DNA of 64,000 bases from Vicinamibacteria bacterium. Lineage in GTDB: Bacteria; Acidobacteriota; Vicinamibacteria; Marinacidobacterales; Marinacidobacteraceae. A program made the translations under genes and the position numbers. The stretch covers positions 864,001-928,000 of the forward strand of contig OY729431.1 of NCBI GenBank assembly GCA_963422395.1, read 5' to 3'. The first letter of the stretch is position 1. Every line of letters begins with the position of its first letter. Shown here one piece after another: positions 1 through 64,000 of this stretch. Below the pieces are notes generated by a model. The model saw only the letters and a list, made by a program, of their open reading frames with translations, ran no database searches and was not told the origin of the DNA.

Positions 1-2285
1 CGGCGGCACATGAGCGAGATCGAAGCCAGACTGAAGAGGAGGTTGGGAGACCAGGCGGCGAGTGCCGGATCGAGAAGCTCCGCATCGCCCAGGAAGCTGA
101 AGAAGTGGGTGGCGATCAGGTAGATGATTCCGATGGCGAGCGCGATCGCGGCGCCCGCCACCGCACCCCGGTTCGTGCTCCGGAAGGCGAAGGGAACGGC
201 GATCAGCACCGCGACCAGCGAAGCGATGGGCAGCGACGCCTTGGTGTGGAGGTCCACCAGGAGGTCCGGGGCGCGGTGCCCGGCTGTTTGGACGATGGCG
301 ATGCGGTCTCGCAGTTCGGGATAGGGGAGATGGTCGGGGGCGATCTCCTCCTGGAGGAACGCCCCGGGTGGTGGAACTCCGGGAAACGCGCGAACCGCGA
401 AGGGGCTTGGGGGGCTGCCCCCGGCGAACTCGCGCTGCCAGCCCCCGATCGCCGTCCACGACCGATCGGCCGGCGACCAGTGGGCGGAAGCGGCGTACCG
501 GCGGGCGGTGAGGGAAGATCCATCCGTCGCGGTCTCGAAGACCGAAAGCCCGCTGAGCACCTCGTTGTCCTGGTCGAACTCGCGGTAATGGAAGATCGTT
601 CCCCCGGGGCCGATCCTCCAGTGCTGCTCGAGGGGATCGAGGGAGCGGATGCGCAGCCCCCGGATCCGCGCTCCGAGGTCTTCGCTCTGGGGACCGGCGA
701 TCGGAAGGAGCATTTCCTGGATCGCGAGCCCGCCGGCCGCCGCCGCGAGACCTACGGCGAGGGTGGGGACTGCCAGACGACTGCGGCTCACTCCGCCGGC
801 GAGGAAGGCCGTCAGTTCGCTGTGACGGCTCAGGACGCCGAAGGTCACCAGCGTTGCCGCGAGAGTCGCGAGGGGAAGCATCTGGATCGTGAACTCGGGG
901 AGCGATAGCCCGAGGTAGCGGGCGAGCAGGGAGCCCGGGGCTTCGTGATCGAAGGCGTCTCCGATCATCGCGGTCAGGCGGCCGATCGTCTGCACTGCGA
1001 CGAGCGCGGCCAGCGAAATGATGAAGAACCGCGCGAACTGGGTGATCACATAGCGGTCGAGCAGCGTCGGCAGGCCGGGAAGGCGAAGCCGTCGCCGCCG
1101 GGCAGTGCGGGGCCGGTATCCCGGCGCCTGCGGCAGGAAGAGAGCGCCCGCCCGCCGAAACCACCGGGCGAGCGCCCCCAGCGGATCCAGTTCCCGCGCG
1201 GTCGAGAGCAGCAGGAGCACGCCGAGGGCGGCGGCGAGGAAGTTGGCGGCCCACACCGCCAGCCAGGCGGGCAGCTCGCCGTCCACCGCGAGCTGTTCCC
1301 CGAAGGTGAGGGGAATGTAGTAACCGAAGACCACCAGCACCGCGGCGGCGAAGGCGCCGGCGCGCGCCGATCCGGGGGAGGGGCGGAGTCCGAGGCCGAG
1401 GCCGAGCAGCCCGAAGGCGAGACAGGCGAAGGGCAGTGCGAATTTCTTGTGGATCTCCACCAGATAGACCGGGTGCGCGGTGGCCGCGAAAGCGGTTGCC
1501 AGGTCCGGCAGCGACATGGCGCGGGCGCTCTGCCGAGGGCTCACCGCTTCGGGCCCGAAGACGCTCAGGGCGTCGAGCGGCAGCCGGATTTCCGATGCCC
1601 GCTGGATGCGGTAGCGGCTGGGGTTTTCGAGTGCGGCGTTGTGCACTTCCACGGCGTCGAGCTCGATCAGGGCGATGCGGTCCTCGGGCACCGTCACCAG
1701 CCTCCCGCGCTCGGCGACGAAGATCGTGGGATCGGCGCTCCTCTCGGTGTCGGCGAGAAAAACCTGCCGCCAGCCGTTCTCGTTCGGTGGGGTTTCGCCC
1801 ACCAGCAGTACCCGGCCGTCGAGCAGTTCGTCGTAGAAGATTCGGGGTTCGATCTGGGTCCGGAGGCGCGAGCTGAGCAGTTCGTCCGAGAGTTCCACGA
1901 ATCGACGGTTCGAGCGCGGGACCACCTCTAGCATGAGTGTGCTCGACAGCACGAACCCCATCGCCGAGGCCGCCGCGATCGGCAGCAAAAGCCGGCCGGG
2001 AGAGAGGCCGCCGGCCCGCATCGCGATCAGTTCGTGGCCGCTCGTGAGCCGGTGCAGCGCGAGCAGGATTCCGAAGATCAGCGCGCTGGGGATCGCGACC
2101 ACGAGCAGTCCCGGCATCAGGTGGACGAGGGCGAGTCCCACAGTGGCCGGATCGGCGCCTTGGGTCACCAGGAGTTGTATGTTCCGCACCAGCTCGTTCA
2201 TGAGCAGGGCGAACAGGAAGACTCCGGTGCCGAGCAGGATGCCGGGAGCGATCAGGCGGAGGATGTAGCGGTCGAGAAGTCCCAC
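1..2285 (-). CDS. Fused LptF/LptG LPS export ABC permease (3' end runs off window)
   Basis: Minus-strand reading from GTG 2285 gives MGLLDRYILRLIAPGILLGTGVFLFALLMNELV. A second 'TLLDRYVITQF' LptG-type N-terminal motif occurs near 1065. Absent from the ORF track because no stop falls in the window. Confidence 0.85.
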   Translation of the reverse strand, partial: MGLLDRYILRLIAPGILLGTGVFLFALLMNELVRNIQLLVTQGADPATVGLALVHLMPGLLVVAIPSALIFGILLALHRLTSGHELIAMRAGGLSPGRLLLPIAAASAMGFVLSSTLMLEVVPRSNRRFVELSDELLSSRLRTQIEPRIFYDELLDGRVLLVGETPPNENGWRQVFLADTERSADPTIFVAERGRLVTVPEDRIALIELDAVEVHNAALENPSRYRIQRASEIRLPLDALSVFGPEAVSPRQSARAMSLPDLATAFAATAHPVYLVEIHKKFALPFACLAFGLLGLGLGLRPSPGSARAGAFAAAVLVVFGYYIPLTFGEQLAVDGELPAWLAVWAANFLAAALGVLLLLSTARELDPLGALARWFRRAGALFLPQAPGYRPRTARRRRLRLPGLPTLLDRYVITQFARFFIISLAALVAVQTIGRLTAMIGDAFDHEAPGSLLARYLGLSLPEFTIQMLPLATLAATLVTFGVLSRHSELTAFLAGGVSRSRLAVPTLAVGLAAAAGGLAIQEMLLPIAGPQSEDLGARIRGLRIRSLDPLEQHWRIGPGGTIFHYREFDQDNEVLSGLSVFETATDGSSLTARRYAASAHWSPADRSWTAIGGWQREFAGGSPPSPFAVRAFPGVPPPGAFLQEEIAPDHLPYPELRDRIAIVQTAGHRAPDLLVDLHTKASLPIASLVAVLIAVPFAFRSTNRGAVAGAAIALAIGIIYLIATHFFSFLGDAELLDPALAAWSPNLLFSLASISLMCR

Positions 2286-2315
2286 GAGACTCCGCGATTG
2301 TAGGAAGCTCTCGGT

Positions 2316-2491
2316 CCGAGCGGTCCGGGAGCGGGGCGTCAGGATTGCGTCGGGCGTTCTCGGGGGAGGAGCGGGACACCCCGCTCCCGAAGCGCCCGGC
2401 GCTGCGCGCCGGGAATCCGAACTGCTGCCGGAGGCAGCGAGTTCGGATTCCGGGTCACGAATTCGTGAAAGGGGGTGGACCCCATTTCACA
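2316..2491 (+). repeat. Dispersed palindromic repeat family 2, copy A
   Basis: Matches 10082-10197 (direct) and 30951-31130 (inverted). Contains the hairpin ggaatccgaactgctgcc/ggcagcgagttcggattcc and the palindrome tcacgaattcgtga. Confidence 0.8.
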
Positions 2492-2693
2492 CATTGCATG
2501 CGATGTCGCGTGGCGGTGGGGAGGCCCCGGTCACGCTTCTCTCCGCGACCATGGAGTCCGGCCTACCGTATATGGGGGCAGGCCTGGGTCAGAGGCACAA
2601 GATGTTGGGGTTTGGCGCGTTGATCTCTAGAATAGGACTTGCCTTGCGAGGGGACGCGCGACGGGGTATCGAGGCGCGGAAGGGAATTATCCA

Positions 2694-5600
2694 GTGAGAA
2701 TCGAGCGGCTGGAAATCGCCGGATTCAAGAGCTTTCCGGAGCAGGTGACCCTCGACTTCCATTCCGGCGCCACTGCGGTCGTGGGACCGAACGGCTGCGG
2801 CAAGAGCAACATCGCCGACGCCATCCTCTGGGTGCTCGGCGAGCTCGGAGCCGGGACGATCCGCGCCCGCGGGAAGGATCTGATCTTCAGCGGGAGCGCG
2901 TTGCGCCCGCCGCTCGGACTCGCGGAGGTCCGGCTGCAGATCCGGGGCGTCGCGCCACCGGTTTCGTCGTCGGGCGGCGCTGGCCGGAACGGGGCGGCTG
3001 CGGGAGAAGATGCCGGTGGATCGACCCGGGAGGTGTTGGTGACCCGGCGGGTGGACGCCAGCGGACAGTCTGCTTACGAAATGGAGGGCCGGCGTTCGAC
3101 GCGCCGGGAGATCCGGAGGCTCTTCGCCGGCACGGGGCTCGGGGACGGCTCCTACGCGCTGATCGAGCAGGGCCGCGCCCACGAAGTGCTCACCGCGAAG
3201 CCCGACGAGCTGCGGCTCCTGGTAGAGGAAGCTGCCGGACTCGGCGCGTACCGGCTCAACCGCCGCGAGAGCGAGTCCAACCTGCGCACCGCCGAGAGGT
3301 CGCTCATGCAGGTCCGCGAACGGCTTCAAGAGCTGAACCGGCACATCCGTCAGGCCCGCCGGGATTCGCGCAACGCGAGCCGCATTCGAGAGATCGCCAG
3401 CCGGATCCGCTTGCTCGGGATCGCCGCGCAGGCGGCGCGCCGGGATGAACTGCTTCGGCGCATTCGGGACGGCACGGCTCCCGAGACCGGTCTCTCTGCC
3501 GAGCGGGCGAGGCGGAGAACGAGCCTCGCGGCATTCGAGCGTTTTCTCGACGACCTCCGCGGGCACCGGGAGCAGTCGGAGGGAAAGCTGCGGCAGGCGA
3601 CCCGCCGACTGGGCGAGCTGAGAAGCGCCGGAGCCCGGGCGGAAGCGCTTCTGGACGAGGGAGAGCGGGCGGCGTCGCTGCGGGCCGAGCAGCTGGCGCG
3701 CCTCGACGCGGAGGAGATCGATCTTCGTGATCGCCTTCGCCGCCGGGATGCCGATCTGGCGGATCGAGCCCGCCGCGCCCGGGAATTCCCGGATCTGCTC
3801 GAGCGCCTGGGCGCAGCGGTGGACGAACTCGCGAGTCGGCGCCGTGCCGCGAGCGCCGCCGAACGGGACTGCTATCGGAATCTCGAGGAAACGCGGCGCG
3901 AACGTGACCGTCTGGAAGCGGCCGCGGGAGCGTTCCGCTCGTCTTCGGCGGAGCACGAGCAGCAGCGCGAGCGGCTTGCTGCGGCCGGGCTCGCCCTCGC
4001 CGGCGCGCAGCGGGAACTCGAGGCGCGCCAGGAGCACGCCCGCATGGTTCGTTCCCAGGCGGACGCGCGACGCCGCGAACAGGCGCAGTCGAGATCCCGG
4101 ATCGCGGGGCAGCTCGAAGACGCCGCGGAGCGTCGGGACCGCTCCGGCGCTCGGCTGGAGGCGGCGCGCAAGGCAGAGGAGGCGCTGCGGCAGGAGCGGG
4201 ATGCGCTGGAGGCTCGTCTCGCTTCGCTGAAAGCACTCGTCCTTTCCCGGGAGCAGCTCGGAGAAGGCGCCTCGCGCATCCTCGAGGCGGCGCGCCGGCT
4301 CGACCTATCGATCGGAGACCCGGTGGGCGAGACCGTCGAGGTGGCGAGCGGCTACGAGCGCGCCGCGGAGCGGGTGCTCGGAGTCCACCGGATCTGGCTC
4401 GACCGCGCGGACGATCTCCCGCGGCTGGTCGAGGAGCTGGGAGGGGAGGATTCCGTTCCTGGCGAGGTGCTGGTCCGCGAATTCGTCGAAGCCTCCGGGC
4501 CGTCGGAATCCGGAACCGGAACCCGGGAGCAGCCCCCTCCGGGGGGGGAGTGGCTTCGAGACCAGGTGGCTGCCTGTGCCCCGGGACTCGCTGCCGCGAT
4601 TCCGAACGCGACTGTAGTTCCTGACCTCGAAACGGCGCTGTCATCCTTTGCGGCCCGCCCGGCGCTCTATGTGACGCGGGGGGGAGCGAGCGTGGCACGG
4701 CCGGGGGTAGTGCGTTTCGGCCGCGGCGGTCCCGGCGAGGGATTTCTCGCGGCGCGCCGGGAAGTGGCCGGACTCGAGCGAGAACGCCGGGAATTCGAAC
4801 GGCGGCTCGAAGAGCTCACGGCCGTCCGGGCGGCCGCGGAGGGAACGGCCGCCGCCGCGGGGCGGGCGTACGAGGAACTCCGCGAGGCGCTCGTACGAGC
4901 TGAAGGAGTCGCCGAACGATTGCGGCTCGAATACGAGCGCAGCGACGACAACGCCCGCGAGGTGGAGCGCCGCCTGGAGGAACTCGCCGCTGAGGCTTCC
5001 GTCCATGCCGAAGATTCCCGGCGCAACGAGGAAGCGGGCTCCCGGGCGCTGGCTGCCCTCGACAGGGACGCCGGCTGCTTGGAGAAAACAGTTCGGGCGC
5101 TTGCCGCGGAAGAGAAGCAGCTGGCCTCGGCGAGGGAGCAATTCGCCGCTGCCGAGAAGGGCTGGCGGGAAGCGGACCGCGAGTGGACCCGGCAGAAGGC
5201 AGTGGCCGAAGAGTTACGCCGGCAAACCGGCGCCTGGGAACGGCACCAGCAGGAAGAGAACCGGCGGCTCGAACGAATCGCCCGCGATCGGGCCGCCCTC
5301 GCGCGGGAGAGCGAACGGTGGAAGGAGCGGCGGGAAGCTGCCCTCGCGCAGCGCGCGGCGTCCGCATCGGGAACGGCCGAATGGGAAGCCCGCGAACAGC
5401 GCCTCGGTGAGATCGTCGGCGAGCTCGGAGCGCGACTCGAAGAAACCGCTGCCGCCGCCCGCCGCCGCCGCGCCGAACTCGACGGGGTCGAGGAACGGCT
5501 CGCCGCGGCGAGCCGCGAGGTCTCCGAAGCGCGCAGCCTGCTCGCCGATCTGGAGAGCGAGTTCCGCCGCGAGAGCGGCCTTCGCCTGGCCGAAGAATCC

Positions 5601-6419
5601 GCTGGTCTGCCTCCGGCCCTCCGCGGGAAGACCCGAGAAGAATTGACGGCGGAGCTCGACGCGGCCCGGGGGGAGATCGAGGCGCTCGGACCCGTTAACG
5701 AGGTTGCGGAAGCCCGGCTTCGCGAGCTCGAGGCGGAACGGAGCGGACCGGCTTCCCGGCTGCACGATGTGGAACGGGGCATTGCGGACGGGTTGAAGGC
5801 GATGGAGAGGCAGGACCGCGATGCACGCCGCATCTTCAGGGAGGGTTTCGCTGCGGTGAACGCCGGCTTCGACGATGCCTTTCGTCGGCTTTTCGGCGGC
5901 GGCCGCGCCGAGCTGCGGCTCGTGGCGCCGCGCCGCGCGGCAGATGCGGAAGAGGACCCCGCGTGGACGGAGAACGGAACCGATAGCCGAGACGAACGGC
6001 CGGGCGCCGGACGCTTCGGGATCGAGATCGCTGCGGAACCCCCCGGGAAAAAGCTGCAGAGCGTGCGGCTCCTTTCCGGAGGGGAAAAAGCTTTGACCGC
6101 GCTCGCCTTCCTCATCGCCATCTTCCGCTATCGACCGGCCCCTTTCTGTCTGCTGGACGAAGTGGACGCTCCCCTCGATGACGCCAATGTGCAGCGTTTC
6201 GTCGCTCTGCTCGGGGAGCTGAAGCAGGACACTCAGCTCGTCGTCATCACCCACAACCGGCTCACGATGGAGGCATGCGAACATCTCTATGGAGTGACGA
6301 TGGAGGAACCGGGAGTTTCCCGGTTGCTCTCGGTGCAACTCGATGACGAAGAGTCGGAAGAGTGGATCGCCGGGACATCGGCTACCGCACCCGGCGGTTC
6401 CGGTCTCCCGGCGCACTGA
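2694..6419 (+). CDS. smc: Chromosome segregation protein SMC
   Basis: GFKSF, Walker A GPNGCGKSN, long coiled coils around a hinge, signature LSGGEK, Walker B LLDEVDAPLD; 1241 aa. Confidence 0.95.
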   Translation: MRIERLEIAGFKSFPEQVTLDFHSGATAVVGPNGCGKSNIADAILWVLGELGAGTIRARGKDLIFSGSALRPPLGLAEVRLQIRGVAPPVSSSGGAGRNGAAAGEDAGGSTREVLVTRRVDASGQSAYEMEGRRSTRREIRRLFAGTGLGDGSYALIEQGRAHEVLTAKPDELRLLVEEAAGLGAYRLNRRESESNLRTAERSLMQVRERLQELNRHIRQARRDSRNASRIREIASRIRLLGIAAQAARRDELLRRIRDGTAPETGLSAERARRRTSLAAFERFLDDLRGHREQSEGKLRQATRRLGELRSAGARAEALLDEGERAASLRAEQLARLDAEEIDLRDRLRRRDADLADRARRAREFPDLLERLGAAVDELASRRRAASAAERDCYRNLEETRRERDRLEAAAGAFRSSSAEHEQQRERLAAAGLALAGAQRELEARQEHARMVRSQADARRREQAQSRSRIAGQLEDAAERRDRSGARLEAARKAEEALRQERDALEARLASLKALVLSREQLGEGASRILEAARRLDLSIGDPVGETVEVASGYERAAERVLGVHRIWLDRADDLPRLVEELGGEDSVPGEVLVREFVEASGPSESGTGTREQPPPGGEWLRDQVAACAPGLAAAIPNATVVPDLETALSSFAARPALYVTRGGASVARPGVVRFGRGGPGEGFLAARREVAGLERERREFERRLEELTAVRAAAEGTAAAAGRAYEELREALVRAEGVAERLRLEYERSDDNAREVERRLEELAAEASVHAEDSRRNEEAGSRALAALDRDAGCLEKTVRALAAEEKQLASAREQFAAAEKGWREADREWTRQKAVAEELRRQTGAWERHQQEENRRLERIARDRAALARESERWKERREAALAQRAASASGTAEWEAREQRLGEIVGELGARLEETAAAARRRRAELDGVEERLAAASREVSEARSLLADLESEFRRESGLRLAEESAGLPPALRGKTREELTAELDAARGEIEALGPVNEVAEARLRELEAERSGPASRLHDVERGIADGLKAMERQDRDARRIFREGFAAVNAGFDDAFRRLFGGGRAELRLVAPRRAADAEEDPAWTENGTDSRDERPGAGRFGIEIAAEPPGKKLQSVRLLSGGEKALTALAFLIAIFRYRPAPFCLLDEVDAPLDDANVQRFVALLGELKQDTQLVVITHNRLTMEACEHLYGVTMEEPGVSRLLSVQLDDEESEEWIAGTSATAPGGSGLPAH

Positions 6420-6424
6420 TCGCA

Positions 6425-7438
6425 ATGGCGGGCCGGCGGGCGCCCGATCCCCCGTTGCGGGCGATGGTGTTCGCTGCCGGACGCGGAGACCGGATGGGCC
6501 CGCTCACCGCCAGGCGCGCCAAGCCGGCCCTGCCGTTCTGCCGGACGCCGCTGCTGGAGCGCATTCTGGACTGGCTCGCCGACAGCGGCGTCGAGGAAGC
6601 GGTGGTGAACCTGCACCACTGCCCGGAGACGATCGAGGCAGTGCTCCGGAAGGCGGAAAACAGCGGAGCGGCGCCGCTGCGCCTCTATCGATCCCGGGAG
6701 GCCGAACTGCTCGGCACCTCGGGAGGCCTTTCGCGGGCAAGCGAGCAGTTCCCCGCGCTCGCCAGGACGACCGGTAGGCTTCTGGTGCTGAACGGAGATA
6801 CCCTGCCGACTCTCCGCCTCGAGAGAATGGTTCGGTTCCACCGTCTGAGCGGCGGCGAAGCCACTCTGCTCGCGGACCCTGCTCCCGGCCCGGAATTCGC
6901 CGGCGAGCGGCGGCTCGATGCCGACGAAGCCGGGGTGATCACCGGACTCAGCGGGGCGGGGGGTCCCGGATTCGGTTTCGCGGGAGTCTGGCTCCTCGAA
7001 CCGACTGCGCTTCGCCATCTGAGCGGGAGGAGCGGCGGCCTCTCGGGTGATCTGCTGCCCGGGCTGATCCGCAGTGGAACCGGACGGGCTTTTCCCAGCC
7101 GCGCTCCCTGGTTCGAAATCGGAACTCCGGCCCGCTATCTGGAAGCGTCGCTCCGCGCGCTCGATCGCAGGATGGCCGCGGGTCCACCCGAAGGCGGCAT
7201 CCGGGCTGCGCCCGGGGCACGGGTGACCCACCCCGAACTCGTCTCTCCTGGCTGCTCCCTCGATCCGGGAGCGCGGGTCGAACGGTCGGTGCTGCTCGAA
7301 GAGGTGTCCATCGGAGCGGGAGCCCTCGTCTGTGAATCGGTGGTTGCGTCAGGAGAGACGGTTCCGGCCGGGGCGGTCGTTCGCGACGCCCTCTTCGCCA
7401 GGGGAATCGCCCTGCCGCTCGCAGGTTCCCCGGCATGA
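6425..7438 (+). CDS. NDP-sugar pyrophosphorylase, MurU-like nucleotidyltransferase
   Basis: AMVFAAGRGDRMGPLT..KP motif, LNGD, C-terminal hexapeptide-like repeats; adjacent to an AmgK-like kinase. Confidence 0.8.
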   Translation: MAGRRAPDPPLRAMVFAAGRGDRMGPLTARRAKPALPFCRTPLLERILDWLADSGVEEAVVNLHHCPETIEAVLRKAENSGAAPLRLYRSREAELLGTSGGLSRASEQFPALARTTGRLLVLNGDTLPTLRLERMVRFHRLSGGEATLLADPAPGPEFAGERRLDADEAGVITGLSGAGGPGFGFAGVWLLEPTALRHLSGRSGGLSGDLLPGLIRSGTGRAFPSRAPWFEIGTPARYLEASLRALDRRMAAGPPEGGIRAAPGARVTHPELVSPGCSLDPGARVERSVLLEEVSIGAGALVCESVVASGETVPAGAVVRDALFARGIALPLAGSPA

Positions 7439-7541
7439 TGGGCGGCGGTGAGGAAAGCCATGGATGCCGGGAGGCGGCGCGGAGCGCGGCCGCCGGTGGT
7501 CAGGCCCGAGTACCGATGCCGGGTGCTGGTGGCGCGGGCCG

Positions 7542-8624
7542 ATGAGCGCGCCGCAGCCGTCGGAGCGCGACACGATTCGCCGTCTCGACAGCTTCCGGTC
7601 GCGGCGAGGTTTCTCCTGCGCCCGGGTCGAGCGTCTGGTCCAGGATGCCGGCGAGCGCGTGTATTTCCGGGTCCATCCCGAGTCCGGGGAGGAAACGCTC
7701 GTCCTTTGCGTCATGTCGAGGCCCTACGAGCCCGGGACTCTGCCCTTCGCCAACTCGGCCGCTCTCTACCGCGAGCTGGGGGTCGGGGGGCCGCGGATTC
7801 TGGAAGAGGCCCCGGATCTGGGCGTGGTGGTGCTCGAAGACCTCGGGGACGATCTGCTCCAAACCGTAGCCCGCCGCGGCGAGGCGCGCACCGGCGCGCT
7901 CTACGCGGGAGCGGTAGAAATTCTCGCCAGAATTCAGCGGGAAGGGGCTCGGCTGCGCCAGCCGGCTCAGGAGGCCCGCTTTCGGGCGTTCTCGCTGCAC
8001 CTCGATCCGGCGCTGTTTCTGCGGGAACTGCGATTCTTCGTCGACCACTTCCTGGAGGGATACCTCCACGTGTCTCTCGGAGAGCGCGGCGCCCGTGAGC
8101 TCGATGGGCTCTTCGGGGAGCTCGCCACCGAAGCCGCTTCCGGGCCCGAGGCGCTTTGCCACCGGGATTTCCACTCTCGCAACCTGATGGCGGGGCCGGC
8201 CTCCGGGAACCGGAGCGGCGCGGCGCTTCGGGTGATCGACCATCAAGACACCCGGCTGGGTCCGCGCGGCTACGATCTGATGTCTCTCGTCCGCGACCCT
8301 TATGTCGCAGCGGCCTCGCCGGGGCCGATGTCGTTTTCCCTGCCTTTCGCCGAAACGGAACTCGTGACCGCTTTTTCGAAGGCTGCCGGCTTTTCCGAGA
8401 GTCCGGCGCAGCTCGCCGCCGAATTCGATGCGGTCGCCCTGCAGCGGCACCTCAAGGCGCTCGGCACCTACGGATTCCAGGTCTCGCGGCGACACAACGA
8501 TGTGTATCGCGACTTCATCGCTCCCACTGCCGCCATGGTGCGGGAGAATCTCGACCGCCATGGCGCGCGATCCGAGCGACGCCGCTTGCGCGGCCTCCTG
8601 TCGGACCTGATGGAGCTCTGCTGA
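7542..8624 (+). CDS. Aminoglycoside-phosphotransferase-fold kinase, AmgK-like (peptidoglycan recycling)
   Basis: DAGERVYFR, LEDLGD, HRDFHSRNLM, IDHQD and QRHLKALGTYG motifs. Confidence 0.85.
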   Translation: MSAPQPSERDTIRRLDSFRSRRGFSCARVERLVQDAGERVYFRVHPESGEETLVLCVMSRPYEPGTLPFANSAALYRELGVGGPRILEEAPDLGVVVLEDLGDDLLQTVARRGEARTGALYAGAVEILARIQREGARLRQPAQEARFRAFSLHLDPALFLRELRFFVDHFLEGYLHVSLGERGARELDGLFGELATEAASGPEALCHRDFHSRNLMAGPASGNRSGAALRVIDHQDTRLGPRGYDLMSLVRDPYVAAASPGPMSFSLPFAETELVTAFSKAAGFSESPAQLAAEFDAVALQRHLKALGTYGFQVSRRHNDVYRDFIAPTAAMVRENLDRHGARSERRRLRGLLSDLMELC

Positions 8625-8686
8625 AGCGCCGCCGCGTCGGTGATCTTGCAGTCGAAGCGGGCCGTCGGCGAAACTCCTCCCTGTCC

Positions 8687-10072
8687 ATGGCGCACGACAT
8701 CACCGGTCCGGCGGCTGTCCCCGCCGGCGATCCGCTGCCGTCTTCTTGGAAGGACCGCCGCTTACCCACGGTCGGGGCTCTCGGGCGCGCGGTCGCTTCC
8801 GACGGGGCGCCGCCGGAGGGGATTCCGGCGACATTACGGGGATGGCTCGCGGGGCGCCGGTCGAGCGGCAAGCTGCTCTTCCTCAGCTTCCGCGACGGGT
8901 CAGGTTTCGTCCAGGTGGTGGTGGCGAAGGCCGCGGTGCCCGGGGATGCCTTCGAAGCGGCCCGTCACTGCCCTCTGGAGAGCGCTGTCGAGATCACGGG
9001 GACGGCGCTCGCCGAGCCGCGCGCGCCGGGGGGGCTGGAAATTCGAGCTGCCGGGTTTTCCGTACTCCACTCCGCAGAACCGTACCCGATCACCCCCAAG
9101 GAGCACGGCGCTTCGTTTCTGCTCGACCACCGCCATCTCTGGCTGCGCTCGCGCAAACAGCACGCGTTGCTCCGGATCCGCGACGAAGTTCTCCATGCCT
9201 TTCGGGAATACCTGCGGCAACAGGACTTCGTCTGCGCCGACACTCCGATCTTCACTCCCAACGCCTGCGAGGGAACGACGACACTTTTCGAAACCCGCTA
9301 TTTCGATCGGCAGGCCTACCTGAGCCAGAGCGGCCAGCTCTACAACGAGGCAGTGGCGATGTCGGTAGGGCGGACCTACTGTCTCGGCCCCACCTTCCGC
9401 GCGGAGAAATCGAAGACCCGGCGGCACCTCATCGAGTTCTGGATGCTCGAACCGGAGGTTGCCTTCGCCGAGCTCGGGGAGATCATCGAACTCGCGGAGG
9501 GCCTCATCTGCCACGCGGTGCGGTGCGTTTTGGAGAATCGGAAGATCGAATTGGAAGTCCTGGAGCGGGACACTGCGCCGCTCGATCGGATCCGGGCGCC
9601 GTTCCCGCGGGTGACCTACGACGAAGCGGCGGAAATCCTCGAACGGAAGCAGACCGGGTTCATCTCCGGCGCGGACTTCGGTGCCCAGGACGAGACGGCG
9701 CTCACCGAGAATCTCGACCGCCCGTTGTGCGTCACCCATTTCCCCGCGGATATCAAGGCCTTCTACATGCAGCCCGACGAGGAGCGGCTCGACCGCGTGC
9801 TCTGCCTCGACATCATCGCTCCCGAGGGTTATGGAGAGGTCGTGGGGGGCGGGCAGCGCATCCATGACCTCGACCTGCTGCGCCGCCGGGTCGCCGAGCA
9901 CGGCCTTCCCGAGGACGCCTTCGCGTGGTATCTGGATCTGAGGCGCTACGGCAGCATGCCGCACTCGGGGTTCGGGCTCGGGATCGAACGGTTCGTGGCG
10001 TGGATGTCCGGGCTCTCCCACCTTCGGGAGGCGATTCCCTTTCCCAGGACCCTCTACCGCCTGACGCCTTAG
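8687..10072 (+). CDS. asnS: Asparagine--tRNA ligase
   Basis: YLSQSGQLY, FRAEKSKTRRHLIEFWM, WYLDLRRYGSMPHSGFGLGIER, IPFPR. Confidence 0.95.
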   Translation: MAHDITGPAAVPAGDPLPSSWKDRRLPTVGALGRAVASDGAPPEGIPATLRGWLAGRRSSGKLLFLSFRDGSGFVQVVVAKAAVPGDAFEAARHCPLESAVEITGTALAEPRAPGGLEIRAAGFSVLHSAEPYPITPKEHGASFLLDHRHLWLRSRKQHALLRIRDEVLHAFREYLRQQDFVCADTPIFTPNACEGTTTLFETRYFDRQAYLSQSGQLYNEAVAMSVGRTYCLGPTFRAEKSKTRRHLIEFWMLEPEVAFAELGEIIELAEGLICHAVRCVLENRKIELEVLERDTAPLDRIRAPFPRVTYDEAAEILERKQTGFISGADFGAQDETALTENLDRPLCVTHFPADIKAFYMQPDEERLDRVLCLDIIAPEGYGEVVGGGQRIHDLDLLRRRVAEHGLPEDAFAWYLDLRRYGSMPHSGFGLGIERFVAWMSGLSHLREAIPFPRTLYRLTP

Positions 10073-10081
10073 GCTTGAAGG

Positions 10082-10197
10082 CCGAGCGCTCCGAGAGCGA
10101 GGCGTGGGAGTAGCGTCGGGCGTTCTCGGGGGAGGAGGGGGAGGCCCCGCTCCCGAACCGCCCGGCGCTGCGCGCCGGGAATCCGAACTGCTGCCGG
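10082..10197 (+). repeat. Dispersed repeat family 2, copy B (partial)
   Basis: gcgtcgggcgttctcgggggaggag...cgcccggcgctgcgcgccgggaatccgaactgctgccgg is shared with 2316-2431. Confidence 0.85.
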
Positions 10198-10372
10198 CAT
10201 TTTTTGGGCCACGGACGGGGGTGCCCTCGGGTGATTTTCCGGAGCTCGGCTCGGATGCAGATTGCGAACTGCTCCCCCTAAAAGACACTGCCGATTCCCG
10301 CGCATCGTTCGGCGCCGACCAGGACGAGCCGCGCGGGAACACTTCGTTCGACGCCGAAGGATGGGTCGCGGT

Positions 10373-10381
10373 TGTTATACT
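10373..10381 (+). promoter_or_regulatory. Candidate extended -10 promoter (TGtTATACT) for the rimP operon
   Basis: Near-consensus TGn-TATAAT in an otherwise GC-rich intergenic region upstream of rimP. Confidence 0.45.
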
Positions 10382-10555
10382 CGCCTGCTCGGGTGTGGCC
10401 GTGGCGAAGGGGCCGCGCCCGTGGTTTTCAATGGTCCGTTGCGCTGAGCGCGGCGGGTTTTCGCCGATTCCCTGACCCACGAGGCTTCGCGCATTCCGCA
10501 AGAAGAACCACGACCGCGCCAGCTATCCCGGGCTGCGCCCGATCTCTCCGCGCGT

Positions 10556-11053
10556 GTGGAGGGACTGGCGCGAAGAGCGGCGAAGAGAGCCGGAGTTGAT
10601 TTGGCATGGACCGATATCGAGGGGCGGCGAGGCAGTTTCCGGGTGCGCGTCTTCATCGAACGACGAGACGGGGGCGTGGGCTTGGCCGATTGCGAGCGGG
10701 TGAACGAGAAGCTCTCGGCGCTCTTCGACCTGGAGGATCCGATCCTGGGGTCCTGCTTCCTCGAAGTGAGCACGCCGGGGCTCGACCGTCCGCTTCGGTC
10801 CGTCGCCGACTGTCATCGGTTCCTCGGGCAGAGGGTCCGGGTGAGATACCGGATCGCGAACGACCCGCGGGAGGCGGGCCCGCAGACGGTCGTCGGGACA
10901 CTCCGGACGGTGGAGGACGCCACCATCTGCCTCGACGGCCCCGCAGGCGGATTGCGGATCGGCTGGAACGAAGTGGTCGCCGCCCGGCTCGACCCGGACC
11001 TCGGCGCGTTGCTTCGGCGAGGGGCTCGCGCACAGCGTCGCCGGCGAACCTGA
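10556..11053 (+). CDS. rimP: Ribosome maturation factor RimP
   Basis: VRVFIE..GGVGLADCERV, LEVSTPGLDRPL; lies upstream of nusA. Confidence 0.9.
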   Translation: MEGLARRAAKRAGVDLAWTDIEGRRGSFRVRVFIERRDGGVGLADCERVNEKLSALFDLEDPILGSCFLEVSTPGLDRPLRSVADCHRFLGQRVRVRYRIANDPREAGPQTVVGTLRTVEDATICLDGPAGGLRIGWNEVVAARLDPDLGALLRRGARAQRRRRT

Positions 11054-12174
11054 TGGAGGCGATCGACGAGCTCGCGGCTGAGGTGGACCACGCCGAGATC
11101 ATCGCCAGCGTGGAGCAGGCGGCCGCGTACGCCGCTTCACGCAGTTCCGGAAAGGACCTCAAGGTCCGCCTCGACTCCGAGAGCGGCAATCTGCTCTGCT
11201 ACACCACGAAGCGAGTGGCGGTCGAAGTGCTCGACCCCGAGACCGAGATCCTGCTCGACGCGGTGCGCGAAGGTGCTTCCCCCGGCGATGTGGTCGAGGT
11301 TCCGGTGCGGTTCGAAACGGCAGCCCGCCCGGCCGCCCGAGCTGCCCGCGCCGTTCTCGAAGCGCGGCTCCGCGCCGCCCGGCTGCTCGCCCAGGCCGCG
11401 CGCTACCGCGATCGGGTGGGCAAACTGGAGATCGGGGTCGTGACCCGCCGTGAGGGGCAGGATCTCATCGTGAACCTCGGTCCGGTGGAGGGCCGCCTGC
11501 CAGCAGCGGAACAGAGCCGCTACGAGGTCTTCAACCCCGAGGACACCATCCGGGCGGCGATTTGCGCCATCGAACCCGAGGATCCCCCGGTCATCCTCTC
11601 CCGGATCGCCCCCGAAGTAGTGGCCGGAGTGATCGAGCGCGAGACGCCCGAAGTGCGCCAGGGCGTCGTCGAAGTGCGGGCGGTGGCGCGCCATCCCGGG
11701 CAGCGCGCCAAGGTCGCGGTCTGGACCGACGCCCCTGGGGTGGATGCGGTGGCCGTCTGCCTCGGTCCAGGCGGTTCCCGCATCCGTGCGGTGAGCCGCG
11801 AACTTCGCGGCGAGCGAGTAGATGTGGTGCGGTGGCACGAGTCGATCGAGGTGTTTGCCCGAAACGCACTCCGGCCGGCGGAGGTGCTCGAGGTCTCGCG
11901 GGCCGCGCCGGAGCGGCCGTCGAGCTGGACAGACCGCACCGGCGGCGGTTTGGTGGTCACCGTGTCGGAGGTCCAGTTGCCCCGCGCGGTCGGTAAGCGC
12001 GGACAGAATGTGCGACTGGCGTCGGAGCTCTTGGGAATGCCCATCGAGGTGGTGGCGGAGGGACAGCTGCCCCGCGACAGCCGGGGACCTCGCGATGACT
12101 GGGGATCCCGCGATAGCCGGGGACCCCGCGACGGCCGGGGATCCCGCGATGACTGGGGGTCCCCGCGACGATAG
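11053..12174 (+). CDS. nusA: Transcription factor NusA (repeat tail continues to 12499 in a shifted frame)
   Basis: S1 and KH domains: ILSR, VARHPGQRAKVAV, ELRGERVDVV, AVGKRGQNVRLASEL. ATG overlaps the rimP stop. Confidence 0.9.
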   Translation: MEAIDELAAEVDHAEIIASVEQAAAYAASRSSGKDLKVRLDSESGNLLCYTTKRVAVEVLDPETEILLDAVREGASPGDVVEVPVRFETAARPAARAARAVLEARLRAARLLAQAARYRDRVGKLEIGVVTRREGQDLIVNLGPVEGRLPAAEQSRYEVFNPEDTIRAAICAIEPEDPPVILSRIAPEVVAGVIERETPEVRQGVVEVRAVARHPGQRAKVAVWTDAPGVDAVAVCLGPGGSRIRAVSRELRGERVDVVRWHESIEVFARNALRPAEVLEVSRAAPERPSSWTDRTGGGLVVTVSEVQLPRAVGKRGQNVRLASELLGMPIEVVAEGQLPRDSRGPRDDWGSRDSRGPRDGRGSRDDWGSPRR

Positions 12175-12345
12175 CCGGGGACCCCGCGACGGCCGGGGAC
12201 CCCGCGACAATCGGGGACCCCGCGACGGCCGGGGATCCCGCGATGACTGGGGATCCCGCGACAATCGGGGACCCCGCGACGGCCGGGGATCCCGCGATGA
12301 CTGGGGATCCCGCGACAATCGGGGACCCCGAGACGATCGGGGATG
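12070..12345 (+). repeat. 18-bp coding tandem repeat (about 15 units; PRDxRG/SRDDWG)
   Basis: Units such as ccccgcgacggccgggga and tcccgcgatgactgggga repeat in tandem. Confidence 0.9.
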
Positions 12346-12739
12346 GCGGGGCCGGCGCGACCGCGGGGGCGGAGAGGAACCGGAGCGCGGCCGCCCGAGT
12401 CAGGGGCGAAGGTTTCCGTCCCGGCAGGAAGTCGGCCCGGGCTTCAGGAAGGACTCGCGGCGCCCTGAACCTCGGGATCGCGCGGAGGACTCCCGCTAGC
12501 GGCGCAGGTCGGCAGTTCGTGGAAAAAGCAGCACTCGTTCCGTCTCCGCCCAGGAACGTCCGGAATCTCCGGCGTCTTCTGGATGCGGGGCTCTTGCCCG
12601 GAGGGGTGTGCCGAACCCTCAGGCGATCCACTCCACCCGTTTTCGCAATGTCGGGACAAGCCTTCTGGGACCCCGTCGGCGCGGCGATCGCCGTCGCGAA
12701 TCGGCGCCCGCCGACTTTCGCCGCCGGTTTCTGACTTCC

Positions 12740-15478
12740 ATGCCAACCAAGAATGTGCGGGTCAGTGACCTTGCCCGGGAACTCGGAGTCGATGCGTCCG
12801 AGCTCCTCGCGGGAATCCAGGCCGACCCCCGTCTGCGGGGAGTGCGGGTTCGGACGGTGTCCTCCTCCGTCCCGAAAGCCGACGCGAGCCGGATCCGCGC
12901 CCGACACCGGATCGAACAGCGGAAGGCCCAGCGGAAGGGGATAGATCGCAAGGCCAAGGCGGCCGAGAGGATCCGCCGCAGCGAGGCTGCGAGGAAGGCG
13001 GCCGAGGAGGCTGATCGCAAGGAGAGGGAAGAGACCGAACGGAAGGCGAAGGCCGAAGCCGAGAGGAAGGCTGCCGAGGAAGCGGTTGAGCGCGAAGCGG
13101 CGGCGGCAGCCGAGGCCGAGCGCCGAGCAGCTGAGGAAGAGGAAAGAGTGCGGCGGCGGAACGCCGCGGCGAAGGCAGCGGCCGAGCGCGAGGCACAGGA
13201 GGCCCTCGCGCGTGAGGCTGCCGCCCGCGAAGCCGCGGCCCGCCAGGCCGAGGAAAAGGTTTCTCGCGCCGGGACCGGGACTGCGCCGGACGACGCGGAA
13301 AAGTCAGCCCTTCCCCGGTCGCCGGACTCCGCCGAACGGATGGCGGCCGCCGAACCCCAGACGCGAAGCGAACCGCCGGAGGCCATCGCTCCGAAGCCGG
13401 GGCCGCGCCGGCTGGAAACGCGCAGCATCGCCTCTTCGGCAGGCTCGGGATTTCGCCCGGGAGCGACCGACCGCAAGATCGCTCCGGTGCCGCCCCGGCC
13501 GGCCCGCCGGGCGACGCCCCCCCGCATCCGAGCGACTCCGCCGCCCCTCCGGCGCGCTCCGCAGGTCGTCCAGAAGCTGCGCCGTCCGGCACCCGGCAAG
13601 CGCTCGAAGGCCCGGCGCCGGCAGGCCCCGACCGAGACTCCCGAGGTCATCGAGACCATCGACTCTCAGCTGCCTCCCGGGCTCCGGAAGGCGGCGGCCC
13701 GCGAGTTCCGCAGCACCGCTGCGGTGGTCCTCGGGGAAGCGATCACCGTGAAGGAACTCGCCGAGGCGATGAAGATCCCCACGGTGGAGCTGATCAAGGC
13801 TCTCCTCCTGCACCATGGGATAGCGGCCTCCATCAACCAGCCGCTCGATGCGGAAACCGCCGGCAAGCTCGTCGCCCGGTTCGGGGGTTCGGTCGTCGAG
13901 GCGGTCGCGGCGCCATCCCCCGAAAAAGACGAACCCTCCGCAGAGATCGGGGAGAAGAAGGAGGGCTTCGTCGAACGCGCCCCGGTGGTCACCGTGATGG
14001 GGCATGTGGACCACGGCAAGACGAGCCTCCTCGATGCGATACGCAAGTCGCGGGTGGTGGACAGCGAGGCCGGGGGCATCACGCAGCACATGAGCGCCTA
14101 CACCGTGGACGCGAACAGTCACCGGATCGTGTTCCTGGACACTCCGGGGCATGAGGCGTTCACCAAGATGCGGGCCCGCGGGGCTGATGTCACCGATGTC
14201 GTCATTCTCGTCGTGGCTGCCGACGACGGCGCCAAGGAGCAGACGATCGAAGCACTGCACCATGCCCGCGCCGCCGAGGTGCCCATGGTGGTCGCGGTGA
14301 ACAAGATGGACAAGCCGGCCGCCGATCCCGAACTCGTGATGCGCCAATTGGCGGAGCGCGGAGTCACTCCCGAGGAGTGGGGCGGAGACTCCATCTTCTG
14401 CCGCGTTTCGGCGAAGACCCAGGAAGGACTCCCCGAGTTGCTCCAGTCGGTCCTCGATGTGGCAGAACTGGAGGAGCCGACCGCGAATCCGATCGGCCCG
14501 GCACAGGGCGTCGTGCTCGAAGCGCGCAAGGACCGGGGCCGCGGGCCGGTGGCGCAGCTGCTCGTCCAGAACGGAACCCTTTCGGTGGGCGACACGGTGT
14601 CGGCCGGCGCCGCCTGGGGGAAAGTTCGCGCGCTGCTCGACGAGTCGGGCCGGAGGATGAAGGCCGCTCCCCCGTCCACCCCGGTGGAGGTGCTCGGCTT
14701 GGCCGAAGTGCCCCTGGTCGGAGACCGTTTCAACGCCGGCCAGACTCCTTCTGACGCGCGGCGCACTGCCCAGGAAAAACAGGCGGCGCGGCGTATCGAG
14801 GTCATCGAGGGGCGTCAGCGTCTGAATCTCCAAAACCTCCACGCCCAGCTGAGCGGAGGATTGAAGGAACTGCCGGTGGTCCTCAAGGCCGATGTCGGGG
14901 GCAGCGTGGAGGCGGTGCGGGACTCGCTCGTCCGCCTCTCCGGCGACGAGGTGAAGCTGCGGATCGTTCACGCCGCTGCGGGCGCGGTATCGGAGAGCGA
15001 TGTGAACCTGGCGGCGGCCACCGACGCGATCATCGTGGCTTTCGGGGTGCGCCCGGAGCCATCGGCGGAGCGCTTGGCAGAACAGGAAGGGGTCGATATC
15101 CGTCCCCACACCGTCATCTACCACCTGGTCGAAGAGATCGAGAAAGCGCTCTCGGGGTTGCTCGAACCCGAGACCGAGATCGTCGAACTCGGCCGGATCG
15201 AGGTGCGCCGAACCTTCCAGGTGCCGCGGGTGGGGGTCGTGGCCGGTTCGTATGTCCTGAGCGGTGCGGTGCCGAGGAACGCGCGGGTCCGCCTGGTGCG
15301 GGACGGCCGGGTGGTGCACGAAGGGCGGATCGGGAGCCTCCGGCGCTTCAAGGAAGATGTGGCGCGGGTGCGCGAGGGTTTCGAGTGCGGGTTGGGTATC
15401 GCGGGGTACAACGATGTGAAGATCGGCGACATCATCGAGGCTTTCCGGGAAGAGCAGGTGAAGCCGGCGGCGGTGTGA
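12740..15478 (+). CDS. infB: Translation initiation factor IF-2
   Basis: VTVMGHVDHGKTSLLD, GGITQH, DTPGHEAF, NKMD, GFECG. Confidence 0.97.
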   Translation: MPTKNVRVSDLARELGVDASELLAGIQADPRLRGVRVRTVSSSVPKADASRIRARHRIEQRKAQRKGIDRKAKAAERIRRSEAARKAAEEADRKEREETERKAKAEAERKAAEEAVEREAAAAAEAERRAAEEEERVRRRNAAAKAAAEREAQEALAREAAAREAAARQAEEKVSRAGTGTAPDDAEKSALPRSPDSAERMAAAEPQTRSEPPEAIAPKPGPRRLETRSIASSAGSGFRPGATDRKIAPVPPRPARRATPPRIRATPPPLRRAPQVVQKLRRPAPGKRSKARRRQAPTETPEVIETIDSQLPPGLRKAAAREFRSTAAVVLGEAITVKELAEAMKIPTVELIKALLLHHGIAASINQPLDAETAGKLVARFGGSVVEAVAAPSPEKDEPSAEIGEKKEGFVERAPVVTVMGHVDHGKTSLLDAIRKSRVVDSEAGGITQHMSAYTVDANSHRIVFLDTPGHEAFTKMRARGADVTDVVILVVAADDGAKEQTIEALHHARAAEVPMVVAVNKMDKPAADPELVMRQLAERGVTPEEWGGDSIFCRVSAKTQEGLPELLQSVLDVAELEEPTANPIGPAQGVVLEARKDRGRGPVAQLLVQNGTLSVGDTVSAGAAWGKVRALLDESGRRMKAAPPSTPVEVLGLAEVPLVGDRFNAGQTPSDARRTAQEKQAARRIEVIEGRQRLNLQNLHAQLSGGLKELPVVLKADVGGSVEAVRDSLVRLSGDEVKLRIVHAAAGAVSESDVNLAAATDAIIVAFGVRPEPSAERLAEQEGVDIRPHTVIYHLVEEIEKALSGLLEPETEIVELGRIEVRRTFQVPRVGVVAGSYVLSGAVPRNARVRLVRDGRVVHEGRIGSLRRFKEDVARVREGFECGLGIAGYNDVKIGDIIEAFREEQVKPAAV

Positions 15479-15552
15479 AGCCGTGTGTGATGCCGGTCGC
15501 GCCGGATGGCAGCTTGGGGACGAAGTGCCGAGTGACTTTGTCCACGGACTGT

Positions 15553-15745
15553 TAGCAGCCTGTGGACGAAGTCACACGGCCAAAGGCCGGCGATGCCCAG
15601 TTCTCCCGGTGGGGGCCCCGGCTGAACGCTTCGCTCGGCGTTGCGATTCCGTCGGAATACACCCGGTATGCCTCCCGAATCGCGCCTCGTCAGCCGGGCG
15701 CCTCCCCGATCTCGGGGCTCGCGCCACTTCATCCACAGGCTGCTA
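15553..15745 (+). mobile_element. MITE family 1, copy 1 (abuts an inverted end fragment at 15526-15554)
   Basis: 14-bp terminal inverted repeats TAGCAGCCTGTGGA...TCCACAGGCTGCTA; internal sequence shared with four other copies. Confidence 0.85.
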
Positions 15746-15851
15746 GGGAACTCGTGGCGGCAGTCGGCGCCTGCCTGAGCCGAGGGGGCCGCGGAGCGAT
15801 CCCGGTGCGCTCTGCCTCCGGCAGGATGCGGCGCGCGCGCCCCAACAGGGG

Positions 15852-16160
15852 GTGATCGTGTCGAGAACCCGCGTCGGACTCCTGCGCATCGCGCTCAGTC
15901 TTCCCGGGGCGCGTTCGTTGAAGGATCGGCGCCGGGTGGTCCGATCGCTCGCCGATCGGTTGCGCTCCCGCTGTCTCGTCGCCGTCGCCGAAACCGGAGA
16001 TCCCGAGCGGCTCCGGGAAGCGGAAGTCTCGGTCGTTGCCGTCGGGCTCGGAGAAGCGACGGTGAGCGCCCGTCTCGCCGCCGCCGGGAACATCGCAGTC
16101 CGAGCTTTTCCGTCCGAAGTCACCGGGGCCGAGATCGAATGGCTGGAGTCCGGCGGGTGA
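15852..16160 (+). CDS. DUF503 (YlxP-like) protein
   Basis: L.LPGARSLKDRRRVVRSL..RLR...VAVAE; conserved position between infB and rbfA. Confidence 0.85.
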   Translation: MIVSRTRVGLLRIALSLPGARSLKDRRRVVRSLADRLRSRCLVAVAETGDPERLREAEVSVVAVGLGEATVSARLAAAGNIAVRAFPSEVTGAEIEWLESGG

Positions 16161-16208
16161 CCCGCCTGCTGGCGGCGCCCGCGAGCGGTTGAAAGGAGGG
16201 ATGGGCTC

Positions 16209-16637
16209 ATGCGTACCGCGGGGCGCCGGGAGCGGGTCGCCGAGGCGATTCGCAAGGAGGCGGCGGGCATCCTGCACTTCGATCTGGCCGATCCGCGCGT
16301 GCACCGGGCTACCGTCACCCGGGTCGCCCTGACCGGGGATCTGACCCTCGCTCGGGTCTATGTGTCGGTTCTCGGCAGCGAGGCGGCGCAGCAGGAAACG
16401 CTCGAGGTGCTCGGCCGGGCACGCGGCCGGGTGCGGAAGCTGCTCGGGTCGCGGATGCGGCTCCGGATCACCCCGGAAGTGCGGTTCGTCTTCGATCCGT
16501 CGGTGGAGTTCTCGATCCGTCTGGAACAGATTCTCGAACGAGAGCGGTCCAGGCAGTCCGACTCCGATTCCTCCGGCGGGGAGGGTGCTGTCGGGCGGTC
16601 CGAGGAGAGCGATGGGGAAGGGGAGGAAGCCAGCTGA
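16209..16637 (+). CDS. rbfA: Ribosome-binding factor A
   Basis: RRERVAEAI, DPRV, VTRV.LT.DL..ARVYVS, LRITPEVRFVFD.S. Confidence 0.95.
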   Translation: MRTAGRRERVAEAIRKEAAGILHFDLADPRVHRATVTRVALTGDLTLARVYVSVLGSEAAQQETLEVLGRARGRVRKLLGSRMRLRITPEVRFVFDPSVEFSIRLEQILERERSRQSDSDSSGGEGAVGRSEESDGEGEEAS

Positions 16638-17593
16638 TTTCGGGACTGCTCCTCGTGGACAAGGACGAGGGGCCCTCTTCTTTCGGGGTGGTGCGCGAAG
16701 TTCGAAAGCTCTTCGGGGGGCCTCGGGTCGGCCATGTCGGCTCGCTCGACCCCTTCGCGACCGGCCTGCTGCCGGTCTGCGTCGGCCGGGCCACCCGTCT
16801 TTCCCGCTTCATCGCCTCCGGAGCCAAGCGTTACCGCGCCACGATCCGCTTCGGCCAGGCGACCGATACCGATGACCGGACCGGCCGGCCCGTCGGCCCT
16901 CCGGCCCCGCCGCCTGCGGAATCCGCCCTCGGCGAAGTGCTCGGAACCTTTCTCGGCGAAATCGAGCAGCGCCCTCCCGCCTATTCGGCCAAGCGCATCG
17001 GCGGACAGCGCGCCTATCGTCTCGCCCGCGCCGGGAAGCCGGCGTCGTTGGCCCCGGTCCGGGTCCGGGTAGACGCGCTCGAACTCCTCGGCTTCGACGG
17101 AAACGAAGCGGAGATCACCTGCCAGACGGGGCCGGGCGTCTATGTTCGCGCCCTCGCCCGGGATCTCGGGGAGCGGCTCGGCAGTGCGGCGCACCTCGCC
17201 GCGCTGCGCCGCACTGCCGTCGGGGATTTTCGTGTCGCGGACGCGGTGCGCCTTGCGGGGCTACCCGATCGCGCCGCGGCGGTCTCCCGGCTGCTGGACC
17301 CGACTGCAGCCCTTGCCGGGATGCCCCGGCTCCGGGTCAGCGAGAGCGCCCGAACCGCGCTCGAACACGGGCGGGTGGCGCCGTTCGATTCCAGCAGCGA
17401 CCTCTCAGGCACAGAAACCGAAGAGGCAACGAAAGGAGAAGGGGGGCTCTGCTGCGCGGTCGCGGCGGCCGAATCGGAATCTGGCGCTGCGGGTGGGGAG
17501 GACGCTCCACTCCGTCTCGTCGCCGTGGTCTCCCGGGTTGCCTCCGGGTGGCGGCCGCTTCTCGTCTGGAATCCGGATTCCCGGAACCGGTGA
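16634..17593 (+). CDS. truB: tRNA pseudouridine(55) synthase TruB (start CTG 16634 or GTG 16655)
   Basis: GLLLVDK, VGHVGSLDPFATGLLPV, QRPPAYSAKRIGG.RAY.LAR, YVRALARDLG. Confidence 0.93.
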   Translation: MISGLLLVDKDEGPSSFGVVREVRKLFGGPRVGHVGSLDPFATGLLPVCVGRATRLSRFIASGAKRYRATIRFGQATDTDDRTGRPVGPPAPPPAESALGEVLGTFLGEIEQRPPAYSAKRIGGQRAYRLARAGKPASLAPVRVRVDALELLGFDGNEAEITCQTGPGVYVRALARDLGERLGSAAHLAALRRTAVGDFRVADAVRLAGLPDRAAAVSRLLDPTAALAGMPRLRVSESARTALEHGRVAPFDSSSDLSGTETEEATKGEGGLCCAVAAAESESGAAGGEDAPLRLVAVVSRVASGWRPLLVWNPDSRNR

Positions 17594-17605
17594 AACCGCC
17601 GAGTG

Positions 17606-17832
17606 TGGTAATGTCCCGCCTACAAGAGATATCGGCTCGGAAAGATTGATCGTGACGACTGAAGATCCTGATCGCCCTATTGTGGGCTGTTGACGCGTTT
17701 CGTTGATGCCGGCCGGAAGTTGGGAGTAACCCAACCCATGACAGGACTAGTCGCGGTGAGATCCAGGATGATCTTTCCCCGGCGGGACCTGAAAACCACC
17801 GTTTTCCGTCCCCGGCAACAGGTAACGCTCCC
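17606..17832 (+). promoter_or_regulatory. Candidate promoter (TGgTAATGT) and structured 5' leader of rpsO
   Basis: Extended -10-like site followed by nested pairings ggaaagat/atctttcc, cgact/agtcg, tcctg/cagga and gttggg/cccaac. Confidence 0.4.
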
Positions 17833-18102
17833 TTGGCACTGACCCCGGCCCTCAAGCAAGAGATCATCGAAAAGCATCGGCTCCACGACCAGGATGCCGG
17901 TTCTCCGGAAGTTCAGGTTGCGCTGCTCACTGCCCGGATCACCGGGCTCGCCGGTCATTTCGGCGAGAATGCGAAAGATCACGCGTCCCGGCGGGGGCTA
18001 CTGAAGATGGTGAGTCGGCGGCGGCGGCTGCTCGACTACCTTCGTCGCGAAGATGTCGATCGCTACCGGCGGCTGATCACGGAACTCCGACTCAGAAAAT
18101 AG
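17833..18102 (+). CDS. rpsO: 30S ribosomal protein S15
   Basis: [18 protein letters not shown]....[22 protein letters not shown]; 89 aa. Confidence 0.97.
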
Positions 18103-18190
18103 CCTCCGGGCTTGAAATAGACAGCGCGGTTCTGGCGCCGCATGGCGCCGGGTGCTCTGCGCCGCAAGGAAACCAAGGAAGGGATTCAGA

Positions 18191-20479
18191 TTGACAGAAA
18201 CTGTAAGTACACGGATCGGCGAGAACGATCTGATCATCGAGACCGGAAGGCTGGCCCGGCAGGCCGCCGGGTCGGTCACGGTGCGGCTCGGGGACACGAT
18301 GGTGCTGGCGACGGTCAGCGCGTCCCGGCAGGATCGCCCCGATGTGGATTTTTTGCCGCTCGCGGTGGACTACCGAGAGAACTTCTACGCTGCGGGCCGC
18401 ATTCCCGGCGGGTTCTTCAAACGTGAAGGCCGCCCCAACGAGCGGGAGATCCTCACCTGTCGGCTGATCGATCGTCCATTGCGCCCGCTGTTTCCGAGCG
18501 GCTGGCGCCGGGAGACCCAAGTGACCTGCCTGCTCCTTTCGACCGACCGGGAGAACGACTCCGATGTCCTGGCGATCACCGGGGCGGCGGCGGCGCTCGG
18601 GATTTCGGACCTGCCGTTCGACACTGGAATCGGCGCGGTGCGGGTCGGGCGGGTGAAGGACGAATTCGTGCTCTGTCCGACCTTCGGGCAGCTCGAGCAA
18701 TCGACCCTCAACCTGGTGGTTGCCGGTTCCGACGATGCGATCGTGATGGTCGAGGCAGGGGCCCAGGAGTTGCCGGAGGCCCTGATGGTGGAAGCGCTGG
18801 GCTTCGCGCATGAAGGGATCCGCCGGATCGTGGGTATCCAGCAGGAACTGGTGCGGCGGATCCAGCCCAAGAAGCAGGTCGTGGTCTCGCGCGACCCGGA
18901 TCCCGAGCTCGTCGGCGAAATCGGTGAGAAGTTCCAGGAGAGTTTGCAGCAGGCGATGCAGACACCGGGCAAGGCCGCGGCCTCGCTCGCGGTGGGCGCA
19001 GTGAAGACGGCGATCTCCGAGAGTCTCGAAAGCCGCTCTGATGAGGAACGCGCCCAGGCCGGAGCCATCGTCGAGTCCCTCGAGGAGAACATCCTGCGGC
19101 GGACGATCCTCGACAGCGGCAAGCGGCTCGATGGGCGGGCCTTCGACGAGATTCGCCAACTGGGGTGCGAAGTCGGGGTGCTGCCCCGAACCCACGGCTC
19201 GGCGGTGTTCACTCGCGGCGAGACCCAGGCGCTCGTGGTCACCACCCTCGCTCCGCTGAGCGAGAGCCAGCGTCTCGACTGGGTCCACGGCTCCGGCGAG
19301 AAACGCTTCATGCTCCACTACAACTTCCCGGCCTTCTCGGTCGGCGAGGCCCGCATGATGCGCGGTCCCGGCCGCCGGGAGATCGGCCACGGAGCGCTCG
19401 CCGAGCGGGCACTGGCGCGGGCGATCCCCGGAGAGGCGGAGTTCAACTACGCCATCCGGGTGGTTTCGGACACTCTCGAGTCGAACGGATCGAGCTCCAT
19501 GGCTGCGGTCACCGGCGGCTGTCTCTCGCTCATGGACGCGGGGGTCCCGCTCAAAGCTCCCATCGCCGGGATCGCGATGGGGCTGATCACCGAGGGCGAC
19601 GAGTACCGGATCCTGACCGATATCGCCGGGGCCGAGGACCACTACGGCGATATGGACTTCAAGGTGGCGGGCACCGCGAGCGGGATCACCGCCCTGCAGA
19701 TGGACATCAAGATCGCGGGGCTCCGGCTCGACATCGTCGCCGAGGCACTCGAGCGGGCGCGGCAGGCGCGGATCGTGATCCTCCGCGCGATGGCGGAGGC
19801 TCTCCCCGAACCGCGCAAGGAGACCTCTCCTCATGCACCGGCGATCCTCACCATGAAGATTCCGATGCGGAAGATCCGGGATGTCATCGGCCCTGGCGGC
19901 AAGACCATCCGCTCCATCACCGATGAAACCGGAGCGCGGGTGGATGTGTCCGACGACGGGTCCATCCAGATCGCGGGGAGCGACGCCGCAGCCGCCCAGA
20001 AGGCGAGGGAACGCATCGAGTCCATCGCGCACAGTCAGGTGCCCGAAGTCGGCAAGGACTACAACGGCGTCGTGAAGACCATCGTGGACTTCGGCGCCTT
20101 CGTGGAGATCCTGCCGGGAACCGATGGATTGCTCCACATCTCCGAGATCGCCGACCGCCATGTGGACAGCGTGCGCGACGAGCTGCAGGAGGGTGATGAA
20201 GTCGAAGTCCGGGTGATCGAGGTGGACGGCAACGGACGAACCCGCCTCTCCTGCAAGGACATCATCCGGGAACGCGCCGGGCTGCCGCCGCTTCCGCCCC
20301 GCTCTCCGAGGCGGCGAGGAGGCCGTGATGGCGGCGGTGGAGGCCGCGATGGCGGTGGAGGTCGCGATGGCGGTGGGGGCCGCGATCATCATCGCGGCGG
20401 CGGCGGCGGCGGACGTGATCGCGATCATCGCGGCGGGGGCCGCGATCATCGTGGCGGCGGACGAGATCGCCGACGGTAA
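18191..20479 (+). CDS. pnp: Polyribonucleotide nucleotidyltransferase
   Basis: ETGRLARQA, GRIPGGFFKREGRP, FTRGETQAL, RREIGHG, ESNGSSSMA, GDMDFKVAGT, KH and S1 domains. Confidence 0.97.
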   Translation: MTETVSTRIGENDLIIETGRLARQAAGSVTVRLGDTMVLATVSASRQDRPDVDFLPLAVDYRENFYAAGRIPGGFFKREGRPNEREILTCRLIDRPLRPLFPSGWRRETQVTCLLLSTDRENDSDVLAITGAAAALGISDLPFDTGIGAVRVGRVKDEFVLCPTFGQLEQSTLNLVVAGSDDAIVMVEAGAQELPEALMVEALGFAHEGIRRIVGIQQELVRRIQPKKQVVVSRDPDPELVGEIGEKFQESLQQAMQTPGKAAASLAVGAVKTAISESLESRSDEERAQAGAIVESLEENILRRTILDSGKRLDGRAFDEIRQLGCEVGVLPRTHGSAVFTRGETQALVVTTLAPLSESQRLDWVHGSGEKRFMLHYNFPAFSVGEARMMRGPGRREIGHGALAERALARAIPGEAEFNYAIRVVSDTLESNGSSSMAAVTGGCLSLMDAGVPLKAPIAGIAMGLITEGDEYRILTDIAGAEDHYGDMDFKVAGTASGITALQMDIKIAGLRLDIVAEALERARQARIVILRAMAEALPEPRKETSPHAPAILTMKIPMRKIRDVIGPGGKTIRSITDETGARVDVSDDGSIQIAGSDAAAAQKARERIESIAHSQVPEVGKDYNGVVKTIVDFGAFVEILPGTDGLLHISEIADRHVDSVRDELQEGDEVEVRVIEVDGNGRTRLSCKDIIRERAGLPPLPPRSPRRRGGRDGGGGGRDGGGGRDGGGGRDHHRGGGGGGRDRDHRGGGRDHRGGGRDRRR
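20320..20476 (+). repeat. Low-complexity coding repeat (RDGGGG / RDHRGGG) in the PNPase tail
   Basis: Repeated ggccgcgatggcggtgga and cgcgatcatcgcggcggc units. Confidence 0.8.
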
Positions 20480-20545
20480 TAACGGCTCCGCGTCGAAAGA
20501 GCGTCCCGTGTCCATCCAGCTCAGGGCACTCCGGCCCTAGCAGAA

Positions 20546-21469
20546 TCAGTAGCCAGAGTCAGCAAGGGTTGCCGCCGGCGGGAGCGGCGACCCGGTGATC
20601 CGTTCGTACGCGCTCAGAAAGCGCTCCGTCGTGCCTCGAATCACGGCTTCGGGAAGGCGCGGCGCCGGGGGCGTCTTGTCCCAATCCAAGGTTTCCAGAT
20701 AGTCGCGCACGAACTGCTTGTCGAAACTCGGCTGCAGCTTGCCGGGGGCGTATTCGTCTGCCGGCCAGAAGCGGGAGGAATCGGGAGTCAGCACTTCGTC
20801 GATCAGACAGATCCGTCCGTCGTCGTCGAGGCCGAACTCGAACTTGGTGTCGGCGATGATGATGCCCCGTTCCGCCGCCCAGGCGACTCCGGTCGTGTAG
20901 ATCTCGCGGGAGACTTCGTGAAGCCGGGTCGTCAGTTCTCTTCCGATGGCGTTCGCCATGAAGTCCTCGCTGATGTTCTGGTCGTGTCCGTCTTCGGCCT
21001 TGGTGGCCGGAGTGAAGAGCGGTTCGGGAAAACGGTCGGCGAGTGACATGCCCTCGGGCAGGGGGATGCCGCAGACGCTTCCTTCCCTGCGGTACTCCTT
21101 CCAGCCCGAGCCGTAGAGGAAGCCGCGCATCACGCACTCGAAGGGAATCGGAGTGAGGCGCTCGACGAGCATGGAGCGGCCGTCGAGGACGGCTTTCGCC
21201 GGAGAGAGAACTTCGGGGTAATCGTTCACCTCGGCGGTGACCAGGTGGTTTCGGACGATGGTTTCGGTCCGACGGAGCCACCAGGCGCTCAGACCGTTCA
21301 GTACCCGCCCCTTCTCCGGGATCCCGTCCGGAAGAACCACATCGAACGCCGACACCCGGTCGGTGGTCACGAGCAGGAGCTGCCCGCCGACCTCGTAGAT
21401 GTCGCGGATCTTGCCGCGGCTATGGAGGGAGGCGCCTTCGATCGAAGTATTCAGGACGGGTTGGGGCAT
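20546..21469 (-). CDS. purC: SAICAR synthase
   Basis: GKIRDIY, TDRVSAFD, FTPATKA..GHD.NI, IADTKFEFG, DEVLTPDSSRFW. Confidence 0.97.
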   Translation of the reverse strand: MPQPVLNTSIEGASLHSRGKIRDIYEVGGQLLLVTTDRVSAFDVVLPDGIPEKGRVLNGLSAWWLRRTETIVRNHLVTAEVNDYPEVLSPAKAVLDGRSMLVERLTPIPFECVMRGFLYGSGWKEYRREGSVCGIPLPEGMSLADRFPEPLFTPATKAEDGHDQNISEDFMANAIGRELTTRLHEVSREIYTTGVAWAAERGIIIADTKFEFGLDDDGRICLIDEVLTPDSSRFWPADEYAPGKLQPSFDKQFVRDYLETLDWDKTPPAPRLPEAVIRGTTERFLSAYERITGSPLPPAATLADSGY

Positions 21470-21571
21470 GGTGCGGAGATGGTACGGGCAGAAACGCCCC
21501 GCGAAGCAGTGGAGCGAACCGCCTTGCAGTTCCGCGCTTCCGCCGCGGCCCGGCGGATTTCGTGCGCGGGA

Positions 21572-22558
21572 TCAGGGTTCGTCGTCGATTCGGACGCGGG
21601 CGGTGCCATTGCCGGTGCGGAGCCGGATGCGAGCTCCGGCGCCCGCGCCCACTGCCGCCACCGCGAGCGGCCCGCGTCGTTTCCAGGAGAGAGGTTGCGG
21701 GCTGTCTTCCGTTTCGCGGTCGCCGAGGATGCTGATCTCGGCGTCCGCATTCCGGGGTAGCGCGAGCCGCACGCTGCCGTTTGCGGTCCGGAGGATCCAA
21801 TCTCCCCTGAGCGGAGCGGCGGAAGCCCGGGCGTCCACTTCGATCCGCCCGTCCGCGGAAACTGCCCACACTTCGCGAAGCGCCCCAGCGAGACGGATTC
21901 GGCCTTCGCCGGACTCGGCGCGCACCCGGCCTTCGAGATCGTTGCCTTCGATCCGTCCTCGAACGGTGCGCAGCCGGATGGGCTCGCCGCTCTGGCCCGA
22001 GGGCGAGCGGAGGGACACTGCGCGGATTCGTCCCTGGCCGGTCATCACCCGGACCGGGCCGGAAAGGCCGCGCAGCTCGATCCGCCCGGCGGTGGTGCGG
22101 GCGTCCACCGCGGCTCCTTCGGGGACCGCGATGCGAAGCTGCAGTCCGAGCCTCTCACCCGGGCGCCAGACTCCGGCAGCGGCGGACCGGCCGGTGACGA
22201 ACAGCGCGTCCGTCACCGGGTCGGGACGCGCCTCGACGAGCAGCGTCTCGAGCGCGGAGCGCGCGGCCTCTCGGGAAAATGACCAAGCCGACCGCCGCAC
22301 TTCGATCTCCACCCACGCTCCGGGGTGTTCGGAGATCACCAGGGAGCCGCGGTCGAGCCGCACGATCAACCCCTGCCCCGCAGGATGGCGGAGGTTCTCG
22401 ACCGAGGTCTCTCTGATGGGGGGCTGGCAGCCCGAGAGCCCGAAAGCGAACAGAATTCCGAGCGCGAGAAGGGACGGTGCGGACGAGACCCTGGCAGTCT
22501 GTGGATGAAGCGGCGTGAGCCCCCAGAGCGGGGACGGCGCGCGGGAGGAGCGGGTCAC
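21572..22558 (-). CDS. DUF4097-family beta-repeat (adhesin-like) lipoprotein
   Basis: Lipobox-like GLSGC; repeated T..G.I motifs (RTTAGRIE, MTGQGRIR, RTANGSVR). Confidence 0.7.
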   Translation of the reverse strand: MTRSSRAPSPLWGLTPLHPQTARVSSAPSLLALGILFAFGLSGCQPPIRETSVENLRHPAGQGLIVRLDRGSLVISEHPGAWVEIEVRRSAWSFSREAARSALETLLVEARPDPVTDALFVTGRSAAAGVWRPGERLGLQLRIAVPEGAAVDARTTAGRIELRGLSGPVRVMTGQGRIRAVSLRSPSGQSGEPIRLRTVRGRIEGNDLEGRVRAESGEGRIRLAGALREVWAVSADGRIEVDARASAAPLRGDWILRTANGSVRLALPRNADAEISILGDRETEDSPQPLSWKRRGPLAVAAVGAGAGARIRLRTGNGTARVRIDDEP

Positions 22559-24312
22559 CGGGGTTCTCGGGAGCGAATCACGATCTCCCCCGTCGTGGTG
22601 GACACCGAAACGAGCGGCCCGCCGGCAGCCTCCGCGTTGCGCCAGACCAAGTATTCCTCGGGGGGGTCTCCGGGATGGTCACTCTCTCGGACCGACTCGA
22701 GCTCGAAGTCGCTGACGACTTCTTCCACCCCGGGGTCCACCCGGAGGGTGAAGGGCTCCCCGGCAGAAATCCGGAGTGCGATATCCCCGCTGCCGGTGTG
22801 CAGGGAAATCTCCCCTTCCATGCTGTCCACCGTCGCCTCGAGGTCGGCATCGCCGCCATCCAGCGAGAGCGGCCCCCGGAATTCCCGCACCGTGACCGCG
22901 CCGGCATCGGCGGCGATGACCACCGGCCCCGAGAGGCCGGAGGCGAGCACCTCGCTGCGGCCGGAGGCGATCTTCGTATTGCCCGAGATTCCGTCGACGA
23001 GCAAGATGCCGCCGGACTGCGAGATATCCACCCCGGAACCGGCGGCCCGCACTTCGACCACCGCGGACTCCGCCCGGATGGTGAGGGCCCCGGCCACCGA
23101 GGCGGCGAGAACCGGACCGTAGTCGGAGCGCACCCGCGCTTCCCGGGCGATCCCGCGGAGGCTCACGGGGGCGATGCTCGCCTTCACCTCGACCGGGCCG
23201 ACCGCCTCCGAGATTTCGACCGGAGCATCTTCCCCGGTCACGGTGACCCGCCCGGCGGCGTCCGCGATCCATACGGGCGCGCCGTCAGACTCGACGGAAA
23301 CCGCCCGCTCCACCGATTCGACCTCGATCACGGCGCGCCGGCCGCGAATCCGGAGCGGGCCGCCGATCCCGGCGGCCCAGACCACTCCGTCGCGCGCCGA
23401 AAGGAAGACTTCACCCAGGGCGCCCTCGACCTCCAGCACGCCCCCACTGCCCCGGGCGGTCACATCCGAGAACGGGCCGCGGATGCGGATCGGCCCTCGC
23501 CCGCTCACTGCGGAAATGGCGACCCCCGGAGGCGCGGTCACCACGAGATCGAGCGCGATCTCGGAATCCCCGTCGTCCTCCACGCCGATGACGATCCGGT
23601 GTCCATCGTCTGGCGCGCCGTTCTCCGCGGTGGAGGAGGTGAGCCGAACCGTCTCTGCCCGGGAGGTGGCTTCCCTGCGATTCTCGGCCCAGACCCGTTT
23701 CGTGAGAGTGAGGCGGACTTCGCGCGGTGCCGGCGGCGCGCTGCCGGCGGCCGGGGGTTCCGCGGCTGGGGAATCCGCGGCGATCGGTTCGCCGCCAGCT
23801 CGGGATGCCGGCGGAGTGACGGCAGTCGGTTCGGTAGGCAGTGCGGCTTCGACCAGAATTCCTCCCCGGGGCAGTTCCAGTGCGATCTCCACGCTCCCTG
23901 CAGTCGGTACGGAGATCTTCCGTTCCTCGACGAACACCTGTTGGGGCCGGGGGGAAGCCTGGTCTTCGGCCCAGCGGCTCAGTTCGGTGAGGCGGAAGCG
24001 GATGTCGTGTCCTTCGATGATCCGCCGCGCGAAGGTGAGGCCGGTGCCGAAGACCACGAGGAGGACGAGCAGGACGATCTCGACGAACCCGAAGCGGGCT
24101 CGTCCGGTGCGGAGTCGGGTCCCGACCTTCCACACCCCCCACAGAATCAGGATCGCCGGCCACCACACCGCGAGGTGCGGCAGCAGATCGAGGATCCACA
24201 GCGCGAGCCGCGCCCCGGCGAGATTGATGGCGAGCGCGAGTCCGCCGACGAGGATCAGTGCCGCTCCGAGCGCAGTGGCGCAGCCGCTGCCGCGGCGCAC
24301 GGCGCCGGTCAC
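22555..24312 (-). CDS. Membrane-anchored DUF4097-family protein with LiaF-like N-terminal TM region
   Basis: N-terminal TM helices with WWPAILILWG; many beta-strand repeats (SGRGPIRI, SDYGPV, TGSGDIAL). Confidence 0.7.
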   Translation of the reverse strand: MTGAVRRGSGCATALGAALILVGGLALAINLAGARLALWILDLLPHLAVWWPAILILWGVWKVGTRLRTGRARFGFVEIVLLVLLVVFGTGLTFARRIIEGHDIRFRLTELSRWAEDQASPRPQQVFVEERKISVPTAGSVEIALELPRGGILVEAALPTEPTAVTPPASRAGGEPIAADSPAAEPPAAGSAPPAPREVRLTLTKRVWAENRREATSRAETVRLTSSTAENGAPDDGHRIVIGVEDDGDSEIALDLVVTAPPGVAISAVSGRGPIRIRGPFSDVTARGSGGVLEVEGALGEVFLSARDGVVWAAGIGGPLRIRGRRAVIEVESVERAVSVESDGAPVWIADAAGRVTVTGEDAPVEISEAVGPVEVKASIAPVSLRGIAREARVRSDYGPVLAASVAGALTIRAESAVVEVRAAGSGVDISQSGGILLVDGISGNTKIASGRSEVLASGLSGPVVIAADAGAVTVREFRGPLSLDGGDADLEATVDSMEGEISLHTGSGDIALRISAGEPFTLRVDPGVEEVVSDFELESVRESDHPGDPPEEYLVWRNAEAAGGPLVSVSTTTGEIVIRSREPR

Positions 24313-24509
24313 TGCGGTGGCGGCGGCGGCGGTTCGGAAGCGGTGCGGCGGTTCGCGAGCACGATCCGCAGCCCGATTGCGATGAGGAGGACTGGCCAGA
24401 AGCGGAACAGGTCGTCCAGATCGAGGAAGCCGAGGCTGTTCGCCAGGAACGCGACCCCAGCGATGATCAGCCCCACTCCGGTCCAGCTAGTTTCTCGAGC
24501 CATCGTCAT
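24309..24509 (-). CDS. Small LiaI/LiaF-like (DUF5668-type) membrane protein
   Basis: MTMARETSWTGVGLIIAGVAFLANSLGFLDLDDLFRFWPVLLIAIGL; translationally coupled on both sides. Confidence 0.75.
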   Translation of the reverse strand: MTMARETSWTGVGLIIAGVAFLANSLGFLDLDDLFRFWPVLLIAIGLRIVLANRRTASEPPPPPPQ

Positions 24510-25051
24510 TCCTTCCCCGGAGGTTTCGGCGGCGCGGAGCCCCCGCCTCCGAGTTCGAGGTTTCTTTCCTCCGCTCCCGCTGAGCGGATTGCCCCGTCGG
24601 TGGGCAACGGGTCGGGCGCTTCCTCCGCGGAACGTAGAAAGCCGGGGATCACCGGGCGGCCCCGGAGATGCTGCACCCCGATCCAGAGGAGCAGCAGCGG
24701 CCAAAGGCGTGCTGTCCAGCCGATCCCGGGGATGACCGCCAGGATGGCGACAGCGCCGACGAGAACCAGCCCCAAGGCCCAGCTGCGGTCCAGCGAGATG
24801 TCCGGGCGCCGCCCTTCGGCGCGCGCCTGCGCTGTCTCTTCGGCGACCCGTACTGCGTCGAGGATGCCGAAGAGCCATATTCCTAGAACGGCGAGGCCGC
24901 CCGCGGCGAATCCGGTATGGATGACGGTCTGCAAGGTGGCGAAGAAGATCGCTGCCAGCGCGAAGCCGCGGCTCACTGCACCGGCGTAGAGGTGGCCGAG
25001 GCCGGGAAACAGGACGGAGAGCACTCCGGCGATTGCGGGGGAGCGGTTCAT
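24506..25051 (-). CDS. Membrane protein (PGLGHLY motif plus LiaF-like TM hairpin)
   Basis: MNRSPAIAGVLSVLFPGLGHLYAG...LWPLLLLWIG; ATG overlaps the upstream stop. Confidence 0.75.
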   Translation of the reverse strand: MNRSPAIAGVLSVLFPGLGHLYAGAVSRGFALAAIFFATLQTVIHTGFAAGGLAVLGIWLFGILDAVRVAEETAQARAEGRRPDISLDRSWALGLVLVGAVAILAVIPGIGWTARLWPLLLLWIGVQHLRGRPVIPGFLRSAEEAPDPLPTDGAIRSAGAEERNLELGGGGSAPPKPPGKE

Positions 25052-25656
25052 GGGGCGGTGTCTCCACCAGGATCTGCGGGGATGGTCCCCTCGAAGCCGC
25101 CAGCCGCCGGATCGCGGGCACGGTCGTCGCGGCGGCGGGTAGCGCGTTCCAGGTCGCGGAGGCGGTCGCCCAGGCGGTCCATCCGATCTTCGAGCGCGAT
25201 CCCGAGCGAGGCGCGGAGCACCGCCAGTTCCACGAGGGCCCGGTCGGTCTGCCGGATGGCCGCTGCCCGTAGCTCGCTGACCCCCGTCGAGGCGGCGGCG
25301 AGACTGTCCAACGCACTGCGCAGCGGCGGCGGCTCGAGGAACAGCACGAGTACGGCGGCGGCCGCGGCGGCGAGCCAGGTCGGCCAATAGCGCCCGCGCC
25401 GCCCGTAGAGCGCGCGGAAGGGGGGCAGGGTGACGGAGAGGATCCGCTTGCGGAGCTCGGGGCGTTCCTGGTTCGCGCCGCCGCGGAAGTCCTGGAGCGC
25501 CCGATGGACGCTGCGGAGTTCCCCGTACAGCCGTGCGCGGCGGGGGCTGCGGGACATCTCTTCCCGGACCCTGGCCGCCTCGGCATCGTCCAGTTCTCCG
25601 GCCGCGAGCGCCGAGATCCGAGGCTCTATCCAGGGTTCCATCGGGGTGCCGCTCAC
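25048..25656 (-). CDS. Putative transmembrane anti-sigma factor
   Basis: Directly downstream of an ECF sigma; ISALAAGELD..EAARV anti-sigma-domain-like N-terminus and a single TM helix. Confidence 0.7.
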   Translation of the reverse strand: MSGTPMEPWIEPRISALAAGELDDAEAARVREEMSRSPRRARLYGELRSVHRALQDFRGGANQERPELRKRILSVTLPPFRALYGRRGRYWPTWLAAAAAAVLVLFLEPPPLRSALDSLAAASTGVSELRAAAIRQTDRALVELAVLRASLGIALEDRMDRLGDRLRDLERATRRRDDRARDPAAGGFEGTIPADPGGDTAP

Positions 25657-26237
25657 GGCGAGTTCTCCTCCGCGGGCGTCTTGAGGGCGCGGCGCGCCGC
25701 GGCGAGGTTGTGCCGTCCCCGATGGATGCGCGATTTCACGGTGCCGATGGGAATGCCGAGTCGCTCGGCGATCTCGGGATAGTCCAGGTCCATGAGGTCT
25801 CGCAGCAAGACCGGTTCGCCGAGCTCGGGGGGCAGCTGATCCAGCAGCCGGCGCACCCGCGCCGCCTCCTCGCGCCGTTCGGCGATGCTGTCCGGGTGTC
25901 GCCAGGAGGGGATCGAGGCTTCGGGGATCTGTTCCTCGGCGAGCAGCAGCGGAGCGCGGCGCCGCCGGCGATAGGCGTCGATCGCGGCGTTCGTGGCGAC
26001 CTGCCGCACCCAGGCGCCGAGTGCGCCCGAGGGGTCGTAGCTGCGCAGCACGGTCACGAGGCGCATGAAGATGTCCTGGGTGAGCTCATCGGCGTCGTCG
26101 GGAGTGGCGGCGAAACGATAGGCGATGCCCCAGATGGGTCTCTGGAACCGATCCACGAAGCTCCGCCAGGCGTCTTCGCGGCCGGCGAGGCAGTTTTGGG
26201 CGAGTTGGGCATCGGAGATTTTGGCCGGGGAGTCCAA
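25653..26237 (-). CDS. ECF sigma-70 family RNA polymerase sigma factor
   Basis: DADELTQDIF (region 2) and YPEIAERLGIPIGTVKSRIHRGR (region 4.2). Confidence 0.93.
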   Translation of the reverse strand: MDSPAKISDAQLAQNCLAGREDAWRSFVDRFQRPIWGIAYRFAATPDDADELTQDIFMRLVTVLRSYDPSGALGAWVRQVATNAAIDAYRRRRRAPLLLAEEQIPEASIPSWRHPDSIAERREEAARVRRLLDQLPPELGEPVLLRDLMDLDYPEIAERLGIPIGTVKSRIHRGRHNLAAARRALKTPAEENSP

Positions 26238-26273
26238 GGGGGGCGCTTCGCTCTTCTCCCGACTAGGAACCTG

Positions 26274-26299
26274 TAACGAACCGCGTTCGGCAACGGTTC
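26274..26299 (-). promoter_or_regulatory. ECF-type promoter GAACC-N16-CGTTA upstream of the sigma gene
   Basis: Minus strand reads gaacc gttgccgaacgcggtt cgtta, ending 36 bp before the sigma start. Matches the AAC/CGT ECF consensus. Confidence 0.65.
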
Positions 26300-26324
26300 G
26301 GAAAGGAGTGCTGAAGGATCGCTG

Positions 26325-26822
26325 TCAGCAGGAGGAGGGGCGCCGGCGGTGATCCCGGTGCGCACCGGGGGTCCGCTGCTTCAGGAGTGCGCGGATCTCC
26401 TTCACGAAGTCCTGGGTATCCTGGAAATCGCGGTACACCGAAGCGAAGCGGACGAAGGCTACATGGTCCTCCTGCTTCAGCTCTTCCATCACGACTTCGC
26501 CGATCTGCTTCGCGGGAAGCTCCCGGTCGGGACTCTCGGCCACTACCGCGGCCACTCGGTCGACGATGGCCTCGATCTTCGCTTCGGCGATCCTGCTTCC
26601 GCACGCCTTCCGGAGGCCCGAGAGCACCTTGCTGCGCTCGAAGACCTCGCGGCCGCCGTCCTTCTTGACCACCATGCAGGGAATCTCTTCCACGACTTCG
26701 TAGCTGGTGAAGCGCCGGCCGCATTCGAGGCATTCACGCCGGCGGCGGGTGACTTCGCCTTCCCGACGCTCCCTCGAATCCACCACCCGGTCCTCGGGGT
26801 GGGCGCAGTAGGGGCACTTCAT
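26325..26822 (-). CDS. nrdR: Transcriptional repressor NrdR
   Basis: MKCPYC...VVDSR...RRRRECLECGRRFTSYE, ATP cone VVKKDG.RE.F, VAFVRFASVY. Confidence 0.97.
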   Translation of the reverse strand: MKCPYCAHPEDRVVDSRERREGEVTRRRRECLECGRRFTSYEVVEEIPCMVVKKDGGREVFERSKVLSGLRKACGSRIAEAKIEAIVDRVAAVVAESPDRELPAKQIGEVVMEELKQEDHVAFVRFASVYRDFQDTQDFVKEIRALLKQRTPGAHRDHRRRPSSC

Positions 26823-27769
26823 GGAGGCGTCCCGGAGGCGGCCGCAGCGTATGCGGCTTCGATGGTGCGGGCGGGTTTCCGGAGCCGCAGGTCCTCCTCC
26901 ATGCCGGGCCAGGCTGCGGCCCGCGGCAGGAGGCCGACGATCTCGGAGAACAAGACTTCGGTCCCTTCCGTCCGCGCTTCGCTCAGTACCCGGTCGAAGA
27001 CTTCCGGCAGGGCAGTCGTTCGCCAGTCGAGCAGGTTCATCGAGACTTGAGCCAAGGGGCGGCCGCCGTCGGGGTCCCGCGCCCGGACGCCGATGGCGCG
27101 AAGCGCGGGGAGTCCGCCGCTGCTGGCCCGCACTCGGCGGGCGATGCGGCGCGCCGAGGCCGCATCGTCGGTGTCGAGGTTCTGGTTGAAGGCGATGAGC
27201 GGTTCCCGTGCGCCCACCGAGACCGCTCCGGCGGAGGGGTGGAGCCGGGTGGGGCCGAAATCGGGAGCGATCTCGCCCCGCGACAGGCGGCCAGAGAGTC
27301 CTGGCAGGCCGCCTCGCCGGATTTCCGGGAGCGGACGGCGGTTCGGGCCGCTGCGGCCGTAGAGGAAGACCGGTGCCGCTCCCGAGGCGCCGATCTCCTT
27401 TCCGAGCGAACGGGCGAGCCGGACCGCGTCGTCCATTGACGCTCCCTCCAGGGGAACGATCGGGAGCACATCGAGCGCTCCGGTCCGGGGGTGCTCGCCC
27501 CGGTGCCGCCGCAAGTCGATGTCCCGGAGCGCGATCTCGAAGAGTCGGAGCGCGGCGCGCCGGACCTGCATGGCGTCTCCGGCGAGAGTGAGAACGGTGC
27601 GATGGTGCGAAGCGTCGGAATGGGTGTCGAGGAGAAGAGGGCCGCCCGCTGCTTCGAGCTTCCGAATCGTCCCCCGAGCGCGGCCCTCGCTGAAGTTGGG
27701 GACGCATTCGAGCCAGGTTCCCCGCCTGCTGCCCGGGAGCAGGAGGTCCGAATTTCCCCTCCTCGCCAT
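26819..27769 (-). CDS. ftcD: Glutamate formimidoyltransferase
   Basis: LECVPNFSEGR, D..HHRTVLT, H.GEHPR.GALDV.P, GAREPLIAFN, QVSMNL. Confidence 0.9.
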   Translation of the reverse strand: MARRGNSDLLLPGSRRGTWLECVPNFSEGRARGTIRKLEAAGGPLLLDTHSDASHHRTVLTLAGDAMQVRRAALRLFEIALRDIDLRRHRGEHPRTGALDVLPIVPLEGASMDDAVRLARSLGKEIGASGAAPVFLYGRSGPNRRPLPEIRRGGLPGLSGRLSRGEIAPDFGPTRLHPSAGAVSVGAREPLIAFNQNLDTDDAASARRIARRVRASSGGLPALRAIGVRARDPDGGRPLAQVSMNLLDWRTTALPEVFDRVLSEARTEGTEVLFSEIVGLLPRAAAWPGMEEDLRLRKPARTIEAAYAAAASGTPP

Positions 27770-27853
27770 GCTGCGGGGGCGAGTATAGTTGCCGGAGTTT
27801 CCTTGGTTTCCAGCGGGTTCCTGTTGGATTCGCATCGCTGCCTGCGCGCTCCA

Positions 27854-28735
27854 GTGACCTCTGACGAGACCGGAGAGCCTCCCGCAGTAACGACCGGCGG
27901 CCAGGCTGGGCAGGCCCCTCGGGAGCATTGGAGCGAGACGGTTCGCCGCAGGGTCGAAGATAGCGCTGCCGGGGCGCCGAAATCGGAGGCGCCGAGAGCG
28001 GAGGTGCCGGAATCCGAAGTGCCGGAGGCGGAGGCCGATTCCTCGCTGGATTCCAGAGCGGTTCGGGAACGGGTCGAACGGCGTCTCCGGGAAGCCGCGG
28101 AGCGCCGCGAAGTGCCGGTTGCGGCAAGGGATGCCGGCTCCGGCGAAGCCCGTCCCTACCCGGCGGCCCCCGCTGCCCCGGGGCGAATTCCCGAGGACGA
28201 CCTGCCCGCGCCGGCGGGTAGCGACGGGGAGGCCGCCGAGGAAGTGCCCGGGGAGGAGGGTCTTTTTCCCGGGGAGTCTTCTTCCACTGCCCGATCCCGC
28301 CTCGCCGAGACGATCGCCACCTGTGCTTTCCTCGGCCGCATCCCGTGGGCGCCGGGGACTTTCGGCTCGGCGGCGGGGCTCGGCGCTTTCTTCCTCACCT
28401 GGAGCCTGTCTCCTTGGATCCAGGGGCTCCTCCTCCTCGCGGTGACCCTGGTGGGAACCTGGGCGGCGCATCGCCACGCGAAGGATCTGGGCTGCGGCGA
28501 CCCGCAGTCGGTGGTCGTGGACGAGTTCTGCGGGATGTGGCTGGCGCTGGTCGCTGCCGCTCCCTCGCTCGGGGTAGCGCTGGCCGCGTTCCTCGGTTTC
28601 CGCGCTCTCGACATCTTCAAACCCCCGCCGGTGCGCCAGGCAGAACGCCTTCCCGGCGGCATCGGAATCATGGCGGACGACCTGCTGGCCGGCGGCATCG
28701 TCCGGGCGCTGGTTTTCCTCTTCGCTGTTTTTTAG
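27854..28735 (+). CDS. pgpA: Phosphatidylglycerophosphatase A with acidic N-terminal extension (start uncertain)
   Basis: APGTFGS, DPQSVVVDE..G, FRALDIFKP.P, GG.GIMADD. Confidence 0.85.
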   Translation: MTSDETGEPPAVTTGGQAGQAPREHWSETVRRRVEDSAAGAPKSEAPRAEVPESEVPEAEADSSLDSRAVRERVERRLREAAERREVPVAARDAGSGEARPYPAAPAAPGRIPEDDLPAPAGSDGEAAEEVPGEEGLFPGESSSTARSRLAETIATCAFLGRIPWAPGTFGSAAGLGAFFLTWSLSPWIQGLLLLAVTLVGTWAAHRHAKDLGCGDPQSVVVDEFCGMWLALVAAAPSLGVALAAFLGFRALDIFKPPPVRQAERLPGGIGIMADDLLAGGIVRALVFLFAVF

Positions 28736-28806
28736 CAGCGGTTCGAGTTACCTCATCCGCGGACTGCCAGCCAGGAATCCCGGCGGAAAGCCAGGCGGAA
28801 AGAAAG

Positions 28807-30090
28807 TTGGTTGGAAATTCCGGCAGGCGGGGCTTCGGGGGCGCGGCGGTGGTCGCGGTCGGGACCGAGCTCCTCGCCCCCGGCCGGGTGGACACGAACA
28901 CCCCGACGCTCAAGGCCCGGCTTGCCGAGCTGGGCATCCCGGTGGCCTTTACCGCCGTCGTACCCGACGAAGAGGCGGCCATCGCGGAAACTCTGGGTGC
29001 GGCGCTCCGCCGTTGCCGCTTCGTGTTCGTCTCGGGCGGCCTGGGGCCGACGACCGATGATCGGACCCGCTCCGCTGCCGCCCGCACCCTCAGGGTGCCG
29101 CTGGTCGAGCACGCACCTTCCCTCTCGGCGATCCGGGCCCGCTTCCGTCGCCGCCAGATGCGGATGCCGGAGGGGAACCGCAGCCAGGCGCTTCTCCCCG
29201 AAGGGGCCGAGGCGTTGCCGAATGCTGCCGGAACCGCTCCCGGAGTGTTCGCCCACTCGTCGGAGGGTGCGCGCCTCGTCCTGCTGCCGGGCCCGCCGCG
29301 CGAGCTCACCCGGATGTTCGATGCGGAGGTCGGGCCCCGGATCGAGGCGTATCTCAGGGCGGAACCGAGAGCGGCCACCCTGCCCGTCACGACAGCTCTC
29401 CGGGTCGCCGGCCTTCCCGAATCGGTGCTCCAGGAGCGCATCCTCGATCTCACTCCGCCGCCTGAAGCGCCGGAAGAGATCGCCATCCTGGCGTCGGACG
29501 GCGAAATCGAGGTCCGGGTCTCGGCGCCGGCGGAGCGAGCCGGCGCAGGCTCGGAGCTCTCGGACCGGATCGCGGAGCGGCTCGGCGAGGCGGTCTTCAC
29601 CCGCTCGGCGGGAGAACGGCTCGAACATGTCGTCGGCCGCTTGCTCGCGGCGCGCCGGGAACGGGCCGCGCTCGCCGAATCGCTGACCGGGGGTCTGATC
29701 GCCGAGCGCATCACCCGGGTGCCAGGAGCTTCGGGCTGGTTCGACCTCGCACTCGTGACGTATGCGAACGAGGCGAAACGCACCCTCATCGGCGTCTCGG
29801 AGGAGACCCTCAGAACGCGCGGCGCGGTGAGCGGAGAAGTCGCGGTGGAGATGGCGGACGGCGTCCGTGTCCGATCGGGGAACGCCTGGGGTCTCTCGGC
29901 TACCGGGATCGCCGGACCCGGAGGAGCCGTTGCGGGAAAGCCGGTGGGCCTCGTCTGGGTCGCGGTCAGCGGACCGGAGGCGCGGGTCCGCCGGTACCGC
30001 TTTCCGGGTGACCGGGTGTTGGTGCGGCGGTTGGCCGCGACGGCTGCCCTCGATCTGTTGCGGCGGTCGCTCGAATCGGCGTCCCGGTAA
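28807..30090 (+). CDS. cinA: CinA-family protein (MocF-like domain plus NMN deamidase PncC)
   Basis: VGTELL, DTN, SGGLGPTTDD.T, GTAPG, LPGPPRE, AESLTGG, TGIAGPGG...KPVG. Confidence 0.92.
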   Translation: MVGNSGRRGFGGAAVVAVGTELLAPGRVDTNTPTLKARLAELGIPVAFTAVVPDEEAAIAETLGAALRRCRFVFVSGGLGPTTDDRTRSAAARTLRVPLVEHAPSLSAIRARFRRRQMRMPEGNRSQALLPEGAEALPNAAGTAPGVFAHSSEGARLVLLPGPPRELTRMFDAEVGPRIEAYLRAEPRAATLPVTTALRVAGLPESVLQERILDLTPPPEAPEEIAILASDGEIEVRVSAPAERAGAGSELSDRIAERLGEAVFTRSAGERLEHVVGRLLAARRERAALAESLTGGLIAERITRVPGASGWFDLALVTYANEAKRTLIGVSEETLRTRGAVSGEVAVEMADGVRVRSGNAWGLSATGIAGPGGAVAGKPVGLVWVAVSGPEARVRRYRFPGDRVLVRRLAATAALDLLRRSLESASR

Positions 30091-30117
30091 AGGGACTTCC
30101 TCGCTCTTCCCACGGGG

Positions 30118-30795
30118 GTGCGAGACGCAACTTTCCGCCCCGCTCCCGGAGCGCGCAGCCCGAGGCTGTTCGCTGCGATTCCTCTCCCCGAGGCGGTCCG
30201 GTGCCGGCTCGACGAAGCCGCCGCGGAATTCTGTCGGGCGCTGCCCCAGGGTATGGCGCGCTCCGTCCCGCCCGAGAATCTGCATCTGACCCTGCGCTTT
30301 TTCGGTCCGGAGAATGCGTCGGGAGGTCAGGGGCCGACCGCGGCTTCGCTCCGGGAGCGACTCGCCAGCAGGACCGCCGGCTTGCCTGCCCCGGTCCTCA
30401 CGCACACGGGCTTTTCCGCCTTTCCCGGAAAGGGGAAGGTGCGGATCGTCTGGGCCGGGTTTTCCGAGGAAGGAGGCCGGCTCACTGCCGTTCAGCAGGC
30501 TACCGAGATGGCTGCGCGGGACGCCGGTCTCGCTCCGGAGGCACGCCGATTCGTCCCGCACGCGACGATCGCCCGACTCCGGGTCCCGTCGCCGATCAGC
30601 AGGGAAGTGCTGGCGTTGCTCGGAACCGGGGGCGCGGCGGAAGCCGCCGCCGGGGGTCCCTTTCCCGCCGCCTTCGTGGACCTCATGGCCAGTATTCTCA
30701 CCCCGGGCGGCGCGGTGTACCGCCGGTTAGCCCGTTTCCCCCTCGCTTACTCCCGGTCGTCCGTCAACGCCGCGGATTCCTGGGGTGAGGGGTGA
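30118..30795 (+). CDS. thpR: RNA 2',3'-cyclic phosphodiesterase (2H family)
   Basis: RLFAAI and two HxT motifs (NLHLTLRF, FVPHATIAR). Confidence 0.9.
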   Translation: MRDATFRPAPGARSPRLFAAIPLPEAVRCRLDEAAAEFCRALPQGMARSVPPENLHLTLRFFGPENASGGQGPTAASLRERLASRTAGLPAPVLTHTGFSAFPGKGKVRIVWAGFSEEGGRLTAVQQATEMAARDAGLAPEARRFVPHATIARLRVPSPISREVLALLGTGGAAEAAAGGPFPAAFVDLMASILTPGGAVYRRLARFPLAYSRSSVNAADSWGEG

Positions 30796-30809
30796 AGAGG
30801 AGGAGATCA

Positions 30810-31130
30810 GGCGTTTCGCTCTTCCCAGGGGGGAGCGAGACGCGGCACCACCCCACGCCCCGATCCGAGAGCTGCGAGTTTCGTCCGTGGCCTGAAAACA
30901 ACATGTTGCGCCCGAAGCGGAGCTTCGGGAGCGTCGCAGCGGGGGAAAGATGTGAAAGGGGGTTTACCCCCGTTCACGAATTGGTGACACCGAATCCGAA
31001 ATCGCTTCTATGGCAGGAGTTCGGATTCGCGGCGCGGAGCGCCGGGCGATTCGGGAACGGGGCGTTTTCTCTCTTTCCGCAAGGGAGCGAGACGCGGCAC
31101 CACCCCACGCCCCGTTCCCGAATCGCTCAG
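30810..31130 (-). repeat. Dispersed repeat family 2, inverted copy C (30951-31130) plus partial duplicate D (30810-30870)
   Basis: Reverse complement matches 2316-2491; gggagcgagacgcggcaccaccccacgccccg occurs at both about 30832 and 31083. Confidence 0.75.
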
Positions 31131-32255
31131 CTCGACGATCCGGAATTCCGCGAGCAGGTCGGGTCCGAGGCATGCATACCGCGCCGTCGCCGGGAGCGGC
31201 TGGGAAAGCGGCGGCCGCCGGCGGCCGCCGGCCTGGGATCTCGCGGCGTCGAACAGCCCGGTCCCTTCGCCCCGGCCCAGAAACCGCGGCGCCAGGTAGA
31301 GGACGAGACGATCGGCCAGCCCGTCTTGTAAAAATGCCGAAGTCAGCCGGGGTCCTGCTTCCACGAGGAGCGTCCGCGCGCCGCGCCGCCCGATCTCGGT
31401 CAGCACCGCTTCGAGCGAGAGCGCGACCGCGGTGTTCTCCGGGGTGGGCCCAGGGGAGGCCAGCGGGGCTTCGACGACCTCGACGCCGAGAGTGCCGAGC
31501 GCCCGCCGCGCCGCCGCCGGAGCTTCGGGACCAACCACCACCAGCACCGGATCGCGGTCGCGTCCGTTCAGGATCCTCGCTTCCGGGGCGATCCGCAGGG
31601 TCGGATCCAGCACCACCCGGAGCAGCGCCCGAGCGCCGCGGCGAGGCCGCGCCGTCAGCCGGGGATCGTCCGCAGCCACCGTGGCGATCCCGGTGAGGAC
31701 TGCGTCGTTCTCGCGCCGCAGCACCCGCCCGTGCCCCCGGGTGCGGGGCCTCGTGATCCAGCGGGTCCCGGGCGGAGCCATCACTCCGTCCACCGAGATC
31801 GCCGCCTTCACCGTGACCCAGGGCCTTCCGGTGCGCAGGTATTTGAAAAAGGCCGAGTTGAGATCGCGAGCCTCGGAGTCGAGCACGCCGGTGCTCACTT
31901 CGACACCGGCGGCGCGCAGCCGGCGGAAGCCTCCTCCGGAAACCCGCGGGTCGGGGTCGGGATGTGCCGTGACCACCCGGCGGATCCCCGAGGCGATGAT
32001 CCGCTCGACGCAGGGGGGCGTCCGGCCGACATGGCAACACGGTTCGAGATTTACGAAGAGCGTCGCCCCCATCACCGCCGGTCCCGCTTCCAGCACCTGG
32101 GCCTCGGCGTGAGGGCCGCCCGCGCGGGAGTGGAAGGCTTCGGCGAGCACCCGCCCCCCGCGTACCAGGACGGCTCCGACCGCCGGGTTGGGCGGCGCGG
32201 TGTACCTTCCGAGCGCGGCGAGCTCGAGCGCCCGCCGCATGAAGACTTCGTCCAC
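31008..32255 (-). CDS. ribD: Bifunctional riboflavin deaminase/reductase RibD
   Basis: PNPAVGAV, HAE, NLEPCCH.GRTPPC, K.A.S.DG, DDPRLTAR, LLVEAG. Confidence 0.93.
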   Translation of the reverse strand: MDEVFMRRALELAALGRYTAPPNPAVGAVLVRGGRVLAEAFHSRAGGPHAEAQVLEAGPAVMGATLFVNLEPCCHVGRTPPCVERIIASGIRRVVTAHPDPDPRVSGGGFRRLRAAGVEVSTGVLDSEARDLNSAFFKYLRTGRPWVTVKAAISVDGVMAPPGTRWITRPRTRGHGRVLRRENDAVLTGIATVAADDPRLTARPRRGARALLRVVLDPTLRIAPEARILNGRDRDPVLVVVGPEAPAAARRALGTLGVEVVEAPLASPGPTPENTAVALSLEAVLTEIGRRGARTLLVEAGPRLTSAFLQDGLADRLVLYLAPRFLGRGEGTGLFDAARSQAGGRRRPPLSQPLPATARYACLGPDLLAEFRIVELSDSGTGRGVVPRLAPLRKERKRPVPESPGAPRRESELLP

Positions 32256-32329
32256 GGGCGGATCGTATGGGCGCGCTCGGTCGTTGGGGCGGTTGCACGG
32301 AGCGGGCGGCTCGGTCAGTCTCCCGGCTC

Positions 32330-32956
32330 ATGTTCACCGGATTGGTCCTCGGCGTCGGCGAGGTCTGTGAGGCGCGCCCGCTCGCCGGAGGCGCGCGGCT
32401 TCTCACCGTCTCCGATCCGGCGGCGCTGCTCGACGAGGTGTCTCCGGGACAGAGCGTCGCGGTCGCCGGCGTCTGTCTGACCGCAACCGCAACGGGACGC
32501 GCCCGGGTATCCTTCGAGGTCTCCACCGAGACCCTCTCCCGAACCACTCTCGGCGCCTTCCATCCGGGCTGTCCGGTGAACCTCGAGTTGCCGCTGCGCG
32601 CTTCGGACCGGCTCGGCGGCCATTTCGTACAGGGGCATGTGGACGGGGCCGGGGCAGTCCTCGCCGCCGGCGGCGAAGACGCTGACTACCGAGTGCGGAT
32701 CCGGCACGGCGAGCCTCGCTGGATCGTCGAGAAGGGCTCGGTGGCCCTCGATGGAGTGAGCCTCACCGTCGCCGCTTCCCTCCCCGACGAGGCGTGCTTC
32801 GAAGTGATGCTGATCCCGCACACCCGGCAGGCGACCACGCTCGGCCGACTGCGGGCAGGCGACACGGTGAACCTCGAATACGACATCCTCGCCAAGTACC
32901 TGGCCCGATTCGTTGCCGCTACGATTCCAGTGCCCGGCCCGGTTCCCCGGGGATGA
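32330..32956 (+). CDS. ribE: Riboflavin synthase (alpha chain)
   Basis: [41 protein letters not shown]. Confidence 0.95.
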
Positions 32957-34239
32957 AGGCCGAGTCCCCCGGAGTTCGAGAAGTGGCTGACCCCAAAGCG
33001 CCCCCCGCCCGGCTTCCCGGCGAGGAAACCCCGGTCCCGCCGTTCCTCTCGGTAGAACAGGCAGTCGCGGAGATCGCTACCGGCCGGATGGTCGTCGTGG
33101 TGGACGACGAGGACCGCGAGAACGAGGGAGACCTGACGGTCGCGGCGGAAAAGGTGACCCCCGAGGTGGTGAACTTCATGGCTACCCACGGCCGGGGCCT
33201 GATCTGCATGCCGATGATCGGGGAGCGGCTCGACGCGCTCGACATCCCGCTCATGGTGGAGGAGAACACCTCGACACTCAGGACGGCTTTCTGCGTCTCC
33301 ATCGAGGCTCGCGAGGGAGTCACTACCGGGATTTCGGCGGCCGACCGCGCCCGAACGGTGCTGGCGGCCATCCATCCCGACACCGCGCCCACAGACCTCG
33401 TGCGTCCCGGCCATGTCTTCCCGCTCCGCGCCCGTCCCGGAGGGGTGCTGCAGCGGGCCGGGCAGACGGAGGCCGGGGTGGATCTCGCCCGAATCGCCGG
33501 GCTCTACCCCGCGGCGGTCATCTGCGAAGTGATGAAGGACGACGGGACGATGGCCCGCCTGCCGGATCTCATGGCCTTCGCCGGGCGCCACGGGCTCGGC
33601 ATCGTCAGCGTCGCCGATCTGATTCGCTATCGGCTGCGCACCGAGTCGCTGGTGCGGCGGCTGGCGGAAACGGTGTTGCCCACCCGGTTCGGCACCTTCC
33701 GTACCGCCGCCTACGAAAACACCCTCGACCAGACGAAGCATCTGGTGCTGCAGCTCGGCGAGGCGAGACCCGATCGGCCGGTGCTGGTGCGAGTCCACAG
33801 CCAGTGCCTCACCGGCGAGGTCTTCGGCTCCCAGCGCTGCGACTGCGGTCCGCAGCTCGAAGCGGCGCTCTCGCGAATCGGGGACGAAGGCGCCGGGGTG
33901 CTGCTCTACCTGAACCAGGAAGGCCGCGGCATCGGCTTGGTGAACAAGTTGCGAGCCTACGCCGCGCAGGATGCCGGGCTCGACACGGTGGATGCGAACA
34001 CCCACCTCGGGTTCCGGGCCGACCAGCGCGAATACGGGGTGGGCGCGCAGATCCTCCGCGATCTCGGGGTGGGCCGCATCCGCTTGCTCACGAACAATCC
34101 CCGGAAGTTCGTCGCGCTCGAGGCCCACGGGTTGGTCATCGAGGAGCGGGTTTCCATCGAGGTCCCGGCGACCGAGCACTCTCGCGACTACCTGCGCACC
34201 AAGAAAGAACGCATGGGGCACCTCCTGACGGAGGTTTGA
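32953..34239 (+). CDS. ribBA: Bifunctional DHBP synthase / GTP cyclohydrolase II
   Basis: [51 protein letters not shown]. Confidence 0.96.
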
Positions 34240-34243
34240 TCTC

Positions 34244-34457
34244 TAGCAGTCCGTGGATAGAGTGGCGCGAGCACCGAGACCGGGCCAGTTCTCCCGGTGG
34301 GGGCGGCGCCTGGCGGACAAGGCGCGAATCGGGAGGCATACCGGGCGTATTCCGACGGATTCGCAACGAAGAGCGAAGCGGTTCAGCCAGGGCCCCCACC
34401 GGGAGGACTGGGCATCGCTGGTCGGATGCCGTGTGACTTTGTCCGCGGGCTGCTCTA
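34244..34457 (-). mobile_element. MITE family 1, copy 2 (opposite orientation, about 20-bp internal insertion)
   Basis: TAGCAGTCCGTGGA...TCCGCGGGCTGCT ends; body matches 54391-54584. Confidence 0.85.
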
Positions 34458-34608
34458 GGGCGGGACTCTCCGGAGTCCGCTCCGCTCCCCGCAGGAAGCG
34501 GTGGCGGGACAGGTGCCCGGCGGGGGCTTTCCGGTGCGCTCCGGCGGGAAATCGGCGCTCCCGCTGTTACCATCCCTTCCCCGTTCCACTGCCAGGGGAT
34601 CGATCAGC

Positions 34609-35181
34609 TTGGCCAATACCTACGCCACCAACGAGTTTCGAAGCGGCCTGAAAGTCCTGCTCGACGGCGATCCCTCGGTCCTGCTCGACTGCGAGTTCGT
34701 CAAGCCGGGAAAGGGACAGGCGTTCACCCGCATCCGCTACCGGAACCTGAAGACCGGTCGGGTGCTCGACAAGACGCTGAAGTCTTCGGAGAAGGTCGAA
34801 GCCGCAGATGTGGTGGACACCGAGATGCAGTATCTCTACTCCGACGGCGGAGAATGGCATTTCATGGATCCGCGCAGCTACGAGCAGTTCGTTGCCGCGA
34901 AGGCATCGTTCGGGGGCACCGAAAAATGGCTGCTCCAGGGAATGAACTGCTCGGTCACTCTCTACAACGACCAGATCCTGCTCGTGAGCCCGCCGCACTT
35001 CGTCGAGCTTCGGGTGGTAGAGACCGAACCCGGAATTCGGGGCGATACTGCGACCGGCGGCTCCAAGAACGCCACCCTCGAAACCGGGGCAGTGGTGCGG
35101 GTGCCGCTGTTCATCGGAAAGGACGAGGTGCTCCGCCTCGATACCCGTACCGGTGAATATGTTTCCCGGGTGAAGAACTGA
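34609..35181 (+). CDS. efp: Elongation factor P (Lys type)
   Basis: [47 protein letters not shown]. Confidence 0.96.
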
Positions 35182-36128
35182 GCGGGGAAACGCCCCCGAA
35201 CTGGCAGCCCTCGGCCCCGGCGGCGAATCTACGGGAGCGCGCCCGCATCGTTTCCCGTCTGCGCGCCTTTCTGACCGCGCGGGGGTACCTCGAGGTTGAG
35301 ACCCCGATCCTGGGGCCGAGCGCGGTCCCCGACCGGAACCTGGAATCGATTCCGGCAGGAAGCGGTTTCCTCCAAACCTCGCCCGAATACGCGATGAAAC
35401 GGCTGCTCGCGGCGGGAAGCGGTCCGATCTTCCAGATCGTCAAGGCCTTTCGCGCCGGAGAGACGGGCCGGCGGCACGCGCCGGAGTTCACTCTCGCCGA
35501 GTGGTACCGGCTCGGACCGCTTGCCGGACTGCTCAGCGAAATGGAACTGTTGCTCGGCCACCTGCTCGGAACGCCGCGCGCCGCGGTCAAGAGCTATCGG
35601 GAGCTGTTCCTTGCGGCGGTCGGTGCCGATCCGCTCAGTGCCGGCGACCAACAGCTGGCGGTGCTCGCCGAGGCCCACGGCCACCCGGGGCGGCCGCTGG
35701 ATCGGGCGGAGGCGCTGGATTTCCTCTTCTCGCGCCTCGTGGAACCCAGCCTCGGCGAAAGCGCAGCGCCCACCTTCGTGGTTCGCTTCCCGGCGCCGCT
35801 CGCCGCGCTCGCGCGCCCAACCGAGAGCGATCCCCGTACTGCGGAGCGCTTCGAGGTCTTCTGCCGCGGCCTCGAACTCGCGAACGGATACGACGAACTG
35901 CAGGATCCGGAGGAACACCGCCGCCGCTTCGCCGCCGAAAACCGCGCCCGGGAATGCGCCGGTCGGCGGCCCGCTGCACTCGACGAGCGCCTGCTCGCCG
36001 CCCTCGAAAGCAGGGGCCTCCCCCGCTGCTCGGGGGTAGCACTCGGCGTGGACCGACTGGTCATGGCGGCGCTCGGCGCGTCGAGTCTCGAAGAAGTGGT
36101 CGCCTTCCGCGAGTCTCGGCTCCCCTGA
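35178..36128 (+). CDS. epmA: EF-P lysine aminoacylase EpmA (GenX/PoxA)
   Basis: Frame opens upstream of the listed ORF: WQPSA...LRERA...[28 protein letters not shown]....[14 protein letters not shown]. Confidence 0.92.
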
Positions 36129-36230
36129 GATCCTGCGGGGGGATCGGGGTTCCGGCCGGCCGCATCCCCCGACTGCGTCCGCCCGGTACACTCGGTGCGT
36201 TTCCTCGTCTCTCATCCCCGGAGGTCCTTC

Positions 36231-39200
36231 ATGAATATCCGACGCCTCGTGATCCTGCTGTCCGCCGGAGTCTTCGCCGGGGTGCTGTCTGCCCCGCGGG
36301 CGCTCGCCCAGGGCAGCCATCGCGACTACGACGAACACTTCGACGAAGCGAATGTCACCGTGCCGCCCGAGTACTACGAGGGCATGGAGTTCCGGGCGGC
36401 CGGTTTCACCCGCGGCGGGCGCTCCACCGCGGCGGCCGGGGTGACCGGCGATCCGCTGACCTATTACTTCGGCGGCACCGGCGGCGGGGTGTTCAAGACC
36501 AGCGACGCGGGCCACAACTGGACGAATGTCAGCGACGGTTTCTTCGGGGTGGGCGCGGTGGGCGCCATCGCCGTCGCTCCGTCCGATGCGAATGTGGTCT
36601 ATGTAGGCACCGGGTCCGTGTGTCCGCGCGGGAACATCTCGGTGGGTGACGGCATCTACCGCTCGACGGATGCCGGCAAGAGCTGGAAACACATCGGGCT
36701 CCGGCACGCCGGACAGATCGGTGCCATCGCCGTCCATCCCGACGATCCAGAAGTCGCGTTCGCCGCCGTGCTCGGCTATATCTTCGGACCCAACGAAGAG
36801 CGCGGGATCTTCCGCACCGAAGACGGCGGGGAGAGCTGGGAACGGGTGTTCTTCCTCTCCGACCGCACCGGTTTCGTGGACATCCAGATGGATCCGACGA
36901 ATCCCCGCATCCTCTACGCCGGCGCCTGGCGCGCCGAGCGGAAGCCCTGGACGATGATCTCGGGGAGCGAAGACGGCGGCATCTACCGCAGCCGGGACGG
37001 CGGCGACAGCTGGGAAAAGGTCGAAGGCGGCCTGCCGTCGGGGCTTTTGGGAAAGACCGCGGTCGCGATTTCGCCGGCCAACCCGGACCGCATCTGGGCA
37101 CTCATCGAAGCGGAAGGCGACGACGGCGGGCTCTACCGCTCGGACGACGGCGGCGAACGCTGGACCCGGATCAACGGCGACGCGAATCTGCGCCAGCGCC
37201 CCTGGTACTACATCCACATCTATGCCGACCCGAAGGACGAGAACACCGTGTACGGCTTGAATGTGGGTTTCCACAAGTCCATCGACGGCGGCAAGACCTT
37301 CTCCGAGCGCATCCGGGTACCCCACGGCGACAACCACGACCTCTGGATCAACCCGGATGATCCGAGCAACATGATCAATGCCAACGACGGCGGCGCGAAT
37401 GTCTCCTTCGACGGGGGACAGAGCTGGACCGACCTGATGGGGCAGGAGACCTCGGAGATCTACCGGGTGTTCGTGGACGATCAGTGGCCGTACCGCATCT
37501 ATGGTTCGCAGCAGGACAACTCCACGATCTCGATCCCCTCGCGCGGCGGTTTCGGGGTAGTGCCCGACTGGTATTCGGTGGGCGGCTGTGAAAGCGGCCA
37601 CATCGCGGTGGACCCGCGCGATCCGGACATCATCTACGCCGGCTGTTACGGCGGTTCCATCTCCCGAGTGAACCGCAAGACCGGCGAATATCGGCAGATC
37701 CTCCATTACCCGCAGCTGCAGCTCGGGCAGGCGGCGCGCGACCTGAAGTACCGCTTCCAGTGGAATGCGCCCATCCGGCTCTCCCCGCACGACCCCGACA
37801 TCCTCTACCACGCTTCGCAGGTCGTCCACCTGTCCCGCGACCAGGGGCAGAGCTGGTCGGTGGTGAGTCCGGACCTGACGACGAACGACCCGGAACACCA
37901 GGATTACGCCGGCGGTCCGATCACCCGCGACAGCACCGGCGTCGAGGTGTACAACACTGTTTTCGCCTTCGAGGAATCGCCGCACACCCCGGGGGAGCTA
38001 TGGGCCGGGAGCGACGACGGCCGCGTCCATATCTCCCGCGACCGGGGCGATACCTGGACCGAGATCACTCCGGCGGACATGCCCGAAGGCGGCACCGTCA
38101 ATGTGATCGAACTCTCGGTGCACGACCCGGCGCGCGCCTTCCTCGCGGTGTACCGGTACCGTGAGAACGACTTCCGCCCTTACATCTTCCGCACCGGGGA
38201 TGCCGGGGCGAGCTGGGACCTGCTGACCGACGGCACGAACGGGATCCCGCCCACGCATCCTACCCGCGCCATTCGCGAAGACCCGGATCGGATGGGGCTG
38301 CTCTACGCCGGCACCGAGTTCGGCCTCTACATCTCCTTCGACGACGGCGCCCATTGGCAAAGGTTCCAGAACGACCTGCCGGTCACCCCGATCACCGACC
38401 TCCGGGTGCACCGGAAGGACCTGGTGGTGTCCACCCAGGGCCGTTCCTTCTGGGTGCTCGACGACCTGAGCCCGCTCCACCAGCTCGACGAGGAAACCAC
38501 GACCGCAGAGTCCGTGCTCTACGCACCGCGCACCGCGCACCGCGGCGGTTTCGGCGGTGCGGCCCGGATCCAGTATCACTTGAAGAACGAGCCGGAATCG
38601 GCCATCACCCTCGAAATCCTCGATTCCGCAGGGAATACGGTGCGAAAGCTCACCGGACAGCCGGGCGCTGGTGCTCCGAGCGGGCCGGTCTCGCCGTTCG
38701 CGGCGTTCTTCGGCGGCGGGGGACCCGAAAGGCTGCCGGCGAAGGCAGGGCTCAACTCCTTCCGCTGGAACCTGCGCGGTGAGCGGATCGAGCGACCCGC
38801 CGGAGTCGTCCACTGGGGCGGGACGCCGGGTCTCCCGGTGCTTCCCGAGACATATGAAGTGCGTCTCACCGTGGGCGAGGAAACCCATACCGCGCCACTC
38901 GAAGTGGCGATCAACCCGAGCCTCTCCTCCACCGCCGCAGATCTCGCGAAACAGCGCGAGCTCGGCGAAACCGTCGCCGGTGAGATCACGAAACTCTTCG
39001 ACGCGCTCACCCGCCTCCGCGAGGTGAAGTCCCAGGCCGAAGACATCACCGCCCGCCTGCGGAAAGCAGACCGGGAAGACGAGGAACTCGGAGAACTCTC
39101 GAAAGCGCTCGGCGACCGCCTCACCGCGATCGAGGAAACGATCACCCAGACGAACAGCAAGTCCTCCCAGGACCCGATCAACTTCCCGCCGCAGATCGAC

Positions 39201-39422
39201 AACCAGCTCGTCACTCTCTACGGATATATCGTCCAGGCCGATTACGAACCCACCGCGGGCGCTTATGAACGCTTCGACGACCTGAAACCCGAGCTCGACG
39301 CCATCCACACCGATCTCGATGCGGCCATCACCGAGCACCTCGTCCCCTTCAACGCGCGGATCGCCGCCCTCGGCGTCCCGGCGGTCGTGGTGGCGGAGGA
39401 GGAGGAAACCCCGGGCAATTGA
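36231..39422 (+). CDS. Secreted VPS10/sortilin-like BNR (Asp-box) repeat protein, putative glycosyl hydrolase
   Basis: Signal peptide; many S.D.G.TW Asp-boxes; C-terminal helical tail. Confidence 0.85.
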   Translation: MNIRRLVILLSAGVFAGVLSAPRALAQGSHRDYDEHFDEANVTVPPEYYEGMEFRAAGFTRGGRSTAAAGVTGDPLTYYFGGTGGGVFKTSDAGHNWTNVSDGFFGVGAVGAIAVAPSDANVVYVGTGSVCPRGNISVGDGIYRSTDAGKSWKHIGLRHAGQIGAIAVHPDDPEVAFAAVLGYIFGPNEERGIFRTEDGGESWERVFFLSDRTGFVDIQMDPTNPRILYAGAWRAERKPWTMISGSEDGGIYRSRDGGDSWEKVEGGLPSGLLGKTAVAISPANPDRIWALIEAEGDDGGLYRSDDGGERWTRINGDANLRQRPWYYIHIYADPKDENTVYGLNVGFHKSIDGGKTFSERIRVPHGDNHDLWINPDDPSNMINANDGGANVSFDGGQSWTDLMGQETSEIYRVFVDDQWPYRIYGSQQDNSTISIPSRGGFGVVPDWYSVGGCESGHIAVDPRDPDIIYAGCYGGSISRVNRKTGEYRQILHYPQLQLGQAARDLKYRFQWNAPIRLSPHDPDILYHASQVVHLSRDQGQSWSVVSPDLTTNDPEHQDYAGGPITRDSTGVEVYNTVFAFEESPHTPGELWAGSDDGRVHISRDRGDTWTEITPADMPEGGTVNVIELSVHDPARAFLAVYRYRENDFRPYIFRTGDAGASWDLLTDGTNGIPPTHPTRAIREDPDRMGLLYAGTEFGLYISFDDGAHWQRFQNDLPVTPITDLRVHRKDLVVSTQGRSFWVLDDLSPLHQLDEETTTAESVLYAPRTAHRGGFGGAARIQYHLKNEPESAITLEILDSAGNTVRKLTGQPGAGAPSGPVSPFAAFFGGGGPERLPAKAGLNSFRWNLRGERIERPAGVVHWGGTPGLPVLPETYEVRLTVGEETHTAPLEVAINPSLSSTAADLAKQRELGETVAGEITKLFDALTRLREVKSQAEDITARLRKADREDEELGELSKALGDRLTAIEETITQTNSKSSQDPINFPPQIDNQLVTLYGYIVQADYEPTAGAYERFDDLKPELDAIHTDLDAAITEHLVPFNARIAALGVPAVVVAEEEETPGN

Positions 39423-39499
39423 TCGAATCGAACGACCCGTATCCGAGAGGTTCGGGTGCCTCCGGTCGGCGCCCCTCCGGGCCGTGAATCGGGGAAGAG

Positions 39500-40105
39500 A
39501 TGAAGGGTCGAAAGGTTTTCTCCTCCGTGTGGCAGCGCCTGCTGGCGGAACCGAGCCCTCGTCTCGAAGAAGCCCTCTCGGATGCAGTCGAGAAGAAGAC
39601 CGGGGTGCCGCCCGACCGGGGCCTGGTGGCGGCCTTCTTGCGCGAGCAGGCGGAGGCGGCCCCGATCGAGGAGGGGCAGGATCGGCCAGCGCCGAGCGGA
39701 CCATTGCCGGCCCCTGCGCCGTCGAGGGGCGGAGGCCCGTTTTCCTTCAGCTTCGCTGGCGAGACGCGTTCGTTTCGGTATGCGAAGGATTTGCTCGTAG
39801 CCGTCTTCCGGAAGCTGGCGGCCCGTGATCCGGGCTTCTGCGAGCGGTATGCGGGCCGTTACTACGGCACGAAGAGGCGGTACCTGGCCACTCGCAGGGA
39901 GGACCTGTTTCCGGACACTCCCGAGCGGATCGCCATCGGAGCCGTCTCGGTCGCATCCGGCTGGTGGCTCGGAACGCATATGGGAAACTCTCAAAAGGTG
40001 CTGCGGATCCGCGAAGCCTGTGAGGTCGCCGGGCTCCGCTTCGAGGAGGATCTCGTCGTCGACTTTCCCATTCGACCGAGAAGAAGACGCGGCGGCCGAT
40101 CCTGA
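39500..40105 (+). CDS. Hypothetical protein resembling the C-terminal half of HsdR_N-type restriction proteins (SeqA-C-like domain)
   Basis: WQRLLAEP..L....VEKKTG..PD linker, then G.KRRYLA...DL...GWWLGTH..NSQK; no nuclease domain visible. Confidence 0.5.
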   Translation: MKGRKVFSSVWQRLLAEPSPRLEEALSDAVEKKTGVPPDRGLVAAFLREQAEAAPIEEGQDRPAPSGPLPAPAPSRGGGPFSFSFAGETRSFRYAKDLLVAVFRKLAARDPGFCERYAGRYYGTKRRYLATRREDLFPDTPERIAIGAVSVASGWWLGTHMGNSQKVLRIREACEVAGLRFEEDLVVDFPIRPRRRRGGRS

Positions 40106-40197
40106 GTGCGGCAGTTTTGCGTCTTCGAGTGGTCCTCGCGGCCGAGACACCGCATCCCCCGAGCAACTGATCCGACCGGACCGGCGGGGCCGAACCC

Positions 40198-41370
40198 ATG
40201 CGGATAGAGAGCATCGAACTCAAGAACTACCGGGCGTTCCGCCGTACGGCGTTTCGTGGGCTGCCAGACATGGCGGTGGTGGTGGGCGCCAACGGATCGG
40301 GCAAGTCCACGCTGTTCGATGTGTTCACCTTCCTGAAAGATGCGTTGAGCGGGAATGCCGCTACCGCAGTGGCCCGCCGGGGCGGGTTCCGCGAATTGGT
40401 CAGCCGAGGCGAATTGGGCACTGTCGAGATCCAGATCAAGTTTCGTGAGACGGGCGGCCGATTGGCCACCTACATTCTGGAGGTGGCCCAGGATGGCGGG
40501 CGCGTCGTCGTGGAGCGTGAAGTGCTTCGCTACCGCCGGGGTCAGAAGGGAAAGCCGTGGCATTTCGTGGACTTTTCGCGCGGCGAGGGCACAGCGATCA
40601 CGAATGAATCCGTCTATGGTCAGCAGGGCGCCGTCGAGAAACGGGAGCGATACGAGCTGGACGACCCGAGCATCCTCGCCATCAAGGGGCTGGGACAATT
40701 CCGTGAGTTCCGGGTGGTCTCGGAGTTTCGCAGCCTGATCGAGAACTGGTACATCTCTGATTTCCACATCGCCGACGCCCGCCCGAGCGCGGAAGCCGGC
40801 TTCGCCGAGCACCTTTCCTCTCGCGGAGACAATGTCGCCCAGGTCGCGCAGTACCTCTTCGAGAACCACCCTGATCGTTTCGCCCGGATTCTGGAAGCGA
40901 TGCGCCAACGCGTACCCGGTGTCGAGTCTGTGGAGGCGAAACCCACCGAGGACGGGCGTCTCGTCCTCCGCTTCCGGGACGGCCACTTCCGCGATCCCTT
41001 CATCGCCCGTCATGTCTCAGACGGCACGATCAAGATGTTCGCCTATCTGGTGCTGCTCCACGATCCGAAACCGCACCCGTGTCTCGCAGTGGAAGAACCG
41101 GAGAACCAGCTCTACCCCGACCTGCTGATCGAACTCGCGGAAGAGTTCCGCGACTACGCGCGGCGCGGAGGCCAGGTGTTCGTCTCCACCCATTCTCCGG
41201 TTTTCCTGAACGGGGCGAAACTGGAAGAGATCTTCTGGTTGGTCGAGGAGGGCGGATTCACGACGGTGCGGCGGGCGTCCGAGAACGAAACGCTGCGGAA
41301 TCTCATGCAGGAAGGCGACTCTCCCGGAGCGCTCTGGAAGCAGGGACTCTTCGAGGGGGCGGGTCTGTGA
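40198..41370 (+). CDS. ABC-type AAA ATPase (AAA_21 / RecF-SMC-like)
   Basis: GANGSGKS, signature-like VSDGT, Walker B VEEPEN.LYP, switch VSTHS. Confidence 0.9.
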   Translation: MRIESIELKNYRAFRRTAFRGLPDMAVVVGANGSGKSTLFDVFTFLKDALSGNAATAVARRGGFRELVSRGELGTVEIQIKFRETGGRLATYILEVAQDGGRVVVEREVLRYRRGQKGKPWHFVDFSRGEGTAITNESVYGQQGAVEKRERYELDDPSILAIKGLGQFREFRVVSEFRSLIENWYISDFHIADARPSAEAGFAEHLSSRGDNVAQVAQYLFENHPDRFARILEAMRQRVPGVESVEAKPTEDGRLVLRFRDGHFRDPFIARHVSDGTIKMFAYLVLLHDPKPHPCLAVEEPENQLYPDLLIELAEEFRDYARRGGQVFVSTHSPVFLNGAKLEEIFWLVEEGGFTTVRRASENETLRNLMQEGDSPGALWKQGLFEGAGL

Positions 41371-41931
41371 CCGGCCGAATCGGCTTTCTGCTGGAGGAGC
41401 GCTCGATGAAGGTTCTTCTCGAGGAACTGCTGCCGCGATCGTTCCCGGATGTTCGGTTCCTCTGTCTGGCGCACGAGGGCAAGCAGCATCTGGAGAAGAG
41501 CGTGCCGCGGAAACTCCGGGGGTGGCGCGAGCCGGGCGTTTCGGTTTCTGATAATGCGAGATAACGACGGCGCCGATTGCCGTGCCCTGAAGAACGGGCT
41601 TCTCGAGCTGCGTCCCCTAGGCGCCGGACGGGATGCTCTCGTGCGGATCGCATGTCAGGAACTCGAAGCCTGGTATCTCGGGGAGCCGGACGCTTTGGCG
41701 GAGGCGTTTTCCGACGAGAAACTGCGGTCGATCGGACGACAGGCCCGTTATCGTGATCCGGACACCGTTGTGAACCCTTCCCGAGCGGTCCGCCAACTGG
41801 TTCCTGAGTTCCAGAAAGTCTCCGGTGCTCGCCGGATGGGGAAGCGGCTCACGCGGGAGAGAAACCGTTCGGCGAGCTTTCGTGCATTGCTGCGGGGAAT
41901 CGAGAGGCTGCGGGAGGAGGCTCCGGCATGA
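41367..41931 (+). pseudogene. DUF4276-family (TOPRIM-like) protein with a +1 frameshift near 41540
   Basis: FLLEE.SM...HEGKQHLEKS.P.KLRGWREPG in one frame continues as RFLIMRDND.ADC...RIACQELEAWYLG in the next; extra T in ggcgtttcgg. Confidence 0.8.
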
Positions 41932-42039
41932 GGCATGGCGCCAACAGGCGCATGGTGTGCAGTGCGTCGTGGTCGGTGGATATTCCAGGTGGAGAAATGG
42001 TCAAGATCGTCTGCGTGCACCTCCCAGCCGACAACAACG

Positions 42040-43190
42040 GCGGTTCCGGCAGTTCCAGGCGAAGCTCGCCAGCCTGACGTTCTTCGACCCCGCATGCGGC
42101 TGCGGCAACTTCCTCATCATCGCCTACCGGGAATTGCGGCTGCTCGAAATCGAGATCATCCGTGAGATACGGGACGCCACCGCCGCGACCGGTCAGGCGG
42201 TACTCGATGCAGCGTGGCAGTCGGTGGTGGACGTGGATCAGTTCTACGGGATCGAGCTTGGCGAGTTCCCGGCCCGCATCGCGGAGACCGCGCTGTGGAT
42301 GATGGACCACAGGAAAGCGCGCCGATCAACGGTATGGGCAGATTGATTATCGGCTCCAAGCCCATCGACGGCAGAAGCTACATATTCGACTCGGCGGAAC
42401 GTGACGCGTTTCTGGATGCGGAGCCGGAGGCCGCGCCCTGGCTCCGACCGTTCATCGGGGCACGCGAGTATTTGCAGGGAGGCGAGCGCTGGATTCTGGC
42501 GCTGCACGATGCACCGCCCGAACTTCTTGCGTGGCTACCGGGAGTGCGGGAGCGAATCGCCGCCGTCCGCGCCTACCGCGAGGCGAGCAAGAGCGCGCCG
42601 ACGCGCAAGCTTGCGACGACGCCGACGCTCTACCATGTCAACGTTATCCCGACCACACCATTTCTGGTGATTCCGAAGGTCAGTTCGGAGCGGCGCGAAT
42701 ACGTGCCGGTGGATTGGCTGGAGCCGCCGACCGTCCCCAGCGATCTAGTGTTCGTCCTTCAGGACGCTTCGCTGGTCGATTTCGCGCTGCTGACCTCGAC
42801 GATGCACATGGCATGGCTGCGCCATATCGGCGGACGGTTGGAAAGCCGCTACCGCTATTCCATCGGCCTCGTCTACAACACCTTCCCGACACCGCCCGAA
42901 GGCGCGGATATGTCGAAGCTGGCACCGCTCGCCCAAGCAGTGCTCGACGCCCGCGCCGCTCATCCGGACGCGACTCTGGCCGATCTCTACGATCCCGATC
43001 TGATGCCGCCCACCCTGCGCCGCGCCCACCAAGCCCTCGACCGCGCCGTGGACCGCCTCTACCGCCGTACTGGCTTCGCGTCAGAGCGCGAGCGGGTAGA
43101 ACATCTGTTTGGGGTGTATGATAAGGTGCAGTCGCCGCTCGGGGCGGGAATCAAGGCACGTTCAAGACGCCGAACAAAAGCAAGTGAATG
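42040..43190 (+). pseudogene. MmeI-like Type IIL restriction-modification enzyme remnant
   Basis: FFDPACGCGNFLIIAYRELR and QFYGIE..EFPARIAETALWMMDH, then a jump at about 42312 to TRD/C-terminus motifs IPKVSSERREY, GGRLESRYRYS...YNTFP, TLADLYDP..MP. Nuclease and NPPF regions are absent. Confidence 0.88.
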
Positions 43191-43233
43191 ACCAGAAAAG
43201 GGCACACCCATGACCGGACAAGATGCTTTGCAG
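43033..43233 (+). repeat. Diverged direct repeat unit 1 (mmeI 3' end, leader and first 8 codons of the next gene)
   Basis: Aligns by eye to 43907-44114. Confidence 0.85.
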
Positions 43234-43845
43234 AAAAAATCGGAACTGCGCCTTGTATTGACCGAGAAATTCACCGAGACCGATGCCTTGGAGATTCGAG
43301 CAGCGCTCAATCGACACCTGCGGATCAGCAAGCCAGAGAGGTATTATCGAGCCTCGATAGACCCGCCATCGGTCATCAAGATACTAGGTGAGGCCGCGCT
43401 GTGGCTGCCTCTGACCGCAGCCACGGTCTTCTTCAAGTCCTTCGTCAGTACTCTCGGGAAGCGAATGGCCGATGCGGCATGGGACAGTTTGGCAGCACGG
43501 AAGGAGAGCAAGGACATCGAACCATTGGTTGATGTCGTAAACACGCTCGTTTCGGCTGCTGATCGTGTTGGAGGACGGGTTTATATCGAGGTTGGTCTCG
43601 ACATTCCAGATGACTTCTTCGGAACGGCGATCACGACCGAGTCCCGCGATCCCTTGGAGTTGGCGCGGATCCTATCGTCTTTCATCGTGCGTGCGGAGAA
43701 AATCTCCGACGCGGTACAGGCCGAGATCGAACGCGGGTACAAACCGCTCGGGCAGTTCGTCATGGAGCTGGAGCAAGACGGAAGCATGACGATCCGATGG
43801 ACTGCTGCGTCCGACTCCAAGACCTACGAGAAGCACATACCGTAG
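43210..43845 (+). CDS. Hypothetical protein (211 aa, lower GC)
   Basis: Intact ORF with a natural amino-acid composition, starting MTGQDALQ; no recognisable family. Confidence 0.7.
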   Translation: MTGQDALQKKSELRLVLTEKFTETDALEIRAALNRHLRISKPERYYRASIDPPSVIKILGEAALWLPLTAATVFFKSFVSTLGKRMADAAWDSLAARKESKDIEPLVDVVNTLVSAADRVGGRVYIEVGLDIPDDFFGTAITTESRDPLELARILSSFIVRAEKISDAVQAEIERGYKPLGQFVMELEQDGSMTIRWTAASDSKTYEKHIP

Positions 43846-43906
43846 ATAACTGTCAGTGGACGTTTTAGGATGGGATCACTCTGCGACCAACCCCAGCCCT
43901 CGCTAG

Positions 43907-44114
43907 GCCCTCGGCCGCGCCGTGGACCGCATCTGCCGGCATGGCGGCTTTGCGTCGGAGCGCGAACGGGTGGAACATCTGTTTGAGTTGTATGAGAAAA
44001 TGATGTCGCCGTTGACGATGGGAGTGGGAATGAAGGAAAAACGCCGGAGACGCCGGACAAAAAGCAAACGAATGGCAGAAGAACACACTCATGATGGGAC
44101 AAGATGCTTTGCAG
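43907..44114 (+). repeat. Diverged direct repeat unit 2 (second mmeI C-terminus fragment)
   Basis: Encodes AVDRICRHGGFASERERVEHLFELYEKM, versus AVDRLYRRTGFASERERVEHLFGVYDKV in unit 1. Confidence 0.85.
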
Positions 44115-44199
44115 GAAACGGTTGCCGCCCTTATCAATAGAAAAGCCGAAGGGACCTATTGGGATTTCAAACGTATCCATCACCGCAATAAAGGTGACA
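44091..44199 (+). pseudogene. Truncated Schlafen/AlbA_2-domain protein N-terminus
   Basis: LINRKAEGTYWDFKRIHHRNKGD resembles the AlbA_2 E....DFK motif; cut where the integrase remnant begins. Confidence 0.6.
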
Positions 44200-45085
44200 T
44201 GACCGCTTGGCTTGCGGCGGTGTGCCGAAGATCGTGCAGACGCAGGCTGCCGAGCTTCGCGTCGTTGCATACCTTTCGCCAGCACGTCGTAAGGCTATAG
44301 GTGCCTCGGCCTTCGGCATAGTACGGAAACAGGAACGCATCGGGATCGCGCGCACCGGGCAGCGCGGCGACATGCGCCCGCGCGGCCTCCCCGAGCGGCA
44401 CGGCGCGCGGTCCGGTCTTCGAATCCTCAAGATTCAGCGCGTCGGTACCGACGTTCCGCCAGCGAAGATTGAGCACTTCGCTGCGGCGGCACCCGGTGAG
44501 TGCGAGCAGCCGGATCGCCGCGACGGCCTCGGGCCATTCGGCCTCGCGGGTGTCGAGAGCGCGCCCGAGCCGCGCGAGTTCGTCCGCGTCCAGGAACCGG
44601 GCGAGCTTCTTTCTCGGGTTCTTCGCGATGCCGAGACAGGGCTGCTGCCGCGCTCGCGCAATCCCCATTCTTCGGCCCGGAACATCATCGCGCGCAGTAT
44701 CTCGAAGGCGCGGTTGGCCGCGCCGGGCTTGTCCTTGCTCGCCGCGTCGAACCACGCGGCCACGTCCTCCGGGCCGATGCGGTTGAGGGGCATTTTGCCG
44801 AAGGCGGGGAGGATGCGGGCCTTCAGATAGATGCGCACGGTCCTGCGCCCCGAGGGCTTCCAGTGCGGCTCGCAGCGGCCAGGTACTCGTCCGCGAACTC
44901 CCGGAAGGTCGGGGTCTTCTTCTCGCGCTGGATGTCGTCTGCGGGATTGTCGCCCGCGCGGATGCGCGCGAGCATGTCGCGGGCGCGGCGGCGGGCCTCG
45001 GCAAGCTCCATCTCGCCGTGCCGGGCGATGACGATGCGGCGGCTCCGCCCCTCGATACGGGTCTGCACGATCCAGACATTCCGTG
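44195..45085 (-). pseudogene. Tyrosine recombinase/integrase with arm-binding domain; two frameshifts, both ends truncated
   Basis: LAEARRRA (arm domain), LALTGCRRSEVL.LRW, DSKTG, LHDLRHTAAS. Frameshifts near 44880 and 44640; the catalytic Tyr region is missing. Confidence 0.88.
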
Positions 45086-45711
45086 GAGGGAGCTTTGGTT
45101 GATGCTGGCAAGGCTCCATCGGGCGTTTCGGTCAGCACCGCGTTGTCGGTTGTCGACGGACCTCGCGGCCTCATTCGCCAGCGGCGCAGTGCACCCCCGC
45201 GCGCTTTTCGAAAGGGATGCGTCAGGAGCCGCTCGGCGGCCACCTCACGGATGCGGGCGCGATCGTGCACGGCCACCCACCCGCGGGCGTCGTCTTCGAG
45301 CAAGACGCTGTATGGAAGAATCAGCGCCTCGGAAATAGTCCAACAATTACGCTGGGTTACGGTCTAGGCTCTCTCCTTTCGGCGAGTTCGAGAAATACGA
45401 GGAGAACGGAGTGTTCCGAAGCCTCGAGGAGCCGGCATGGAAGGACTGAGCGGATGTCTCAGAACCGGGTGGGTTTCGAAGGCGTCGGCGACCGTTCTGC
45501 CGACTGACAGGAAGTGCCGCTGCTCGAGTTTGCCGGAAGCGGTGCCGTTGTAGCTCGCCTTTCGTTTCCTCGAATCCGGGGCGGGCGGCGTCCACCGAGA
45601 TACGGCGGCATCCCGCCCGGGCCGGGTCGGAACGGCTCGAGAACGCTCGTTGCGGCCGTTTCCGCAGTCGACAGGGAGCATGGGGGCGGCCCACGGGACC
45701 GCTTTGAACGG

Positions 45712-47151
45712 TCAGCTCTGCGCCATCTCCGCCCGCGCATCGAGTTCCACCCGGTGACGGCTCTGCGGAGGCAGGACGGCGGTCTCGTTCCCCGCATCTG
45801 GGGGAGACATCGCGCCGAGTCGATCGTAGAGGACTTCGGTCGCGGCCTCCCGGTCTTCCGGAGTGCGCGCGCGCACCCGAATCCGCCCCGCATCCGCCAG
45901 CGCGGCGCCCAGCGAACCGAGCGCGCCTTCCAACCGGTCCAGGGCGCAATGGGTCTCGGCGCGGGCGTCGCCGCCGCCGAGGAGCCGGCCCCGGTGGAAC
46001 GGAGAGGCGCCGGCGATTCGGATCCGGCGGCCGATGCGAACCGCCTCCCGGAATCCCGCTTCCGCCGGGAGTTCGTATCCGCGCCCGGTCTCCCGCGAGA
46101 TCCAGGGCGCCGGCAGTTCGGTGAAGTGGTGGCTGAGATCGCCGGAAGCGGTGAGATAGGGGGGGCGCCGGTATTCGTCGCCGGAGTCTCCCGGGATCGG
46201 GTCGAGCTCCGCCTGTGCCTCGGCCAGTTCCTCCCGCGACCGCTCGTCGAGCGAGAAGGCGCCGAGCCGCAGGTTGTCTTCGAGGTGGCCGGGCGCTCCG
46301 GGGCGGGCGCCCACGATCACTCCGGCGACGCCAGGCTGTTCCAGTACTTGGCGGCAGGCGGCATTCGCAATAGAGACGCCGAGCCGATCCGCCACCCGGC
46401 GGATCGAGCGGAGCAGGCGCTGGAAGCGGTCCCAGCCCCCCGCCTGTTCGATGAAGCGCAGATACTTCATCTCCGACCAGGTGCGGGATTCGTCCATCGG
46501 GGGCGCTGCCCGTCCGAGCCAGCGGTCGCTCAACAGCCCGCCGGCGAGGGTCCCGTAGGCGAGGAGCCCGACTCCGTGCGTTCGGCAGACGCGGGTTAGC
46601 CCCCCTGCCGGACGCCGGTCGAGGAGTGAATAGCAGACCTGGTTCGAGACCAGCGGAATCCCGCTTCGGAGTGCGAGATCCCAGTGGGCGGCGTCGAAGT
46701 TCGTGACTCCGAGGTGCAGGATCCGCCCGGCGGCGCGCTGCTCCCGGAGTTCGAAGAGACAGTCCAGCCAGTGCGGGTCGGAATAGCTCCAGGCGTGGAA
46801 TTGGAGGAGGTCCAGCCGCCCCCCGCCGATCCGGTCGAGCGACCGCGTCACCGCGGCCTCCACCTCCTCGGGCGACGAGACCCCGGGCGGGGGCACCCAC
46901 TTGGTGAGTACCCGGACTGCAGCGCGCGGTTCCGGGCGCTGCCGGCGGAGGGCTCCCGCGACCCGTTCCGCCGAGCCGTAGTGATCCGCGACATCGAAGC
47001 CGCACAGGCCGGCGTCCACGAGCGGCGTGAGCGCCCGGGCGGCTGCTTCCGGATCGAGCAGCGCCCCTCCCCGCTCCTGGTCGGCGACCTGCCACAGCCC
47101 GGTGAGCACCCGCGGCAGTTCGAGCCCGGGAGCGAGCCGCGTCCGTCCCAC
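45712..47151 (-). CDS. Aldo/keto reductase fused to a C-terminal RidA/YjgF-like domain
   Basis: GLWQ, FDVADHYG.AE, DLLQFH, SNQV.YSLLD.R, LLAYGTLAGG, then GFREAVRIG..I.IAG...RVELDA.A. Confidence 0.8.
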   Translation of the reverse strand: MGRTRLAPGLELPRVLTGLWQVADQERGGALLDPEAAARALTPLVDAGLCGFDVADHYGSAERVAGALRRQRPEPRAAVRVLTKWVPPPGVSSPEEVEAAVTRSLDRIGGGRLDLLQFHAWSYSDPHWLDCLFELREQRAAGRILHLGVTNFDAAHWDLALRSGIPLVSNQVCYSLLDRRPAGGLTRVCRTHGVGLLAYGTLAGGLLSDRWLGRAAPPMDESRTWSEMKYLRFIEQAGGWDRFQRLLRSIRRVADRLGVSIANAACRQVLEQPGVAGVIVGARPGAPGHLEDNLRLGAFSLDERSREELAEAQAELDPIPGDSGDEYRRPPYLTASGDLSHHFTELPAPWISRETGRGYELPAEAGFREAVRIGRRIRIAGASPFHRGRLLGGGDARAETHCALDRLEGALGSLGAALADAGRIRVRARTPEDREAATEVLYDRLGAMSPPDAGNETAVLPPQSRHRVELDARAEMAQS

Positions 47152-47158
47152 CGGTGCG

Positions 47159-48640
47159 TTACTCGCGGGGCAGGGTGCGGAAGATCCGGTCGATATCCAC
47201 CCCGCGGCGGCGGAGCCGCGCCCGCTCGCGCAGGAAGAGCAGCGAAGCGGCGCCCATCACGAGCAGCCATACCGGAGTCGAGTGGAAGTACCAGGCCTTC
47301 GCGCCGGTTCCCAGATCGCTGGCGATGTGGAGCGCGAGGAACGCTCCGAGGATCGCCGTGCCCGCGCCGCCCACGAGGTTCCGAGCAGCGGGGCTCAGCA
47401 CCTTCAACTCTCGGGCGAGGGCTGGATTGCGCCGGGGCAGGACCAGCAGCGAGAGGCAGATCAGCCCGAAGTTCACGAGCATCGAAGTGACCAGGATGTC
47501 GATGCCGAGGAAGAAGTCGCCGGCGAGGTGGCTCCCGAGGATGCCCACCGTCGCCATCAGTCCGCTCAGCAGGATCGCGGCCCAGGGAGTGTGGAAGCGG
47601 CGGTGGACCGCCGCTACTGCCCGAGGGAAGATGCCGTCCTCGGCCCAGGCGAACATCATCCGCGACACCGCGAGCAGCATCGCGGGAAGGTCGTTGATGA
47701 GCGCGACGGCGGCCCCGGCGAGGATGGCCGTCGTCCCCGCCGCCGGCAGGAGATAGCCGAGGAGGCCCGGAGCGGTCACATCCCGGACCGCCGCTTCGGC
47801 CGCCACGAAGGTCCAGGGGACCGCGTGGTACATCGCCGCAGTGAACAGGAAATAGAACCCGCCGACTCCAGCGATGGCGATTCCGATGGCGAGCGGCAGG
47901 TTGCGGGCGGGGTTTTTCGCCTCGCCGCCGGCCTGGGCGATCGAGTCGAACCCGATGAAGGTAGCGAAGAGAATCACCGAAGCGGTCAGGAGCGGGACGA
48001 GACGCAGCGGCGGGGTGGGGGTCTCGGGGACCGCCCGACTCTCGCTCGCGGCGAGAGCGGCGGCGAAATCCCCGTGGTCGAAGGAGAACCCGGCGACGAT
48101 CACCACGGCGCCGAGGGCGAACATGAGGATGGTCAGCGGGATCAGCGTTCGCTGGTAGAGCGCGAGTCCGCGGAGGTTGACCAGAACGAAGGTCCAGAGG
48201 AAGGCGATCGAGAGGCCGACCCGGATCGGGCCGCGTTCCAGCGCCGCGGCGGCCCCGGCGAAGTCGAGGGCGGCGGCGATGTCGCGCAGGAAGGGGATCA
48301 GCAGATAGGACACCACCCCGATGGCGATCGAGAGTCCGAACCACTGCGAGAAACTGGCGACGAAGCCCCAGAAGGGGCCGAGCGCTCGGCTCGCGTACAC
48401 ATAGCTGCCTCCCGCGCGCGGCATCGCCGAGCCGAGGCTCGCGTAGGCGAGCGCCGCCAGCACCGCCGGCAGCGCGGCGAAGGCGTAGGCGGGGAGGACA
48501 TGGGGGCCGATTTCCGGGATACCCCGCAGCAGCATGAAGGGCATCACCTGGATCGCCGCCCCGAGCATCGAACAGATCCCGGTAGCAGCGAGCCCGGCGA
48601 GGCCGAGGCTCCGGGTGAGTCCGGCGGGCGGATGCGTCAT
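47159..48640 (-). CDS. APC-family amino acid permease
   Basis: About 12 TM helices; YASLGSAMPRAGGSYVY, FIGFD, GEAKNP.RNLP, SRMMFAWAEDG.FP. Confidence 0.9.
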   Translation of the reverse strand: MTHPPAGLTRSLGLAGLAATGICSMLGAAIQVMPFMLLRGIPEIGPHVLPAYAFAALPAVLAALAYASLGSAMPRAGGSYVYASRALGPFWGFVASFSQWFGLSIAIGVVSYLLIPFLRDIAAALDFAGAAAALERGPIRVGLSIAFLWTFVLVNLRGLALYQRTLIPLTILMFALGAVVIVAGFSFDHGDFAAALAASESRAVPETPTPPLRLVPLLTASVILFATFIGFDSIAQAGGEAKNPARNLPLAIGIAIAGVGGFYFLFTAAMYHAVPWTFVAAEAAVRDVTAPGLLGYLLPAAGTTAILAGAAVALINDLPAMLLAVSRMMFAWAEDGIFPRAVAAVHRRFHTPWAAILLSGLMATVGILGSHLAGDFFLGIDILVTSMLVNFGLICLSLLVLPRRNPALARELKVLSPAARNLVGGAGTAILGAFLALHIASDLGTGAKAWYFHSTPVWLLVMGAASLLFLRERARLRRRGVDIDRIFRTLPRE

Positions 48641-48773
48641 CAGGGGTATCGGCCTCGATGCCGCCTCACCTCACCAACCATTGGAGCGGGGGAAGGGACC
48701 CAAAGGATCCGGCCGGCGGGAGAACGACGAAGGCCGGGCATCGAGGATGCCCCTCGATCCGTTCGGTCTCATC

Positions 48774-49526
48774 TCAGGACTCGGGTTCGCGGCGTTCCGG
48801 TTCCGGGACCTGTTCCGAGGTTTGGACCGGTTGAAATCCCATGTGCAACACCCCGCTTTGGTAAACGCCGCCTGGCATCAGGATTTGCTGCCAAACCGGT
48901 GAGCTGGCAGTGATCTGGTGACTAGGGCGCTTCAGAGTTTCTGAATCCAGATCGAAACTAGCGGTCAAGCATCGATCGTCGAAGAACTCGTCCTCTTCGT
49001 TAACTTTGACATGAATCGTATCCCCGGGGAACACTTGGAGAACTGCATGAGTACCTTCGTATCTCGATGATCCAGCCGTGGCGAACGAAGTCCGCATGGC
49101 TTCTCGCCGCGCCGAAATCCGCGCGACTTCTGTGCTCAGATCGGATCGAACCTCTCCATGCGGCACCTGGCTTTCCTCTTCCTGGAGCACCCGCAGTTTC
49201 CCGATCTCTTCTTCCAATCGATCGATTTCCTGTTGTAGCCCGTCGATGGGAGATCGGTCGACGACCATGTAGTAATCCGAAAAGGAAAACACATCGCCAC
49301 AAGAAACCGTTGACATGTCCGCTGTCATGTTCATGATGTAGGGAACATATTCGGAATCGAACGAATCCTCCACGAAGAGAGAAAGGACGCCGAGCGCGCC
49401 GACGCCGGCCGCTACATAGAGACAGCTGCTCGACAGCAGGAGCAGTGGGCAGGAGACGAGCGCCGCGAGTCGCGATCCTCGACTGCAGCGAGTGCCCGTC
49501 GCTGGCTGGACATCTAGTGTTTTCAT
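48774..49526 (-). CDS. Hypothetical exported/lipoprotein (lower GC)
   Basis: Hydrophobic N-terminus with LSSSC, short coiled coil; no family recognised. Confidence 0.5.
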   Translation of the reverse strand: MKTLDVQPATGTRCSRGSRLAALVSCPLLLLSSSCLYVAAGVGALGVLSLFVEDSFDSEYVPYIMNMTADMSTVSCGDVFSFSDYYMVVDRSPIDGLQQEIDRLEEEIGKLRVLQEEESQVPHGEVRSDLSTEVARISARREAMRTSFATAGSSRYEGTHAVLQVFPGDTIHVKVNEEDEFFDDRCLTASFDLDSETLKRPSHQITASSPVWQQILMPGGVYQSGVLHMGFQPVQTSEQVPEPERREPES

Positions 49527-49580
49527 GATTCGTAGCTCATCGAGATAGCAAGGAAGAGGGAGCCGAGTGCGGACTCCCCC

Positions 49581-51467
49581 TCAGAGCACGCCGTGCAACG
49601 GCCCGCCTGGCGCGGCGAGCGCATCTACCCGGCGGCTGACCGCGGGATCCTCGACAAGCGGCGGAGCGTGGTGGGGTTTTCGACGGGCATCGAGGACGAT
49701 GGGTTCGACGCAGCTCCAGTGCTTGTGCACGGTGGCCGCGCGGCGGCCGTGGACATCGTGGGACGGGTTGGACCTGGTGAAAGCCACCCAGAGCAGATTC
49801 CGCAGGCTCTCGGCGGCGAAGCGTGGATCGTCGCAGAGGACGACCAGCGGGACCCCGCGGAGGTCGGCACCGTTCCTTTCCACCGCGTCGAGAGCGCCGA
49901 AGAGCGGAACGAGTTCTCCCGCTACCGCTTCGTAGGAGGAAAAGGCCGGCCCCCCCAGGACGAACAATCCCGGCAGCACCGCCTGCATTCCCGAGAAGCC
50001 GGGAGGCAGAACCGGGCCGACTTCCTCCGGTAGCGAGGCGGCGAGGGTCCGCCGCGCCGGCCCCGCTCCGGCGATCACCAGCTTCGAGCCGGAGTTCAGA
50101 CCAGTCCCGGAGTAGTCGAGGGTGTCCATCGTGGTGCGGGTCTGGAAGTGGAGGTCGGTCGAGAGGTCCACCCGGCGGAGCACATGACCGAACATCCCGG
50201 GGATGTCGTGGGCGGCGAGGTCGGGGTCGTCTTCGCGTGCGGCGAGAAAGAGGTACTTGGCCAGCGAGCACTGCCCGAACCCCAGGATCGCGTTGGCGAT
50301 GGTCCAGAGTTCCTGCGGGCGGCGCTCGAGGAACGGCGCGTACCGTTCGCTGCCGACCGCGAGCAGCAGTGGATGGACTCCGGCGGCATCCACTGCGTGG
50401 ACCGAATGAACCCCGGGCAGCGTGGTCGGAACCATCGGCTCGGTGATCTCGTGGATCAGCTGCCCGAAAGTGGTGTCCTCCTGCGGTGGTCGGCCGACGA
50501 CAGTGAGCGGCCAGACGGCGCCGGGCCGGTGGTGGACCGCGCTCACCCGGAGCACTGGGAACGGATGAGTGAGGCTGTAGTACCCCAGGTGGTCGCCGAA
50601 CGGTCCTTCGGGGAGGGTGCGCGCCGGATCCACCCAGCCGGTGATCGTGAAATCGCTGTCCGCCGAAACCACGAAGCCGTCCGCCCGCCGCTGCCAGCCG
50701 AAACGCCGCCCAGCGAGCATCCCGGCGAAGAGCAGCTCGCTCAGACCCTCGGGGAGCGGCATCACCGCGGCCAGGGTGTGTGCCGGCGGTCCCCCGACGA
50801 AGACGCTCACCCGAAGCGGCTCGCCCCGGCGCTCCGCCGCGGTGTGGTGCACGCCGATCCCGCGGTGGATCTGATAGTGCATCCCCGCTTCTTCCGGGCC
50901 GTACTCGCCGCCCCCGAGCTGGATGCGGTACATCCCGAGGTTCGACGCGAGCGGAGCGCCGAAAGGTCCTCCGCCGATCGCGGCGTCCGGATCTTCGGTG
51001 AAGACCTGCGGCAGGGTGATGAACGGCCCGCCGTCGTCCGGCCAGGAGGTGATGCGCGGAAGGCCGGCGAGCGCGATCCGGTGCGTCTGGCTCGAAGCGG
51101 AGCGCCGCACCCGGCGGGGGAGGGAATGCACTGCGGCTTCCGCAGCGTGGAGCAGGGAGCCGGGCCGGCGGCGCAGATCGGCGAACACCCGACCGGGTTC
51201 CGCCCGGTAGCGCACCGCCGCCTTCGCCCGGTCGAGCCCGTGCCGCAGCAGGAAGCGGGCGCGCTCCATCGTCCCGAAGAGGTTCGCAACGCAGGGGAAG
51301 ACAGACCCTCGAACCCGCTCGAAGAGAATCGCCGGCGCCCTTGCGGCATAGGCTCGCCGCTGGATTTCGGCGACTTCGAGATGCCCGTCCACCTCGTCGG
51401 GAACCCGAACGAGCATCCGGTTCCGTTCGAGATCACGGATCGCATCGGCGAGCGAGCGGTAGGCCAT
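49581..51467 (-). CDS. UbiD-family (prFMN) decarboxylase
   Basis: ANLFGT, WPDDGGPFITLP, NLGMYR, EGPFGDHLGYYS, VGRPPQED, DTLDYSG. Confidence 0.92.
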   Translation of the reverse strand: MAYRSLADAIRDLERNRMLVRVPDEVDGHLEVAEIQRRAYAARAPAILFERVRGSVFPCVANLFGTMERARFLLRHGLDRAKAAVRYRAEPGRVFADLRRRPGSLLHAAEAAVHSLPRRVRRSASSQTHRIALAGLPRITSWPDDGGPFITLPQVFTEDPDAAIGGGPFGAPLASNLGMYRIQLGGGEYGPEEAGMHYQIHRGIGVHHTAAERRGEPLRVSVFVGGPPAHTLAAVMPLPEGLSELLFAGMLAGRRFGWQRRADGFVVSADSDFTITGWVDPARTLPEGPFGDHLGYYSLTHPFPVLRVSAVHHRPGAVWPLTVVGRPPQEDTTFGQLIHEITEPMVPTTLPGVHSVHAVDAAGVHPLLLAVGSERYAPFLERRPQELWTIANAILGFGQCSLAKYLFLAAREDDPDLAAHDIPGMFGHVLRRVDLSTDLHFQTRTTMDTLDYSGTGLNSGSKLVIAGAGPARRTLAASLPEEVGPVLPPGFSGMQAVLPGLFVLGGPAFSSYEAVAGELVPLFGALDAVERNGADLRGVPLVVLCDDPRFAAESLRNLLWVAFTRSNPSHDVHGRRAATVHKHWSCVEPIVLDARRKPHHAPPLVEDPAVSRRVDALAAPGGPLHGVL

Positions 51468-51586
51468 CTTCCAGAGGGGGAGAGAGTAGTCCCGCCGCCC
51501 GCAGAACCGTGGTCCGATTCGGGCCGGCGGGGGCCGGAACGACGAGAATGGCTCGAGGCTGCCGGCTCGGAAGTAGGATCGCTCGG

Positions 51587-52510
51587 GTGAGCGAGAAAGC
51601 CGTCTGCCTGCTCGGGGTTCCGTTGGACCTGGGTGCCGGGCGTCGCGGAGTGGACATGGGGCCGTCGGCGATGCGGCGGGCGGGAATCGCGGGGAGGCTT
51701 CGGCGGCTCGGCTTTTCGGTAGCGGATGGCGGCAACCTCGAGGCGCCGGTCGCGGAGGCGCTCGACGGCCCCGGCGGGGGGAACGCGCACTATCTCGGCG
51801 AGGTGGTGCAGGTGCTCGAGGCCCTCGCGCTCCGGGTGCGGCGGGAGCGGGAACGGGGCTTTCTCCCCGTGGTGCTCGGCGGCGATCACTCGATCGCGCT
51901 CGGAACCGTCTCCGGGATGACCGGCGGGGGCGCCGGGCGGCTCGGTCTCTTGTGGGTGGATGCCCACGCCGATGCGAACACTCCGGAAACCTCTCCGAGC
52001 GGCAACCTCCACGGGATGCCGGTGGCGGCGCTCTTCGGCCGGGGCCCCGAGGCGCTGACTCGGGTCGGCGGTTTCGCCCCCGGATCGACGCGCCTCGATC
52101 CGGCGAACACCGCGCTGATCGGCGTGCGGAGCGTGGACGAGCCCGAGGCGGAGGTGGTCGCCGGGCTCGGAGTGCGGGTGTACACGATGGAAGAGGTGGA
52201 CCGGCGCGGCATCGGCCCGGTGGCGGACGAGGCGGTGGCCCGGGCACTCGACGGAACTCTCGGATTCCACCTGAGCCTCGATGTGGACGCCCTCGATCCG
52301 AGCGTCGCCCCCGGCGTCGGGACCCCCGAACCGGGCGGACTCACCTACCGAGAAGCCCACACGCTCATGGAAGCGGCGGCGGCGAGCGGCGGACTCCGCT
52401 CCCTCGAAGTGGCCGAGGTGAATCCCATCCTCGACATCCGCAACCAGACTGCCGAGGTCGCGGTGGAACTCGTGGCCTCCGCGCTCGGCAAGCGGATTCT
52501 GCGCGGGTGA
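51587..52510 (+). CDS. rocF: Arginase
   Basis: GAGRRGVDMGP, LGGDHS, DAHAD.NT..TSPSGNLHGMP, SLDVD.LDP..APGVGTP, EVNP. Confidence 0.93.
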   Translation: MSEKAVCLLGVPLDLGAGRRGVDMGPSAMRRAGIAGRLRRLGFSVADGGNLEAPVAEALDGPGGGNAHYLGEVVQVLEALALRVRRERERGFLPVVLGGDHSIALGTVSGMTGGGAGRLGLLWVDAHADANTPETSPSGNLHGMPVAALFGRGPEALTRVGGFAPGSTRLDPANTALIGVRSVDEPEAEVVAGLGVRVYTMEEVDRRGIGPVADEAVARALDGTLGFHLSLDVDALDPSVAPGVGTPEPGGLTYREAHTLMEAAAASGGLRSLEVAEVNPILDIRNQTAEVAVELVASALGKRILRG

Positions 52511-52530
52511 ATCCTGTCCGAGCCTGCCCG

Positions 52531-53253
52531 ATGACCGCCGTCGTTCGAGAGGTCCGGCTTTCCGACGGGGCCGGGGGGTCGGTGAGCGGCCGGATCCACG
52601 AAGCGGCGCCAGGAGCCGGGAAGCGTCCGGAGCCCACTCTGGCGCTGACCCACGGGGCCGGGGGTGATCTGGAGACGCCCGGCCTCGTTGCTCTCGGTGC
52701 CCAGCTGGCCTCCCGGGGGATTCGAGTGCTGCGCTTCAACCTGCCTGCCGCCGAAGCCGGCAGAAGGCGTCCCGACCGACCTGCCGCCGCCCTCCGGACG
52801 ATCACCGCCGCTGCGGGCTGGGCGCGGGAGGCCTTCGACGGACCGCTCTTTCTGGGCGGACGTTCCTTCGGGGGGCGGATGGCGTCCCTGCTGCTCGCCG
52901 ACCCGGCGGCCCCGATTTGCCGGCAGGTGGCGGGGGCGGTGTTTCTCGCCTATCCGCTGAAGCCGCCGGGAAAGCCCGAAATTCCGGCCCAGCGCGTGGC
53001 GCACCTGAGCCGCATCGGGCTGCCGATGCTCTTCGTGAGCGGCGACCGGGATCCCTTCGCACCGCCGCTCCTCCTCGAACGGGCGGCGGTTGAAGCGGGC
53101 GCCGAGGCCGAGGTCTGCCGGATCGCGGGAGGCGACCACGGATTCCGAGTGGCGAAGCCGCTGCTCGCGGCTTCGGGACGCTCCCCGGAGGAGGTCGAGG
53201 GGGAGATCGCCGGGGCAGTCCTCAGCTTCGTCACCCGCACGACCGAGGCCTGA
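52531..53253 (+). CDS. Alpha/beta hydrolase (KANSL3/Abhydrolase_11-like)
   Basis: THGAGG, GGRSFGGRMAS nucleophile elbow, G.RDPF, GGDH. Confidence 0.85.
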   Translation: MTAVVREVRLSDGAGGSVSGRIHEAAPGAGKRPEPTLALTHGAGGDLETPGLVALGAQLASRGIRVLRFNLPAAEAGRRRPDRPAAALRTITAAAGWAREAFDGPLFLGGRSFGGRMASLLLADPAAPICRQVAGAVFLAYPLKPPGKPEIPAQRVAHLSRIGLPMLFVSGDRDPFAPPLLLERAAVEAGAEAEVCRIAGGDHGFRVAKPLLAASGRSPEEVEGEIAGAVLSFVTRTTEA

Positions 53254-53382
53254 GAACGCCACCGATCCTGCCCGCGCGCCAAAGTCGGGAGCCCTCGCAG
53301 GAGTCCGCCGACTCCACGACCCCATCCTCCGAAGAGCCGGACCGGCGAACCGCCGGGGCCGCGGCGATGCGCTCGGGAGCTT

Positions 53383-54378
53383 CTACTGCCCGGCTTCGGC
53401 GTTTTGGAGTGCGTAGCGGGCGACTTCTTCATGGGTGGCGTACCAGACGCCGCCCACTGCGTTCATGTGTTCGATCAGCCGGTCGAGCATCGCTATCCGC
53501 GAGCGGTGTCCGATGACATGGGGGTGCATGGTCAACAGGAACAGGCCCCCCTCGGCGTGTGCCATGTCGAACTCCGCCCGCCAGATGGAAAGCACATCGT
53601 CCGGAGTGGAATGGGGGCGGATCGCCGAGTAGCGGCTGAATCCGAAATAGGGCGCGTCGTCGAGGATCCACTCCACCGGCAGCTCGACGAGTCCGGTAGC
53701 CTCGCCGTTCGCGACCACTTCGTAGGGCCAGTCATCGGCCATCAGGCTGGAGTCGTAGAGGAACCCGAGGTCCCGAACGATCTGGAGCGTATTCGGGCTG
53801 TAGTCCCACGACGGAGTGCGAAGTCCCACCGGGCGCCTGCCGGTGAGCTCGGTGAGGGTGTCCACCGCCTGCTGGATCAGCCGGCGTTCCTCGTCTCCGG
53901 GGAGAAGGGAGTTGCGCTCGTGGATCCAGCCGTGGACGCCGATCTCGTGCCCGCCGGCGACGATCCGCGACACATCCTCCCGGTAGAGCAGCGCGCTGAC
54001 CGCGGGAATGAAGAAGGACGCGCGGATTCCGCGGCGTTCGAGCAAGTCGAGCACCCGGGGGAGTCCGGCCCGCGACCCGTACTGCCCGCGCGAGAGGTTG
54101 GAGGCGGTCGTGTTGCCGTCCCGCAGAGACACCGTTTCGTTGTCGAAATCGAAGGAGAGCGCGACGGCCACCCGCGCGCCCCCGGGCCACGACGAGGGAG
54201 CGAGCCGCCGGCCGGCGCGCACTGCCTCGATGGGTGCCCGCCACTCGGCCTCGGTCCATTGCCAAGGCGGCCGTTCGGCCTCCTCTCCGGGTCCCGAGCG
54301 TTCGCCGGAGGCACAGGCGGCGAACCCCGAACCGAGAACGAGCCCCGAACCGAGAACGAGATTCGCTACGCCGCGCAT
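53383..54378 (-). CDS. Polysaccharide deacetylase (PuuE/PgdA-like CE4), probable lipoprotein
   Basis: SFDFD, FFIP, HEIGVHGWIH, RTPSW, YDSS, TMHP..IG; signal ending FAAC. Confidence 0.88.
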   Translation of the reverse strand: MRGVANLVLGSGLVLGSGFAACASGERSGPGEEAERPPWQWTEAEWRAPIEAVRAGRRLAPSSWPGGARVAVALSFDFDNETVSLRDGNTTASNLSRGQYGSRAGLPRVLDLLERRGIRASFFIPAVSALLYREDVSRIVAGGHEIGVHGWIHERNSLLPGDEERRLIQQAVDTLTELTGRRPVGLRTPSWDYSPNTLQIVRDLGFLYDSSLMADDWPYEVVANGEATGLVELPVEWILDDAPYFGFSRYSAIRPHSTPDDVLSIWRAEFDMAHAEGGLFLLTMHPHVIGHRSRIAMLDRLIEHMNAVGGVWYATHEEVARYALQNAEAGQ

Positions 54379-54390
54379 GAGGACGGATTC

Positions 54391-54584
54391 TAGTAGTCCG
54401 TGGATTAAGTGGCGCGAGCACCGAGACCGGGGAGACGCCTGGCGGACAAGGCGCGAATCGGGAGGCATACCGGGTGTATTCCGACGGATTCGCAACGAAG
54501 AGCGAAGCGGTTCAGCCAGGGCCCCCACCGGGAGAACTGGGCATCTCCGGTCGAATGCCGTGTGACTTTGTCCACGGGCTGCTA
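54391..54584 (-). mobile_element. MITE family 1, copy 3
   Basis: TAGTAGTCCGTGGA...TCCACGGGCTGCTA, 194 bp, 12 bp upstream of the deacetylase ATG. Confidence 0.85.
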
Positions 54585-54641
54585 TGCCCGACGCGGTCAT
54601 CGCCGGCCTCGCCTTCCCCGGGGGATACTCGGTATTGCCGG

Positions 54642-55922
54642 TCAGCGCGGTCCGAAGATCCAGGACATTCCGATCGTGAAGGTATCTTGGCTCTTCGAAA
54701 GGCCCTCGGAGCAGCCGGAGCAGCTGAAGAAGTCGGCGTCGGACCAGTCACGCCGATACTCGAAGCGGGTGAGGAAGCGCGGGTCGCTGGCGACCGGCTG
54801 GAACTCGAGAGTCAGAGTGTTCTCCATGAGCATCTGTTCGATTCCGGTAGAGCGCGCCTCCCGGTCGTTCATGAACTCGTAGCGCTCTGCGATGCGCACC
54901 CGATCGTTCAGGTGGTAGCGGAGGTACCCGCCGAGCCCCCAGGAGGCGGCAGCAGTCCCGGTCTCGTCGGTCGCGGAGATGTAGTCCATGTTCACCATGG
55001 CCTCGAACCGCTCGCTCGCCCCGAACCAGGCGTTCCAGCTCAGATCCCGAAGCCAGCCGTCGTTGGTCCCGGCGTTTTCGGGGCCGTTGATCCAGGTCAT
55101 GGTGGTGTTGAATCGGTCGTTCGGCGCGAGGGAGCCTTGGAGGCCGTAGGATTTGCCGCTGTTCTGGTCCCAGGCGTTGTCGAAGCCGTTGACCAGCAGC
55201 AGGGTTCCGCTGAAGGTTTCGGTCAGCGGCACTCCCAGCCGCGCTCCGAGGTGGGAGAACGGCTCGTTCCAGGCCCAGAGGATGCCCCGGGTGTAGTTCC
55301 AGTTGAGGTGTGACTCGGCGACCTCCAGCCCGGCGATCGTCCCGAACAGCCCCACATCGAGCTGTGCGCCGCCGCTGAATCGGTAGTAGCCGTATGCCTG
55401 CTGCAGGTAGAGCACATCGGCGAGCGGCCCCGGCTCGAGGCCGTCCCGGAACAGGCGGGCTCCCGAGCCGAACCAGATGTCCGAGCGAAAACCGAAGGGG
55501 CCGTCACCGACGGTCTCGATCTCGAGTTTGACCTGGTTGAGCCCGAATCCGCGAGCGTTGGGGTTCGTGTAGTAGAGAGTGTTCGTCCCGTCCTCGGGGG
55601 CCCCCGCGTTGTGGGTGTAATAGGTGTCCACGAGGCCGGTGATGGACAGCGGTTGTCCACCGGTGCTGGCGAGCCCTTCGGGTAGGGGCGCGGGGGCCTC
55701 CTGCGCCGGGGCTGCCGCCTCCGCCCTGCGGGCGGCCGCGAGCGTCCCGAGCATCGCCTCGAGATCCTCGATGCGCTCCCTGAGCGACGCGAGTTCGGCG
55801 CGGATCTCGGCCTCGATGGTCGTGGCGGAAGCGGCTGCCCGCACCTCTTCGGCGGCAGCCGATGCGGCGGCGAGCGCACCCCCGGTGAGGATGACGAGAG
55901 TGCGGGGAAAGCTGCTGTTCAT
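54642..55922 (-). CDS. Outer-membrane beta-barrel porin (DUF1597/BBP2-like)
   Basis: Signal peptide, coiled coil, G.VDTYY..N, LQQAY, G.F.T..G.EV.ES..NWNYTR, aromatic C-terminus. Confidence 0.75.
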   Translation of the reverse strand: MNSSFPRTLVILTGGALAAASAAAEEVRAAASATTIEAEIRAELASLRERIEDLEAMLGTLAAARRAEAAAPAQEAPAPLPEGLASTGGQPLSITGLVDTYYTHNAGAPEDGTNTLYYTNPNARGFGLNQVKLEIETVGDGPFGFRSDIWFGSGARLFRDGLEPGPLADVLYLQQAYGYYRFSGGAQLDVGLFGTIAGLEVAESHLNWNYTRGILWAWNEPFSHLGARLGVPLTETFSGTLLLVNGFDNAWDQNSGKSYGLQGSLAPNDRFNTTMTWINGPENAGTNDGWLRDLSWNAWFGASERFEAMVNMDYISATDETGTAAASWGLGGYLRYHLNDRVRIAERYEFMNDREARSTGIEQMLMENTLTLEFQPVASDPRFLTRFEYRRDWSDADFFSCSGCSEGLSKSQDTFTIGMSWIFGPR

Positions 55923-56008
55923 GATCCTCCTACCTCTACCCGGAGATACGGCCGGCTGTGGGCCGGACGAGAGGCGAGAACGGTAAACTGTATCGTCTCC
56001 GCTGCGCC

Positions 56009-56587
56009 GTGCACGACCCTTCCGCCCTTGCCGTGAACCTGCCGGCAGTGTCCCCGGGGGGAGAGCGAATCGCCGTTGCGGCCGACGGGGATGCACTCGA
56101 ATTTTCGAAAGCGGACTTCGCTGTCGAAGGCTCTCTCCGTCTCGACGGACGGATCGAGCGGCTGGATCGCGACGGTTTCCGGCTTCGGGCGCGCCTCGGC
56201 GGCATCCTGCAACTGGAGTGCGGGCGCTGTCTCGGCCCGGTCGAGCGACCTCTCGACGAGGCCCTCGACCTCGTGTATCTGCCCCAGTGTCCGGTGCCGG
56301 CCGCGAGCGGGTCCCGGCCCCGGGAGAACGGCAGCGAGCGACCGCTCGAAGCTTCCGACATGAATGTGTCGTTCTACGAGGGCGACTCGCTCGATCTCCG
56401 CGCGACTTTTCGGGAGCAGGTCCATCTCGCAGTGCCGGTGAAACCGCTCTGCTCCGAAGACTGTCTCGGCCTTTGCCCATCGTGCGGCGCCGACCAGAAC
56501 CGCGGCCCCGGTTGCCGCTGCGGCGATCTGGCCACGCGCCCGACAGGCGGACTCGCCGGGCTGCGAAACCTGCTGGCGCCGCGGTAG
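56009..56587 (+). CDS. DUF177 / YceD family protein (start uncertain)
   Basis: CGRCL and PVKPLCSEDCLGLCPSCG; lies upstream of rpmF. Confidence 0.88.
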   Translation: MHDPSALAVNLPAVSPGGERIAVAADGDALEFSKADFAVEGSLRLDGRIERLDRDGFRLRARLGGILQLECGRCLGPVERPLDEALDLVYLPQCPVPAASGSRPRENGSERPLEASDMNVSFYEGDSLDLRATFREQVHLAVPVKPLCSEDCLGLCPSCGADQNRGPGCRCGDLATRPTGGLAGLRNLLAPR

Positions 56588-56615
56588 AGACGCCGGCCCG
56601 CCCCGATCTACCCGC

Positions 56616-56714
56616 TGCGATTCCGTCACTCCCGGTATGCCTCCCGAATCGCGCCTCGTCAGCCGGGCGCCTCCCCGACCTTGGGGCTCGCGCCACTTCA
56701 TCCACAGGCTGCTA
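56616..56714 (+). mobile_element. MITE family 1, copy 4 (right half only)
   Basis: cccggtatgcctcccgaatcgcgcctcgtcagccgggcgcctccccga...TCCACAGGCTGCTA is nearly identical to copy 1. Confidence 0.8.
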
Positions 56715-56744
56715 ACCGCTCATCCGTTCAGAGGAGTTTCTGCA

Positions 56745-56927
56745 ATGCCCCAACCCAAAAGGCGCCACTCCCCGGGCCGCCGGAATCGCCGCCGGGCGCA
56801 TGACGGATTGTCCCCTCCCGGCTTTTCGATCTGCACCGAGTGCCAACGCCGGATCCGCCCCCATGTGGTCTGCCCGCACTGCGGCCACTACAAGGGCAAG
56901 AAGGTCGTTGAAGTCGACGCTTCGTAG
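56745..56927 (+). CDS. rpmF: 50S ribosomal protein L32
   Basis: MPQPKRRHS..RR..RRAH, CTEC, PHVVCPHCGHYKG. Confidence 0.95.
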   Translation: MPQPKRRHSPGRRNRRRAHDGLSPPGFSICTECQRRIRPHVVCPHCGHYKGKKVVEVDAS

Positions 56928-57014
56928 CGGGACCGGCGCGGCTTCGCCGAAAATTGTTTTTCGAACGGTTTGGGTGCTCCCCCGGTTTCCGGTGCGGGCG
57001 GTGAGGAGCCTTTC

Positions 57015-57953
57015 GTGAGCAGCACCGCCTTCCTCTTCCCCGGGCAGGGCTCCCAGCGCCCGGGAATGGGCCGTGCGCTCGCGGAGGCGTTCCCCGAGTC
57101 GCGGGCGGTCTTCGAGGAAGCCGACGATGTTCTGGGTGAGCGATTGTCCACCCTCTGTTTCGAGGGGCCCGCCGAGGATCTTTGCCGGACCCGAAACACC
57201 CAGCCCGCGCTGCTCGCGGTGAGCGTGGCGGCGTTTCGGGCGGTGGCCGCCCGCGGCGCCCTCTGCGAGATGGCGGCGGGGCACAGCCTCGGGGAGTATT
57301 CGGCGCTCGTCGCCCTCGGTGGTCTCGATTTCGCCGACGCGCTGCGGCTCACTCGCCGCCGGGGGGAATTCATGCAGGCGGCAGTCCCCGAAGGCGAGGG
57401 AGCGATGGCCGCGGTTCTCGGCCTGCCCGCCGCTATCGTGGTCCGGATCACGGAAGAGCGAAGCCGGCGCGGCCCGGGAGTCGTCGAGATCGCGAACCGG
57501 AACGGCGGCGGCCAGACGGTGATCGGCGGCCACGCCGCAGCGGTCGCCGATGCCGGCGAGGCGCTGAAGGCGGCCGGCGCTCGGCGGGTGGTTCCGCTTC
57601 CGGTCAGCGCGCCCTTCCACACCAGCCTGATGGCTCCGGCCGCCGCTGCCATCTCCCCCGAACTCGACGCCGTTTCCTTCGGCGATCTCTCGGCGCCGCT
57701 CTGGACCAATGTGGAGGCCGCGCCCATCCGCGCCGGCGTCGAAGCCCGAGAAGCCCTCCGCCGTCAGGTAGTTTCCCCGGTTCGTTGGGAAGACACTCTC
57801 CTCGGCATGGAGGCGGCCGGCGCTCTGCGCTTCGTCGAGATCGGCGAGGGCCGGGTGCTCACCGGGCTCGTCCGCAAGGTGGTGCGCGGGGCGGAGACGC
57901 TCTCCGTTTCGGATCCTACGGGGGTCGAAACTCTGTGCGGAGCCCCGGCGTGA
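57015..57953 (+). CDS. fabD: Malonyl-CoA:ACP transacylase
   Basis: FPGQGSQ, TQPALL, GHSLGEY, LPVSAPFH, PVRW. Confidence 0.95.
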   Translation: MSSTAFLFPGQGSQRPGMGRALAEAFPESRAVFEEADDVLGERLSTLCFEGPAEDLCRTRNTQPALLAVSVAAFRAVAARGALCEMAAGHSLGEYSALVALGGLDFADALRLTRRRGEFMQAAVPEGEGAMAAVLGLPAAIVVRITEERSRRGPGVVEIANRNGGGQTVIGGHAAAVADAGEALKAAGARRVVPLPVSAPFHTSLMAPAAAAISPELDAVSFGDLSAPLWTNVEAAPIRAGVEAREALRRQVVSPVRWEDTLLGMEAAGALRFVEIGEGRVLTGLVRKVVRGAETLSVSDPTGVETLCGAPA

Positions 57954-58702
57954 GCCGCTTCGAAGGCCAGACGGCGTTGGTCACCGGAGGCACCCGGGGG
58001 ATCGGCCGCGCGATCGCGGCGCGGATCGCCGCCGAGGGCGCCCGAGTGTGGTTGACCGGCACCGATGCGGCCCGCGCCGAAGCCGTCGCCATCGAAATCG
58101 CCGCCGAACTCGACGACGACCGCAGCCGGGTGCGGGGGCTCCGCCTCGACTTCGCCGATCCCGAATCGGTGAAGCGATGTTTCGGCGAAGCGGGCGCGGA
58201 CGGCGGGCTGCAGGTGCTGGTCAACAACGCCGGCATCGCTCGCGACGGCCTGCTCGTGCGCCAGTCGGCCGCTGCATGGCGCGAGGTGCTCGGCACGAAC
58301 CTGGACAGCCTCCACACTTGCTGCCAGGAGGCGGTCCGGCCTATGATCCGCGCTCGTTACGGCCGGATCGTCAACCTGAGTTCCATCGTGGGACTTCGCG
58401 GTGGGGCTGGTCAGACCGCCTACGCGGCCTCGAAAGCCGGGATCGTCGGGTTCACCAAGGCGCTCGCCAAGGAACTGGCGCGGCGGAACATCACCGTGAA
58501 CGCGGTCGCGCCGGGTCTGGTCGCGACCGACATGACGAAGTCCCTGTTGGAGTCGGGCCGCGATTCGTTCTCGAGTTCGATCGCGATGGCGCGCCCCGGA
58601 ACCCCGGAGGAGGTCGCTGCCGCGGTCGCATTCCTCGCTTCCCCGGAGGCGAGTTACATCACCGGCGCGGTGCTCGAAGTCACCGGAGGGCTCGCGCTCT
58701 AG
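57950..58702 (+). CDS. fabG: 3-oxoacyl-ACP reductase
   Basis: TGGTRGIG, NNAGI.RD, YAASKAG, VNAVAPG. Confidence 0.92.
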   Translation: MSRFEGQTALVTGGTRGIGRAIAARIAAEGARVWLTGTDAARAEAVAIEIAAELDDDRSRVRGLRLDFADPESVKRCFGEAGADGGLQVLVNNAGIARDGLLVRQSAAAWREVLGTNLDSLHTCCQEAVRPMIRARYGRIVNLSSIVGLRGGAGQTAYAASKAGIVGFTKALAKELARRNITVNAVAPGLVATDMTKSLLESGRDSFSSSIAMARPGTPEEVAAAVAFLASPEASYITGAVLEVTGGLAL

Positions 58703-58756
58703 CCTTACCCGACGGGGCCACGGGCCCCGAAAAGTACGATTCAGGAGAAATCCGCC

Positions 58757-59041
58757 ATGACGGACCAGTCGAAGGAAAAAGACGGCGCCCCGGAAGTCGA
58801 GGAGTTGCCGGTGGACGAGCGCGTCCGCGAGCTGATCTGCGATCAGCTCTCGACGGCGCCCGACGAGGTGATTCCCGAAGCGAGCTTCGTGAACGATCTG
58901 AACGCGGACTCGCTGGACATGGTCGAGCTGCTGATGGCGCTCGAAGAGAATTTCGGCATCGACATCTCGGAACACGAGGCCGAGCGGATCCAGACCGTGG
59001 GCGATGCGGTGGCTTTCATCGAGCAGCGGCTCAAGGCCTAG
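58757..59041 (+). CDS. acpP: Acyl carrier protein
   Basis: DL.ADSLD.VEL.MALEE.F...I; the TAG stop coincides with the MITE terminus. Confidence 0.95.
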
Positions 59042-59232
59042 CCGCCCGTGGCCAAAGTCACACGGCAGTCGACCGGCGATGCCCAGTCCTCCCGGTGGGG
59101 GCCCTGGCTGAACCGCTTCGCTCTTCGTTGCGAATCCGTCGGAATACGCCCGGTATGCCTCCCGATTCGCGCCTTGTCAGCCAGGAGCCTCCCCGGTCTC
59201 GGTGCTCGCGCCACTTCATCCACGGACTGCTA
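59039..59232 (+). mobile_element. MITE family 1, copy 5
   Basis: TAGCCGCCCGTGGC...TCCACGGACTGCTA, 194 bp, between acpP and fabF. Confidence 0.85.
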
Positions 59233-59323
59233 AGCGTCCGGCGCTGGGCACCCACGATCGGAGCCAGCCGGGAGAGTCCCGGCGAGCCGGAGATTTCGAA
59301 GCCCGCCCGAGACCGGAGGTGAG

Positions 59324-60574
59324 ATGACCGCCCGCCGGGTGCTGGTTACCGGGGTAGGGCTGGTGTCGCCCTTGGGGGTGGGGACTCGCGCGACCTGGAC
59401 CGGAATCGCCGCCGGAATTTCGGGGGCCGGCCCCATCACCCACTTCGACGCTTCCGGCTTCTCCTCGCGGATCGCCGGTGAAGTTCCGGGCTTCGACCCG
59501 CTCGACTACGCCGACCGGCGCGAAGCGCGCAAGATGGACACCTTCATCCACTACGCGCTCGCCGCTTCGCTCTTCGCGGCCGAGGACGCCGGCCTTTCCC
59601 TCCCGGTGGAGCATCCGGAGCGAACCGGGGTCATCGTGGGCTCCGGCATCGGCGGCTTCGAGACCATCGAACGGGAGCACCGCAAGCTGCTCGAACGCGG
59701 CCCGCGCCGTATTTCGCCTTTCTTCGTGCCCGCGATGGTCGTCAACCTGGCGGCGGGGCAGGTCTCCATTCGGCTCGGTGCCAAGGGGCCGAACGCCGCG
59801 CCGGCGACCGCATGTTCTGCGGGGGCGCACGCGGTGGGCGATGCCTTCCGACTCATCCGCTACGGCTACGCCGACGCGATGGTGGCCGGCGGGGCGGAGG
59901 CGACGATCACTCCGATGTGCATCGGCGGCTTCGCGTCGCTCCGCGCGCTTTCCACGCGGAACGAGGACCCGGCGCGCGCCTCGCGCCCCTTCGACCGCGA
60001 CCGCGACGGTTTCGTGGTCGGGGAGGGAGCGGGGATCCTCGTCCTGGAAGAACGGGAGCGCGCCCTCGCCCGCGGCGTCGCTCCCTATGCGGAGATCGTG
60101 GGCTACGGGATGACCGGCGACGCTTTCCACATCACTGCGCCTGCCGAAGACGGGGACGGAGCGGTCCGGGTGATGCGGGCCGCACTCGCCGAGGCGAACG
60201 CTTCGCCGGAGGAAGTGGACGCAGTGAATGCGCACGGCACTTCCACCCCGCTGAACGACAGGATCGAGACGGCGGCTATCCGGCGAGTTTTCGGCGAACA
60301 CGCCGACCGGCTCGCGGTCAGCTCCACGAAGTCCATGACCGGGCACCTGCTCGGCGGTGCCGGCGGCCTCGAAGCCGGTATCGCCTGTCTCACCCTTCGC
60401 CACCAGCTGCTGCCGCCGACGATCAATCACGAGACGCCGGACCCGGATTGCGACCTCGACATCGTGCCGAACACCGCCCGTCCGGCGGAAGTTCAGGCAG
60501 TACTCTCCAACTCGTTCGGATTCGGCGGGACGAATGCCTCGCTGCTGTTCCGCCACCCCGACGCATCCGCCTGA
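59324..60574 (+). CDS. fabF: Beta-ketoacyl-ACP synthase II
   Basis: TACSAG, SRPFD..RDGFV.GEG, NAHGTST, STKSMTGH, SNSFGFGG.N. Confidence 0.96.
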   Translation: MTARRVLVTGVGLVSPLGVGTRATWTGIAAGISGAGPITHFDASGFSSRIAGEVPGFDPLDYADRREARKMDTFIHYALAASLFAAEDAGLSLPVEHPERTGVIVGSGIGGFETIEREHRKLLERGPRRISPFFVPAMVVNLAAGQVSIRLGAKGPNAAPATACSAGAHAVGDAFRLIRYGYADAMVAGGAEATITPMCIGGFASLRALSTRNEDPARASRPFDRDRDGFVVGEGAGILVLEERERALARGVAPYAEIVGYGMTGDAFHITAPAEDGDGAVRVMRAALAEANASPEEVDAVNAHGTSTPLNDRIETAAIRRVFGEHADRLAVSSTKSMTGHLLGGAGGLEAGIACLTLRHQLLPPTINHETPDPDCDLDIVPNTARPAEVQAVLSNSFGFGGTNASLLFRHPDASA

Positions 60575-60588
60575 TCCGGTACCTGGCC

Positions 60589-61617
60589 GTGGAACCTCTC
60601 TTTCGCTATCTGCGGGACCTCGTCGACATTCCGTCGGTCACGGGCGACGAATGGACGCTCGCCGAGCGGGTGGGTGCGGACCTCGAAGCCGCCGGTTTCC
60701 AGGTGACGCTCGAAGAAGCGGCGCCGGGGCGGCCGAACCTCGTGGCCCGCGCTCGCGGGGACGCCCCGCGCCTCTGGTTCTGCACCCACCTCGATACCGT
60801 GCCGCCCTTCTTTCCCTCGAACGAGACGAAAACCCACATCGGCGGGCGCGGCTCCTCGGATGCCAAGGCGATGCTCGCGGCGATGGTCTTCGCTGCGCGC
60901 AGCCTGCTCGAGGACGGGGTCTCGGGGTTCGGCCTCGCCTTCACCGTGGGAGAAGAGGTGGATAGCCTGGGAGCGAAGTTCCTCGAAGAGCGCGGCCCGG
61001 CCCGCTTCGGCAGCGATCCTTCGGCGAAGCTCCATCTCGTGGTCGGTGAGCCGACCGAGGGCGTTATGGCCAGTGGGCACAAGGGGACGCTCCGGGCGCG
61101 GATCAGCGCCTGCGGCAAGGCGGCGCACTCCGCCTATCCCGAAGCGGGAGACTCGGCGATCCACCGCCTGCTGGAGCTCATCGCCCGACTCCAGGCGCTG
61201 GATTGGGGCGTGAGCGAGGTCCTCGGCTCCTCGACCTTGAATGTGGGCCTGATATCCGGCGGGGTGGCGGGCAATGTGTTCGCGCCCGCTGCCGAGGCAA
61301 CGCTCTACTGGCGCCTCGTCGGCGCCTCGGCGCCCGCCCGCGCCCGCCTCTCCCGGATCGTCGCTGCCGACGAAGACCTGCGCTGGGAGCTCATCGGGGA
61401 GAACGACGCGGTGTTCTGCCGCACGCTCCCCGGCTTCCGGGTCGCCCCGATGTCCTATTCCACGGATATCCCCTTCATGCCTTCGTGGGGGACCCCGATC
61501 CTCATCGGCCCTGGCAGCATCCACGACGCCCACACCGCCGAGGAACGGGTTCCGAAGAGTGATCTCGTGGACGCGGTCGCTTACTACCAGCAGATCGCCC
61601 GCGAGCTCCTCGCCTGA
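60589..61617 (+). CDS. M20-family metallopeptidase / acetylornithine deacetylase-like
   Basis: THLDTVPP, GRGSSDAK, VGEE, GEPT, G.AAHS, GPGS...AH..EE. Confidence 0.85.
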   Translation: MEPLFRYLRDLVDIPSVTGDEWTLAERVGADLEAAGFQVTLEEAAPGRPNLVARARGDAPRLWFCTHLDTVPPFFPSNETKTHIGGRGSSDAKAMLAAMVFAARSLLEDGVSGFGLAFTVGEEVDSLGAKFLEERGPARFGSDPSAKLHLVVGEPTEGVMASGHKGTLRARISACGKAAHSAYPEAGDSAIHRLLELIARLQALDWGVSEVLGSSTLNVGLISGGVAGNVFAPAAEATLYWRLVGASAPARARLSRIVAADEDLRWELIGENDAVFCRTLPGFRVAPMSYSTDIPFMPSWGTPILIGPGSIHDAHTAEERVPKSDLVDAVAYYQQIARELLA

Positions 61618-61620
61618 AGC

Positions 61621-62541
61621 TCACCCGGGTCCGGCTCCTTCCGGTCCGGTCTCCACCGGCCGCTTCGGATCGGCGCACCATTCCGACCACGATCCCGAAT
61701 AGACGGCGGCTCCCTCGATGCCCGCGCGCTCGAGGGCGAGCGCATTCAGCGCCGCGGTGAGCCCGGAGCCGCAATAGCAGACGATCCGCCGACCGTCTCG
61801 TTCGTGGTTCCGTTCGTCGGCCCGGTTTTCTCCGTCCGCTGCGGCCGCCGGTTCGAGGCCGAGCGCCCGGAACCGGGCCCGAAGCTCTTCCGGCGCGCGA
61901 AACCGACCGTCTTCACCGATGTTGCCCGTCCAGGGGTGGTTCTTCGCGCCGGGGATACGCCCTGCAACCGGATCGATGGGCTCGACCTCCCCGCGCCAGC
62001 GCGCCGGCTCGCGCGCGTCCAGGAGCAGCTGTTTCCGTCCCTCCAGCCCCGCCTCCACCGCCGGCGCAGCGAGCGCCATTTCCGGGGCTTTTCGAGGAAC
62101 GAAGGTCCGGGCGGGACGGGTTTCCTCTCCGGAGCGGAGCGCGCCGCCGACTTCGAGCCACGCGGGGAGCCCGCCGTCGAGGACCGCTGCGCCGGAGTGG
62201 CCAAGATAGCGCAGCATCCACCAGAGCCGCGCCGCGAACATCCCGGAGCGGTCGTCGTACGCCGTGACGAAGGAGTCCGGCCCGATTCCGAACCGGGAGA
62301 AGACCTCCGCCATCCGAGGCGCCGAGGGCAGGGGATGGCGTCCGTTCGTTCCCGTCTTCGGCGCCGACAGGTCGCGCTCCAGGTCGGCGAACACCGCCCC
62401 CGGCAGATGACCTTCCCGGTAGCGTGCCCGCCCCCAGGCCGGGTCGCCGAGGTCCGCGCGCACATCCACGAGCACCAGCCCGGGATCGCTCGCTGCAACT
62501 AGCGCCCGGAGCCATTCGGCAGAAACGAGCGGCCCGGACAT
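61621..62541 (-). CDS. sseA: Tandem-rhodanese sulfurtransferase (3-mercaptopyruvate type)
   Basis: GHLPGA, GRHPLP, AARLWW, LDGG...W, GRIPGA, YCGSGLTA, YSGSWSEW. Confidence 0.9.
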   Translation of the reverse strand: MSGPLVSAEWLRALVAASDPGLVLVDVRADLGDPAWGRARYREGHLPGAVFADLERDLSAPKTGTNGRHPLPSAPRMAEVFSRFGIGPDSFVTAYDDRSGMFAARLWWMLRYLGHSGAAVLDGGLPAWLEVGGALRSGEETRPARTFVPRKAPEMALAAPAVEAGLEGRKQLLLDAREPARWRGEVEPIDPVAGRIPGAKNHPWTGNIGEDGRFRAPEELRARFRALGLEPAAAADGENRADERNHERDGRRIVCYCGSGLTAALNALALERAGIEGAAVYSGSWSEWCADPKRPVETGPEGAGPG

Positions 62542-62586
62542 GCAGACCCCGCCCCGTCGGTCCCCTGGCGGTGAGCCCCCAGGCAG

Positions 62587-62799
62587 CTATTCGAGCGGGG
62601 CGGCGGAGCCCTTTCGGAGCAGGGCTTCCATGATGCCTTCGAGTCGGGCCATGCGTTCACGGAGGCCGCCGATGTACCGATGGAGGCCGCCGATGTCCCG
62701 ATGGAGGCCGGCGATCTCCCGGCGCAGCGACAGGTGGGAAGCCACGATGGCGAGCACGATCGAAATCGTCGGAACCAGGATCTGCACTGCGTCGGACAT
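62587..62799 (-). CDS. Small TM-anchored coiled-coil protein, copy 1 (70 aa)
   Basis: GGAGG RBS then MSDAVQILVPTISIVLAIVASHLSLRREIAGLHRDIGGLHRYIGGLRERMARLEG. Confidence 0.7.
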   Translation of the reverse strand: MSDAVQILVPTISIVLAIVASHLSLRREIAGLHRDIGGLHRYIGGLRERMARLEGIMEALLRKGSAAPLE

Positions 62800-62898
62800 G
62801 GACACCTCCGAGCCCGCTCCCAAACGGACTACCGAGGAGTCTAACGAGCCCCCGGCGATAGGACGGTTCGCCGTTGGGCGGCGGTGAGCCCCCGGCAG

Positions 62899-63090
62899 CT
62901 ATTCGAGCGGGGCGGCGGAGCCCTTTCGAAGAAGGGCTTCCATGATGCCTTCGAGTCGGGCCATGCGTTCACGGAGGCCGCCGATCTTCCGACGGAGACC
63001 GGCGATCTCCCGGCGCAGCGACAGGTGGGAAGCCGCGATGGCGAGCACGATCGAAATCGTCGGAACCAGGATCTGCACTGCGTCGGACAT
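62899..63090 (-). CDS. Small TM-anchored coiled-coil protein, copy 2 (63 aa)
   Basis: Paralogue of 62587-62799 with one fewer heptad. Confidence 0.7.
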   Translation of the reverse strand: MSDAVQILVPTISIVLAIAASHLSLRREIAGLRRKIGGLRERMARLEGIMEALLRKGSAAPLE

Positions 63091-63126
63091 GGACACCTCC
63101 GAACCCGCTCCCAAAACGAAGCTCCG

Positions 63127-64000
63127 TTACCAGCCGCCAGCTGAAGCCGATTCCTCCGGAACTTCGGCGCAATGCGCTGCATACACATCTCGATTCTGCC
63201 GTGACTCCTCGCCACAGTAGTCCGTGGATCGGCTCAGGAAACCGATATGGGTTGCTCCATACGCGTACAGAATCGCCAGGCGGCCATCCGGCGTCCAGGT
63301 CATGTCCCGTATCGGAGCGCCGATTTCGATTTGCTCGACATATTTCACTGCGGTGCCGGAGCGGCGAACCCGGAGTAAGGATCTCGCCTTCAGTGAGGCG
63401 ATCAGAAAGTCGTCTTTCCAGAGTGGGAACCGGCGTTCGTCGTTCACCACGATGCTGGTAGGGGCGATGGACGGCACCCAAGAGAAGACCGGCTCGTGGA
63501 ATCCGTCGTGCCCTCCCACGGTCTCGTTTTCCATCGGAAGCGGCGACTTGCGGCCGTAATCGACTCCATAGCTGACATGAGGCCAGCCGTAGTCGCGGCC
63601 GGTTTCCAGGAGATTCAGCTCGTCCCCGCCTCGCGGCCCATGCTCGACTGCCCACAGGGCTCCGTCATCGTCTCTTGCGAGTCCCTGCGGGTTCCGAAGG
63701 CCGGCCGCCAGGATTTCCACTTCCCCGGTTGCGATCGTGACCCGAACGAGCTTGCCCAGGTGCGAATCGGGATCGGCAGCGACCGGAGCCCGGTTCGCCC
63801 AGGGCAACCACCCATCCCTCGCGTGATCCCCGATCACGACCAGCAGGTGATCCGGTCCGTCACGCAGCATCCTGCCGGCGGACCGATCCCCTGAGAGCCA
63901 GGATTCGAAGCACGGATCCGCTTCGAAAATCGTTCTCCATGACCCCGAGCGAGTTGCAGTCCCCGGACGCTCCAGGATCGTCGAAGACAGCCTGAACCGA
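63127..64000 (-). CDS. PQQ-dependent sugar dehydrogenase (GSDH/YliI-like), 5' end outside window
   Basis: GK..R, GLRNPQGL, EHGPRGGDELN, DYGWP, W.PSIAP. Confidence 0.85.
   Translation of the reverse strand, partial: RFRLSSTILERPGTATRSGSWRTIFEADPCFESWLSGDRSAGRMLRDGPDHLLVVIGDHARDGWLPWANRAPVAADPDSHLGKLVRVTIATGEVEILAAGLRNPQGLARDDDGALWAVEHGPRGGDELNLLETGRDYGWPHVSYGVDYGRKSPLPMENETVGGHDGFHEPVFSWVPSIAPTSIVVNDERRFPLWKDDFLIASLKARSLLRVRRSGTAVKYVEQIEIGAPIRDMTWTPDGRLAILYAYGATHIGFLSRSTDYCGEESRQNRDVYAAHCAEVPEESASAGGW

Follow-up and report, generated by a model that had tools for sequence, protein, structure and literature searches.

Genome-wide loss of the palindrome ACGT from the DNA of a Vicinamibacteria bacterium and a few of its relatives

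The window analysed here is a stretch of 64,000 nt from a contig of the 2.9 Mb genome of a Vicinamibacteria bacterium (hereafter G000), and its features are listed in Table 1. In this window, a gene for an AAA_21-type ATPase adjoins a DUF4276 gene, the arrangement of the two-gene defence candidate HEC-01, and the pair is followed by an ACGT-rich islet with a restriction-methylase remnant and a recombinase gene. The remnant matches MmeI_Mtase (7e-30), MmeI_TRD (1e-63) and MmeI_C (9e-27). An intact MmeI-family type IIG enzyme was rejected, since a single full polypeptide is absent and, of the 912 positions in the type IIG model, the two frames match no more than 339-441 and 635-909.

Table 1. 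Features of the 64,000-nt window, and the C5-methylase gene located elsewhere in the same genome
Coordinates	Strand	Feature	Details
1..64000		Near-ACGT-free host DNA	8 sites outside the islet: 3902, 8068, 12556, 18421, 20413, 24632, 29758, 52860
36588..36605	+	Codon-switch example	Asn AAT-GTG and Tyr TAT-GTA, in frame of ORF 36195-39422 (BNR/sortilin-type gene)
40198..41370	+	AAA_21 ATPase of HEC-01 (PADLOC)	AAA_21 5.6e-34; HEC-01B 1.1e-175; 0 ACGT
41449..41931	+	DUF4276 gene of HEC-01, paired with the ATPase gene	DUF4276 4.5e-10; HEC-01A 7.4e-37; 0 ACGT
41825..43191	+	MmeI-type (type IIG) restriction-methylase remnant	Overlapping frames 41825-42346 and 42214-43191; N-terminal third absent
42077..44765		ACGT-rich islet	11 sites; imported DNA unadjusted to the host
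43210..43845	+	211-aa ORF in the islet	No Pfam or PADLOC match; GC 0.56
44180..45079	-	Phage-integrase-family tyrosine recombinase at the islet's right end	PF00589, 7.7e-11
676652-677800 of the G000 contig (outside the window)		C5-methylase, the sole one in G000	PF00145

The islet is a foreign mobile element. Its DNA (42000-45100, GC 0.62) contains 11 ACGT sites, against 7.3 expected from a Markov model or 10.6 expected from base composition. The islet is single-copy in G000, while the metagenome depth over 42006-45340 was 10-25 times that of the flanks in all four runs, and the metagenome contigs break near 41962-42124 and 45143-45471. The initial annotation, made from the letters of the window, had described this mmeI/integrase segment as foreign DNA that breaks an ACGT rule, and the sites, the integrase and the depth bear it out. 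It had also stated that the ATPase-DUF4276 pair obeys the rule: the pair (40198-41931) has no ACGT, against 5.0-5.9 expected, with a probability of zero sites of 0.003 by base composition or about 0.007 by the Markov model. A metagenome contig covers the ATPase gene at host depth with 0 differences. This ACGT-free, low-GC pair may be an old import, or it may stem from a donor that had itself been purged of ACGT, and ACGT density can therefore date imports only roughly. Of the proposal that the word both marks and dates acquired DNA, the marker holds in outline and the dating only roughly.

In the whole genome, 175 of 558 ACGT sites fall in 20 clusters spanning about 70 kb. One cluster is the rRNA operon, and 20 ORFs from the other 19 comprise 7 of defence or mobile-element families, 9 of other families and 4 of no family. 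One 15-kb cluster (G000 2168222-2183589) has an ordinary GC of 0.69. Recently acquired DNA is not depleted, as expected of site avoidance.

The tetramer counts place ACGT lowest among all 256 words in both the window (19 sites versus 90.9 expected from a second-order Markov model, O/E 0.21) and the genome (561 versus 4130.1, O/E 0.136). All of the 15 sites listed by the initial annotation are present, including the 11 of the islet, within 42077-44762; its four sites outside the islet are in fact eight, as 20413, 24632, 29758 and 52860 had been missed. The runner-up in the genome is CTAG (O/E 0.28) and the remaining palindromes lie at 0.64-1.34, which speaks against a similar depletion of all comparable palindromes, and the non-palindromic neighbours of ACGT are not depleted. 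In vertebrates, methylated CpG turns into TpG or CpA by deamination of 5-methylcytosine and becomes rare, and strongly constrained sites persist. In contrast, only the CpG within A_T is affected here, as the CpG palindromes CGCG, CCGG, GCGC and TCGA have O/E values of 0.79-1.13. DNA outside our own, crude gene calls is depleted as well (108 versus 843.5 expected). The ACGT purge is therefore genome-wide and palindrome-specific, and it extends over every codon phase and the DNA outside genes, as site avoidance would.

Among the 37 relatives sampled, the purge is shared only by G003, G006 and G008. The ACGT O/E is 0.03 in G003 (14/476), 0.12 in G008, 0.16 in G006 and 0.14 in G000, as compared to 1.06 for the pool of family members without depletion and 0.79-1.21 for the order-level samples (2.5-20 kb for first looks, 100-240 kb for depleted genomes and 740 kb for the non-depleted pool). 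This bacterium and a few relatives have thus lost about nine-tenths of their ACGT copies. Moreover, G003 and G008 have purged a second palindrome, AGCT (O/E 0.04 and 0.12), which stands at 0.85-0.94 in G000 and G006, and CTAG is low across the whole family. The RpoB tree did not show the depleted genomes as a single clade, which counts against an explanation by a 5-methylcytosine methylase.

The purge is visible in the coding sequences. In our own crude set of 1636 high-GC3 ORFs of G000, NAC-GTN occurs 231 times versus 4303 expected (0.054), while NAT-GTN occurs 3477 times versus 1715 expected (2.03). This is the codon switch noticed initially, together with its example near position 36590. 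Before GTN, C-ending codons make up a share of 0.10 for Asn and 0.05 for each of Asp, His and Tyr, as compared to 0.68-0.95 for the same four amino acids before GCN, GAN and GGN. The protein sequence is also affected, because the [N/D/H/Y]-Val dipeptides are themselves depleted, to 0.45-0.64 of expectation in G000 versus 0.88 in relatives.

The depletion differs among the three codon phases, with the expectation computed per gene and the genes touching ACGT clusters excluded. The values in G000 are 146/3938 (0.037) for P1, 45/1025 (0.044) for P2 and 78/385 (0.203) for P3, the phase NNA-CGT, in which both CpG transitions are non-silent (Arg to Cys or His). The 78 P3 sites, against 14 expected at the P1 rate (385 x 0.037), are spread over 75 genes of ordinary GC3, and P3 is the least depleted phase in each GC3 tertile (0.145, 0.18 and 0.40). 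The same phase is the highest in 6/6 genome-by-word combinations of ACGT and AGCT, and the baseline of the non-depleted relatives is 0.83, 0.60 and 1.11 for P1, P2 and P3. The depletion is thus strongest where C-to-T and G-to-A changes are silent and least marked where each of them alters the amino acid, as decay of 5-methylcytosine would have it. This codon-phase pattern fits a hypermutable 5-methylcytosine together with some selection; P3 still shows a 5-fold depletion, more than mutation by itself accounts for, and this counts against such decay.

The replacement words give a mixed picture. ACAT/ATGT stand at 1.52-1.82 in the four ACGT-depleted genomes versus 1.32/1.37 in the non-depleted, and AGTT/AACT at 1.52-1.59 in G003 and G008 versus 1.16-1.37 in the others, so that the transition products are raised only for whichever word was purged. 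For ACAT/ATGT this is only partly specific, since an enrichment of about 1.35 is present even in non-depleted relatives, and this is counted against 5-methylcytosine decay, as is the replacement of ACG-T in G003 mainly by ACT-T, which is not a transition product. The dipeptides His-Ile and Asp-Ile are raised, unlike Asn-Ile and Tyr-Ile. Before T, the alternative Thr codons occur at baseline proportions in G000, in a test without power. In the rRNA, four conserved ACGT sites of the 16S gene are retained in 6/6 genomes compared, the 23S gene has 2-3 sites in depleted genomes versus 4-7 in others, and three variable positions carry ATGT. ACGT is thus tolerated where selection is strong, which counts in favour of decay.

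Which enzyme might be responsible? PF00145 has exactly one match in G000 (128 bits), in whose translation we take motifs I, IV, VI, VIII and X to be readable, and this C5-methylase gene adjoins an intact Vsr gene (PF03852, 50.5 bits; TIGR00632, 103.8 bits with a cut-off of 97.85). The surrounding DNA contains no ACGT. The gene sits in a mobile GHKL-ATPase/Vsr cassette with a gene order common to G000 and G003, namely a GHKL ATPase of 653 aa, an Ig-like/helical protein of 331 aa, a protein of 251 aa, the C5-methylase and Vsr. Methylase homologues of at least 45% identity are confined, among 40 relatives, to the depleted genomes G003 (79%) and G008 (47%). G000 also holds many other methylases and defence genes, and for three non-C5 methylases that were tested, the closest orthologues belong to genera without depletion. 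The C5-methylase is therefore a candidate for the responsible enzyme, with sequence evidence pointing both ways.

Several observations count against it. At 51 of the 52 loci in other genomes with a 45-79% identical methylase, the ACGT O/E in about 20 kb around is 0.72-1.23, the exception being G003, and in 30 of these carriers ACGT reaches 463/500 in the cassette DNA and 1156/1150 in the flanks. G006 is depleted, and no C5-methylase was found in its assembly (86% complete, 410 contigs). The cassette copy of G008 lies in an ACGT-rich patch (18 sites per 20 kb, 9 of them in the 4-kb locus), and is accordingly recent there. Furthermore, a Vsr protein encoded beside the methylase should repair the T:G mismatches left by deamination, which counts against decay. 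In the variable segment of the recognition domain (residues 211-270), G000 and G003 share 66-73% identity, as compared to 10-56% with the other homologues, and the non-depleted carriers may therefore have a different specificity. It is a tentative and rather doubtful suggestion that the G000/G003 cassette subfamily causes the purge through an ACGT-specific recognition segment. It would then be an uncharacterised methylase-linked defence system that, by rendering one CpG word both hypermutable and dangerous, rewrote codon pairs and reduced four dipeptides by 25-55% throughout a bacterial proteome, with relatives of other specificity in at least four other phyla.

Systems directed at this word are known. 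M.Hpy99XI of Helicobacter pylori is a 5-methylcytosine methylase for ACGT; in that species ACGT is described as ranking among the motifs that are most under-represented and least stable, lost mainly to ATGT/ACAT, with sites positioned so that a change is mostly silent and a motif density uncorrelated with methylase frequency across populations (PMC10423294). The word is the same here. Unlike the H. pylori case as described there, the purge concerns an acidobacterial lineage of 68% GC, with the depth of a family, instead of the populations of one species, reaches the protein level in the [N/D/H/Y]-Val dipeptides, is accompanied by a purge of AGCT in the sister genus, and occurs with a Vsr gene present (PMC10423294). 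In Methanococcus aeolicus, the restriction-modification system MaeII targets A^CGT, and its methylase, M.MaeII, makes 5-methylcytosine (PMC10113651); in G000, by contrast, no ACGT endonuclease gene was recognised. According to a 2015 study, avoided short palindromes are under-represented genome-wide and shared by relatives whatever systems these now encode, and a system present without avoidance is recently acquired (PMC4687349). The depleted word here is likewise a short palindrome, genome-wide and common to related genomes, and recent acquisition would fit the 51 non-depleted cassette carriers. Unlike the threshold-level avoidance of that study, the depletion here goes far beyond (O/E 0.01-0.14), and its phase asymmetry points to a mutational share; the word "deamination" does not occur in PMC4687349.

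How, then, was ACGT lost? The process acted on the palindrome itself, at the level of the DNA. We propose, with a probability of about 0.58, that long-term C5-methylation of ACGT by a restriction-modification-type methylase, with loss by deamination and weaker selection, explains the purge; we infer the methylation of the word, the deamination route and the restriction component alike. Such a methylase, as in MaeII/Hpy99XI, would over the long term methylate the cytosine in ACGT, and the 5-methylcytosine would deaminate to thymine, converting ACGT to ATGT or ACAT much faster than ACGT re-forms. In the silent contexts NAC-GTN and ACG-TNN the word would almost be lost, and in NNA-CGT purifying selection would retain more copies, as changes of Arg to Cys/His are costly. 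A second, weaker force would act in all phases, and the likeliest is selection against sites open to cutting by a cognate endonuclease. A preference for GC-rich codons would drive NAT to NAC again, and part of this flux would leak into amino-acid changes, which would make the [N/D/H/Y]-Val dipeptides rarer. Imports would stand out as ACGT-rich patches because recent DNA has not yet decayed. The long-standing ACGT-directed restriction, modification or methyl-C deamination system suggested at the outset is thereby supported in outline, as the purge is genome-wide and palindrome-specific and the phase pattern fits CpG transitions.

The same depletion could be ascribed to selection alone, exerted by an orthodox type II ACGT endonuclease that is unrecognised or lost, with no mutational component. 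Each ACGT would then have carried a danger of self-cutting, irrespective of the type of methylation that protects it. The sites of long-resident orthodox type II systems are commonly avoided, and where avoidance is seen but no system, it is regarded as left behind by one since lost (PMC4687349). The 5-fold depletion of P3, the many methylases and defence genes and the Thr codon proportions would agree with this. However, one per-site coefficient at mutation-selection equilibrium predicts an equal depletion factor in the three phases, and P3, the richest in silent escapes, should be depleted at least equally, whereas its depletion is weaker by a factor of 5 overall and of 14 in the top GC3 tertile. 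AGCT shows the same phase pattern in G003 and G008, and the required endonuclease gene was not recognised in G000, in searches that lacked a restriction-enzyme library. We consider selection alone unlikely, although deserving of some weight. The phase pattern also bears on a repair bias of Vsr, which would nick T:G in ACGT-like contexts and replace T with C, turning ACGT into ACGC or GCGT. Repair bias has been proposed as the cause of low CTAG in E. coli, and the intact Vsr gene beside the sole C5-methylase and the family-wide low CTAG are in keeping with it. This route is silent in P3 (NNA-CGC, NNG-CGT) and non-silent in P1, and thus predicts P3 to be the most depleted phase, while P3 is the least; moreover, NNA-CGC (0.69) and NNG-CGT (0.93) are not enriched in G000, and the replacement seen is NAT-GTN. 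This explanation is scarcely credible.

A cause outside restriction-modification, such as an ACGU-cutting endoribonuclease, a structural cost of A-CG-T or avoidance of a host-sensed CpG motif, would account for the lack of an identified cognate enzyme. Known immunostimulatory CpG motifs have ACGT as their core, and several cassette carriers are named as sponge-associated lineages. Nevertheless, the word is palindromic, the palindrome AGCT purged in the sister genus has no CpG, and close relatives of the same family as well as the 51 other carriers are not depleted. The depletion outside the gene calls and the sites retained in rRNA likewise count against such causes. We regard these causes as highly improbable, and the preferred explanation remains long-term C5-methylation of ACGT with deamination and weaker selection.

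The case is an extreme new example of an already known phenomenon, site avoidance and motif decay. For such genomes, the purge affects tetranucleotide-signature binning and also which restriction enzymes to choose, and ACGT density is a sensitive marker of imports in this lineage, which catches even those of ordinary GC. The codon-phase contrast splits the mutational share, the decay of 5-methylcytosine, from the selective share, which site-avoidance surveys usually cannot do. The dipeptides demonstrate that a four-letter DNA word under pressure can leave its mark on protein sequence. With zero, one or two purged words among its members, this single family provides a natural experiment on how restriction-modification shapes genomes.

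The initial annotation had described a near-total avoidance of ACGT. When all tetramers are counted against a second-order Markov expectation, ACGT occurs 19 times in the window versus 90.9 expected, an observed/expected ratio (O/E) of 0.21 and the lowest of the 256 tetramers. All 15 of the sites read by eye are present, including 11 in the ACGT-rich islet (42077–44762), while those outside the islet number eight rather than four, as 20413, 24632, 29758, and 52860 had been missed. In the whole source genome, G000 (one contig of 2,908,270 bp with 68% GC, in which the window is G000:C1:864001–928000), ACGT is found 561 times versus 4130 expected (O/E 0.136) and is again the rarest of the 256 tetramers relative to expectation. 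The second-lowest is CTAG (0.28) and the remaining palindromes lie at 0.64–1.34, which bears out a depletion specific to ACGT among comparable palindromes. CTAG itself is strongly depleted in nearly all of the family members sampled (0.08–0.28 in pooled samples), and mostly more mildly in lower-GC families of the same order (about 0.26–1.0 in single 5–20-kb samples). The contig seems to be a circular assembly with a terminal overlap of ~36 kb, since the sequence of its first 200 bp reappears at 2872301, which would put the true genome size at ~2.87 Mb; a methylase gene near each end scores identically. Without the overlap, the ACGT count is 558 versus 4077 expected.

Coordinates of the features discussed in the window (W), in the G000 contig, and in locus L003
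Feature	Location	Strand	Remark
Internal direct repeat of the islet	W 43033-43237		MmeI remnant end and start of 211-aa ORF
Internal direct repeat of the islet	W 43907-44118		just before integrase
MITE-like repeat	W 34243-34455
MITE-like repeat	W about 15554-15749
MITE-like repeat	W about 54389-54583
MITE-like repeat	W about 56613-56680
MITE-like repeat	W about 59040-59232
Five-gene cassette	G000:C1:676356-681748	minus	~182 kb before window; order 653-aa, 331-aa, 251-aa, C5-methylase, Vsr
C5-methylase of the cassette	G000:C1:676652-677800	minus	PF00145, 128 bits; outside window
Five-gene cassette	L003:8095-13748
N4/N6-type methylase	G000:C1:1690195-1690917
Overlapping contig ends	G000:C1:1-~35970 and 2872301-2908270
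Methylase genes scoring identically	G000:C1:5876-6562 and 2878175-2878861

The avoidance is imprinted on the coding sequences. We used 1636 ORFs of G000, chosen by a crude GC3-minus-GC2 rule rather than a proper gene finder and covering 77% of the genome, in which NAC|GTN codon pairs number 231 versus 4303 expected, and NAT|GTN pairs 3477 versus 1715. The C-ending codons of Asn, Asp, His, and Tyr make up 5–10% before GTN, as compared to 68–95% before GCN, GAN, and GGN. The switch from C- to T-ending codons before valine had thus been read correctly, and its example near 36590 contains in-frame AAT|GTG and TAT|GTA at 36588–36605. Moreover, the near-loss of ACGT, hereafter called the “purge”, reaches the protein sequence. 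The dipeptide class [N/D/H/Y]-Val has an O/E of 0.635 in G000 and of 0.447, 0.488, and 0.481 in its ACGT-depleted relatives G003, G008, and G006, as compared to 0.882 in pooled non-depleted relatives. Of all dipeptides whose baseline expectation is 100 or more, His-Val is the lowest in G000, and Asn-Val, Tyr-Val, and Asp-Val are the 4th, 5th, and 6th lowest; in pooled G003 and G008, the four take places 3, 1, 7, and 2 from the bottom. His-Ile and Asp-Ile are raised, while Asn-Ile and Tyr-Ile are not.

Which relatives share the purge? First looks of 2.5–20 kb each were taken at 37 of 40 relatives of the same family and order, leaving out G026, G027, G032, and G033; only G003, G008, and G006 are depleted. 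The unpublished G033 entered solely as part of the set of genomes searched, and none of the claims depends on it. Larger samples revealed that AGCT, another palindrome, has also been purged in the sister genus formed by G003 and G008, since its O/E there is far below the 0.84–0.94 found elsewhere. The AGCT purge was noted at loci L039, L044, L075, L076, and L204–L223, and its codon-phase order is as for ACGT. G003 encodes six C5-methylases and G008 three; in a search for one common to both as the cause of the AGCT purge, no pair with at least 38% identity was found except the cassette type. In an RpoB tree of sequences picked by homology, G003 and G008 are sister to the remaining family (SH-aLRT 91), and G000 and G006 fall into an unresolved polytomy with non-depleted genera. 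By this tree, a single origin of the ACGT purge is neither shown nor excluded.

Observed/expected values of ACGT and AGCT overall and by codon phase (P1, P2, P3); each P3 value of the relatives rests on only 1 to 4 sites
Genome	Sample	ACGT	AGCT	ACGT P1	ACGT P2	ACGT P3	AGCT P1	AGCT P2	AGCT P3
G000	whole genome	0.14	0.85	146/3938 = 0.037	45/1025 = 0.044	78/385 = 0.203
G003	240 kb	14/476 = 0.03	16/440 = 0.04	0.008	0.029	0.055	0.008	0	0.052
G008	240 kb	0.12	0.12	0.057	0.031	0.283	0.031	0.092	0.195
G006	100 kb	26/162 = 0.16	0.94	0.094	0.204	0.328
16 non-depleted family members, pooled	740 kb	1.06	0.84

The codon phase of the word bears on how ACGT was lost. Phase P1 (NAC|GTN) allows a silent C-to-T change, and P2 (ACG|TNN) a silent G-to-A change. 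In P3 (NNA|CGT) both CpG transitions turn Arg into Cys or His, and several other silent escapes exist. By standard theory, a reversible mutation–selection equilibrium with one selection coefficient per site as the sole force would be expected to give an equal depletion factor in all three phases. In contrast to this expectation of selection alone, P3 is the highest phase in all of the genome and word comparisons (ACGT in G000, G003, G006, and G008; AGCT in G003 and G008), over a baseline in non-depleted relatives of 0.83, 0.60, and 1.11 for P1, P2, and P3. The G000 counts use expectations per gene and exclude genes touching ACGT clusters. P3 tops the other phases in every GC3 tertile (0.145, 0.18, and 0.40 versus 0.051, 0.036, and 0.029 for P1), and the 78 P3 sites are spread over 75 genes with a mean GC3 of 0.814 (0.821 for all genes). 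A double dissociation between the purged words is seen in their transition products: ACAT/ATGT reach 1.52–1.82 in the four ACGT-depleted genomes versus 1.32/1.37 in non-depleted ones, and AGTT/AACT reach 1.52–1.59 only in the two AGCT-depleted genomes, with 1.16–1.37 elsewhere. The raw ACAT/ATGT excess in G000 (1.59) is no deamination signature by itself; non-depleted relatives also have ~1.35, and therefore only the difference from relatives counts.

The phase pattern and the transition products together point to hypermutable CpG, i.e., 5-methylcytosine, as the main route by which ACGT would have been lost, and the earlier proposal of an ACGT-directed restriction, modification, or deamination pressure is upheld in outline. 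Selection alone leaves the phase asymmetry without explanation; nevertheless P3 is still 5-fold depleted, which indicates a second force that would work in all codon phases. Vsr repair bias as the remover of ACGT is rejected, since it predicts the opposite phase order. Causes outside restriction–modification fail to account for the involvement of two palindromes, one of them without CpG, or for the close relatives that are unaffected. An escape test at Thr codons had no power to discriminate between mutation and selection, because both models predict near-baseline proportions. In G003, the Thr codon ACT is strongly over-used before T-starting codons (74 before T versus 74 before all others; odds ratio 7.4 versus 1.9 in relatives), a replacement that would not be a product of the deamination route. 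Among the changes listed in the metagenome contigs, one touches an ACGT site, 42078 C>G in X1.

The single rRNA operon of G000 keeps four ACGT sites in the 16S gene, conserved in all six genomes compared, and three in the 23S gene. ACGT is thus tolerated where required and is not lethal, which is compatible with protective methylation, or with a restriction activity since gone. ATGT stands in depleted genomes at three variable positions of the rRNA, where at least two of the three non-depleted genomes have ACGT.

A MITE-like repeat of ~190 bp, bounded by terminal inverted repeats of 15 bp, is dispersed over G000 (61 copies of at least 140 bp; more than 80 BLAST matches of 71–97% identity genome-wide). 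It has a highly conserved core and, in every copy, two CTAG, a word otherwise rare in G000; in metagenome contigs its depth is ~15–20 times that of the flanks. As an internal record of ACGT mutation the repeat was discarded: its consensus lacks an ACGT position and its copies contain no ACGT.

The purge is a known kind of phenomenon, and the same word has published precedent in H. pylori, where PMC10423294 puts the loss down mainly to deamination. The unusual aspects of the present case are the depth (O/E 0.01–0.14 at 68% GC), the family-level contrast, the second purged word, and the dipeptide imprint. Literature titles and abstracts yielded nothing relevant on extreme ACGT avoidance outside H. 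pylori or on a dipeptide effect of site avoidance.

Which enzyme could be responsible? The methylases of both characterised ACGT systems, M.Hpy99XI and M.MaeII, are m5C methylases according to PMC10423294 and PMC10113651, respectively. G000 encodes only one C5-methylase, directly followed by an intact Vsr gene, in a five-gene cassette that is syntenic as a whole in G003 (methylase 79% identical) and sits in DNA with no ACGT in both genomes. Among the 40 relatives, homologues with at least 45% identity occur in G003 and G008 only; the G008 copy is placed inside an ACGT-rich patch, and no C5-methylase was found in the depleted G006 (86% complete). A scan that covered 185,579 species genomes yielded 52 loci with a 45–79% identical methylase, from Acidobacteriota, Acidimicrobiia and other Actinomycetota, Chloroflexota, and Gemmatimonadota according to the record titles. 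The partner genes are the same in most of these loci, with the first four cassette genes kept as a unit in several phyla. However, ACGT O/E is 0.72–1.23 at 51 loci, the exception being G003 itself, and in 30 non-depleted carriers ACGT counts are 463 observed versus 500 expected in cassette DNA and 1156 versus 1150 in the flanks. The methylase alone is therefore rejected as a sufficient cause. The identity lost between G000 and non-depleted carriers is concentrated at residues 211–270, just past motif VIII, where G003 keeps 66–73% and other homologues 10–56%; the G000/G003 subfamily may thus possibly differ in specificity from the carriers. According to PMC4687349, a system unaccompanied by avoidance was acquired recently, and avoidance with no system present is the trace of a lost one, a rule compatible with either reading. 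The C5-methylase hence stands as a candidate, with points both for and against.

The orthologues closest to three non-C5 methylases of G000 (3 of 8 PF01555 matches) belong to non-depleted genera. The N4/N6-type methylase (table) has 56–90% identical counterparts in 13 of the 15 family members searched, whereas none at that identity was found beyond the family, and it probably represents a core orphan methylase that has nothing to do with the purge.

The cassette resembles a methylase-linked defence system of an uncharacterised kind. Its 653-aa protein adopts the GHKL ATPase fold, with 82 matches at E ≤ 0.001, among them Topo VI-B and Hsp90, and E values as low as 3e-7. The 331-aa protein combines an Ig-like sandwich with a helical domain; Foldseek gave no match at E ≤ 0.001, and a wide search only generic beta-sandwiches (best Z 6.3, none at Z ≥ 8). 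Both proteins fall only into “hypothetical protein” clusters of the protein atlas, and a weak match to DUF6339 is all that the 251-aa protein gave. The best PADLOC match of the methylase is the Druantia type II methylase, with no other Druantia genes present.

The islet holds an MmeI-type type IIG gene remnant (model positions 339–441 and 635–909 of 912), a 211-aa ORF without a family match, and a tyrosine recombinase. It also contains a direct repeat of ~215 bp with 75% identity. No tRNA that could mark an integration site lies in the 64-kb window. In four metagenome runs (Logan contigs), the depth over 42006–45340 is 10–25 times that of the flanks, and contigs break near 41962–42124 and 45143–45471. 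Because the islet is single-copy in G000, related elements must be common in other members of the sampled communities. As the initial annotation had stated, the mmeI/integrase segment breaks the ACGT rule with its 11 sites, and the neighbouring ATPase–DUF4276 pair, a PADLOC HEC-01 candidate, obeys it (0 sites versus 5.0–5.9 expected). The pair is of low GC (0.63), at host depth, and matched without differences by a contig that covers it; it was either imported long ago or derived from a donor that carried the same purge. ACGT therefore gives only an approximate date for imports.

Genome-wide, 175 of the 558 ACGT sites lie in 20 clusters of ~70 kb in all, one being the rRNA operon. Twenty ORFs examined from the other 19 comprise seven of defence or mobile-element families (HsdR, HsdS, an HsdS-nucleotidyltransferase fusion, a DDE transposase, an SNF2/PLD helicase, HEPN-DUF499, and a ParA-like protein), nine of other families, and four of no family. 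Some clusters have an ordinary GC content (0.68–0.72), and therefore ACGT density catches imports that GC content would miss.
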